In this document: positions 1 to 34,048 of the stretch, piece by piece | Layout: every line of letters starts with the position of its first letter | Position numbering within the stretch: position 1 is the stretch's first letter | Assembly (NCBI GenBank): GCA_913055945.1 | Contig: CAJXKU010000003.1 | Location: 1 to 34,048 of the forward strand | Length of the DNA: 34,048 nucleotides | Direction: 5' to 3' | Source of the DNA: an uncultured Lentisphaerota bacterium | GTDB taxonomy: Bacteria; Verrucomicrobiota; Lentisphaeria; Oligosphaerales; CAJXKU01 | Notes under the pieces: generated by a model | Told to the model about the DNA's origin: nothing | What the model saw: only the letters and a program-made list of their open reading frames with translations | The model's database searches: none | Translations under genes and position numbers: made by a program

Positions 1-1
1 G

Positions 2-574
2 ATATTCCCCGTTCTTCTCAAGACCGCGGTATGGTTGCAGCAGCGTCATCCGGGCGTGCGCTTTGTGACGCCGTTGCCCTCGGAAGAGCTCAGAAATCTG
101 GCACAGAAACAGGTGGACAAGGGGGTTTATGGGCAGAGCCTGAACATAGACATTGTTCAGGGACAGGAGGCGAAATATTGGATGCAGAAAGCCTGCTGTG
201 GTATTGCAGCAAGCGGTACTGTGACGATGGAGGCAGCAATCCTGGGGTTACCTCTGGTGGTGGTTTATCGGGTGCATCCCGTCACGTATTTGCTTGGTCA
301 GTTGATGGTAGATGTGCCTTATGTAACAATCGTGAACCTTGTTGCAGAGAAAGTGATTTTTGAGGAATTTCTGCAGGGAGAGGCCCGGCCTGATAAGGTG
401 GGCACTGCACTGGAAGCCGTGTTCCCGGATGGGGAGCGACGTGCTGAAGTGGAAAAGGATATGCGGAATGTAATTGAAAAGCTTGGTGAGCGACAGAAGG
501 TTTGCGAGAATGTCGCACGGATAGTGATTGAAGAAGCAGACAACAGCGGTAGCGACGAAGAAGAGTCGCCGTGA
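2..574 (+). CDS. lpxB: Lipid-A-disaccharide synthase, C-terminal part (5' end lies before the window)
   Basis: Frame is open from base 2. Motifs ASGTVTMEAAILGLPLVVVY, YVTIVNLVA and EEFLQ match the LpxB C-terminal domain. Confidence 0.9.
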   Translation: MFPVLLKTAVWLQQRHPGVRFVTPLPSEELRNLAQKQVDKGVYGQSLNIDIVQGQEAKYWMQKACCGIAASGTVTMEAAILGLPLVVVYRVHPVTYLLGQLMVDVPYVTIVNLVAEKVIFEEFLQGEARPDKVGTALEAVFPDGERRAEVEKDMRNVIEKLGERQKVCENVARIVIEEADNSGSDEEESP

Positions 575-588
575 CTGGAGGTCAGACG

Positions 589-1326
589 ATGCGCGTGGCA
601 TTATGCGGTTGGAATCAGGAAGAGCTGAAGCAGACCCTGGCGGATTTTTCGTTTAAGGTGGTGGAGAAAAACCCCGAGGTGGTCATTTCGTATGGGGGGG
701 ACGGTGTTCTGCTCGGGGCTGAGCGGAAGTATCCGGGGGTGCCGAAGTGTCCCGTCAGGGACGCGAAGACACATCCCCAATGTGCTGATCACGACGAGCG
801 CAAAGTGTTGAGTCTGCTGAATGAGGACAAACTGAAAAAGACCACGGCAATGAAGCTTGAAGGGGAAAAAGCAGGGCACCATAATAAATTGTACGCGTTG
901 AATGATGTGGTTATAAACAAACAGATTATGACCAGTTGCGTGCGATATCGGATCTGGCTTGACGGGACCCCCTACGCAGACCAGATTGTGGGCGACGGCT
1001 TAGTGGTGGCTACCCCGTTCGGCAGTACCGCTTACTACAGGAGTATCACGCGAAGTCTTTTCCAGACAGGCATCGGGGTTGCCTTCAACAATTCGACGGA
1101 ACCGTTTGATCACCTTCTGATCTCGGAGGGGACTGAAATAACGGTAGAGATTATTCGGGGACCTGCTGTAGTCATGGCGGACAATGACCCGCAGCGGATT
1201 CCGCTGGAGGAGGGCGAGCAGGCGCATGTCCGGAAATCACCGCAGGGAACTGTGCTTCTGGGCATTGATATATTCCGTTGTCCCCTCTGCTCAAATCAGC
1301 GCCAGAATTCGTTTCCGATGTCGTGA
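589..1326 (+). CDS. nadK: NAD(+) kinase
   Basis: GGDG motif (SYGGDGVLL), LNDVVI and GDGLVVATPFGSTAY. ATG 589 has GGAGG at 577-581; GTG 571 is an alternative start. Confidence 0.88.
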   Translation: MRVALCGWNQEELKQTLADFSFKVVEKNPEVVISYGGDGVLLGAERKYPGVPKCPVRDAKTHPQCADHDERKVLSLLNEDKLKKTTAMKLEGEKAGHHNKLYALNDVVINKQIMTSCVRYRIWLDGTPYADQIVGDGLVVATPFGSTAYYRSITRSLFQTGIGVAFNNSTEPFDHLLISEGTEITVEIIRGPAVVMADNDPQRIPLEEGEQAHVRKSPQGTVLLGIDIFRCPLCSNQRQNSFPMS

Positions 1327-1378
1327 AAAACGGAAAAGCCAACGCAGCAGAGTTTGAGTGAATGAAGGAGGTGGAGCA

Positions 1379-2011
1379 ATGAACGTGCTGTTAGGCCTGA
1401 CAATCCTTATGGCTGCATACCTGGTGGGCAGCATCCCGTGCGGACTGCTTTTGTGTAAAGCAAAAGGGCTCGACATTCGGCGACATGGAAGCGGGAACAT
1501 AGGTGCCACAAACGTGCGAAGGGTGTTAGGGAAAAAGTGGGCTGTCGGTTGTTTCCTGTGTGATTTTGCGAAAGGTTTCGTCCCGGTGATGCTCACTGTT
1601 ATATTTGCAGGGAGAAGTTGGGCCGATTGGTTGCCTGTGCTGGTAGCCGTTGCGAGTATTGCGGGGCATGTCTGGCCGGTCTATTTACGGTTTCAGGGCG
1701 GGAAAGGAGTTGCCACGAGTGCCGGCGCACTTTGTCCCGTTGCCCCCTTGGCCATTATTGTTTGTATCATGGCGTGGGGCGTTGTGTTCGGCTTAACGCG
1801 CTACGTTTCCGTCGCAAGCTTGACGGCCGCTGTTGTTCTGCCGGTGACCGGGCTGATGTTGTATACTGCAGGCACAGGAACCGTGCGGGGGCCGGATGTA
1901 GTGCTTCTGGCAGTGGCAGGAGCGCTTGTCGTGTATCGCCATCAGTCGAATATTGCCAGGCTTGTGCGCGGCGAAGAGAATCGTTTTAGTTCTAAAGGAG
2001 GTTCGAATTGA
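1379..2011 (+). CDS. plsY: Glycerol-3-phosphate acyltransferase PlsY
   Basis: AYLVGSIP, DIRRHGSGNIGATNVRR, GHVWPVYLRFQGGKGVAT and RHQSNIARL motifs. AAGGAGG precedes ATG 1379. Confidence 0.95.
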   Translation: MNVLLGLTILMAAYLVGSIPCGLLLCKAKGLDIRRHGSGNIGATNVRRVLGKKWAVGCFLCDFAKGFVPVMLTVIFAGRSWADWLPVLVAVASIAGHVWPVYLRFQGGKGVATSAGALCPVAPLAIIVCIMAWGVVFGLTRYVSVASLTAAVVLPVTGLMLYTAGTGTVRGPDVVLLAVAGALVVYRHQSNIARLVRGEENRFSSKGGSN

Positions 2012-3027
2012 AAACAGCGGTTATCGGTGACGGCGCTTGGGGTACGGCATTGGCTTTGGTCCTCTGCCGGAACGGACATGACGTTTATCTGTGGGGCCCC
2101 TTCCCGGAGTACATAGAGCAGATGTCCGATACCCGGGAGAATGGTCAATTTCTGCCGGGCGTGCGGATTCCGGAAGAGATCCGGCTGACCTCCGATCTAC
2201 GGCAAGCCGTTCAAGGGGCGGGGCTGCTCGTTTTGGCGACACCCTCGCAGTTTATGCGCAACGTCTTAAAGAAGTTGGGGGAAACTGAGCGGACGCCGGA
2301 TGCGATTTACCTGAATGTGGCGAAAGGTTTGGAGCTTGAAACGGGGCTTAGAATGGGGCAGCTTGTTGACGCTGAGTTGGGCGATGTTCCCTACGGAGTA
2401 TTATCCGGTCCCAGCCACGCGGAAGAAGTGGCCGAGGCTGTACCCACCGCCGTTGTAGCGGCATCGGCTGATAAAGAACTGCGCGAGAAAGTGCAGTCAT
2501 GGTTCGGCAATGAAACCTTCCGGGTGTACACGTGTGACGATACGGTGGGGGCGGAACTGGGCGGAGCCCTTAAAAACGTTCTGGCGATCGGTGTGGGCTT
2601 TTGTGACGGAATGGGGCTGGGCGATAATCCCAAAGCAGCATTGATTACCAGAGGCATCGCCGAGATGGCTAGATTGGGCCAGGCGGTGGGAGGACGAGCG
2701 GAAACCTTTGCCGGTTTGAGCGGCATTGGGGACTTGGTTGTGACCTGTATGAGTGAACACAGCCGCAACAGGTACGTGGGGCGCGAATTGGGACGCGGTC
2801 GCTCGGCTGAAGATATACAGAAAACGATGGGCAATACGGTGGCTGAAGGCGTAAAAACAGCTGCCAGCGCCAGATCCTTTGCTCAGCAATACAGCGTGGA
2901 TGCGCCCATTACAAATGCCGTGTATGAAAAACTTTACGAAGGCAAGACCTGCCAGGCGGTTATTGAGGAGTTGATGACACGGAAACCGAAACCCGAACAT
3001 TACGGAGAAGAAGGATGGATGCCATAA
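2008..3027 (+). CDS. gpsA: NAD(P)H-dependent glycerol-3-phosphate dehydrogenase
   Basis: GDGAWGTALA, SGPSHAEEV, GGALKNVLAI, GIGDLVVTC and SRN motifs. TTG start overlaps the plsY stop and has a strong AAAGGAGG RBS. Confidence 0.95.
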   Translation: MKTAVIGDGAWGTALALVLCRNGHDVYLWGPFPEYIEQMSDTRENGQFLPGVRIPEEIRLTSDLRQAVQGAGLLVLATPSQFMRNVLKKLGETERTPDAIYLNVAKGLELETGLRMGQLVDAELGDVPYGVLSGPSHAEEVAEAVPTAVVAASADKELREKVQSWFGNETFRVYTCDDTVGAELGGALKNVLAIGVGFCDGMGLGDNPKAALITRGIAEMARLGQAVGGRAETFAGLSGIGDLVVTCMSEHSRNRYVGRELGRGRSAEDIQKTMGNTVAEGVKTAASARSFAQQYSVDAPITNAVYEKLYEGKTCQAVIEELMTRKPKPEHYGEEGWMP

Positions 3028-3800
3028 ACCTTACATCCGCGCGTATACGAAGTGTCCCGGGCACTGTATGTATCCTGATCGTCGTCGGCTTTGCGATGAA
3101 TGCGTTGAGTCAACCTCAGCAGCCGGATCGTTCCGTGGAGAGTGCAGAAAAGCCGGAAAAAGAGCGGTTGAAAAAACGGTATCTGGAAGATGCGGACGTG
3201 GAGATCGAGCGCCTTGAAAGTGGAAAAGTGAAGTTGGGGAACATAAAAATTGCCCCCGGGAAGAAACGTATTACGTTTCCCGCACAGATCAATCAGGTCC
3301 GGGGACCCATCGAGTGTTTGATCGTCACTGAAGAAGGTCGTGTGCACGAGAGTGTACTGCGCACGAAGATTCGGCCTTTGCACCTGCAGTTGGCTCTGTA
3401 TCTGCTGGGGCTGGACAACGGCACGCGCCTTCCGGCAGAAGAACATAAAGGCACACAGGGCGATTTGGTCAATCTGGACATCCTCTGGCAAACGGAGGAA
3501 GGTGAACCTCGGAGTCTTCCGATCGAACGTTGGGTTCTGGATACACGCACCGAAAAAAGAATGGAGTGCATCGGATGGGTATTTGTGGGATCCCCTGTAG
3601 TAGAAGGGACGTTTTTGGCGGATCGGCAGGGCAACGTTGCTCTCGTGTGGTCCGTCGGTGCGACTGTTTTGGATATCCCTGATCCCGAAAGTGACAACGA
3701 CATGGTGTTTGAAGCGAAGGCCCCGGCAAAGGGGCCGGATGAAATTGGCCGGGAAATTCAGGTACGAGTTACACCTGTCAAGGAAAACAATTCTGAATAG
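3015..3800 (+). CDS. Exported protein of unknown function, YdjY-domain-like
   Basis: N-terminal hydrophobic segment; IECLIVTEEGRVHESVL, PLHLQLALYLLG and WVFVGS resemble YdjY-domain proteins. Fills the gap between gpsA and murA. Confidence 0.6.
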   Translation: MDAINLTSARIRSVPGTVCILIVVGFAMNALSQPQQPDRSVESAEKPEKERLKKRYLEDADVEIERLESGKVKLGNIKIAPGKKRITFPAQINQVRGPIECLIVTEEGRVHESVLRTKIRPLHLQLALYLLGLDNGTRLPAEEHKGTQGDLVNLDILWQTEEGEPRSLPIERWVLDTRTEKRMECIGWVFVGSPVVEGTFLADRQGNVALVWSVGATVLDIPDPESDNDMVFEAKAPAKGPDEIGREIQVRVTPVKENNSE

Positions 3801-3814
3801 GAGATCGCACGGTT

Positions 3815-5107
3815 ATGAGCGTGCTTGAAATCGAAGGCGGTGTTCCTCTGTCCGGCGAAATGGATGTCCGGGGGAGTAAGAACGCCGTCCTGCCCATGAT
3901 TGCAGCCAGTCTTTTGACCACCGATGAAGTGGTCCTGGAAAATATCCCGGATATTCGGGATGTTCGGACGATGGTCCGGATCGTGTCAGCTTTGGGCGTG
4001 GAAACCGATTGGCAGGTCGAACAGAGGCGATTATCTATTTGTGCAGGGACAGTTGCAGAGCATAGGCTGCCGCCCAAGGCCTGTTCCGAAATGCGGGCGA
4101 GTATCCTGCTTCTTGCACCGTTGCTCTACCGGATGGGGTGTGCAGAGATGAGTCCGCCCGGGGGCGACGTTATAGGTGTCAGAGGGGTGGATACGCATTT
4201 TTACGGTCTGGAAAAACTGGGGGCAGAAATACAGATGGGGCGGACGTTTTTTCTGAAGCTCCATCATGCGCTGCAGGGAAATGATCTCTTCCTGTCGGAG
4301 GCAAGTGTGACCGCCACTGAGCAGTTGCTTATGGCCGCATGCGCGGCGGAGGGACGGACAATTATACGGAACGCCGCATGTGAACCGCACGTTTCTGACC
4401 TCGCCGTCCTGTTGCAGAAAATGGGCGCCGATATCAAAGGGGTGGGGTCCAATGTCCTGGAAGTGCAAGGAGGAAAACAGCTGCAGGGCGCTACACACCG
4501 CGTGGTATCGGATCACACCGAAGCGGGAAGTTTCCTCGCAATCGCTGCGGCCACGGGAGGAAATCTGACGGTGAGAGGCATAGACCGACCGCATTATTGG
4601 ATGATCCGTCGTGTATTCGAGACGCTGGGCATATGGATTGAGTTGGAGGGCGATGAAGCTCGCGTCGCACAGGAACAGCAGCGCCGGGTTCAGCCTACCT
4701 ACAGTGGGGGGATTCCTTGTATCGATGATGGTGTATGGCCGCATTTTCCTTCGGACTTGATGAGTATGGCCATTCTCCTTGCCACTCAGGTGCACGGCAC
4801 CGTCCTGTTTTTTGAAAAGCTGTACGAGAGCCGGATGTATTTCGTGGACAGACTTAACACCATGGGCGCGAATACGGTGGTGTGTGACCCGCACCGCGTC
4901 GTTGTTTGCGGCCCTTCACAGCTGTACGGAATTGAATTGGCAAGTCCGGATATTCGGGCGGGGGTGGCTTTGGTAGGAGCGGCTTTATGTGCCTCCGGTA
5001 TCAGCACAATCCGCAACGTGGAGTGTATTGACCGAGGGTATGAGGACATTGCAGAACGGCTTAAGCATCTGGGCGCCCGGGTGGCGCGGCATTCAGATCA
5101 GATGTAA
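3815..5107 (+). CDS. murA: UDP-N-acetylglucosamine 1-carboxyvinyltransferase (Asp at the catalytic Cys position)
   Basis: GSKNAVLP, MRASILL, PGGDVIGVR, SVTATE, NAACEPHV and PDIRAG motifs. Confidence 0.95.
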   Translation: MSVLEIEGGVPLSGEMDVRGSKNAVLPMIAASLLTTDEVVLENIPDIRDVRTMVRIVSALGVETDWQVEQRRLSICAGTVAEHRLPPKACSEMRASILLLAPLLYRMGCAEMSPPGGDVIGVRGVDTHFYGLEKLGAEIQMGRTFFLKLHHALQGNDLFLSEASVTATEQLLMAACAAEGRTIIRNAACEPHVSDLAVLLQKMGADIKGVGSNVLEVQGGKQLQGATHRVVSDHTEAGSFLAIAAATGGNLTVRGIDRPHYWMIRRVFETLGIWIELEGDEARVAQEQQRRVQPTYSGGIPCIDDGVWPHFPSDLMSMAILLATQVHGTVLFFEKLYESRMYFVDRLNTMGANTVVCDPHRVVVCGPSQLYGIELASPDIRAGVALVGAALCASGISTIRNVECIDRGYEDIAERLKHLGARVARHSDQM

Positions 5108-5147
5108 TAGCGAGTGAACATTTTTCCCGAAAATTGGCAATTGGCGA

Positions 5148-6947
5148 ATGGGGTCGGACGAAACTTCATACGAAGAGATACGTAAGCGGCTGAGTCGGGT
5201 GGGCTGCAAACCGATATGGATTGCCGTGGCGTTTGTTGTCGCCTTCTTCCTGTACTTGGGTAGACGTGAGTTTTCGACCGAAGAAGCTTTGTTGGTGACA
5301 GCAGCCCGCGAGATTCTCCGCAACGGTGAATGGCTGCAGTTCACGGTGCTGAATCAGTCGGTGGATTTATTTCCCCTTCCGGTATGGCTGACTCAGGCCG
5401 GGCTTTTATTGAAGAAAATGATCGAGCCGGCGATTGAGGGAGTATTCTCTTACGCTTCTTTTGTGAATCATCTGGTGGCCGGTTCAGGAACAACCGTTTT
5501 CCTGGAGCGTTGCGTGCGCCTGACGTCGGTGATAGCTGTGGGGGTAATGGTTTTATTCACCGGATTGGCAACCAGAAAGAGAGTGGGGGCACTGGCGGGA
5601 GCTGTCGCGGCAATGGCGGTGTGTACGAATCCGCTGGTGTTGCAATATGGTTCAAAGGCTTCAGGGGAAGGTATATTCGCTGCATTGATATGCGGCGCCT
5701 GGTTCTGCCTGTATTGGCGGGGACGGCTCGGCAAACGTTGGAATCAGGCGTGGGCACTTGCTATCCTTCTCACGACAATTGCAGCAGCGGTGCAGGGGTT
5801 CATTGCGTTTGTATACTTTTATGTGCCCCTGCTTTTTCTGCCGCGTGCGCTGGGCATCAGGCGTAGGATGTTAACGCCGCGACACCTGGTCAGTATCGGA
5901 GGGGTACTGGCGCTTGCGTCCGTGGGGTACGGCTTGTTTTTTGAACATAGGTTCTTTCCCTGGGTCGGGTTGAACTTTGTCGTATTCGGCGGCGAGGGAG
6001 GGGAGCTATGGCAGCACTACCTTTTGTTCCCCCTGAAAGCCGGGGCCGCGCTTCTGCCCTGGAGCCTGCTTTTGTGGCCCGCGTTCTGTGTGGCTTATGA
6101 TCCGCTGGACAAAGCTCCGGATTTGTCAAGATATCTGAGGCGAATTGTGGTCGTGTTGTTTGTTTTCTGCTGGCTGGTGCCGCATGCCGGGGTGCAGAGC
6201 CTGCTGGTACTGACAGCGCCGGCAGCGGTTCTTGTGGGATTGCACTTTGAAATTCTGGTCAGACGGTACACTCATGTGTTTCGATGCATCATTCATGGGG
6301 TGGCCAGGAGTATTTCCATCGTAGCGGCCGTCTGTGGTGTGTTTGTGTTATTGCGGATAAGCGATGTTGTTCAGGTGGGGGATACGAAGCTGAGTGTCTG
6401 GTTGGGGTTGCTTTTGGCGGTGATCATTGCATTCACGTTAAGCCGGATGAGTCTGCAAAAGTGGTGGGAACCGCACTACTGGGTGCATGTAGGGCTGCTT
6501 GTTGTGGCGGGCTGGGTCCTGTGGTTGGGGGTTCTGCCCTTGGTCCGGCCCTTCAGAGAGATTTCTGCGGAAAAGCAGGCGACACGGCTTGTTCGACAGG
6601 TCCCTGAAGGGCAGACCGTCTATTCTACGACCGGAAAGGCCCTGGTAAGGCATGCTGCGTATATGCCGCAGTTGGTGCGTATGGTTGCTTCACCGGAGGA
6701 AATACCGGAAGAAAGAGGCCTGGTGTATGTCCTGGGTGGAGAAGACCCGCCTATCGCTGAAGAAAGAAGTTGGAGTGCAGTGAGTCTGCCGGTGGTGCTC
6801 AATCCGCAGATCGAGCCGCGGGTCCGCCTCCGCAGTGATACACCGTACGCGGTCAGTTTCGTCCCGCACTTCGCAGAAAGAGAAAAAGACGCCTCTGCTT
6901 CCGTGGTGCGCATGTATAAAGGTGTGTTGAAGTCCGGTGTTGACTGA
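5148..6947 (+). CDS. ArnT/PMT-like (GT-C fold) polytopic membrane glycosyltransferase
   Basis: Many TM segments. EEALLVTAAREILRNGEW and FPLPVW resemble the ArnT N-terminal motifs, LLPWSLLL is also present, and the C-terminal domain is soluble. Divergent. Confidence 0.65.
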   Translation: MGSDETSYEEIRKRLSRVGCKPIWIAVAFVVAFFLYLGRREFSTEEALLVTAAREILRNGEWLQFTVLNQSVDLFPLPVWLTQAGLLLKKMIEPAIEGVFSYASFVNHLVAGSGTTVFLERCVRLTSVIAVGVMVLFTGLATRKRVGALAGAVAAMAVCTNPLVLQYGSKASGEGIFAALICGAWFCLYWRGRLGKRWNQAWALAILLTTIAAAVQGFIAFVYFYVPLLFLPRALGIRRRMLTPRHLVSIGGVLALASVGYGLFFEHRFFPWVGLNFVVFGGEGGELWQHYLLFPLKAGAALLPWSLLLWPAFCVAYDPLDKAPDLSRYLRRIVVVLFVFCWLVPHAGVQSLLVLTAPAAVLVGLHFEILVRRYTHVFRCIIHGVARSISIVAAVCGVFVLLRISDVVQVGDTKLSVWLGLLLAVIIAFTLSRMSLQKWWEPHYWVHVGLLVVAGWVLWLGVLPLVRPFREISAEKQATRLVRQVPEGQTVYSTTGKALVRHAAYMPQLVRMVASPEEIPEERGLVYVLGGEDPPIAEERSWSAVSLPVVLNPQIEPRVRLRSDTPYAVSFVPHFAEREKDASASVVRMYKGVLKSGVD

Positions 6948-6950
6948 GGT

Positions 6951-7169
6951 GCAGAACTCAAGCACGTACTGCGGTTTTGATGACAACCAGAACGCCTGAG
7001 CGGTACCATTGTATGGGCAGGGACGTCCTCGTCCGTTTCTATACCGCGTTCATAACGGCGGCGGACCGCCGTCCCCAGCAGAGAACTGCCTTTACTTCAG
7101 GCGTTCCGGTTGTCCGTCAGCGTGAGTTCTGTGGTGCACTGCGTTATGTTATGCATGATCCTAAATTTC
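6951..7169. repeat. Element E copy 1 (about 182-bp long-hairpin element plus 3' tail)
   Basis: Left arm GCAGAACTCAAGC...TGATGACAACCAGAACGCCTGA pairs with right arm TCAGGCGTTCCGGTTGTCCGTCAGCGTGAGTTCTGT (to 7132). Homologous to 25731-25940. Confidence 0.8.
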
Positions 7170-7190
7170 AGGATGATGGGAGGCTGAATG

Positions 7191-9440
7191 TCAATTCAGT
7201 CTCTCAGCCTTCCGGCGATAGCGTTGGGCATCCGTTCCGCGGCCCATCTCTTCCAGCAGTGAAGCCATTTCGCTGTGCAGGTGACGGCTCGTGGGGGAGA
7301 AGTTTATCGCTTTCTTCATATAGTCGAAGCTTTTGTCGAAAAGTTCGGTCCTGAAGGAAGAGGAAATCTCGTTTTTGTTGGCACGCAGGCGGTAAAGTGT
7401 AGCGATCATATAATAGGGATTGCTGGAATTGGGTCTCAGTTCGGCAAGTTGCTTATGACTGTTGAGCGCGGCACGCCATAACCTTGGCTCTCCGGTTTCT
7501 GCCCAGAGCGTCCGCTGAATTTTCCCGGCGGCCGACCACAATTCCGGCGCTGCGGGATCGTTCTCCAGCCGCTCTGCGATGCGGCGCTGGAGCGTTTGCC
7601 CTAACGGCCGGCGAAGTTGCTTTAATCTGCGAAGATCGGACGTTTGTTGTGCGGTCTGCGTTTGCTTTGCCTTCAGGTTTTTGTATTTGCGTAACTGCAT
7701 AAGCGCGTCTTCTGCCAAACGGCGGCTCGTATAGGCAGGTTTTACCCAGAACACACCCGCCGTTATCAGCACACCGGCTACAACAAGGCCGATAACAGTG
7801 CGTGTGATCTGCAGGTTTCCGCGAACGGGCGGGGAAGGGGGTTCATGTTCTTCTTTCCGTAATCCGAAGAAGATGATGATAAATGCCGGCAAAGACACTG
7901 CAATGCCCGGCACTTCCCAGTCTATATCAACAAGAAAGTGCACGAGGAATACAACAATACCGCACAAAATGCCGCGTTGAGTGTGGGGCAGACGGGGCAT
8001 AAGCTGTGGTGAATGCTTCGGGCGGTATAAGAGGCGGAAGTTGAATGCAGCCACGAGTGGGGGTACCACTGTCCAGAACACTAGAGTCGGCGCGTTTTCT
8101 GCAGAAAAGCCGGTACGTAGGGTGCTGATGATCACAGCGGCTGATACAGTCGCTGAGTACGCGAAGATCATTTTTCTTTCGAACAGCGGATCGCTTTTTT
8201 CTACCGAAGATTTTTTTCCTTCGGGCGGACTGGAAGGCTGACGCACTCGTCGATAAAAACCGAACAGCCCGCAGATAAAAGACACCAGCCCCACGAGGCC
8301 GCACGTGACCCAGATATTCAGGTAACTGTTATGCGGTGCTCCTACCGGCCGGGCGTACGCGGGCTTGAGGTGGTGGTACCATTGTTTGAAGTTCCCAGGC
8401 CCGACGCCCAACAGGGTGTGTTTCGGGTTGTGGGTGATTACATTGAACGTGCCGTGCCAGTATCCGAGGCGATACTCCATAGAAGTCAGCGGTCCGACGG
8501 GGAGTATGCTGGTGAAGCTGATCGTGGAGCCTGCGACGCTTATCAGTAAGGCGCCCGTGAGGAAAAGAAGCCGGTACCGATGCCAAATGCGCGGGCGGTG
8601 CATCAGCCACATAGCAATCAAACCGCACACTAAAGCCACCCCCGCGCCTTTGCTGGCGGTCAGAATCAGGTCGATGGCGGCGATCGTCAGCAGGCCCGCC
8701 AGGATAAACATGGACAGGAGCGTACGACGAGGGAGCTGGCGAGCTCGTGAAAGGCCGCGCGCCTTCAGAATGTCAAGGATCAGGCCTATGATAAGGGGGA
8801 TGAAGGCGGCGAGATAGCCTGCATAGGCATTGGGGAGTGTGAAGGTGCCGAAAAGGTTACGGGCATGAGCCCTGCCCATAAAACGGTCAAATTGGCCGCC
8901 GGGGACGTCAAGAAGGTTTCGTACAGTTTGGGGGTGCTGATTGAGGTTTTCCAGCATGCGGGGGAAGATGTACAGATATTGGAAAAGGCCGTACAGAATC
9001 GCGCAGGCGGCTGCTGTCATAAGCAGGCTGAACAGCAGTCGGACAATACACCGAAGCTGCGAAGTTTCACGAGGGATGGTGAACGTAAAAACAAAGAAAG
9101 GGATAAGCGGAAGGAGGCGCCTGCATCCGTCCAAAAGCGCGTCACGTTCGGCTTCGGCTCCTGCGGCACTTGCCCATAGAGCAAGCGCATATGCCGCAAG
9201 TGCGAATATCATTCCGCTGTTCAGAATCTGGAAACACACGCGCCCGCGGAGAGGATGCTGGAGGGCAAAAACGAGCGCCGCGGATCCGGCTGCAAGCAGG
9301 CCCGTAATCTGTAAAAGTTGTTGCAGGCTTGGCATCAGGGCCGTGTATGGGGCCAGCGGCAGAATAAGTATTAAAAGCCCGGTCAATGCAAAAGTGGCGG
9401 CGTGAAGTGTGTCGAATAACCGTTGTCGTTCTGATTGCAT
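7191..9440 (-). CDS. O-antigen ligase (Wzy_C) family membrane protein with TPR-like C-terminus
   Basis: GTFTLPNAYAGYL, LTASKGA, RLGYW, LLGVGPGNF and PHNSYLNIW motifs; helical C-terminal domain. Confidence 0.82.
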   Translation of the reverse strand: MQSERQRLFDTLHAATFALTGLLILILPLAPYTALMPSLQQLLQITGLLAAGSAALVFALQHPLRGRVCFQILNSGMIFALAAYALALWASAAGAEAERDALLDGCRRLLPLIPFFVFTFTIPRETSQLRCIVRLLFSLLMTAAACAILYGLFQYLYIFPRMLENLNQHPQTVRNLLDVPGGQFDRFMGRAHARNLFGTFTLPNAYAGYLAAFIPLIIGLILDILKARGLSRARQLPRRTLLSMFILAGLLTIAAIDLILTASKGAGVALVCGLIAMWLMHRPRIWHRYRLLFLTGALLISVAGSTISFTSILPVGPLTSMEYRLGYWHGTFNVITHNPKHTLLGVGPGNFKQWYHHLKPAYARPVGAPHNSYLNIWVTCGLVGLVSFICGLFGFYRRVRQPSSPPEGKKSSVEKSDPLFERKMIFAYSATVSAAVIISTLRTGFSAENAPTLVFWTVVPPLVAAFNFRLLYRPKHSPQLMPRLPHTQRGILCGIVVFLVHFLVDIDWEVPGIAVSLPAFIIIFFGLRKEEHEPPSPPVRGNLQITRTVIGLVVAGVLITAGVFWVKPAYTSRRLAEDALMQLRKYKNLKAKQTQTAQQTSDLRRLKQLRRPLGQTLQRRIAERLENDPAAPELWSAAGKIQRTLWAETGEPRLWRAALNSHKQLAELRPNSSNPYYMIATLYRLRANKNEISSSFRTELFDKSFDYMKKAINFSPTSRHLHSEMASLLEEMGRGTDAQRYRRKAERLN

Positions 9441-9760
9441 GGAGGATGTATGTTTACTTGTTTAGTTGTTGACCCCGGCTTAACATGTGCAGTCGTAAAA
9501 GCCAAAAAAATGTTGTTGATTTTTAGGTAAGATGGTATTCAATTTACAGTTTCGTCTTGTTACGTTGTATATGCAGTCATAAACCGAATACGAAGTATAA
9601 TGTAAGGCTTTGTTCAAAACTTTGCCTTCTACGTTGTGCAAGGTGTAACACCTTTCCGGTCCAGGGTATCCGGTATAGTGGTGACGGACGGAACTGCGCA
9701 TGACATACAATCCGGATGTGGTGAGCGCTGTGAAAGACAAAATAAGGGCTTTGGTGAAAA

Positions 9761-11533
9761 ATGGACGGGCATACCGCCTGGATTCAGGTCGGACCTTCTA
9801 CGTGGTACGAATTTGCAGAACTTGTCGGCATTGTGGAAGCGGTAAAGCTTTCCGAGGTGATGCCGGCGCTTCGCCGGATCGAGGATGCGGCGGCGAGGGG
9901 AGTTTATGCGGCGGGCTTCGTCTCGTACGGGGCCGCTCCCGCTTTTGATAGTGCCTTGACTGTTGAATCCTCCGCGGAATTACCGTTGCTCTGGTTCGGA
10001 TTATACCGCATGTGCCGGCAACACGCTTACCCGCCGTTTGGTTCTTCAGCATCCGCGGGCGATGAGCCGTCCTACCATCTCGGTAAATGGCGAACGGGCT
10101 GTGACAGGGGGTGTTATGAACAGGCGATCAGGGCTATCCGGGATTACATCCGGGCCGGGGATACCTACCAGGTCAACTATACGTTCCAGCAGTATGCGCA
10201 CTTCGACGGAGATCCCCGGATGTTCTTCAGGAATCTTTGTCGGTCCCAGCGGGAAGCTTACTCGGCATACCTGGACCTGGGATCTTTTGTGGTGTGCTCT
10301 GCTTCGCCTGAATTGTTTTTTCATCGGAAAGGCAATAGAATCATAAGTCGGCCGATGAAGGGGACTGCCCCCCGCGGGGTGGATCTCGCATCTGATCAGC
10401 GTTTGCGCAGGCAGCTGGAGGAGTCAGAGAAGGACCGTGCCGAGAATGTTATGATCGTGGACATGATCCGTAATGATCTGGGGCGAATTGCTGAGCCGGG
10501 CACGGTAAGTGTAAGTGACATGCTTGCGATCGAGCGTTATCGGACTGTTTACCAGATGACGACAACAGTGAGCGCTGAGACGGAGGAATCGCTGGAAGGG
10601 ATTTTCGGAGCTCTTTTCCCTTGTGCCTCCATAACCGGAGCTCCGAAAAAGCGGGCAATGGAGATTATCCGTGAGCTTGAACCCGGCGCACGGGGGCTTT
10701 ACACGGGAGCAATCGGCTGTATTATGCCCGACGGGGAAGCGCAGTTCAATGTTGCGATCCGAAGCCCCATCATTAATCGCCGTAAACATGAGATATCCTA
10801 CGGCGTCGGCGGAGGCATTGTCTGGGACTCCGATGCGGCAAAGGAATTTGAGGAATGTCGTACAAAGACGCGAGTGCTGAAGCCTCCCCGCTCGCCGTTG
10901 ACTTTGTTCGAGACGATTCTGTGGAGGCCGGAAGCAGGCTATTACCTGCTTGGTTATCACTTGTCACGTATGGAGGCCTCGGCTGCCTATTTTGGTATTC
11001 TTTTTGACAGCGAAGAGGCAGATGAATATCTGCAAAGCCTTAACGTTAGCAACGATGCCCTTCGGGACCCCTTTGTGGTTAAATTTTTGGTGGATGAGGA
11101 GGGCGGATTCAGCTGCGAGACGCGTTCCCTGCCGGTTGGCGGGAACGGCGGAACGTCGGTGATCGCAATAGCCGAAAATTCGGTAAGCAGCGACGACTGG
11201 CGTTTGTACCACAAAACCAACCACCGGGGGGTTTATGATAAGGCGCGGGAGCGCTACCCCACGTATGACGACGTTTTGTTGCAGAACGAGCGCGGCGAAA
11301 TCACTGAGTCAACGATAGCGAATGTTGTTATCGAACGGAAAAAAGGCGGTCCGTTTGTGACGCCCCCGGTACGTTCGGGGGTGCTGGCGGGGACAAAGCG
11401 TGCTGAGCTGCTCGATGCGGGGCGGATCGTGGAGGGAGTGCTTCACAAATCTGATCTGAGGCAGGCTCATAGAATTTACCTCATTAATTCAGTGCGGGAG
11501 TGGACCCCGGTGCATTGCTGTTTCGACGCGTAA
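9761..11533 (+). CDS. pabB: Aminodeoxychorismate synthase component I fused to class IV aminotransferase-like ADC lyase (PabB-PabC)
   Basis: GDTYQVNY, SPELFF, PMKGT, AENVMIVDMIRNDLGR and FPCASITGAPK motifs; C-terminal HKTNHR, EITESTIAN and GVLAGTKR. Confidence 0.9.
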   Translation: MDGHTAWIQVGPSTWYEFAELVGIVEAVKLSEVMPALRRIEDAAARGVYAAGFVSYGAAPAFDSALTVESSAELPLLWFGLYRMCRQHAYPPFGSSASAGDEPSYHLGKWRTGCDRGCYEQAIRAIRDYIRAGDTYQVNYTFQQYAHFDGDPRMFFRNLCRSQREAYSAYLDLGSFVVCSASPELFFHRKGNRIISRPMKGTAPRGVDLASDQRLRRQLEESEKDRAENVMIVDMIRNDLGRIAEPGTVSVSDMLAIERYRTVYQMTTTVSAETEESLEGIFGALFPCASITGAPKKRAMEIIRELEPGARGLYTGAIGCIMPDGEAQFNVAIRSPIINRRKHEISYGVGGGIVWDSDAAKEFEECRTKTRVLKPPRSPLTLFETILWRPEAGYYLLGYHLSRMEASAAYFGILFDSEEADEYLQSLNVSNDALRDPFVVKFLVDEEGGFSCETRSLPVGGNGGTSVIAIAENSVSSDDWRLYHKTNHRGVYDKARERYPTYDDVLLQNERGEITESTIANVVIERKKGGPFVTPPVRSGVLAGTKRAELLDAGRIVEGVLHKSDLRQAHRIYLINSVREWTPVHCCFDA

Positions 11534-11589
11534 ATGTACGGATTTTTTAAATGGAGAACGCGTAAGCCCACTGATATCTGCGGAATAAA

Positions 11590-11766
11590 GTCTCATACGA
11601 GCCTTTTCCGCCGGACAATGTCCTGATACCCCCGTATGAGACTCGCCGCCTTTGAGAATTCGGCAGACCGCCTAAAGGCGGTACTACAAACCTTCAGATA
11701 TCCAGGGAGACAATTGCTTGTAGTTCCGGCTTCAACCGGATCTTTACCCGGCGAGTCTCATACGAG
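11590..11766. repeat. Mosaic repeat cluster 1: module A plus hinge-bounded REP doublet (module B)
   Basis: Hinges GTCTCATACGAG (11590), CGTATGAGACTCG (11633) and CGAGTCTCATACGAG (11752). REP hairpins at 11668-11687(-) and 11720-11739(+). 11711-11766 is a 55/56 reverse-complement match to 33993-34048. Confidence 0.9.
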
Positions 11767-11804
11767 CTCTGCAGTTCAGATGGTCTTGATAAAAATATTA
11801 CAAG

Positions 11805-11824
11805 GCATCTTCTCTGGAAGATGC
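11805..11824 (-). terminator. Putative intrinsic terminator after the MEDS-PAS kinase gene
   Basis: GCATCTTC-4nt-GAAGATGC hairpin followed on the minus strand by an AT-rich tract (CTTGTAATATTTTT). Confidence 0.4.
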
Positions 11825-11860
11825 GATTCAGGATTCGACGGGAGGTCGGCTGGAAACGCT

Positions 11861-14800
11861 CTATTCGCTGGAGCTCTTCCGGGATACGGAAAGGTCGGCG
11901 TCTTCGATTCTTGGGAGCATAATGCGGAAGGTTGTGCCTTGTCCCTCTTTGCTGTCTACAATAAGGTTGCCCTGATGACGCTGGACGATTCCCTGCAGCA
12001 CGGCCAGGCCTAAGCCGCTGCCGCCGGCTGTCTTGGTGGTATAAAAGGGGTCAAGGCATCTGTCTTCTGTCTCTTCCGCCATTCCCTCACCGTTGTCGCT
12101 GAAGTCTATAACGACGCGTTGATCCTGTACGTAGGTGGATATGTGAATGATGCCATTTTCCGGGATGGCATCGACAGCGTTAAAAATAAGATTTGTTAAC
12201 GCTTCGTTCATTTCAGCTTCATGTCCCCACACCGGAGGGATATCACCGAGATCGGTCTGGATATCAATGGTTTTGCCTGCCGCCGCGGCCTCTTCTTTCC
12301 AGCGGGGTTTGGTAATGGAAATCGCATCTGTGATCGTTTCGTTAAGGTCGAGGGAGTTGAAAGCATCCTGTTCTCTGGGGCGGTAGAACTTGCGCATGCG
12401 GCGAATGGTTTTCGCTGCGTTGGTGGCCGCTTTTTGAACTTGTTCAAGGTAATGCACAGCCTTATCCCGGTCCTGCAGCGTTTCAGGCTGTTCCAGCAGG
12501 AGGGTGGTGAACCCCTGAATCGGAGAGAGGGCGTTGTTGAACTCGTGAGCAATGCCGCTTACCATCGTGGTCAGGGCACGCTGGCGTTCCTGGTCGATGA
12601 GCTGGCTCTGCGTGTTACGCAGTTCTTCCAGGGTATCCTGCAGCCTTTGGTTCGTGGTTTGAAGTTCCTGCTGAGTTTTTCTCCATTCGGTTATGTCATC
12701 GAACACGGCGAGTGCCATCGGTTCATCCGCGAGTCGGAGAGGTGCGCTCTGCAGCAGAAAGATTCGCTCTTCATCTCCGGCGTCACGGTTCAGGCTCATC
12801 TTTGTCTCGACATCATTGTGTTCGCGTTGCCGGTGAAGGGTGTCAAGCAACGTGCAGCGTAACATACATTGCCCGCAATGCTCTGTATGGCCACATCCTG
12901 CCGGATCGTTAAGGGCGTGGATACAGCTCAGCGCTTCTCCAGGATCCAGTCCATACAGCTTTTCCGGAGAAGATCCTGTGAATTCGGCCCCTTGTCTGTT
13001 CACCTGTCTGATGTTCAGGTTGCTGTCCACCAGCACCATCGTGTATGGGACCTTTTTTACGATTGCATTCAGTTCCGACTCGCTGTCAAGCAATGATTGT
13101 TCCGCTCGTTTACGTTCTGTAATATCTCTGACGTGTTCAATGATGCCTGTTATTTGGTTGTTGTGGTCTCTGAGCGGATAGGCGGTGAGCTCGGCCCAGC
13201 GGGGGCCTTGTTCACGGAACAGCTGAATTTCTTCGGTGTGAGGTTCTCCGTTGTACAACGCCCTGATCGAAGGGCACCCTGTACACACTTCTGAGCGATC
13301 GTGGTACGCGGCGTAGCATTTCTTGCCGACTAAAGGCATTTCGGCAGAATGCCTTTTTTCCATCCAGTTGTTGACCTGAACGATGTTGAAATCGGTGTCG
13401 AGGATGCTGAGGCCGTCCTGAATACTGTCAAAAATATTCTGCAGGAACTGCTCGCTTCTTCGCAAGGCTTCTTCCGTGCGTTTATGCTCTGTAATGTCGG
13501 TGGCTACGCAGACCACGTAGGTTACGTTGCCGTTCCCCTCGAGTTTGGGCGTTTTGTCGATCGAGAAAAGCCGTGCTTCACCGTCAACACTTGACAGCCA
13601 TTCTTCTGTGGTTAGAGAGGTTCCGCTCTCGAAGACTTTGCGGTTTCCTTCTTTACAGACTTCGGCGACCTCTTTCGGGAGAAAAGTATCCAACTTTTTA
13701 TGTTCGATATCTTCGCGCCGCAGACCGAAGAAATTGGCGTGGGCCGTGTTGGCCGTTCCGTACGTGTCAACATCGGTCAAATACCATACCTGGGCTTCCA
13801 TGTTTTCCAGCAGAAGTGCCTGTTCGTCACATTTCTGCTGTAGTTCCTGCTTTATGCGGTTGCTTTCTGTAACGTCGCGGATTGTTCCCTGAAATTCGAC
13901 GATTTCGCCGTCTTCGTTCTGAACAGGCACCGACGTAATCAATGTATCAATGACGGAACCGTCTTTTTTGCGCATTTGTATCGGATTATCCTGGACAAAG
14001 CCTCTCTCGCAGATGAGCCGCAGATGTTCGTCTCTCTCGGAGGAGTTGGCGTACATGGCCGGAACCCCCATGCGTTCAAGTTCTTCCCGGCTGTCACAGC
14101 CAAAAAGGTCTACGGTTGCCTCATTTACATCCAGCCATCGTCCGTCCGGACTTGTAATGAACAGGGCGTCTCTACAGGTGCGGAAGAAGTTGCGGTATCT
14201 GTGTTCAGACTGTTGCAAACGTTTTTGGTGTTCAAAGTTCCGTTCTTTGCGGGTTTCAAGTTTTTGCATCCAGTGCTTCAGCTTTTCGTCAGAAGAAGCA
14301 CTCGCTTGTGAGTTGCGGGGCGGGATATAATAAAAGTTTTCGTAGACTTCTGTGCCCAGGATTATGTTTTGATGGGCCTGAAGCACTCTAAGAAGGACGT
14401 CTGCATCACATTGAGATCGATCATATTGGCACAGACCGATGGTCTGGTGGCTGGAAGAGAATTTTTGGTTGAGTTCTATTTCGTATTCGAGCAGCTGATC
14501 AGAGTCGGGCATTCTGCTCAGCACAGGGGTCATATCACTTGCCACCCGAAGGGCTGTATATCCTTCCGCCAGAGCGTTTTCAGCTTCTTTCTGGAGAAAG
14601 GAAAGTGCAGCCTCGGGATCGAAGATATCCCCTTTTACATACATCTTTTCCGGGCTGAGCATCTGCAGACTTCCGCATTCGACCGACTCCTGGAGTGTGC
14701 ATTCGTCTTTTTCCGTATACTCCTGTAGCGGGACAAGCGACTGATCCTGTGAAATGCAAAGCGCTTTCTGGTTCTGCTGCAAACCGCACAGCAGGAACCT

Positions 14801-14896
14801 GGAAAGAACGCACCGACGTTCTTCCCCGGTGTTGTAAAAGTGGCAGGGGTGGTCGCCCGCCTTCAAATCTTTAAGTGTCAGGACGTGATCGTACAT
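11861..14896 (-). CDS. MEDS + multi-PAS sensor histidine kinase (no receiver domain)
   Basis: N-terminal MEDS-like segment (GDHPCHFY...LRVASDMT...LCQYDR). Four PAS/PAC repeats ending in DVTE/DITE. H-box GIAHEFNN, N-box NLIFNAVDA, G-boxes DNGEGM and GSGLGL. Confidence 0.9.
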   Translation of the reverse strand: MYDHVLTLKDLKAGDHPCHFYNTGEERRCVLSRFLLCGLQQNQKALCISQDQSLVPLQEYTEKDECTLQESVECGSLQMLSPEKMYVKGDIFDPEAALSFLQKEAENALAEGYTALRVASDMTPVLSRMPDSDQLLEYEIELNQKFSSSHQTIGLCQYDRSQCDADVLLRVLQAHQNIILGTEVYENFYYIPPRNSQASASSDEKLKHWMQKLETRKERNFEHQKRLQQSEHRYRNFFRTCRDALFITSPDGRWLDVNEATVDLFGCDSREELERMGVPAMYANSSERDEHLRLICERGFVQDNPIQMRKKDGSVIDTLITSVPVQNEDGEIVEFQGTIRDVTESNRIKQELQQKCDEQALLLENMEAQVWYLTDVDTYGTANTAHANFFGLRREDIEHKKLDTFLPKEVAEVCKEGNRKVFESGTSLTTEEWLSSVDGEARLFSIDKTPKLEGNGNVTYVVCVATDITEHKRTEEALRRSEQFLQNIFDSIQDGLSILDTDFNIVQVNNWMEKRHSAEMPLVGKKCYAAYHDRSEVCTGCPSIRALYNGEPHTEEIQLFREQGPRWAELTAYPLRDHNNQITGIIEHVRDITERKRAEQSLLDSESELNAIVKKVPYTMVLVDSNLNIRQVNRQGAEFTGSSPEKLYGLDPGEALSCIHALNDPAGCGHTEHCGQCMLRCTLLDTLHRQREHNDVETKMSLNRDAGDEERIFLLQSAPLRLADEPMALAVFDDITEWRKTQQELQTTNQRLQDTLEELRNTQSQLIDQERQRALTTMVSGIAHEFNNALSPIQGFTTLLLEQPETLQDRDKAVHYLEQVQKAATNAAKTIRRMRKFYRPREQDAFNSLDLNETITDAISITKPRWKEEAAAAGKTIDIQTDLGDIPPVWGHEAEMNEALTNLIFNAVDAIPENGIIHISTYVQDQRVVIDFSDNGEGMAEETEDRCLDPFYTTKTAGGSGLGLAVLQGIVQRHQGNLIVDSKEGQGTTFRIMLPRIEDADLSVSRKSSSE

Positions 14897-14944
14897 AAAA
14901 ATTGCGTATTCAGCCCCTCAACCGTTCCCTAAATAACATCCTGT

Positions 14945-14973
14945 ATTATAACTGCTTTTCGGTTTCTGCAAAA
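14945..14973 (-). promoter_or_regulatory. Putative sigma70 promoter for the MEDS-PAS kinase
   Basis: Perfect TATAAT on the minus strand (14945-14950) with a TTTGCA/TTGCAG-like -35 15-17 bp upstream. Confidence 0.4.
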
Positions 14974-15072
14974 TAACGCGTAGTCTGTGTTACGCTTGCT
15001 CCCTCTTTTCGTGGTCGGCAGGGCACTTTTGGGGATAATTTTCAGCGAAATGAAAACACGTAGCGACCACTC

Positions 15073-16641
15073 TCAGCGGGCGTGATGAACATTTGCGGCT
15101 TGATTCAGAAGCTGTTCAAAGGCCGCATTAAGTTTTTCTTTAGTCAAAGGTTTAGAGATTATTTTGTCTATATTTTCTGTGCGGCCTTCGTTGACCTCCA
15201 TCATGTCCCCGAATCCCGTAAGCATGATGAGCGGTTTTTCAGGGGCAATGGATTTGATTTCCGCAGCCAGCTGGTCCCCATTCATCTGAGGGGTGGCCCG
15301 GTCAGTGATTACTGCATCATATCTGTCTTTATTGAAATATTCTAAAGCTTGAGCGCCGTGGCATGTGACATCCGCGATATGGCCTTGATGTTCCAGCAAT
15401 TCTTTCAAGAATTCCCGTTGAGACTCTTTGTCTTCGACGATCAGTATCGTGAGAGAAGGGAATCCGCTGGTATTCTGCACGAATGCGGAGGATTCCTGGT
15501 CTTCTTCGTTTTCTGATGGCGGAAAAAGTATCCGGAAGCTCGTACCTTTAGCTTCTTCGCTTTCCACGGTAAAATCGCCCAGATGCCTTTGGATAATTCC
15601 CTGTAGGACGGCGAGGCCCAACCCGCTGCCGTCTGGGCCTTTTGTGCTGTAGAAAGGGTCCAGGCATCGCTGTTTTGTTTCTTCTGACATTCCCATGCCA
15701 GTATCCGAAACCAGCAGCAGTACGTTTTCCTCCTGCATTGAGGTTGTGATTCGGATTGTACCTTCATCGGGAATGGCGTCAACAGCGTTGAAAATGAGAT
15801 TGGTCAGTATCTCGTTGAGTTCCGCTTCATTTCCTTCAATGCAAGGGATGTCGCCCAATTCTGTGTGAATGTCAATGTTTTTTCCGGAAGCTTGAGCCTC
15901 CTCTTTCCACATGAGCCTTGTCACAGAAACGGCGTCTTTGACCACTTTGTTAAGATCAATAGATGTAAATGCGTCCTGTTCCCGCGGACGGTAGAATTTG
16001 CGCATCCTGCGGATGGTTTCCGTGGCGTGATCCGCTGCCTGCTGGATGTGTTTTAGATAATGCAGGGCCTTGTCCTGGTTTTTCAGCATATCGGGTTGTT
16101 CCACCAGCATACTGGAAAAGCCCTGAATAGGGGAGAGCGCGTTGTTGAAGTCATGTGCGATGCCACTGACCATGGTTGTCAGTGCCCGCTGACGTTCATG
16201 GTCGATGAGTTGCTGCTGAGTACTGCGCAGTTCCGTCAGCGTCTCTTCCAGTTTCCGGTTCGTCGTCTTTACATTCTGTTCGGCTTGCCGGCGTTTGGTA
16301 ATATCGAATATTGTGTTTGCAAACCCGGCAGGGGCTTGCTTGTCATCTTTAACTACGGATGCACTGAACAGGATATTCAACTTCTGGCCGCTCTTTGTGG
16401 AGATTGTCATTTCTCCTGTCCATGTCCCGTTCTCTCGCGCTTTTCGGAGCAGCTCTTCGCCTTTGTGTTCATTATCCAGAAATTCTTTTATGTTTTTACC
16501 GACAGCGTCACTGCGTTCACACTCCCAGAGTGACAAAAACGCCGGGTTTACATAAGTCATGACCCCACTCATGTCCGTACAGGAGAAAGCTACAGCCGCG
16601 TATTCGAGGGCATGAGTAAGTGGAAACGGTTGTTCGCTCAT
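15073..16641 (-). CDS. PAS hybrid sensor histidine kinase / response regulator
   Basis: One PAS domain, H-box GIAHDFNN, HATPase boxes and C-terminal REC (ILIVED...ITD...MLTG...KP). Confidence 0.92.
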   Translation of the reverse strand: MSEQPFPLTHALEYAAVAFSCTDMSGVMTYVNPAFLSLWECERSDAVGKNIKEFLDNEHKGEELLRKARENGTWTGEMTISTKSGQKLNILFSASVVKDDKQAPAGFANTIFDITKRRQAEQNVKTTNRKLEETLTELRSTQQQLIDHERQRALTTMVSGIAHDFNNALSPIQGFSSMLVEQPDMLKNQDKALHYLKHIQQAADHATETIRRMRKFYRPREQDAFTSIDLNKVVKDAVSVTRLMWKEEAQASGKNIDIHTELGDIPCIEGNEAELNEILTNLIFNAVDAIPDEGTIRITTSMQEENVLLLVSDTGMGMSEETKQRCLDPFYSTKGPDGSGLGLAVLQGIIQRHLGDFTVESEEAKGTSFRILFPPSENEEDQESSAFVQNTSGFPSLTILIVEDKESQREFLKELLEHQGHIADVTCHGAQALEYFNKDRYDAVITDRATPQMNGDQLAAEIKSIAPEKPLIMLTGFGDMMEVNEGRTENIDKIISKPLTKEKLNAAFEQLLNQAANVHHAR

Positions 16642-16782
16642 ATCTATCTGGCCCTGTCAGTTCTTTCTTTGGTATATGGCGTGAGTGTCTGTGTCCGCTC
16701 TCAATCTGCTGCATTTGTCTTTAAAACGAAACGCCAGTAAAAACGGCGATACTATGTATCGAAGGAAGCGACCTGATAAGTT

Positions 16783-16811
16783 AGCATACACCCCGAAGAA
16801 GTTTTTGCCAA
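16783..16811 (-). promoter_or_regulatory. Putative sigma70 promoter for the hybrid kinase
   Basis: Minus strand TTGGCA-17 bp-TATGCT, about 140 bp upstream of the start codon. Confidence 0.45.
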
Positions 16812-16873
16812 AAGGGTTAGCCGGTGCTGAGTTAATCGGGCGGTCCAGTTAGATGTTTAAGAAGCTGTAACTC

Positions 16874-17081
16874 CCAGAACTCACGCGCATCTCCCGGGTT
16901 CGTGACAGCTGGATTTCTGATCAGGCGGTCTTCTGCAAATGGAATGCAACAGTTCTTACCCCCTGCGACAGCGAAGTCACTCCCTAAGCGCCACGCCTTG
17001 ACGGGCTGAACGCCTGGGGTAATGCAGGCTGATATCACGGATGATTCCGGCTACCAGGTTGCTCAGTATGGTGAGCTCTGG
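16874..17081. repeat. Element E copy 3 (diverged)
   Basis: Starts CCAGAACTCACGC and ends TGAGCTCTGG. The first ~75 bp align with 33762-33838, and it shares TTACCCCCTG with copy 2. Confidence 0.6.
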
Positions 17082-17171
17082 AAACTCGATCTTTCGGAGT
17101 ATTGCGTGCAGCATGACACATCGGCGCGCTCCGTGCGCCGCTCTGCACTGCGTGCAGGCATTGCATGCAGC

Positions 17172-17262
17172 GGACTGCGTCCAGCGTGACGATTACAGCA
17201 TGGATGCTTACGACATGCTGAATGCAATTCCTGAACGCAGTTTGACAGGCTGAACGCAGTTC
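17172..17262 (+). mobile_element. Module C, 91-bp MITE-like element, copy 1
   Basis: Imperfect 19-bp terminal inverted repeats (GGACTGCGTCCAGCGTGAC / GACAGGCTGAACGCAGTTC). Near-identical to 19387-19477 and, inverted, to 33902-33992. Confidence 0.85.
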
Positions 17263-17295
17263 CAAAGCGCTACATAAAACGTAGCGCAGTCCAAA
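17262..17295 (-). repeat. REP-like hairpin of TTTGGA(C/G)TGCG...CGCTTTGG type
   Basis: Minus strand reads TTTGGACT-GCGCTAC-7nt-GTAGCGC-TTTGG. Confidence 0.55.
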
Positions 17296-17375
17296 GACAG
17301 CCTTGCGGCTGTCGTACATGTGGTGATCGACGAAGTCGCAAGATCCCGACCTTTATAAAGTCTCGGGGGCGATCC

Positions 17376-17520
17376 TTCGGAGTGGTCCCGATCTCTCTAG
17401 AGAGATCGGGACTTTGGTACGGCATGCCCTGGCGCGGCGACATTTTTTTGCGATGCGAAAGACCGGACCGGGTTTCGGGCTACCAAAGCGGCGATCGGGA
17501 TGGGTCGCCGCACGCCCAAA
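17376..17520. repeat. REPIN-like inverted pair of GGAGTG-type REPs, the left one carrying a perfect 28-bp palindrome
   Basis: GGAGTG|GTCCCGATCTCTCTAGAGAGATCGGGAC|TTTGG (17379-17417) and CCAAAGCGGCGA...TCGCCGCACGCCCAAA (17483-17520). Confidence 0.65.
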
Positions 17521-17948
17521 ATGCTTCGCATCAGTATACTGATCACCGAAAAAGCCTTCGGCTTACTCATACGTAAAACAGTGGATACTTGTCAAAGTAC
17601 TCGTCTAACAGGACACGTTATGTTGCGGAAAAAGAGTTTATTCAGATCAAATCAGCCATGGTGCGGACTCATTGAAAGCGTTCACGCAACATAACGCCGC
17701 GCACCACATAACTCACTTCGGTACGGCATAAGTTCTGGTTATCTGTTTACGTTCCTTCCGGCCAGCATAGATAGCTCCATGGACAGAAGCTAAATTCATG
17801 ATAGAGTATGGCACCCTATTACTGAAACGATTCAGCTATAGGCAAGGATATATATTCAAAACCGGTTCGGCAAAATCAGGCCGTCTGTCGAAGCTGAAAC
17901 GGCATCCTTTTACTTGTGCAATTTATTGAACCTAAGGAAATACGGACA

Positions 17949-18917
17949 ATGATTAAAACGCTGAAGAAAGGACTTATTACCGGCCTATTGGGTGTGGCAG
18001 GATGCACTATGCTGGCAGCTTCTGCTGAGGAGACGGGAACGCAGCAGATGCAGGGAGGTAACGCGCAGTGGAAAAACCCCATTTCCAACCCGATCTTTAA
18101 TGACACCGCAGAACTCAAGCGGCAGTTCGACTTTCAGTTCATCTGGCAAAGCCTTGCGAGTCACTTCAGGACCATACACGGACCTATTCTGAAGGTAGGT
18201 GTGGATATGAACGTGGGGCTTTTCCAATTGGAATATCCGATCAGCGAGAGGTGGGCGTTACTTATCAATAAGGCTGGCTATATAGATTTCAATCCCAGCG
18301 GAACCCTGATGAATAAACGGGAAGGTTTCGCCAACATTTCAGGCGGCGTCAAGTACGCACTCCCGTCTGCTCAGATAGAGCCGCTGAACTGCGCGGTCCG
18401 TACCACAATTGAAGCACCGACCGGCGATGACCAGGTATTCCAGGATGGGCGCGGCAGCATCAGTCCCGCCTTTATCGCGACTTATGACTTCGACCGAATT
18501 GCCTTAAATGGTGTAGCGGGGGCAATTCTGCCGTTCGATGGGAGCGAACAGAGCAGTAAAGGGTATATGAGCTTCGACTTCGCCGCTAAGCTGACGCGAT
18601 CTGTCTCCTCTCATGTGGAACTCAACTGGTTTCGCGTGTTAGACACGGGTAATGGTGATGCAGTCTATGACAGTCACGGAGAGATCCAGACCGCCAGCCA
18701 TCCCTCGGTAGGATTCGAAGGAGGCGATCTTTTCAACCTGGGTGCAGAGAATGCCGACAAATTTCCGGACCTTGTGACGGGTGCCCTGGGCCTCCGCTAC
18801 CAGGCACTCGAGAATGTCAGTCTCGGCATGGCTTACGAAATTGCAATGACGCACACTCATAAAGAACAGAGTTTTATGGACGAACGGGTAACGGCCAACG
18901 TAAGCATGCAGTTCTAA
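17949..18917 (+). CDS. Putative outer-membrane beta-barrel channel/transporter
   Basis: Signal-peptide-like N-terminus (MIKTLKKGLITGLLGVAGCTMLAASA), amphipathic beta-strand pattern and C-terminal Phe (VTANVSMQF). ANISGGVKY and EAPTG resemble Phenol_MetA_deg-like channels. Confidence 0.7.
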   Translation: MIKTLKKGLITGLLGVAGCTMLAASAEETGTQQMQGGNAQWKNPISNPIFNDTAELKRQFDFQFIWQSLASHFRTIHGPILKVGVDMNVGLFQLEYPISERWALLINKAGYIDFNPSGTLMNKREGFANISGGVKYALPSAQIEPLNCAVRTTIEAPTGDDQVFQDGRGSISPAFIATYDFDRIALNGVAGAILPFDGSEQSSKGYMSFDFAAKLTRSVSSHVELNWFRVLDTGNGDAVYDSHGEIQTASHPSVGFEGGDLFNLGAENADKFPDLVTGALGLRYQALENVSLGMAYEIAMTHTHKEQSFMDERVTANVSMQF

Positions 18918-19195
18918 GTCAGCGTCCCCCCAGATACGGTCTTACGCTGAGTAGCCATATGATACCACTTTCTCAGTATCTATTGTGTATGCACAGCTTC
19001 TCTACTCAGAACCGGAGTGATTGGTTGGGTGAACACTTCTTCTATAAAGAATAGTCAGCCAACATATCGCCGTAATTGATTTCTTCCATAGTTACAAACA
19101 GGGCCGCGCAACCTATAAAAACATAGGATTTAGCGGGTGTGCGACTTCAGGATAAATGAAACATTCTTTGCCCGCTCCCGATTTTGAGACTAATG

Positions 19196-19692
19196 TTTGA
19201 CACGCTGACGCAGTTCTCATACGAGTCTGAGCGCCGGTGTAGCCACCGGACACCCCAGTATGAGACTCGGCAGACATGCTGAAGCATGAACTCCGACGAG
19301 TCGATCGCGCGGTTTTGGCCCGTCAGAGTTCATACTTTAGTATGGTTTGGATTCATGCAGTCGCTGCATACCGAGTCTCATACGAGGGACTGCGTCCAGC
19401 TTGACGCTTACAGCATGGATACTTACGACATGCTTAATGCAATTCCTGAACGCAGTTTGACAGGCTGAACGCAGTTCTCATACGAGCCTGACCGCTGGCC
19501 ATAGTCCAGACACCCCTTACAAGAGACCAACTGCGGCATTGACGGTAAATACTGGCTCCACGCAGTGGTCTCATACGAGCCAAACCGCCGGGCGGCGCAA
19601 CCGCCCTGACACCCCGCGGCGAGACTTTGTCTCCGGTATGTTCCGGCCTTTTTGCGGTACACCTGTCTATGCACGCCGCCCGGCGGTTTGGC
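19196..19692. repeat. Mosaic repeat cluster 2: degenerate C end - A - B - C - A - D - A - inverted half A
   Basis: CTCATACGAG at 19216, 19377, 19477 and 19570; GTATGAGACTCGG at 19258. B 19258-19383, C 19387-19477, D (GAGACCAACTGCG...CGCAGTGGTCTC) 19523-19572. GCCAAACCGCCGGGCGGCG at 19579 recurs inverted ending at about 19692. Confidence 0.9.
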
Positions 19693-20016
19693 TTTATCCC
19701 CCGTATTACACTTGACGCGGTTGCCGGCGGGTGGTACTTCACCGGATAAAACAGCATGAGCTTTCCTGTCCGTTCTTGATCGAAATCGAAATCGCTTTGC
19801 CGATATCTCTTCCTCGCACGACCTATAACCGTTTTAACCGACGTTTTTGCCTGCACGGAACTGCAGTTGATCTTGCATGGAGTCCATGTTATATTCAATA
19901 CGAGCTTTTTGCGCCCGCCTTATCCATTTTCTGTTGCGCAGTCATCGGTCGCGATGAAGTCGATACTATCGACGAAGCGAGGTTTTCCGTAAATTTCAGC
20001 TCAGGACATAACAAGA

Positions 20017-21543
20017 ATGCCTCAGAGAACATACACTCACGCACAACTCGCGCTGATTGCCCGAATTGCGCGCGAACTGGCAGATGCGCAGGAACTCCAG
20101 CGCACCCTGGGAACTGTGCTGGATTGGCTGTCCGCCGAAATCGGACTGCGCCGGGGTGTGATCACCCTGATCAACGAAGAGGGCACGGAAATCCAGGCAG
20201 ATATCACCGGAAGTGATATCCCCGAAAGTCAATCGGAGCGGATGTCCTACCAACCCGAGGAAGGCATCACCGGCAGGGTTTTCTCCTCCGGTGAACCGGT
20301 CTACCTCCCCCGCCTGGACGAGAACCAGGAATTTCTGGACCGGGCCGGGCTGCGGAAAAACCTCGATCAGTCCCGGATTGCATTTTTCTGCGTGCCGATA
20401 ACCTATCGGGAAACTGTGATCGGAACCCTTTCTGCGGACAAAGACATTGCGCAAATCACAGATCATCAGGCGGAACAATCCTTCGTTATGGAAGTTGGCC
20501 ATCTGCTGGCGCCTTTTGTACAACGCCGCCGCCTCGAAGAGCAGCTCGAGGTCTTCCAACATGCCCGTGAGCCCCAGGGCCTTTTCCGCAAACTCATCGG
20601 ACGTTCGCCACAGATTGAAGAAATACAAAGACTTGTTGTGAAAGTGGCCGATGCGAGTACAACCATCCTGATCGGAGGCGAAACCGGTACCGGCAAAGGG
20701 GTAGTGGCGGAACTTATCCACGAAATGAGCCCCCGTAAGGACCATCCCTTCCTGGAAGTGAATTGCGGAGCAATCCCGGAACACCTCGTAGAAAGCGAAC
20801 TGTTCGGTCACGAAAAAGGCGCATTCACCGGCGCCACCCACAGACGTACAGGTGTTTTAGAGCGTGCGGGAGCCGGCACCGTGTTTCTTGACGAGATCGG
20901 TGAATTGCCGCTGACCGCCCAGACCCGCCTTCTGCGCGTGCTTCAAAGCCGCGAATATGAACGGGTGGGAGGCAATGAAACCCTCCGATGCGCCGCGCGC
21001 ATTATAGCGGCGAGCAACCGGGACCTTGAACAGGCTGTCACTGACGGATCCTTCCGGTCGGATCTTTACTACAGAGTGAATGTCTTTCCCATCCATATGC
21101 CGCCGCTACGGGAGCGGGGTAAAGCAGACATTATGCTGCTGGCTGAACACTTTGCCCAGCGCTTCGCACAGGATCAGGGCAAACACATTGAACGCATGGA
21201 TACCCCTTGCATTGACATGCTTACAGCCTATCACTGGCCGGGCAACGTCCGCGAACTGGAAAACGTCATTGAGCGCGCCGTGCTTTTGACCGACGGCAGT
21301 GTCCTGCATGGTCACGACCTCCCCCCCTCTCTGCAGATGAACAGGTACACAGAGCACCAGGAATCCCACAACGATTTTAATACAAGAGTCCGCAACTATG
21401 AAATTGAACTGATTACTGAAGCCTTGAAGGAGACCAACGGTAATCAGACGAAGGCTGCGGAAAATCTGGGTATAACCAAACGCATGATTCAGTACAAAAT
21501 CAGAAACTACGGCATAAATTACCGTCGTTTCCGCCGGACCTGA
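20017..21543 (+). CDS. Sigma54-dependent enhancer-binding protein, NifA-like (GAF-AAA+-Fis HTH)
   Basis: GAF (EEGITGRVF...AFFCVPI...IGTLS), Walker [40 protein letters not shown] and [15 protein letters not shown]. Confidence 0.93.
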
Positions 21544-21596
21544 ACAGTGACTCCTGAACTCCGTCTGCTTTAAAATAGGGCGGGAGCTGTTCATTT
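21541..21596 (+). terminator. Possible terminator hairpin after the EBP gene
   Basis: TGAACAG..CTCC...GGAGCTGTTCA inverted repeat followed by TTT; imperfect. Confidence 0.35.
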
Positions 21597-21606
21597 GGTG
21601 AATCTT

Positions 21607-21658
21607 CGCAATTAAAAGATACAATTACGTACCGATAGAGCGCAAAAAACGATACAAT
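21607..21658 (+). promoter_or_regulatory. Candidate upstream activator sequences (direct repeats) for the glnA sigma54 promoter
   Basis: CGCAATTAAAAGATACAAT and CGCAAAAAACGATACAAT. The GATACAAT cores are 33 bp apart and lie about 110-150 bp upstream of the -24 element. Confidence 0.45.
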
Positions 21659-21763
21659 CCTGAATCACGCGCCGGGCACCACGAGGCAAAACAAAGGTAC
21701 ACGAAACATCTACTGGAATCCTATCTCTCGTAAATTCCAGCACTTACATTTCGCCTACACAAC

Positions 21764-21780
21764 TTGGCATACAATGTGCT
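21764..21780 (+). promoter_or_regulatory. Sigma54 (-24/-12) promoter of glnA
   Basis: TTGGCATACAATGTGCT has exact GG-N10-GC spacing, lies about 90 bp upstream of glnA and sits next to an EBP gene. A weak IHF-like site is at 21734-21746. Confidence 0.8.
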
Positions 21781-21871
21781 TACCTACCCGGCGAGTTCTA
21801 AAAAAACTCCCTTACACACAGCAACTCTCGTAACGCAAAACCTAAAGAAAAAAACAAGGAGCAATCTCACC

Positions 21872-23284
21872 ATGACACCACAGGAATTCTTCGAGTACGC
21901 ACGCAAAAACGGCGCTGAGATGATGGACCTCAAGTTCGTCGACATGCTGGGAAGCTGGATGCATTGCAGCTACCCCATCGAAACCCTTGATGAAGATATT
22001 TTCACTGAAGGGCTGGGCTTTGACGGCTCCTCCATCCGCGGCTGGCAGGAGATTCATCAATCCGACATGACAGCCGTATGCGACCCTGACACCGCGACCA
22101 TGGACCCCTTCTTTGAGAAACCGACGGTCAGTGTTATTGCCACCATAGCTGATCCGGAAACAGGGAAGGATTACGCTAAATGCCCCCGGCACGTCGTTAA
22201 GCGCGCGGCTGAGTATATCAAGAGCGAAGGAATCGCGGACACATGTTTCGTCGGTCCGGAGCCGGAATTCTTCATCTTTGACGAAGTGCAGTACGAACAG
22301 AATCAGCATACCGGCTTCTACCGAATCGATTCCGTCGAAGGCGCATGGAACACCGCACGTTTCGAAGAACCGAACCTCGGCTATAAACCGAGCTTTAAAG
22401 GCGGCTACTTTCCGGTCAGCCCCACGGATACATATCACGACCTCCGCGGGGAGATGTCCTACGAGATGATGAAGCAGGGCATCAAGGTTGAAGCCCATCA
22501 CCACGAGGTTGCCACCGCCGGACAGGCCGAAATCGACCTCCAGTACAACGACCTTGTAACGATAGCTGACCAGTTTATGTGGTATAAGTACATTGTCAAA
22601 AACGTCGCTCGCCGCAACGGAAAGACGGTCACCTTCATGCCGAAGCCGGTCTTCGAAGACAATGGCAGCGGCATGCACACGCACCTCAGCCTGTGGAAGG
22701 ACGGCGAGAACCTTTTCGCCGGCGACGGCTACTCCGGAATGTCAAAAATGGCACTTAATGCGGTCGGCGGTCTTCTTAAACACGCTCCGGCGGTGCTGGC
22801 GTTCGGCGCCCCGACGACCAACAGTTACAGACGCCTGGTCCCCGGATTTGAGGCGCCGGTGAATCTTGCCCTTTCGGCGCGAAATCGTTCCGCCGCCATC
22901 CGAATCCCGATGTATTCCCAGAGCGAAAAAGCCAAGCGGCTGGAGTTCCGCTGTCCCGATGCAACGGCCAACGGCTACTTGGCTTGGTCGGCAATGCTCA
23001 TGGCCATGATCGACGGCATTATCAACGAAACCGATCCGGGCGAACCGCTGGATCGGAACATCTTCGAACTCTCATCGGAAGAGCTGGCCAACATTCCTAA
23101 GGTTCCGGGAAGTCTGGATGAGGCAATCAACGCCCTCGAAGAAGATCATGACTTTCTGTTACGCGGCGACGTATTTACAGAAGACCTGGTCCGTTCCTAT
23201 ATCGACTGGAAACGGGAGCAGGAGCTTCTCGAGATGGCGCTGCGGCCGCAACCTTACGAGTTCCATCTGTACTACGACTCGTAA
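21872..23284 (+). CDS. glnA: Glutamine synthetase type I (GSI-beta-like)
   Basis: [57 protein letters not shown] and [15 protein letters not shown] precedes ATG 21872; the longer ORF-track start overlaps the promoter. Confidence 0.97.
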
Positions 23285-23304
23285 GTGAATCTGTCGGCAG
23301 ACAT

Positions 23305-23386
23305 AACCAGAGAAGAGCAGGACATGAGATCTGTCCGGGACGTGCACCCTTCTCTACTGAATGTCCCCTCTTCTCTGGTTTTTTTT
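23305..23386 (+). terminator. Putative intrinsic terminator of glnA (long stem, large loop)
   Basis: AACCAGAGAAGAG..GGACAT pairs with ATGTCC.CTCTTCTCTGGTT and runs into a T tract. Confidence 0.6.
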
Positions 23387-23615
23387 GTCCCCAACACTGT
23401 CCTTTGCCGAACTTCTCAGCCCCCACATCCCCTCCCGCAAGATGTTTTTCTTCAGAATTGCAGTGCCATGGTTCAAAAGGCGCAGGATTTGCACCAGGAT
23501 ATACACGACGAATATTCGAAATACGATATCCGATTTTGAGAAGATACGTAATTACGTTATAGTCTAATTACCACAGATACGTTGACAGGACTTTCCGGTA
23601 TGGAAGAATAAGGCT

Positions 23616-25511
23616 ATGATTGCAGAACAGTGTGCAAGCATCATCCGCAACCGTCTCCGCACTCCTGACCAATCACTTCAGCTATATCCCACTCGGGAGC
23701 AGAGAGGTGCATGGGAGAGCATCCCCCATGGTGTTCGCCAAGCGCATATCAGGCGTGCTGAAAAAAGACAAGGGGGCGATTGGCCACCGTTGCCGGCTAC
23801 ACTCTTTCTGGAGTTTGTACGACAGGGAAACCGCAAGAACTACGAACAGGCGCGTTTTGCCAGACGAGAAGCGCTTTGTGATCTGGTGCTCGGCGAATGT
23901 ATAGAGGCGGACGGTCGGTTCACAGATGACATCATCAACGGTGTATGGGCCGTTTGCGAGGAAACCTACTGGGGTGTTCCTGCCCACCTGGGGATGCAAA
24001 TGGCAGGGCAAGGCCTTCCCGATGCGGCTGAGCCGACCGTTGATTTGTTCGCAGCCGAGACCGGCGCTCTGCTGGCATGGACCCACTATTTGCTGGAGCA
24101 ACCCCTTGCTGACGTTTCCCCGGTTATTCCGCGCAGAATAGAGGATGAGGTCAATCACCGTATACTTACACCGCTCTTACAGCGGGACGACTTTCGATGG
24201 ATGGGGTTTCATGGCGCCCGTGTCAACAACTGGAATCCATGGATCTGCTCAAACTGGCTGACGTGTGTGTTACTACTTGAAAGGGACGAAACGAAGAGAT
24301 TAAATGCTGTACTAAAAATCCTGAGGGTCCTTGACAATTTCCTCGAATCCTATCCCACAGACGGTGGCTGTGATGAAGGGCCGCTGTACTGGGGAAAAGC
24401 CGGGGGCGCACTTTTTGACTGCCTGGAACTTTTGTACAAGAGCACAGACGGACACTTTAATCTATACGAGCACCCGCTTATTCAGGAGATCGGGCGATAT
24501 CTGTATCGGGTCCATATCGCAGATCACTATTTTGTGAACTTCGCAGATGCGCCTGCAACGTTAACGCCACCGCCAGCGGTGATGTTGGGCTACGGAAAGC
24601 GTATCGGTGACAAGCCGCTGATCCAGCTTGGCGCATGGTTTGCCCACCGGCAACGATGGACTGAAAAGGGTGTCGCCGGCAATATCGGACGCCAGCTCTA
24701 CGCGCTGTTTCATCTAAGTGAACTGAGTCAAACAAAACCACGGCAGCCGCTTGTGCGGGATACTTGGTTCCCGGAGATTCAGGTGATGGCGGCAAGAGAT
24801 CGGAGCGGCAGCAAAAAGGGCCTTTATGTCGCTGCCAAAGGAGGTCATAATGCGGAAAGCCACAACCACAATGACGTGGGTAACTTCGTGTTTTTCGTCG
24901 ACAGTAAACCGGTCATCGTTGACGCCGGCGTGGGAACGTATTCGAGGGAGACATTCAGCAACCAACGCTACGATATCTGGACCATGCAGTCAGCGTATCA
25001 TAACGTTCCTGCCGTAAACGGGATGCAGCAACAGGCAGGCGATGCTTTTGCCGCTTCGCATGTGACATATGACGCTGACGCCCACTGTGCGGCGCTTTCT
25101 ATGGATATGAGTGGCGCCTACCCGGAGAAATCGGGACTTAAAAGGTGGAACCGAACAGTAAGCATATATCGGGAAAAAGCACTCGAAATCCGCGATGATT
25201 ATGAGCTGGATCACCCCTCCGAAGATGTCTGTGTCGTATTACTTACGCCGTGTCATGTTACAGCACCTTCCTCAGGCGAAGTCCAACTGCATGAGCGACG
25301 CCTGCCCGAAAACCGCAGAAGCGGCACTGCTTTTCTATGGTACGACGCAGAGCGCTTGAGCTGTAATCTAGAACCCCTTCAGATTGAGGATGAAGCCTTG
25401 ACACGCGTATGGGGTAGCGAGATGAAGCGGATGGTATTTGCGGTCAGAAACGCTGAGAAGGCACAATTACTGAAATTTCAGCTTCGATCCGCGTTGGCGA
25501 ATCAGGGATAA
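23616..25511 (+). CDS. Heparinase II/III-like polysaccharide lyase family protein
   Basis: NNWNPWICSN, DGGCDEGPLYW, VNFADA, KGGHNAESHNHNDVGNF, VDAGVGTY and QSAYHNVP motifs; no signal peptide. Confidence 0.82.
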   Translation: MIAEQCASIIRNRLRTPDQSLQLYPTREQRGAWESIPHGVRQAHIRRAEKRQGGDWPPLPATLFLEFVRQGNRKNYEQARFARREALCDLVLGECIEADGRFTDDIINGVWAVCEETYWGVPAHLGMQMAGQGLPDAAEPTVDLFAAETGALLAWTHYLLEQPLADVSPVIPRRIEDEVNHRILTPLLQRDDFRWMGFHGARVNNWNPWICSNWLTCVLLLERDETKRLNAVLKILRVLDNFLESYPTDGGCDEGPLYWGKAGGALFDCLELLYKSTDGHFNLYEHPLIQEIGRYLYRVHIADHYFVNFADAPATLTPPPAVMLGYGKRIGDKPLIQLGAWFAHRQRWTEKGVAGNIGRQLYALFHLSELSQTKPRQPLVRDTWFPEIQVMAARDRSGSKKGLYVAAKGGHNAESHNHNDVGNFVFFVDSKPVIVDAGVGTYSRETFSNQRYDIWTMQSAYHNVPAVNGMQQQAGDAFAASHVTYDADAHCAALSMDMSGAYPEKSGLKRWNRTVSIYREKALEIRDDYELDHPSEDVCVVLLTPCHVTAPSSGEVQLHERRLPENRRSGTAFLWYDAERLSCNLEPLQIEDEALTRVWGSEMKRMVFAVRNAEKAQLLKFQLRSALANQG

Positions 25512-25560
25512 CAGCCCCACAGGGACGGGACGATGTTCTGCCTCTTGGAAGCACAGTGCC

Positions 25561-25730
25561 CGTATGAGACTCGGCACCGCGACTGCATGAATCCAAAGCA
25601 TACTGAAGTATGAACTCTGACCAGCCGAACCCGCGCTATCGCCTCGTAGGAGTTCATGCTTCAGCATGTCTTCCGAGTCTCATACCCTGGTGCCTGGGCG
25701 GCTCCGCCGCCCGGCGGGTTGGCTCGTATA
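25561..25730. repeat. Mosaic repeat cluster 3: module B plus module A (inverted relative to cluster 2)
   Basis: GTATGAGACTCGG (25562)...CCGAGTCTCATAC (25673-25685) is the inverted homologue of 19258-19383. 25676-25730 is the reverse complement of an A unit like 19568-19626. Confidence 0.9.
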
Positions 25731-25940
25731 GCAGAACTCACGCTCGTACCGCGATTTTGATGACAACCTGAACGCCTTACGTAAGACCTCTGCGCGCAGG
25801 GGGGAGTCCTCCGCCGTGTTTTTACCCCCCTGTTACCGGACAGGGTTGTTCGGCTCCAGACGCCGGTTCCGCTGAGGCCGGCATTCCGTTTTCATCAAAA
25901 CCATGCGCTGTGCCTGGTTATGACATTGACCCTAAATTTC
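25731..25940. repeat. Element E copy 2
   Basis: GCAGAACTCACGCTCGTACCGCGATTTTGATGACAACCTGAACGCC matches 6951ff. Pairs with GGCATTCCGTTTTCATCAAAA and has the same TTATG...CCTAAATTTC tail. Confidence 0.8.
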
Positions 25941-25943
25941 GCA

Positions 25944-26039
25944 GTTGATTTTGTGGTTGCATATGCAAGGCAGCGAGATGACGCGGTAGTTCCTACCGCG
26001 AATCGAAGCTAACGAAGCAGATGCAATCACAAAATTAAC
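25944..26039 (+). repeat. Element F: 96-bp nested hairpin (structured RNA or MITE-like)
   Basis: 23-bp arms GTTGATTTTGTGGTTGCATATGC / GCAGATGCAATCACAAAATTAAC enclose a CGCGGTAG-TTC-CTACCGCG hairpin. Confidence 0.65.
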
Positions 26040-26047
26040 CCTTTAGG

Positions 26048-26148
26048 GTAGAAAAACCAAACAACTAACGTTTCACCCAATGGGTGAAACGTTCTAATTA
26101 GCTAACACCTTATAAACCAATAACTTAGAGACTCTTTGGTTTTTCTGC
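26048..26148. repeat. Element G: about 100-bp MITE-like unit with 14-bp TIRs, internal 27-bp palindrome and IHF-like site
   Basis: GTAGAAAAACCAAA / TTTGGTTTTTCTGC ends, AACGTTTCACCCA-A-TGGGTGAAACGTT (26067-26093) and AACCAATAACTTA (26115-26127). Confidence 0.65.
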
Positions 26149-26211
26149 TGCGTATTTTAGGTTGATTGATACACCATCCCCTTAAGACCGACAGTTCTGT
26201 TTCATCCGGTC

Positions 26212-26239
26212 TTGACGAATGGCGAGGACATGTTATTGT
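26212..26239 (+). promoter_or_regulatory. Putative sigma70 promoter of the hydrogenase operon
   Basis: TTGACG-16 bp-TATTGT with an extended -10 TG, immediately upstream of the Rex-like boxes. Confidence 0.55.
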
Positions 26240-26242
26240 AAA

Positions 26243-26277
26243 TTGTGAATTTCGTCACAGAGTGAACACTGTCACAA
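26243..26277 (+). promoter_or_regulatory. Two tandem Rex-like operators
   Basis: TTGTGAA-TTTC-GTCACAG (26243-26260) and GAGTGAA-CACT-GTCACAA (26260-26277) versus the Rex consensus TTGTGAANNNNTTCACAA. Confidence 0.7.
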
Positions 26278-26504
26278 TGCCGCGCGGGTAGATGTTCAAC
26301 AGAGCAAAGCGATGTTGTCGTGGCCGCGGCACGGGAACAAACAAAACAGGGGCTCTAAGAAGGCGCCACGAACTGAATGTTTCAGTTGGACTTCGCCCTT
26401 CAGCGAATGAATCGGCGCTCACCATCCGCCTCCGGCATACGCTTTTCGCCGGTTCGCGGTTCTGAATTACCCCCCTTCGCCACTAACGGATAAGGAGGTT
26501 CCAG

Positions 26505-27017
26505 ATGGGAGAGGTTATAGATTTTGAACAACTCGACGAACACCAGCAGATGGAAAAAGTGGACGAAATTATCGAAGCCGAGAAAAACACGGATGGTGCG
26601 CTCATGCCGATCCTGCAACGCATGCAGCACACGTTCGGTTTCCTGCCGGAACCTGCTTTGAAAAGAGTTGCCAAGCAGCTCAACAAGTCCTATAGCGAGA
26701 TCGTGGGTGTCGTGGGCTTTTACTCTCTCTTTTCCACTACCCCGCGCGGCAAACACACGATCCAGGTCTGCCTGGGAACGGCCTGTTATGTACGTGGCGG
26801 AAAATCCATCCTGGAGGCGATCTCAGAATACCTCGGTATCGGGGTGGGCGAAACCACCGAAGACCGAATGTTCACCCTGGAAGTGGCACGCTGTTTCGGC
26901 GCCTGCGGGCTCGCACCGGCGATCACGGTCGATGACAACGTCCATCACCGCGTAAAGTCGACGAATATACCCGAAATCCTTGAACGTTACCGTGAGGAGG
27001 AAGAGGAGGATACATGA
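26505..27017 (+). CDS. hydC: [FeFe]-hydrogenase NuoE-like [2Fe-2S] subunit (HydC/HndA)
   Basis: FYSLFS...GKHTIQVCLGTACYVRG...RCFGACGLAP; strong TAAGGAGGT RBS. Confidence 0.9.
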   Translation: MGEVIDFEQLDEHQQMEKVDEIIEAEKNTDGALMPILQRMQHTFGFLPEPALKRVAKQLNKSYSEIVGVVGFYSLFSTTPRGKHTIQVCLGTACYVRGGKSILEAISEYLGIGVGETTEDRMFTLEVARCFGACGLAPAITVDDNVHHRVKSTNIPEILERYREEEEEDT

Positions 27018-27224
27018 CACTTTTCAGTTTACAGGTCTTCCCTCACGGGTGGCTTCATACCCCCCGCACTTGCGGCGTCTTTTTGTATAGGGACAATTCA
27101 GGCAGTCAAGTGTTAGAAGAAATCCAGCTCAGCGTTGCAGAATCTCACACGTGCACTGTGTCAATGAGTGAGTGTGCAGATTGAACATCAATCCGAAACA
27201 AACAACCAACGAAGGTCGTCAGTT

Positions 27225-30200
27225 ATGGCAAATACAATTACCTCGCCCAAGGATTTGACCGCCATCAAAGAACGCTTCACCGCTGCACGATGTCCGAAGC
27301 AGGTATTGCTTTGCGCAGGGGCCGGCTGCGTGGCTTCAGGCTCCCAGGAAGTAAGCAAAGCGCTCAGCGAAGAGATACAGAAACACGAACTGGGTTCAGA
27401 GGTGGAGATCATTGAGTGCGGTTGCCTCGGATTGTGTGCACAGGGTCCTGTGGCTCTCGTCCAGCCCGACGGCGTATTCTACGAACAGCTCCAGCCGGAG
27501 GATGCTGCAGAAATCACTGAAAGCCATCTGAAAAACGGCACGGTTGTGGAGCGTCTGTTACACACAACCCCCGAAGGAAAAAAGGTTCCCGAGATCAACG
27601 AAATCCCCTTTTTCCAGAAACAACAGAAGTACGTTTTAAAAAATTGCGGCAACATTGACCCCAATGACATAGATGCCTACATCGCCAACGGCGGCTATAC
27701 GGCGTTAGCCAAATGCCTCACGGAAATGTCTCCGGATGAGGTTGTGGATACCGTTTACCAGTCCGGACTCCGCGGCCGCGGCGGCGCCGGCTTTCCGACA
27801 GGGCTGAAATGGCAGTTTACGCGAAAAGCAGAGGGTGATCAGAAATACGTGCTGTGTAACGCCGATGAAGGGGACCCCGGCGCATTCATGGATCGCAGTG
27901 TGCTGGAAGGGGATCCTCACAGCCTCGTTGAGGCCATGATGATCGCGGGTTACGCTGTGGGAGCCAGCCGGGGCTTTGTTTATGTCCGCGCCGAATACCC
28001 CCTTGCTGTCGAACGCTTGTCCCGGGCACTGGAACAGGCGCGTGAGTACGGCCTGCTCGGACAAAACATTATGGGCCATGATTTCACCTTCGATCTTCAG
28101 ATCCGCATGGGCTCAGGCGCGTTTGTCTGCGGCGAAGAGACAGCCCTGATGCGCTCCGTCGAGGGGAAACGCGGAGAACCCCGCCCCCGCCCGCCATTCC
28201 CGGCAAACAAGGGGCTTTGGGAAAAACCCAGCCTCCTGAACAATGTGGAAACCTATGCCAACGTACCGCAGATCATCCTTAACGGAGCGGAATGGTTCCA
28301 GAACATCGGGACCGAAAAAAGCAAAGGCACCAAGGTATTTGCCTTGGCCGGATCGGTCACATACTCGGGACTGATTGAAGTTCCCATGGGGACCGAACTC
28401 GGCGACATCGTCTACGACATCGGCGGCGGAATTCCGAATGATAAGGAATTCAAGGCCGCCCAGATCGGAGGACCGTCCGGTGGTTGCATCCCGCGGGCAA
28501 ACTTAAGCGTGCCCGTAGATTACGAATCCCTGAGTGAACTCGGGGCGATTATGGGATCCGGCGGACTCGTCGTTATGGACGAAGATTCCTGTATGGTGGA
28601 CATTGCCCGCTTCTTCCTAGAGTTTGTTCAGGAGGAATCGTGCGGCAAATGTACGCCCTGCCGAGTCGGCACCAAACGTATGCTGGAAATGCTGGACCGC
28701 ATCTGTCACGGTCAGGGCGAGGACGGCGATCTTGAAAAACTCGAACAACTGGGCCGCGTAATCACCGACACGGCCCTTTGCGGCTTAGGTCAGACCGCGC
28801 CGAACCCGGTTCTGTCCACAATACGCCACTTCCGCGACGAATACATTGCCCATATCCGGGATAAGCAGTGTCCAGCCAGCTTGTGTCCGGCCCTGGTACG
28901 GGCGCCATGCCAGAACGAATGTCCTGCCAGTGTGGACGTACCCGGTTTCCTCTCATTGATCGGGGAAGAAAGATACAACGAGGCCCTCCGGTTGCACCGG
29001 GAGCGGAATCCGTTCGCAGTGGTATGCTCGAGGGTCTGCCCGAACCCCTGCGAGTCCAAATGCCGCCGGCATACAATGGACGGCGCAGTAGCCGTGCGGC
29101 ATGCCAAAAGATTTATGGTTGATCAGGAAGCCTCAGTTGAACTCCCTGAAGTCCGGGACAACGCGGAAAACGCCTCGCGGAAGATTGCGCTTGTCGGCGG
29201 CGGCCCGGCAAGCTTGGCATGTGGCTACTTTCTCGCCCGGCTGGGGTATAAGCCGACGCTTTTTGAAGCGGAAGAGTACTTGGGCGGCATGATGATGCAG
29301 GCCATTCCTGCTTACCGGCTCCGGCGCGAGCCGCTGGGCTATGAAATCTGGATGATTAAACGCATGGGGGTTGACATTAAAACGCCGATGAAGCTGGGCG
29401 AAGATTTCACGCTTCAGAGTCTTAAAGACGAAGGCTACGACGCAGTGTTTCTAGGTGTGGGGGCTCCGGATGGTATGGCTCTTAAACTCGACGGAGACGG
29501 CAGAGCTGAGGACGATGTCGTGGATGCACTGAACTTTCTGCGGGATTACAACATCCGCTACGGCAGCAAACAGACCGATGAACACGGTAACAGAATCGCA
29601 GTCGTGGGCGGAGGCAACGCCGCCATTGACGCCGCCCGCACTTCCCTCCGTCTCGGCGCTGAAAAGGCCACCGTCATTTATCGGCGTTCACGCGGAGACA
29701 TGCCGGCGTACAACGAAGAGATCGAAGACGCGATCGAGGAAGGTGTAGACCTGGAACTGCTTACCAACCCTGAAGAGGTTATCAGCTCCGAAGACGGCAG
29801 CATCCATGGGGTAAAATGCCGCCGCATGAAACTCGGAAATTTCGATAAGAGCGGCCGCAGACGCCCCACCCCTACGGACGAAATGGTCACCGTGGAGGCG
29901 GATAAAATCATTGCGGCTATCGGACAGAACGTGAATGCCGACCAGCTCGTTTCCCCGGAACAGGTGACATTGACGGAGAATGGCCGCATTCAGGCGGACG
30001 CCGTCAACGGACAGACCTCATTGCCGTGGGTATTCGCAGGAGGCGATTGCGTAACCGGCCCCGCATCAGTCATCGAGGCTGTGGCGGCCGGTGAACGAGC
30101 CGCTGTCGGCATCGACGAATACCTCACGGGGGAAAACCATGCATTCTGGCGGGAAGAAAAACCGGTGGACACTCACGTCGATCCGGATGCGGATCCGTTC

Positions 30201-30347
30201 CCTGACGCTCGTATCGATATCCCAAAAGTGGCGGCGGAACACCGTGCCGACAGTTGGGAAGAAATTGAACAGACCTGGGACAGACGCTTAGCCGTCCGCC
30301 AGGCGAAACGTTGTTTACGGTGCGATTACCGTCCGGAAGAAAATTAA
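27225..30347 (+). CDS. hydB: NuoF-like flavoprotein subunit HydB fused to a GltD/NfnB-like FAD/NADP(H) oxidoreductase module
   Basis: Thioredoxin-like [2Fe-2S] N-terminus (CAGAGC...CLGLC), SGLRGRGGAGFPTG, NADEGDPGAFMDR, GAFVCGEETAL, GGPSGG and ESCGKCTPC. Then PCQNECP, CSRVCPNPCESKC, GGGPAS, GGGNAAIDAAR, YRR, AGGDC and a terminal RCLRC. Confidence 0.88.
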   Translation: MANTITSPKDLTAIKERFTAARCPKQVLLCAGAGCVASGSQEVSKALSEEIQKHELGSEVEIIECGCLGLCAQGPVALVQPDGVFYEQLQPEDAAEITESHLKNGTVVERLLHTTPEGKKVPEINEIPFFQKQQKYVLKNCGNIDPNDIDAYIANGGYTALAKCLTEMSPDEVVDTVYQSGLRGRGGAGFPTGLKWQFTRKAEGDQKYVLCNADEGDPGAFMDRSVLEGDPHSLVEAMMIAGYAVGASRGFVYVRAEYPLAVERLSRALEQAREYGLLGQNIMGHDFTFDLQIRMGSGAFVCGEETALMRSVEGKRGEPRPRPPFPANKGLWEKPSLLNNVETYANVPQIILNGAEWFQNIGTEKSKGTKVFALAGSVTYSGLIEVPMGTELGDIVYDIGGGIPNDKEFKAAQIGGPSGGCIPRANLSVPVDYESLSELGAIMGSGGLVVMDEDSCMVDIARFFLEFVQEESCGKCTPCRVGTKRMLEMLDRICHGQGEDGDLEKLEQLGRVITDTALCGLGQTAPNPVLSTIRHFRDEYIAHIRDKQCPASLCPALVRAPCQNECPASVDVPGFLSLIGEERYNEALRLHRERNPFAVVCSRVCPNPCESKCRRHTMDGAVAVRHAKRFMVDQEASVELPEVRDNAENASRKIALVGGGPASLACGYFLARLGYKPTLFEAEEYLGGMMMQAIPAYRLRREPLGYEIWMIKRMGVDIKTPMKLGEDFTLQSLKDEGYDAVFLGVGAPDGMALKLDGDGRAEDDVVDALNFLRDYNIRYGSKQTDEHGNRIAVVGGGNAAIDAARTSLRLGAEKATVIYRRSRGDMPAYNEEIEDAIEEGVDLELLTNPEEVISSEDGSIHGVKCRRMKLGNFDKSGRRRPTPTDEMVTVEADKIIAAIGQNVNADQLVSPEQVTLTENGRIQADAVNGQTSLPWVFAGGDCVTGPASVIEAVAAGERAAVGIDEYLTGENHAFWREEKPVDTHVDPDADPFPDARIDIPKVAAEHRADSWEEIEQTWDRRLAVRQAKRCLRCDYRPEEN

Positions 30348-30363
30348 GCAGGGAGATACGACA

Positions 30364-32136
30364 ATGCTTACGGCTTATATCAACAACCAGGAAATCCAAG
30401 TCCCGGAAGGAACAACTATTCTGCAGGCCGCGTCTCAGCACGGCATCAGAATTCCCACACTGTGCTACCTGGAGAATCTCCAGGCCATCGGCGCATGCCG
30501 CGTATGTATGGTCGAAGTGGAAGGTGCCCGCAACCTCCTGGCTTCATGCGTTACTGAGGTCAAGGACGGCATGAACATCAAAACCAACACTCGTCGGGTG
30601 CGCGAAGCCAGGCGAAGTGTCGTGGAATTGATGCTTTCCGCCCACGACGGGGACTGTCAAACTTGTGAGCGCAACGACGACTGCGAATTACAGGAACTTG
30701 CCCGCGAACTCGGCATTAGAGAACTCACCTTCACCGGTGAAAAACGCGTCAAGATCGAAGATAACAGCACCCCTGCTCTGTCCCGCGATACGGGTAAATG
30801 CATTTCGTGTCAGCGCTGCATAGCGGTCTGCAACCAGATTCAGGGGGTTGATGCCCTGGCGCCGCAGGACAGGGGCTTTACAACGGTCATCGGGCCGGCC
30901 TTCTGCAGCACCCTTGACTCGGTCGCGTGCGTGCAGTGTGGACAATGCGCTGCCGTGTGCCCGGTGGGGGCCATCAGCGAAAAAGACCATGTCGATGATG
31001 TATGGGATGCCCTGGACGATCCCGACAAACACGTCGTGGTGCAGACGGCTCCGGCAATCCGTGCAGCACTCGGCGAATGTTTCGGCGAAGACCCCGGCAG
31101 TCTCGTGACCGGAAAAATGGTCGCCGCTCTAAGGCGCCTCGGTTTCGACCGCGTCTTTGATACCAACTTTACGGCGGATCTTACAATCGTGGAAGAAGGC
31201 AATGAGCTGCTGACCAGACTCAAACAGACACTTACGGGGGATGGTCAAGCAGTCCTGCCCCAATTCACCAGCTGTTGTCCGGGGTGGATCAAATATATGG
31301 AGTATTTCTACCCTGACATGCTCGAAAACCTCTCCACTTGTAAATCACCGCAACAGATGTTCGGGGCAGTCGCCAAAACCTATTACGCCGAACAGACAGG
31401 TGTGAATCCGGAGAATCTTTACGTTGTCTCCATCATGCCCTGTACCGCGAAAAAGTTTGAATGTGAACGCGAAGAGATGACAGACAGCGGTTACAAAGAT
31501 GTGGACGCTGTGCTCACCACACGGGAGTTGGGCCGCATGATGCAGCAGGCGGGCATAGAATTTGACACGCTTCCTGAAGAAAGACAGGACAGTCCCCTCG
31601 GCAACTCCTCGGGAGCGGCTGATATTTTCGCTAACACCGGAGGTGTGATGGAAGCAGCTCTCAGAACGGCATACGAGGTTGTGACCGGTCGTGAACTGCC
31701 TTTCGACGATCTCCGTGTAGAACCCATCGAATCGCTCGACGGGGTGAAAGCGGCATCAGTTTCTATCACGGATCCCGTCGAAGAATGGTCGTTCCTGGAC
31801 GGCGCCACGCTGAACATCGCCGTCGCGCACGGCCTGGAAAATGCGAATAAGGTCATTCAGCAGGTCAAAAACGGCGAAGCCGAGTACCACTTCGTGGAAG
31901 TTATGACGTGTCCCGGCGGATGCATCGGCGGCGGCGGACAACCGCGGTTTACCGACGACAAGGCACGGCAGCGCCGAATCGACGCTATCTTCAAGGAAGA
32001 TGAACAGAAAGAACACCGCAAATCACACGAAAACCCCGAAATTGTTCAGATTTACCAGGACTTCCTTTCAGAACCGCTGGGGCACAAGTCCCATGAACTG
32101 CTTCACACTGAGTACACAGAGCGCGAGGTGATGTGA
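30364..32136 (+). CDS. hydA: [FeFe]-hydrogenase catalytic subunit (group A, multimeric type)
   Basis: [2Fe-2S], His-ligated [4Fe-4S] (HDGDCQTC..C) and 2x[4Fe-4S] motifs. H-cluster motifs TSCCPGW, MPCTAKKFE and EVMTCPGGCIGGGGQP; C-terminal SHELLHT. Confidence 0.96.
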   Translation: MLTAYINNQEIQVPEGTTILQAASQHGIRIPTLCYLENLQAIGACRVCMVEVEGARNLLASCVTEVKDGMNIKTNTRRVREARRSVVELMLSAHDGDCQTCERNDDCELQELARELGIRELTFTGEKRVKIEDNSTPALSRDTGKCISCQRCIAVCNQIQGVDALAPQDRGFTTVIGPAFCSTLDSVACVQCGQCAAVCPVGAISEKDHVDDVWDALDDPDKHVVVQTAPAIRAALGECFGEDPGSLVTGKMVAALRRLGFDRVFDTNFTADLTIVEEGNELLTRLKQTLTGDGQAVLPQFTSCCPGWIKYMEYFYPDMLENLSTCKSPQQMFGAVAKTYYAEQTGVNPENLYVVSIMPCTAKKFECEREEMTDSGYKDVDAVLTTRELGRMMQQAGIEFDTLPEERQDSPLGNSSGAADIFANTGGVMEAALRTAYEVVTGRELPFDDLRVEPIESLDGVKAASVSITDPVEEWSFLDGATLNIAVAHGLENANKVIQQVKNGEAEYHFVEVMTCPGGCIGGGGQPRFTDDKARQRRIDAIFKEDEQKEHRKSHENPEIVQIYQDFLSEPLGHKSHELLHTEYTEREVM

Positions 32137-32305
32137 TAGATTACTCGTGAAGACCCGCCGCAGTGGCTGCTTACACCTTTGACCGGTTCAGCCCCGTAAA
32201 TGCGGACAATATCGCCCGAGAGGCGGGATACAGCGTACCGGACAACCCGTGAGGCTCCAACAAGACGGCGTAGGACAGAGGAAGGAAACCATAGGAGAAA
32301 ACGAA

Positions 32306-32701
32306 ATGAGCGAAGACAAGCTCACCATACTTCTCGTGGACGATGATGTTGATTTTATCGAGGTGAACAAAGTTTTCCTTGAGCAGGAAGGCTACGAAGT
32401 CTTGACAGCCCATAACAGCAAACAGTGTATGGATGTCCTGAAAGAACAGAAACCCGACGGCATGATCATCGACGTGATGATGGATTACAAAAGTGAAGGC
32501 TTCGACCTTGCTCGAGATCTACGTCACTCAGAAGAGTATAAGGACATTCCGCTGATTATGCTGACGTCCGTAAACAGCCAGTTTCCGTATGACTTTGAAC
32601 CTCACGGAACCTGGCTTCCGGTCGATATCTTTCTGGAAAAACCGATAGAGGGCGACAAACTCGCCGAACAGGTAAACAAACAATTAAAATCCGAGTCATA
32701 G
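32306..32701 (+). CDS. Single-domain response regulator (receiver only)
   Basis: ILLVDDD, IDVMM (phospho-Asp), MLTS and EKP motifs; AGGAG precedes ATG 32306. Confidence 0.88.
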   Translation: MSEDKLTILLVDDDVDFIEVNKVFLEQEGYEVLTAHNSKQCMDVLKEQKPDGMIIDVMMDYKSEGFDLARDLRHSEEYKDIPLIMLTSVNSQFPYDFEPHGTWLPVDIFLEKPIEGDKLAEQVNKQLKSES

Positions 32702-32705
32702 CGTC

Positions 32706-33554
32706 ATGTATAAGATTCTAACAAAAGAAACGATTGCGCAGGATACGTACCGCATGAAGATCGAGGCACCGCTTATCGCTGAAGAGCGGGAGCCGGGACA
32801 GTTTGTCATCCTTTCCGTTCATGGAGAATACGGCGAACGGATCCCCTTAACAATCGCGGATGCGGACAGCAGGGAAGGCAGTATTACTGTAATTTTCCAG
32901 GTGGCGGGCTATTCCACAAGCGAACTGGCCAAGCTGAACCCGGACGACCACGTGCCTGTGCTCCTGGGGCCACTCGGACATCCGACACACATAGACCGTT
33001 TCGGTCATGTGGTATGTGTGGCCGGAGGTATAGGGGCGGCGCCTCTTTACCCCATTGCTGAAGCCCTCCGTGAGAACGGAAATACAATCACGACCATTCT
33101 CGGGGCCCAGTCCAAAGACATGATGATCCTGGAAGAAGAGATGAGATCGCTCAGCGATGAAACCATTGTGTGCACAGACGACGGCACCTATGGCAGAAAG
33201 GATGTCGTTACCGGACCTCTGGAAGAGATTTGCGCAAGCGACCGCACGCCGGATCTGGTTGTCGCCGTCGGTCCGCCGGTCATGATGAAATTCTGCGCTG
33301 AAACCACCAGACCTTACGGAATCAAAACAATGGTTTCGCTCAACACTATCATGATCGACGGTACAGGCATGTGCGGCGGTTGTCGCGTAACAGTCGGCGA
33401 GGAAACAAAATTCACTTGCGTAGACGGACCGGAGTTCGATGGACATCAAGTGGACTTTGACGAGATGATAAACCGCTTAAACGCCTATACAGACCACGAA
33501 CAGGACGCCCTCGAACGTAAGCCCCACTCCGGTTGCTGCCAGTCTGCAGGTTAA
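32706..33554 (+). CDS. nfnA: NfnA/SudB-like FAD/NAD-binding [2Fe-2S] subunit
   Basis: PGQFVIL, GERIPLTIAD, GPLGHP, AGGIGAAP, TDDGTYG, GPPVMMKF and MIDGTGMCGGCRV...FTCVDGPEF (Asp/Cys3 [2Fe-2S] motif of NfnA/SudB). Confidence 0.88.
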   Translation: MYKILTKETIAQDTYRMKIEAPLIAEEREPGQFVILSVHGEYGERIPLTIADADSREGSITVIFQVAGYSTSELAKLNPDDHVPVLLGPLGHPTHIDRFGHVVCVAGGIGAAPLYPIAEALRENGNTITTILGAQSKDMMILEEEMRSLSDETIVCTDDGTYGRKDVVTGPLEEICASDRTPDLVVAVGPPVMMKFCAETTRPYGIKTMVSLNTIMIDGTGMCGGCRVTVGEETKFTCVDGPEFDGHQVDFDEMINRLNAYTDHEQDALERKPHSGCCQSAG

Positions 33555-33761
33555 TCCTCCGCCGGTGTCACCCAACGGCCGCCTCAGCTGAGACTATCCC
33601 GGAACATCTTTGAGTAGGCCACGAAACGGCTCCACGCGGCTACCCATGACCGCGACCCCGTGGCCCCCCGGATACACCAGCATATATGTATCCCGAAACA
33701 CGCACGCGTGATGCCTGGACGTCCATGCATATCTTGCGATCTAACAGGACGACGGGATTAC

Positions 33762-34048
33762 CGGAACTCAAGCGCATCCCCTCGATTTTCGCGACAAGCC
33801 GGATACCTGAGCATGCAGTCTTTTGCAGAGGAATTGCATTCAGCATGTCGTAATGCATCCATGCTGTAATCGTCACGCTGGACGCAGTCCCTCGTATGAG
33901 AGAACTGCGTTCAGCCTGTCAAACTGCGTTCAGGAATTACATTCAGCATGTCATAAGTATCCAGGCTGTAATCGTCACGCTGGACGCAGTCCCTCGTATG
34001 AGACTCGCCGGGTAAAGATCCGGCTGAAGCCGGAACTACAAGCAATTG
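33762..34048. repeat. Mosaic repeat cluster 4: E 5' part fused to partial C - hinge - C - hinge - REP (runs off the window)
   Basis: E-like 33762-33838, partial C 33829-33890, CTCGTATGAG at 33891 and 33993, full C 33902-33992 and REP hairpin 34020-34039. Confidence 0.9.

Follow-up and report, generated by a model that had tools for sequence, protein, structure and literature searches.

A short intergenic hinge sequence as a possible common end of small non-coding mobile modules in one bacterial order

The window, a 34,048-nt stretch of DNA from an uncultured marine bacterium of a PVC-like phylum, carries arrays of small repeat modules that meet at a short shared sequence, the hinge. None of the 16 window ORFs scanned is a transposase, in agreement with the sequence-only reading, which held that the responsible enzyme lies elsewhere. 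Scanning the window with GTCTCATACGAG at no more than one mismatch gave 10 matches (11590, 11631(-), 11755, 19214, 19375, 19475, 19568, 25559(-), 33891(-) and 33993(-)); 0.09 would be expected by chance, and none of 100 shuffles gave as many. About 12 clear copies had been claimed, at positions off by 1-3 nt because a (C)GAG prefix was included; these 10 stand, and the other two are weaker, the copy at 19255(-) having two mismatches and the one at 25674 reading TCTCATACCCT. Degenerate copies at 17566, 19520, 19620 and 25722 have, as judged by eye, at least three mismatches. All window copies do sit between long ORFs, as claimed, and the intergenic regions that hold arrays are convergent, tandem and divergent.

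The features below lie on the plus strand unless marked (-). The array at 11.6 kb opens with hairpin A, whose left arm is an exact hinge in the h+ orientation (11590..11601), whose interior (CCTTTTCCGCCGG..GATACC, 11602..11630) contains a small inner hairpin evident from sequence and fold, and whose right arm is an inverted hinge, h-, found by motif scan with one mismatch and common to A and the next module (11631..11642, (-)); the arms pair over 11 bp, and the DNA fold has a z of -3.73. Module B1 (11643..11754; fold z -5.18) is a head-to-head GTAG-type REP doublet (..GGCGGTACTAC / GTAGTTCCGGC..) with two hinges as its outer stem, and an h+ hinge at 11755..11766, placed by motif scan and array-end analysis, closes the array against unique DNA. 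The longer array at 19.2-19.7 kb begins with another hairpin A (19214..19266), made up of h+ (19214-19225), a perfect inner stem CCGGTG/CACCGG and the two-mismatch h- (19255-19266). It continues with module B2 (19267..19374), a doublet built from another type of REP (GAGTTCATRCTTYAGYATG) and containing a hinge-like ACTCCGACGAG, and with an h+ hinge (19375..19386, motif scan) that separates B2 from module C (19387..19474), a unit of about 90 nt ending in the inverted 14-mers GGACTGCGTCCAGC / GCTGAACGCAGT(TC). An AD unit follows (19475..19567), composed of h+ (19475-19486), an A interior, a degenerate h- (..CAAGAGAC) and module D ending in CCACGCAGTGG, and then h+ plus module E (19568..19696; fold z -6.36), in which an A-type start leads into a hairpin with a 20-bp stem (AGCCAAACCGCCGGGCGGCG / CGCCGCCCGGCGGTTTGGCT) and along whose homologue there are 22-69 genomic matches. 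Module F (19697..19796), which usually comes after E, is last.

At 25559..25729 (-) lies an inverted B2-A, comprising h- (25559-25570, one mismatch), inverted B2, the degenerate hinge at 25674 and an inverted E-type A interior, with internal repeat identities of 87% (I1) and 80% (I6). Near the contig end, repeat comparison places a partial inverted module C at 33829..33890 (-), followed by a 102-nt hinge-to-hinge unit (33891..34004, (-)) with a full inverted C between h- hinges at 33891-33902 and 33993-34004, and by the start of an inverted B1 (34005..34048, (-); 98% to 11711-11766). The module orders proposed earlier, A-B at 11.6 kb, A-B-C-A-D-A at 19.2-19.7 kb and inverted B-A at 25.6 kb, are thus as described; C-C-B at 33.8-34.0 kb is right in order, with a first C that is partial and a B that is truncated by the contig end. 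The window also holds hinge-less repeat mosaics at 6950-7131, 16875-17720 and 25930-26165, overlooked in the sequence-only reading together with a hinge-less module C copy (17172..17262) inside the larger, hinge-poor mosaic at 16875-17720.

Genome-wide, the 11-base hinge TCTCATACGAG occurs at no more than one mismatch at 248 sites in the 3.39-Mb draft MAG, against 31 in a reversed-genome control. It adjoins a repeat family at 217 of the 248 sites, and just 11 of these 217 fall within ORFs of at least 150 aa, though such ORFs cover 82.5% of the genome. There are 130 hinge arrays spread over 109 contigs, 74 of them no farther than 400 nt from a contig end. Modules A to D, as had been suggested, are real repeat families, with 42 full-length copies of C, 23 of B1, 28 of B2 and 22 of D, and 94 A-type right flanks; half-B2 units also occur, and the AD family comprises 32 hinge-to-hinge units of 91-97 nt each. 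The hairpins build their outer stem from hinges. A perfect inner stem of at least 6 bp is present in 24 of the 94 A copies (against 53 of 1880 shuffles), the complementary stem sequences being of at least five kinds, and the 3' arm is degenerate in 79 of the 94. Rfam families gave 0 matches.

Module type fixes the orientation of the hinges: hairpin A, with its hinges 40-60 nt apart, lies between h+..h- pairs, of which 11 occur at 25-60 nt, REP doublet B between h-..h+ pairs at 110-135 nt (26 pairs, none below 86 nt), and AD and C units between direct h+..h+ pairs at 61-135 nt (86 pairs). Among full-length copies, h-/h+ flanks 14 of 23 B1 and 14 of 28 B2, nine further B2 copies have none/h+, and 16 of 42 C copies are flanked h+/h+. 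Adjacent modules overlap in one hinge copy, and the genome's hinge pairs include no true h-h tandem. With 12 left and 4 right families, 24 of 48 possible pairings at the hinge are seen, and the table of L1-L4 against R1, R2 or unique sequence has all 12 of its cells filled (chi2 = 17.8, p = 0.007). These pairings uphold the view of the hinge as a module boundary throughout the genome, though not as the sole one, since 13 of 42 full-length C copies bear no hinge on either side. At 110 of 215 sites the hinge is preceded by AG; L1, with 67 sites the most numerous of the left families, has ..GTTC at its end and not AG.

Fifty-one arrays end exactly at a hinge, and at these 51 ends neither a TSD nor a conserved flank was found. 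Adjacent units share a median identity of only 62% (nine pairs), their best match elsewhere having a median of 91%, and all 18 units compared match better elsewhere than to their array neighbour; arrays therefore appear to grow by insertion, not by local duplication. The earlier proposal that the hinge is a recombination or insertion site gains from this, from the single shared hinge and missing TSD, and from the IS110 elements at its left edge described below. Its corollary, that cassettes are inverted and shuffled, met with no direct instance: between anchored assemblies we saw no gain or loss of units, and differences between the MAG and metagenome contigs within arrays fall at contig ends only.

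The hinge extends beyond this genome. Counts of TCTCATACNAG over control are 161/3 in G000, 161/5 in G018, 46/1 in G002, 14/0 in G025 and 15/1 in G029, the last four being same-order genomes in which hinge variants are also expanded. These variants are lineage-specific and differ by single bases across families of the order; the core is conserved across three families, and the flanking modules differ. G002 carries the hinge and A unit as in G000, and in G018 20 of 26 sampled hinge-like sites share one right-flank context, a fixed element of about 250 nt. Most of the 75 order genomes have hinge counts at background, and of the genomes of genus g17 one has 161 copies and the other 15 (control 6).

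Elements of the IS110 family, with DEDD_Tnp_IS110 and Transposase_20 domains, abut the left edge of the hinge in three genomes. Their right ends, ..CAAG, touch it as GGTCAAG/TCTCATACGAG in G000, CACCAAG/TCTCATACAAG in G018 and GAGCAAG/TCTCACACAAG in G026, and a second IS110 lineage in G018 likewise ends ..CGCAAG/TCTCATACAAG (slashes mark the junction). Within each element, a segment (CATACGAG, CATACAAG and TACACAAG, respectively) matches the flank at 7 of 7 positions; it sits beside conserved stems in a 3' non-coding block that is both structured and conserved, with 8 compensatory pairs among the 29 predicted in four orthologues. The 7-nt segment covaries with the hinge variant at its own locus, as would be expected of a bridge- or seek-RNA guide, and RNA-guided insertion sequences appear to target the hinge. 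The G000 element is a single copy with an interrupted reading frame, and G026 has just two copies of the hinge-like motif, which could there belong to the IS end rather than to the target. The end of module L9, GGTTCTCGCGGTCAAG, is similar to CGTTCTCACGGTCAAG, the right end of the IS, which only four L9 copies share, and module left ends (hinge + CC..CCGCCGG) are unlike the IS left end, whose junctions were inferred by eye. With the query used, C164-type IS110 gave no match in hinge-rich G002, G025 and G029; it is present in hinge-poor G024 and G026. The search for a RAYT/HUH, IS110, IS200/IS605 or tyrosine-recombinase gene flanked by hinges, which the sequence-only reading had pointed to, found no such recombinase or nuclease gene in the genome except guest-like IS elements, and the genes between hinges are housekeeping ones (UvrA, MiaB-like, MtaB, PriA and others). 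Hinges flank none of the three Y1 genes (two RAYTs and one IS200-like), which have GTAG-type REPs of their own on either side, and 33 of the order's 75 genomes contain C25-type RAYTs, unrelated to hinge abundance.

We consider it an even chance that the hinge consensus, TCTCATAC(G/A/C)AG, is the common end-sequence of small, non-coding, hairpin-forming mobile modules in one bacterial order, which in this genome make up an intergenic mosaic of BIME or NIME type. A new module would insert conservatively and site-specifically into an existing hinge, and each insertion would regenerate the hinge on both sides, so that arrays would lengthen and mix. The likeliest driver would be either an IS110-family bridge- or seek-RNA recombinase acting in trans, as in ISPpu9/MITEPpu9 with its AG crossover, or a Y1/HUH single-strand transposase of RAYT or IS200 type recognizing hinge plus hairpin. 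Several observations count against this explanation: the ..GTTC end of L1, the module left ends that do not resemble the IS, the Y1 genes that no hinges flank, C164-type IS110 unmatched by the query in three hinge-rich genomes, C25-type RAYTs unrelated to hinge abundance, the single, interrupted IS copy of G000, the guest-like look of the IS elements between hinges, the hinge-less C copies, and anchored assemblies in which no gain or loss was seen.

The hinge might instead be a mere outer stem or terminus of several REPIN- or MITE-like families, with no dedicated activity and with IS110 using a convenient repeat, an account that we find possible if rather doubtful. Elements would land close together, and exchange between hinge copies of 11-14 nt, whether by homologous recombination or by gene conversion, would swap neighbours. 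This would suit the hinge variants that go with particular modules (TCTCATACCAG accompanies the left end of B2 and one A subfamily; TCTCCTACGAG is found only with L5-R3), the fixed element that holds most of the G018 hinges sampled, the C copies without hinges, the mild departure of the association table from independence and the REP dimers already known inside longer palindromes (PMC3733652). Identity over 11 nt is short for RecA-type exchange, yet the junctions are exact and hinges never tandem; the 51 arrays that stop exactly at a hinge, neighbouring units that are unrelated copies and a hinge core kept across three families despite differing modules likewise argue against this passive account.

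It is unlikely that the hinge owes its preservation to selection for binding or processing, for example by a nucleoid protein or an RNase, or as a terminator-associated signal, with the modules as carriers. BIME-1, for one, has an IHF site, and the hinge is strictly intergenic, always beside hairpins and altered only by single bases across families; against this stand its patchy distribution, within g17 and across the order, the absence of Rfam matches, and arrays in all three kinds of intergenic region. Inverted hinges flank B modules, and an ISH6-like DDE element was found in an array, as would befit the TIR of one ordinary DDE-type IS or MITE with nested insertions and target duplications. 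The TIRs of that element (GGTCGCGTC..) and its 8-bp TSD within module D are unrelated to the hinge, and with direct-orientation hinges around AD and C units, one hinge common to both neighbours and 51 array ends lacking a TSD or conserved base, we regard this origin as highly improbable. Least credible of all is a collapsed-repeat assembly artefact: 64 of 139 exact hinge sites are indeed no more than 200 nt from a contig end, repeat islands hold 231 of 752 contig ends, and some metagenome contigs depart from the MAG inside arrays, but an independent assembly repeats internal arrays between unique flanks at 99.9-100% (L044, L058, L059, L062, L064, L065, L073, L078 and L079; L065 against C20 at 99.97% over 3117 nt, L059 against C33 at 99.97% over 3023 nt), and other genomes have related systems.

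The grammar, which had been thought unrecognizable, parallels BIMEs and NIMEs, and module B itself belongs to the ordinary REP doublets of GTAG type, such as flank a RAYT gene of the host. In the NIMEs of Neisseria, RS repeat units are punctuated by dRS3/NTS, and the likeness lies in a short conserved punctuation repeat around diverse 50-150-nt units in intergenic arrays and in its targeting by an IS110/Piv-type recombinase. The hinge is unrelated in sequence to dRS3 (ATTCCC-N8-GGGAAT, 0 window matches). It also differs in symmetry: dRS3 is palindromic on its own, and the asymmetric hinge pairs with another copy in inverted orientation. A small GIY-YIG Ssn nuclease was not found in the 87%-complete MAG, and the host phylum is another. 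With E. coli-type BIMEs and REPIN-RAYT systems the arrays share an extragenic location, hairpin formation, orientation-dependent linkers and a genuine REP doublet in B, but the hinge lacks a GTAG or CGTC tag, A units are direct rather than alternating, with whole repeat families in between, and no RAYT is flanked by hinges. Around B1 and B2 the hinges form a longer inverted repeat, much as a palindrome encloses the REP dimers of A. variabilis and H. neapolitanus, although that palindrome, according to Di Nocera et al. 2013 (PMC3733652), was not found without REPs; the hinge, by contrast, bounds many other modules and the stand-alone hairpin A. IS110-family elements insert into REP/BIME clusters (PMC12288879; PMC3733652), and ISPpu9 of P. 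putida is described in the former as targeting REP/BIMEs with an AG crossover and mobilizing a MITE-like partner as separate modules. That account agrees with our system in IS110-family insertion into repeats, in AG at junctions (here ..AAG right ends) and in non-coding partner modules that lie beside the IS and elsewhere and combine modularly; it describes one MITE in 8 copies, whereas here the module families run to dozens and the junctions to >200, module ends are mostly unlike IS ends, and a guide-like RNA block lies 3' of the transposase gene. No integron integrase scored above cut-off among seven tyrosine recombinases scanned (best TIGR02249 score 157 vs 265), and the cassettes here are non-coding repeats whose A copies mostly have a degenerate 3' arm, but, like attC sites, the imperfect palindromes stand in direct arrays between short cassettes, with conserved outer arms, a variable inner stem and one core per junction.

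The hinge, an asymmetric 11-base motif, is greatly over-represented in the window and throughout the draft genome. The 12-mer GTCTCATACGAG has 10 matches in the window at no more than one mismatch, versus 0.09 expected, and none of 100 shuffles reaches 10. The sequence-only reading had listed 12 clear copies; 10 of these stand at that threshold, whereas the copy at 19255 has two mismatches and that at 25674 reads TCTCATACCCT. Every window copy sits between long ORFs, as had been proposed. Genome-wide, exact TCTCATACGAG occurs 139 times (about 1.6 expected), and the full count gave 248 sites at one mismatch or fewer versus 31 in the reversed genome. A recurrent flank family adjoins 217 of the 248 sites, and only 11 of those 217 lie wholly inside ORFs of at least 150 aa, which make up 82.5% of the genome, an extragenic location shared with BIME and REP-RAYT systems. 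The sites are grouped into 130 arrays spread over 109 contigs, 74 of the arrays being less than 400 nt from a contig end. The assembly comprises 376 contigs (3.39 Mb, 52.8% G+C, 86.95% complete), the window being one of these in full; no other species representative in the set searched belongs to the family of this genome, and its best protein matches, at 51–73% identity, are to Planctomycetota, Verrucomicrobiota, Kiritimatiellae and Victivallales MAGs of the PVC group. Short repeat islands occupy 113 kb (3.3%) of the assembly, and because 231 of its 752 contig ends fall within them, the true repeat content must be higher; in practical terms, such repeats fragment assemblies.

The window also holds mosaics from which hinges are almost absent (6950–7131, 16875–17720, 25731–25777 and 25930–26165; 10–110 genomic copies per segment), so the hinge system is a single layer in an intergenic space that is very rich in repeats. 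The first of these, 6950–7131, is an element of about 180 nt with inverted ends CAGAACTCA(A/C)GC and GCGTGAGTTCTG, whose left end recurs at 25731–25777 (89%). The window genes are those of ordinary metabolism and signalling. A cluster at 26505–33554 encodes a NuoE-like subunit, a 1059-aa NuoF/GltD-like fusion, a group A6 NADH-dependent [FeFe] hydrogenase (NF040763, 891.7 bits) and a sulfide/dihydroorotate dehydrogenase-like FAD/NAD-binding protein (NF004862), which indicates an anaerobic, hydrogen-cycling lifestyle.

Ungapped clustering of the 20 nt on each side of the hinge yielded 12 left and 4 right flank families, a procedure that left some true copies unclassified, such as the window's own hairpin module A at 11591/11631. 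Of the 48 possible pairs of left and right families, 24 are seen. The four large left families (L1, M-palindrome ends; L2, the end of REP doublet B2; L3, the end of REP doublet B1; L4, the end of module D) each pair with the A interior (R1), the start of module C (R2) and unique DNA, departing mildly from independence (chi2 17.8, 6 d.f., p = 0.007), and the sole fixed pair is L5-R3. Hinge orientation is fixed relative to each module. Among full-length copies, B1 is bounded by inverted hinges (h-/h+) in 14 of 23; B2 has the same arrangement in 14 of 28 and a right-hand h+ with no left hinge in 9; and C lies between direct hinges (h+/h+) in 16 of 42, the hinge being absent in 13. Spacing follows suit: h+..h- pairs lie 25–60 nt apart (n = 11), h-..h+ pairs 110–135 nt apart (n = 26) and never closer than 86 nt, and direct pairs 61–135 nt apart (n = 86), so that palindromic units are joined by orientation-specific linkers, as in BIME and REP-RAYT systems. 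None of the genome's hinge pairs is a true tandem, and neighboring modules therefore share one hinge copy. An "empty" h-h+ palindrome that could have served as the pre-insertion target of the B modules was sought, and this idea was rejected when none was found.

In the palindromic module A, hinge and anti-hinge pair as the outer stem of a hairpin (fold z -3.7) that has no GTAG or CGTC head. B1 is a head-to-head doublet of two GTAG-type REPs inside a 16-bp hinge stem (z -5.2), its REPs being of the same kind as those that flank the RAYT gene on contig C25; B2 likewise consists of two REPs, of a second type. C and D are bounded by inverted 14-mers around xxAC-TGC-GTxx palindromes, and E begins as A does and is lengthened to a stem of 20 bp (z -6.4). 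A perfect inner stem of at least 6 bp is present in 24 of 94 A copies, versus 53 of 1880 shuffles, with at least five different complementary inner-stem sequences among the copies; a good 3′ arm is kept in only 15 of 94. Within one array, at C111:645–715, we also noted about 11 hexanucleotide units (AATCCC, then AATCCT).

The 68 direct hinge-to-hinge units are mainly AD (A plus D; 32 copies, 91–97 nt), C (24) and half-B2 (7). In nine adjacent unit pairs, median identity between neighbors is 62%, versus 91% for the best match elsewhere in the genome, and the match elsewhere beats the neighbor for all 18 units. Local tandem duplication or slippage was accordingly rejected as the source of the arrays, and from these comparisons we infer that arrays grow by insertion rather than duplication. 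The arrays are not products of collapsed repeats, a possibility raised in the sequence-only reading: an independent metagenome assembly of the organism reproduces them between unique flanks at 99.9–100% identity, for example at loci L059, L065, L058 and L073. Of 44 loci found in the metagenome contigs, 37 match the MAG at 98.9% or more over at least 250 nt, and anchored arrays are identical. Departures from the MAG (L063 relative to the window, L050 relative to C20, and L049, L043, L074 and L048) all lie at contig ends and are thus indistinguishable from assembly path choices, and a 168-nt indel (L039 relative to C92) was rejected as an array event because it falls in a 92%-identical paralogous gene. 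In the contigs of a public run (X1; 0.32 of words, about 2–5x depth), no gain or loss joint over 16000–27000 was anchored, all being repeat-driven, and neither this run nor the metagenome contigs revealed a gain, loss or inversion event.

Arrays mostly end exactly at a hinge: in 51 cases, a family and its hinge are followed by non-family DNA, with neither a conserved base nor a duplication beyond the hinge. Unclassified DNA lies to the left of a hinge in only 16 cases, about six of which look truly unique. These ends led us to reject a DDE-type MITE, which would combine TIRs with a target-site duplication; in contrast, an ISH6-like DDE element in the same genome, which sits within a D module, is bounded by TIRs (GGTCGCGTC..) and shows a duplication of 8 bp, AATCGCTT. 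Its 415-aa gene (C300:2133–3860) scores 182.8 bits against NF041731, below the cut-off of 240. Some room must be left for a passive origin, in which modules have termini in common and recombination between hinge copies does the rest, though we consider it rather improbable. Whatever probability remains is split between a motif with a host function, a MITE of the DDE type and an artifact. The reading we put foremost, which the data fit and which we judge about evenly balanced between right and wrong, is that of a BIME/NIME-like mosaic: the hinge would be a terminal or crossover sequence common to the modules, and these would arrive by conservative insertion at a pre-existing hinge. The earlier proposal of a recombination or insertion site at which cassettes are added and shuffled is thus supported in part.

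The hinge also occurs beyond this genome. In 75 draft genomes of the order, counts of TCTCATACNAG against its reversed control were 161 and 3 in this genome (G000), 161 and 5 in G018, 46 and 1 in G002, 14 and 0 in G025, 15 and 1 in G029, and 15 and 6 in G031, the remainder being near background. Variants follow lineage (ACGAG in G000, G025 and G029; ACAAG and ACCAG in G018; ACAAG in G002), and from this distribution the hinge appears to predate the genome. G002 carries the G000-type hinge and A unit, TCTCATACAAG-CCCGGCCGCCGG-hairpin-GGATACCC..GAGAC, with varied left flanks; in G025 the hinge closes a conserved 55-nt module followed by varied DNA; and in G018 it lies within a partly modular element of about 250 nt. 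An exact 14-mer scan of 30 relatives had found none, its pattern being too strict, and hinges were revealed by a relaxed one. A 20-base hinge-plus-A pattern gave only four single matches in the species collection, and viral contigs gave no hinge match. A diverged counterpart of the G000 junction of B2 end, hinge and inverted A occurs in a different family of the order, at G011:C15:16931–16983, where a lone REP2-type unit precedes CCGAG-TTTCACAAAAG-GGTATCCGG. Hinge strings that turn up in the literature are, judging from titles, probably primers.

The responsible enzyme would most probably be either an IS110-type recombinase acting in trans or a Y1/HUH transposase. As the sequence-only reading had stated, it is not in the window, where none of 16 ORFs scanned is a transposase. 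The Y1 genes of the MAG encode two RAYTs, which score above the NF047646 cut-off (86.8 and 109.9 bits), and an IS200-like TnpA; each gene is flanked by its own GTAG-type REPs, and their contigs (C25, C51 and C258) bear no hinge in this 87%-complete MAG. The RAYT-like genes of G018 are likewise flanked by other repeats. Across the 75 genomes, the distribution of the hinge does not follow that of the C25-type RAYT, and it follows that of the C164-type IS110 only in part. The incomplete MAG yielded neither TnpB nor a serine recombinase, and none of its tyrosine recombinases reaches the TIGR02249 or NF011946 cut-offs for an integron integrase. In G000, in G002 and in the metagenome contigs, the genes that hinges bracket either serve housekeeping functions or belong to guest IS elements, of which G000 has three (the ISH6-like DDE element and the IS110 elements on C111 and C164). 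Rfam returned no family at the gathering threshold, and none at E ≤ 1 over 16600–20100. A sub-threshold match to Acido-Lenti-1 (C111:409–454; 29.6 bits versus a gathering threshold of 37) lies on a GTAG-type REP-like repeat unrelated to the hinge, and this motif may overlap REP-type repeats in PVC genomes. The RAYT gene at C258:1338–2030 (NF047646, 109.9 bits) contains the palindromic pair GGGAACGCCGAGCCCCAGCTCGGC .. GCCGAGCTGGGGCTCGGCGTTCCC in its reading frame as well as upstream. A 1669-aa Eco57I/MmeI-type restriction-modification ORF at C26:1341–6347 has an IS200-like Y1_Tnp match at residues 708–788, between methylase domains, and three repeat islands lie within its span.

The C164 transposase is of the DEDD type with a Transposase_20 domain, as in the IS110/IS1111 family (PF01548, 2e-23; PF02371, 3.8e-13), and the C111 protein has both domains. 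The right end of the C164 element, GGTCAAG, adjoins a hinge, and its frame is interrupted in G000. Orthologues occur in 8 of 75 genomes, with none found in the hinge-rich G002, G025 and G029. In three (G000, G018 and G026), the 3′ non-coding region ends in ..CAAG immediately 5′ of a hinge-like 11-mer, and an internal segment of this region repeats the final 7 nt of the 11-mer without a mismatch (7/7): CATACGAG with TCTCATACGAG in G000, CATACAAG with TCTCATACAAG in G018, and TACACAAG with TCTCACACAAG in G026, which has just two motif copies. Two positions covary between segment and flank across the three genomes. Four orthologues conserve the structured block that bears the segment; of its 29 predicted pairs, 8 are compensatory, and in the fourth orthologue (G024) the segment differs again, GAAATAAG. 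Such a target-matching segment in a predicted non-coding RNA block is a feature of IS110/IS1111 elements, and the 7 nt are what the target guide of a bridge or seek RNA would look like. G018 has a further, distant IS110 lineage, which likewise reads ..CGCAAG at its end, directly before TCTCATACAAG. All right ends read ..AAG before the hinge, the left junctions being assigned by eye, and AG directly precedes the hinge at 110 of 215 sites. The apparently intact element at C111:947–2719 (443-aa ORF) splits the center of the M palindrome of a D-type module (GCTGAAC on one side, GCAGTT on the other), and in its 3′ non-coding region of about 375 nt, 11 nt of the left junction recur exactly as GCTGAACCATA. 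This suggests a second putative pairing of guide and target, directed at another repeat of the mosaic. On a 1.6-kb contig of G024 (C301), an IS110 3′ RNA-like block lies upstream of the transposase start, a layout that would be expected of a circular or tandem IS junction. Module E was set aside, though not with certainty, as the left end of the C164 element because it is missing from a C83 remnant and from the orthologues in G018 and G026.

Taken further, the whole mosaic could be a natural cassette system run by RNA-guided (bridge- or seek-RNA) IS110-family recombinases, the hinge serving as programmed crossover site, non-coding modules being excised and re-inserted as small circles between AG and the hinge, and hinge variant and guide co-evolving across the order. 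We regard this as unlikely, but if true it would be the first intergenic repeat architecture written by a programmable recombinase. The assembly of intergenic repeat mosaics such as BIMEs and NIMEs is a decades-old question, and the junctions here are unusually clean: a single asymmetric 11-mer recurs at more than 200 of them under strict rules of orientation, with the motif conserved over several families of an uncultured PVC-type order in lineage-specific variants. These junctions and the guide-like segments that track the variants therefore make two ideas directly testable: that mosaics of repeats expand through conservative, site-specific insertion into a common site, and that RNA-guided IS110 recombinases retarget as repeat targets drift.

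Several known systems invite comparison. Integrons have the core-site consensus GTTRRRY, which the hinge does not fit, and neither IntI nor attC R''/R' sites were found. NIMEs are RS units flanked by dRS3; in both NIMEs and the hinge system, intergenic arrays contain diverse repeat units of 50–150 nt that are flanked by a short conserved repeat. The dRS3/NTS consensus ATTCCC-N8-GGGAAT has no match in the window at one mismatch or fewer, and the NIME-associated small GIY-YIG Ssn nuclease was not found in this incomplete genome, in which PF01541 matches just two long ORFs (497 and 427 aa). PMC11893778 gives the dRS3/NTS sequences, their hairpin nature and their targeting by a phage recombinase, and describes Ssn; its SRM regular expression was set against the hinge by eye. 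The module grammar, described in the sequence-only reading as unrecognized, has precedents: PMC3733652 already describes REP dimers that lie within longer palindromes, as well as mosaic clusters of REPs. Among modules, only left family L9 (4 copies) shares the IS right end and left ends are unlike the presumed IS left end, so that modules in general lack the likeness to IS ends expected of a MITEPpu9-like partner. According to PMC12288879, ISPpu9 inserts into REP/BIMEs with crossover at AG and mobilizes a MITE-like partner, the two forming separate modules; such IS110-family insertion into REPs parallels the hinge-abutting IS110 elements described here.

What the first reader, a model, noticed from the sequence alone, without database searches (positions are those of the whole stretch)
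26505..33554. Candidate hard-wired hydrogenase-Nfn supercomplex: HydB carries an NfnB/GltD module in place of its ferredoxin domain, and an orphan nfnA is in the operon
Seen: HydB keeps residues reported as typical of bifurcating HydABC (GAFMDR, GAFVCGEE, GGPSGG, and the H..CPA..C site). Where HydB normally ends in a 2x[4Fe-4S] ferredoxin-like domain, it continues from about 28900 into a complete GltD/NfnB-like FAD/NADPH module. The operon ends with nfnA, followed by about 500 bp of repeats and no nfnB. Established: HydABC bifurcates H2 to NAD+ and ferredoxin; NfnAB couples NADH and ferredoxin to NADP+, and nfnA/nfnB are usually adjacent. Related NuoEFG-GltD hybrids (Stn/Nso/Bfu-type enzymes) exist, so the parts are known. 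Inference: NfnA may dock on the fused module, giving a HydABC-NfnA complex. Its low-potential electron could pass internally between two flavin centres and couple H2, NADH and NADPH with little or no free ferredoxin.
Basis: partly seen in the sequence, partly recalled or inferred. Interest (0 to 1): 0.8.

Follow-up and report, generated by a model that had tools for sequence, protein, structure and literature searches.

The report
Hydrogenase with fused NADP(H) module
A three-gene iron hydrogenase whose NADH-binding subunit carries an NADPH-binding module where its ferredoxin-docking end normally sits is real, widespread and biochemically untested, but the nfnA gene next to it looks like a local duplicate rather than a built-in partner.

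Summary
The genes are there: hydC, a 1059-aa HydB(NuoF)-GltD fusion, an H-cluster hydA, a receiver-only response regulator and an nfnA-type gene, all on the + strand. The fused module replaces the 2x[4Fe-4S] end that three other HydB paralogs of this genome keep. It is not NfnB-type. By score, tree, AU test, a C-terminal CxxC tail and a Lys cluster ligand it belongs with the GltD domain of Stn/Nfn-Bfu enzymes, which need no NfnA. 'Orphan nfnA' is not established. The window is a whole contig that ends 494 nt after nfnA in a dispersed repeat, and a canonical nfnA-nfnB pair lies on contig C106. The two NfnA copies are sister paralogs. nfnA lies next to no other hydrogenase-type fusion: 0 of 20 loci in the same order, 0 of 23 evaluable loci from other phyla. 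Most likely this is a Bfu-derived hydrogenase linking H2 to NAD(H) and NADP(H), and nfnA is not a conserved subunit. One genome paper already noted the fusion; none that I found characterises it. The complex-prediction tool never ran.

The parts
26505..27017 (+). hydC: NuoE-like thioredoxin-type [2Fe-2S] subunit (170 aa)
   Evidence: Pfam 2Fe-2S_thioredx 163.4 bits, residues 20-163. NuoE/HoxE/FdsG-type NCBIfam matches are all below their cut-offs.
27168..30347 (+). hydB-gltD fusion (1059 aa from GTG 27168; likelier start ATG 27225, giving 1040 aa). It consists of a BfuB/NuoF core plus a Stn-type GltD module.
   Evidence: Pfam domain order. The closest database proteins are 1044-1045 aa. Core versus PDB: 7t2r_B 825 bits, 7q4v_B 812 bits.
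27297..27521 (+). N-terminal thioredoxin-like [2Fe-2S] domain of HydB (residues 44-118)
   Evidence: Pfam PF01257 35.8 bits. The pairs CAGAGC and CLGLC are in the translation.
27753..28853 (+). FMN/NADH-binding and NuoF [4Fe-4S] core (residues 196-562), with GAFMDR, GAFVCGEE and GGPSGG
   Evidence: Pfam Complex1_51K 155 bits and NADH_4Fe-4S 122.7 bits. Alignments to A. mobile and A. woodii HydB. The GGPSG loop and the A/M/F residues are called conserved in bifurcating enzymes in PMC12018979 (passage).
28851..28886 (+). Linker H562-x5-C568-x4-C573 (numbered from the GTG start): the H..CPA..C site, after which homology to canonical HydB stops
   Evidence: PDB alignments end at query residues 558-560 of the ATG-start protein, where those chains begin their Fd-like C-terminal domain. 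H, C and C are invariant in 16 fused proteins. The site is described as a Zn2+-stabilised linker in StnB (PMC10482914).
28875..30344 (+). GltD-type module (residues 570-1059): two [4Fe-4S] sites, FAD and NADP(H) Rossmann folds, Lys647 at the cluster-ligand position, and a C-terminal tail ending RC1049LRC1052D
   Evidence: Pfam Fer4_20 and Pyr_redox_2. PDB phmmer: 9bov_A 360 bits, 8oh5_C 326 bits, 4ylf_B 273 bits. Invariant Cys, GxGxxG, YRR and GGD columns. Lys/Glu tally.
30364..32136 (+). hydA: [FeFe]-hydrogenase catalytic subunit with N-terminal [2Fe-2S]/[4Fe-4S] domains and the H-cluster domain (590 aa)
   Evidence: Pfam Fe_hyd_lg_C 330.8 bits, Fer2_4, NADH-G_4Fe-4S_3 and Fe_hyd_SSU. NCBIfam NF040763 891.7 bits, over the cut-off of 765. 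HydE and HydF maturases are over their cut-offs elsewhere in the genome.
32249..32701 (+). Receiver-only response regulator (150 aa from GTG; an internal ATG at 32306 is possible). Its stop is 4 nt before the nfnA start.
   Evidence: Pfam Response_reg 64.5 bits and no output domain. An RR follows hydA in related loci L129, L131, L135, L041 and L043.
32706..33554 (+). nfnA-type gene (282 aa): FAD/NAD-binding with a [2Fe-2S] site. It is the sister paralog of the nfnA on contig C106.
   Evidence: NF004862 401.1 bits against a cut-off of 220. 77% identical to C106 7149-7985. The two are sisters with SH-aLRT 100 in a 33-row tree. All invariant columns are kept.
33555..33828 (.). Non-coding spacer that matched only itself in the genome BLAST
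   Evidence: No other genome match for tail positions 1-274. No ORF resembles NfnB. No Rfam family.
33829..34048 (.). Two tandem ~102-nt units of a dispersed repeat family, at which the contig ends
   Evidence: the repeat finder families D1 and D2. 276 BLAST pieces across the genome, several at contig ends: C84, C104, C46, C110.

Best explanation
hydC, hydB-gltD and hydA encode a trimeric [FeFe] hydrogenase built on the Bfu (HydABC) frame. In it the ferredoxin-interacting 2x[4Fe-4S] C-terminal domain of HydB has been replaced, right after the Zn-type linker, by a Stn/Nfn-Bfu-type GltD module (two [4Fe-4S] clusters, FAD, NADP(H) site).

Shown: the architecture, the cofactor motifs, the module's type, and its wide distribution.

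Inferred: H2 is made or used at the H-cluster. NAD(H) binds at the FMN of HydB. NADP(H) binds at the FAD of the fused module, which sits at the end of the branch that in canonical enzymes leads to ferredoxin. The enzyme therefore links H2 to both pyridine nucleotides, NADP(H) taking ferredoxin's place wholly or in part: 2 H2 + NAD+ + NADP+ <-> NADH + NADPH + 2 H+.

The downstream nfnA is a lineage-specific duplicate of the nfnA of the canonical nfnAB pair. It is co-transcribed at least with the response regulator. It is not a conserved subunit of this enzyme class. Its partner is more likely an NfnB, either the C106 one or a copy beyond the contig end, than the fused module.
For: Architecture: Pfam and NCBIfam. 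The HydB core scores 825, 812 and 715 bits against the HydB chains of solved A. mobile, A. woodii and T. kivui complexes, and the alignments stop at the linker. The paralogs in the same genome keep the Fer4 end.

Module type:
- PDB scores of 360, 336 and 326 bits for Nfn-Bfu/Stn A subunits, against 273 and 271 bits for NfnB.
- The tail ...RCLRCD aligns with the Stn tail and with the N-terminal RCLQC of NfnB, a permuted position.
- Tree: NfnB clade 97*, fused plus Stn clade 99*, 48 rows.
- AU test: p = 0.0011 against the window module grouping with NfnB.
- Ligand position: fused 81 K + 12 H of 93; Stn-type 8 K of 8; nfnB beside nfnA 53 E of 53.

Stn's GltD FAD is reported as non-bifurcating, and Stn has no NfnA homologue (PMC10482914).

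NADP(H): GxGxxA...YRR is invariant in 16 fused proteins. That this motif marks NADPH binding is recalled knowledge.

Distribution: 20 of 40 genomes of the same order. 72 of the 80 best loci in genome contigs, from more than 12 phyla, 28 of them followed by a full-length hydA.

nfnA: no linkage; one nfnA per relative; sister paralogs; canonical nfnAB on C106.

Potentials (NADH -280, NADPH -380, H2 -414 standard, Fd -500 mV) come from Table 1 of PMC9304861 (passage). That H2 at low partial pressure falls between NADH and NADPH is my own Nernst estimate.
Against: No biochemistry exists for any member, so substrate use and ferredoxin independence are inference.

In Bfu enzymes the B3/B4 clusters of the C-terminal domain are reported to be intimately involved in bifurcation (PMC12018979). 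Their replacement could equally give a non-bifurcating enzyme, or one that still meets ferredoxin at the module's distal cluster.

nfnA sits on the same strand, 4 nt after the response regulator and 570 nt after hydA. No terminator-like site was found on the + strand between hydA and the contig end, so co-expression with the hydrogenase is likely and a functional tie cannot be excluded.

By the spacing seen in 60 of 68 evaluable nfnA loci (131-357 nt) an adjacent nfnB should already have appeared within the 497 nt available. This favours a truly nfnB-less nfnA at this locus.

The 12 of 93 fused modules with His at the ligand position show that the class is not uniform.
Confidence: 0.6

Rival explanations
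1. First reader's model. NfnA docks on the fused module and supplies a second flavin and a NAD(H) site. The module's FAD then bifurcates as in NfnAB, and a HydABC-NfnA supercomplex passes the low-potential electron internally.
For: nfnA lies on the same strand just after hydA and the RR, with no terminator-like site between. No nfnB lies within 494 nt. NfnA looks intact. The fused module keeps the FAD-side Arg of the IPxYRL motif shared with NfnB and StnC. A duplicated gene placed beside a new neighbour is a classic route to a new partnership (inference).
Against: The module is Stn-type (Lys ligand, permuted CxxC, tree, AU test), and Stn-type complexes work without NfnA (PMC10482914). nfnA lies beside 0 of 20 and 0 of 23 comparable fusion loci. 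The closest relatives of this operon (L129, L131, L135) have regulators, not nfnA, after hydA. No relative carries a spare nfnA. Thermodynamically the sum HydABC + NfnAB is only NADPH + H+ = NADP+ + H2, which needs no second flavoprotein (my arithmetic).
Confidence: 0.12
2. The nfnA is the first gene of a second nfnAB pair, and its nfnB lies just beyond the contig end. The hydrogenase and Nfn are neighbours, not one enzyme.
For: The contig ends in a dispersed repeat 494 nt after nfnA, and the assembly is 87% complete. In the sister locus C106 the nfnB core starts 528 nt after the NfnA end. In relative G020 the distance is about 820 nt. Both exceed the 497 nt available here. nfnAB pairs lie near NuoEF-type modules elsewhere: C106 itself, L062 and L166.
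Against: No second nfnB-like sequence is found anywhere in the 3.39 Mb assembled. In 60 of 68 evaluable loci nfnB starts within 357 nt. The last 220 nt are repeat and the 274 nt before them show no NfnB-like frame.
Confidence: 0.3
3. The fused enzyme is still ferredoxin-dependent. Ferredoxin docks at the distal [4Fe-4S] cluster of the GltD module, as it does on NfnB. The enzyme then combines hydrogenase and Nfn-Bfu chemistry (H2, NAD, NADP and Fd).
For: The HydB core keeps the signature residues of bifurcating BfuB. In NfnB the ferredoxin binding site is on the subunit that carries the two [4Fe-4S] clusters (PMC7483475 passage). The genome also has two canonical HydABC sets, so ferredoxin-linked H2 metabolism exists in this cell.
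Against: In Stn-type modules the distal cluster hands electrons to further clusters, not to ferredoxin (PMC10482914, section 9). The ferredoxin-like C-terminal domain that Bfu enzymes use for ferredoxin is the very part that is missing.
Confidence: 0.25

Closest known systems
Electron-bifurcating [FeFe] hydrogenase HydABC (Bfu family type 1; A. woodii, T. kivui, T. maritima)
   Same: Same three subunits and gene set. The HydB core scores 812, 715 and 651 bits against the solved HydB chains, with GAFMDR, GAFVCGEE, GGPSGG, the N-terminal [2Fe-2S] domain and the H..C..C linker. HydA carries an H-cluster.
   Different: The C-terminal 2x[4Fe-4S] ferredoxin-like domain of HydB is absent and is replaced by a 490-aa GltD module. 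That domain is the B3/B4 clusters, counted among the defining BfuB clusters in PMC9304861 and reported as involved in bifurcation in PMC12018979.
Stn / Nfn-Bfu (NfnABC) transhydrogenase (S. ovata 8OH5, C. saccharolyticus 9BOV, T. sibiricus 9N5U)
   Same: The fused module is most like their GltD/NfnL-like domain: 326-360 bits, Lys at the cluster-ligand position, a C-terminal CxxC tail and the same clade. The NuoE and NuoF partners are also of the same kind.
   Different: In Stn the module is inserted in the NuoG-like A subunit, which has no H-cluster, and the B subunit keeps its ferredoxin domain (PMC7483475, PMC10482914). Here the module is fused to the B subunit in place of that domain, and the A subunit is a true hydrogenase.
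NfnAB (NfnSL) transhydrogenase
   Same: The window's NfnA is a typical NfnA/NfnS. The fused module shares the fold family, the FAD/NADPH motifs and two clusters with NfnB.
   Different: NfnB beside nfnA has Glu at the ligand position (53 of 53) and its CxxC at the N-terminus. The fused module has Lys and a C-terminal CxxC, and it is rejected from the NfnB clade. A true nfnAB pair lies elsewhere, on C106.
Trimeric [FeFe] hydrogenase with an enlarged GltD-bearing beta subunit, noted in the Vallitalea guaymasensis L81 genome (PMC6163223)
   Same: [quoted passage not shown]
   Different: That is an annotation remark only: no phylogeny of the module, no biochemistry, no nfnA. I did not compare its sequence with the window's.

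Membership tests
Bfu-type bifurcating [FeFe] hydrogenase (HydABC) | BfuA/HydA with an H-cluster domain | tested here: met
   Fe_hyd_lg_C 330.8 bits. NF040763 891.7 bits, over the cut-off of 765.
Bfu-type bifurcating [FeFe] hydrogenase (HydABC) | BfuC/HydC NuoE-like [2Fe-2S] subunit | tested here: met
   PF01257 163.4 bits.
Bfu-type bifurcating [FeFe] hydrogenase (HydABC) | BfuB core: FMN/NADH site, NuoF [4Fe-4S], N-terminal [2Fe-2S], Zn-type linker, and signature residues of bifurcating forms | tested here: met
   The motifs are seen in the translation. Their meaning is taken from a passage of PMC12018979.
Bfu-type bifurcating [FeFe] hydrogenase (HydABC) | [quoted passage not shown] | tested here: not met
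   No Fer4 dicluster domain; Fer4_20 and Pyr_redox_2 stand in its place. The domain is present in the 3 other HydB paralogs of this genome.
Bfu-type bifurcating [FeFe] hydrogenase (HydABC) | Ferredoxin- and NAD-coupled bifurcating activity | not testable with these tools
   Needs enzymology.
NfnAB (NfnSL) | Large subunit of the NfnB clade, with a Glu-ligated proximal cluster and an N-terminal CxxC | tested here: not met
   Lys647 and a C-terminal CxxC. Tree and AU test, p = 0.0011. Tally of 53 E of 53 against 81 K + 12 H of 93.
NfnAB (NfnSL) | Small subunit NfnA with FAD/NAD(H) and [2Fe-2S] sites | tested here: met
   NF004862 401 bits against a cut-off of 220. Invariant columns kept, including D218, C223, C226 and C238.
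NfnAB (NfnSL) | nfnA directly followed by nfnB | tested here: inconclusive
   None within 494 nt, after which the contig ends. The norm is 131-357 nt in 60 of 68 loci, but the distance is 528 nt in the sister locus.
Stn / Nfn-Bfu transhydrogenase | GltD-like domain with Lys at the FAD-proximal cluster (StnC K170, strictly conserved in StnC per PMC10482914) and a C-terminal CxxC tail | tested here: met
Stn / Nfn-Bfu transhydrogenase | GltD-like domain located in the NuoG-like A subunit, which lacks an H-cluster; B subunit with a ferredoxin-like C-terminal domain | tested here: not met
   The domain is fused to the NuoF-like B subunit, and the A subunit is a true HydA.
[FeFe] group A2 'glutamate synthase-linked' (HydDB rule) | The protein encoded immediately downstream of hydA has a GltD/GltA domain but no NuoF domain (PMC5037454 passage) | tested here: not met
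   The gene downstream of hydA is a response regulator. The GltD-bearing gene is upstream and contains NuoF.

The most novel reading that the evidence does not exclude
HydB-GltD hydrogenases are a widespread, unrecognised class in which NADP(H) has taken ferredoxin's place at the low-potential arm of a Bfu core. The enzyme would split or merge electrons between NAD(H) and NADP(H) with H2 in the middle, with no free ferredoxin. In this one lineage a freshly duplicated NfnA may have been recruited to the operon as an extra NAD(H)-FAD subunit, much as NfnA-family gamma subunits serve group 3b [NiFe] hydrogenases. The group 3b comparison is recalled; NCBIfam does list weak matches of this NfnA to those gamma subunits.
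Probability: 0.25. Interest if true: 0.8.

Novelty: new variant of a known kind. Interest (0 to 1): 0.45.

Why it matters
Bfu-type enzymes are a large family of electron-bifurcating enzymes, and the role of the HydB C-terminal clusters in bifurcation is still debated. Here nature has replaced exactly that part with an NADP(H)/FAD module while leaving the rest of the core intact. This happened in an enzyme class found in at least a dozen phyla, including Planctomycetota, Verrucomicrobiota, Spirochaetota, Bacteroidota, Chloroflexota and an Asgard MAG.

Assaying one member would show whether a Bfu core can bifurcate onto NADP+ instead of ferredoxin. The nfnA neighbour, by contrast, is a single-genome peculiarity that needs the contig gap closed before it means anything.

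Tried and rejected
At it was declared unavailable. Nothing was folded, so the modelled-interaction test remains undone.
3. The metagenome scan with NfnA aimed to find a near-identical contig reaching past the window's end. The best hit was only 64% identical, so no continuation was found.
4. A search for a second nfnB in the assembly used the fused module and the C106 NfnB. It found only C3 (the fusion), C106 and a 30-31% GltD-like gene on C10.
5. Comparing the DNA after the two nfnA copies showed that similarity ends within the coding region. The spacers are unrelated.
6. The terminator/promoter scan found no + strand terminator-like site after 29255, so operon ends are not defined. Rfam found nothing in 25400-34048.
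7. The first NfnA tree had 5 rows translated from the wrong strand by my script. It is discarded, and one search is the corrected tree.
8. Neighbours of 7 nfnA genes without an adjacent nfnB in metagenome loci were checked for an alternative partner. Only unrelated genes turned up (phosphoglycerate mutase, serpin, nitroreductase, MutS2 and others). In L102 an nfnB lies on the opposite strand.
9. Eight full-text searches looked for a paper describing the NuoF-GltD fused HydB. Only PMC6163223 mentions it. A ninth call (24) failed on a malformed term. Supplements were closed. Supplementary Table 1 and the clade figures of PMC9304861, and Fig. S8 of PMC12018979 (which lists an NfnL-like domain in 'FeFe hydrogenase group A'), may cover these fusions, and I could not see them.
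10. I considered filing the locus under HydDB group A2 and rejected this on the published rule.

Full report
**What is in the sequence**

On the + strand between 26505 and 33554 lie five ORFs.
- hydC (26505-27017) is a NuoE-like [2Fe-2S] protein (PF01257, 163 bits).
- The next ORF (27168-30347) is 1059 aa from a GTG. An ATG at 27225 would give 1040 aa, closer to the 1044-1045 aa of its nearest database relatives.
- Its Pfam order is thioredoxin-like [2Fe-2S] (44-118), Complex1_51K (196-367), NADH_4Fe-4S (478-562), Fer4_20 (570-656) and Pyr_redox_2 (672-975). It is thus NuoF/HydB followed by a GltD-family module that begins at nt 28875.
- hydA (30364-32136) has the H-cluster domain and passes NCBIfam's 'group A6' model (891.7 bits against 765).
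- A receiver-only response regulator (32249-32701) comes next.
- Four nucleotides later comes an NfnA-type gene (32706-33554; NF004862, 401 bits against 220).

HydE and HydF maturases are encoded elsewhere in the genome above their cut-offs, so a working hydrogenase is plausible.

**Is the ferredoxin domain really replaced?**

Yes. The genome has three other NuoF-type HydB genes (two on C42 beside full-length hydA genes, one on C106). All three end in a Fer4 dicluster domain directly after NADH_4Fe-4S.

The core of the window's HydB is very close to the B subunits of solved bifurcating enzymes:
- A. mobile NiFe-HydB, 7t2r_B: 825 bits.
- A. woodii HydB, 7q4v_B: 812 bits.
- T. kivui, 8a6t_B: 715 bits.
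- C. saccharolyticus NfnB, 9bov_B: 706 bits.
- StnB, 8oh5_B: 686 bits.
- T. maritima, 7p5h_B: 651 bits.

These alignments stop at residues 558-560, just after H-x5-C-x4-C, where those chains start their ferredoxin-like C-terminal domain. In StnB this linker is described as stabilised by Zn2+ (PMC10482914, passage).

**What kind of GltD module is it?**

It is not the NfnB kind. Six results agree.
1. [quoted passage not shown] True NfnB/NfnL scores lower (4ylf_B 273, 5jca_L 271, 5vj7_A 256).
2. The alignments to the Stn-type chains run to residue 484-486 of the 490-aa module. They include the tail ...AKRCLRCD, which matches ...KRCLECG of StnC.
3. In NfnB the equivalent CxxC segment lies at the N-terminus (RCLQC), and HMMER aligns the window's tail to it as a second, out-of-order stretch. 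This fits the Pfam result: Fer4_20 covers profile positions 21-110 in the fusion but 1-112 in the C106 NfnB.
4. The residue aligned with StnC K170 is Lys (K647). That residue is the ligand of the FAD-proximal cluster, strictly conserved in StnC and replaced by Glu in NfnB (PMC10482914, section 9, read whole; also PMC12018979, passage). Over every module I had fetched, the column reads K in 81 and H in 12 of 93 fused modules, K in 8 of 8 Stn-type domains, and E in 53 of 53 nfnB genes that follow an nfnA.
5. A 48-row tree (IQ-TREE quick search, SH-aLRT only) puts the 14 nfnB rows on one side (97) and the 24 fused plus 9 Stn-type rows on the other (99).
6. Forcing the window's module into the NfnB group costs 86 log-likelihood units (p-AU 0.0011).

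In 16 fused proteins seven Cys of the module are invariant or nearly so, as are GxGxxG, GG, YRR and GGD. Two clusters, FAD and an NADP(H)-type site are therefore expected. That YRR marks the 2'-phosphate site is recalled knowledge.

**What the Stn literature implies**

In Stn the GltD domain is part of the NuoG-like subunit StnC, not of the NuoF-like subunit (PMC7483475, passages). Its FAD is argued to be non-bifurcating and simply feeds electrons through a cluster chain to the FMN of StnB. 'There is no NfnA homologue in Stn' (PMC10482914, passages). The window's module thus comes from a lineage that functions without NfnA. The architecture here is different from both Stn and HydABC: a Stn-type module on the B subunit in place of its ferredoxin domain, with a true HydA.

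**Is nfnA an orphan?**

This cannot be settled.
- The window is a complete contig (G000:C3) of a 376-contig, 87%-complete assembly. It ends 494 nt after nfnA.
- The last 220 nt are two units of a dispersed repeat (276 BLAST pieces genome-wide, several at contig ends). The 274 nt before them matched nothing else in the genome.
- No NfnB-like frame lies in these 494 nt.
- Contig C106 carries a canonical pair. Its nfnA (7149-8003) is 77% identical to the window's. Its nfnB (8324-9829) has Fer4_20 and Pyr_redox_2 and is 39% identical to the fused module.
- No third NfnB-like gene is in the assembly.
- In a 33-row tree the two NfnA copies are sisters (SH-aLRT 100), nested among the NfnA of the same order (one search is discarded for a script error). 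nfnA was therefore duplicated within this lineage.
- In 60 of 68 evaluable metagenome loci the nfnB core starts 131-357 nt after the NfnA end (12 of the 80 had too little sequence). By that norm an nfnB should have been visible here.
- In the sister locus the distance is 528 nt, and in relative G020 about 820 nt. Both are more than the 497 nt available.
- Eight of the 68 loci have no nfnB within 1.5 kb. Their neighbours are unrelated genes. An nfnB-less nfnA is therefore not in itself a sign of a new partner.

**Is nfnA linked to such fusions?**

No.
- Twenty of 40 genomes of the same order carry a NuoF-GltD fusion. I fetched 20 loci from 19 of them.
- Twelve of these loci read hydC, hydB-gltD, a second hydC/hydB pair, then hydA. 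Five read hydC, hydB-gltD, hydA. Two add a response regulator after hydA. One is followed by only a HydA-N-terminal-like piece.
- None has an NfnA match at E <= 1e-8.
- Thirty-one of the 40 relatives have an NfnA at E <= 1e-40, each exactly one. By my reading of the two tables at least 28 of these are directly followed by an nfnB match on the same contig and strand. The other three lie at contig edges.
- A scan of one genome per species with an alignment of the junction and module gave 80 loci. Seventy-two are fusions and 8 are Stn-type.
- Of the 72 fusions, 28 are followed by a full-length hydA (4 more are cut by contig ends), 25 by a short NuoG-N-terminal-like FeS protein, and 15 by neither in the sequence held.
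- Of the 28, 23 have at least 1.5 kb after hydA, and none has an NfnA match (E <= 1e-6) anywhere in the locus.
- The only fusion locus with an nfnA (L166, short-partner type) has it as an ordinary nfnA-nfnB pair about 2 kb downstream.
- Among the 80 loci most similar to the window's NfnA in metagenome contigs (best 64% identity), none shows the window's hydA-RR-nfnA arrangement.

**Origin of the operon**

The window's module falls in a fully supported group of six with MAGs labelled Chitinivibrionales, Verrucomicrobiota, Prolixibacteraceae, Spirochaetes and Planctomycetota (53-60% identity in the module, 61-72% in HydA). It does not group with the fusions of its own order (about 40%). This suggests the operon moves between phyla.

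In that group hydA is followed by regulators:
- one response regulator in L129;
- two response regulators and a hybrid kinase in L131;
- a HydS-like sensor kinase, a response regulator, a hybrid kinase and a HydE-like gene in L135.

The window shares the response regulator but then has nfnA and repeats. The hyd genes and nfnA thus have different histories and met in this lineage.

**How it most likely works**

Shown: the parts list. Inferred: everything about electron flow.

In Bfu enzymes the site around the FMN sends one electron towards NAD+ and one towards the C-terminal clusters of BfuB. It does so by way of the [2Fe-2S] cluster of the C subunit, and the electron ends on ferredoxin (PMC10482914 and PMC12018979, passages). 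Here that last station is a pair of clusters wired to an FAD with an NADP(H) site.

Physiological potentials quoted in PMC9304861 (Table 1, passage) are about -280 mV for NAD, -380 mV for NADP and -500 mV for ferredoxin. H2 has -414 mV at 1 bar and, by my Nernst estimate, roughly -300 to -355 mV at 10-1000 Pa.

H2 at the pressures of fermenting communities thus lies between NADH and NADPH. An enzyme that merges NADH and NADPH electrons into H2, or splits H2 onto NAD+ and NADP+, is energetically sensible without ferredoxin.

I hold this as the leading mechanism at about 40%. Simple non-bifurcating NAD(P)H-linked activity, or retained ferredoxin use, are the alternatives.

**Prior knowledge and novelty**

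- The Bfu survey defines BfuB by an invariant set of clusters that includes the C-terminal pair. Its main text, as far as I read it, does not mention a GltD-fused BfuB (PMC9304861: abstract; section 5, part 1 of 3; term searches).
- HydDB's group A2 rule explicitly excludes NuoF-containing neighbours (PMC5037454).
- One genome paper describes exactly this beta subunit in a trimeric hydrogenase of Vallitalea guaymasensis and suggests a second NAD(P)H site (PMC6163223, passages).
- PMC12018979 says that an NfnL-like domain also occurs in 'FeFe hydrogenase group A'. It refers to a supplementary figure I could not open.
- In eight full-text searches I found no biochemical or structural study of the fusion.
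- Database proteins of this type are common. Most are about 1010-1050 aa. Of the few that carry a source name, most are named NuoF.

**Verdict**

It is not supported on the NfnA supercomplex.

The interesting object is the HydB-GltD hydrogenase class itself: a variant of the Bfu hydrogenases, already noticed in annotation but never characterised. The modelled-interaction test could not be run.

Noticed in passing
window 33829-34048; also 17172-17262, 19372-19486 and 11711-11766; many other contigs: A dispersed repeat of about 100 nt (core ...CATTCAGCATGTC...ATCGTCACGCTGGACGCAGTCCCTCGTATGAGA) gives 276 BLAST pieces in the genome. It often lies at contig ends (C84, C104, C46, C110), so it probably causes many of the 376 assembly breaks. 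Its nature (REP- or MITE-like) was not examined.
   Followed up: partly
L139, L146, L162-L164, L168, L173, L175, L176, L179-L182, L184, L186-L188, L190, L192, L195-L197, L202 (genome-contig loci): 25 of 72 NuoF-GltD fusions are followed not by a hydrogenase but by a short (~200 aa) FeS protein like the HydA/NuoG N-terminus, without an H-cluster. This may be a NuoE/NuoF-GltD/HoxU-like NADH:NADP+ enzyme distinct from Stn. The set includes an Asgard (Promethearchaeota) MAG, L180.
   Followed up: no
L029-L038, L042, L151, L161, L198: Many fusion loci read hydC, hydB-gltD, then a second hydC and a second, shorter hydB (about 550 aa, matched only to about residue 563, so apparently without a ferredoxin domain), then hydA. 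That gives two NuoEF pairs for one hydrogenase subunit.
   Followed up: no
G000 contig C106 (L209) 2516-9829: The canonical nfnAB pair lies 1.5 kb from a hydC-like gene, a 617-aa HydB with a ferredoxin domain, and a 231-aa HoxU-like FeS gene without any catalytic subunit gene. A divergently oriented 342-aa ORF lies between. nfnAB also lies beside Stn-type genes in L062 and beside a fusion in L166, so nfnAB and NuoEF-type modules recur as neighbours.
   Followed up: partly
G000 contig C42 (L208) 517-11865: Two further full hydABC-type sets lie in divergent orientation, together with a HydS-like sensory [FeFe] hydrogenase with a PAS domain (517-2334). The genome thus has three multimeric [FeFe] hydrogenases.
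   Followed up: partly
window 27014-27184: A 207-nt gap separates hydC from the likely hydB start (ATG 27225) and contains a 56-codon ORF overlapping the hydC stop. Related loci also show a gap here, and some (L135, L136, L153, L161, L198) carry an extra thioredoxin-like [2Fe-2S] piece in it.
   Followed up: no
window 11861-16641 (- strand) and 20017-21543 (+): A MEDS-PAS-PAS histidine kinase (1011 aa), a PAS hybrid kinase/receiver (522 aa) and a GAF sigma-54 activator lie upstream of glutamine synthetase (21764-23284). Any link to regulation of the hydrogenase or to nitrogen status is unknown.
   Followed up: no
window module versus relatives: The window's hyd operon groups with MAGs of five other phyla at 53-72% identity, whereas fusions in its own order are only about 40% identical in the module. 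This pattern suggests lateral transfer of the whole operon.
   Followed up: partly
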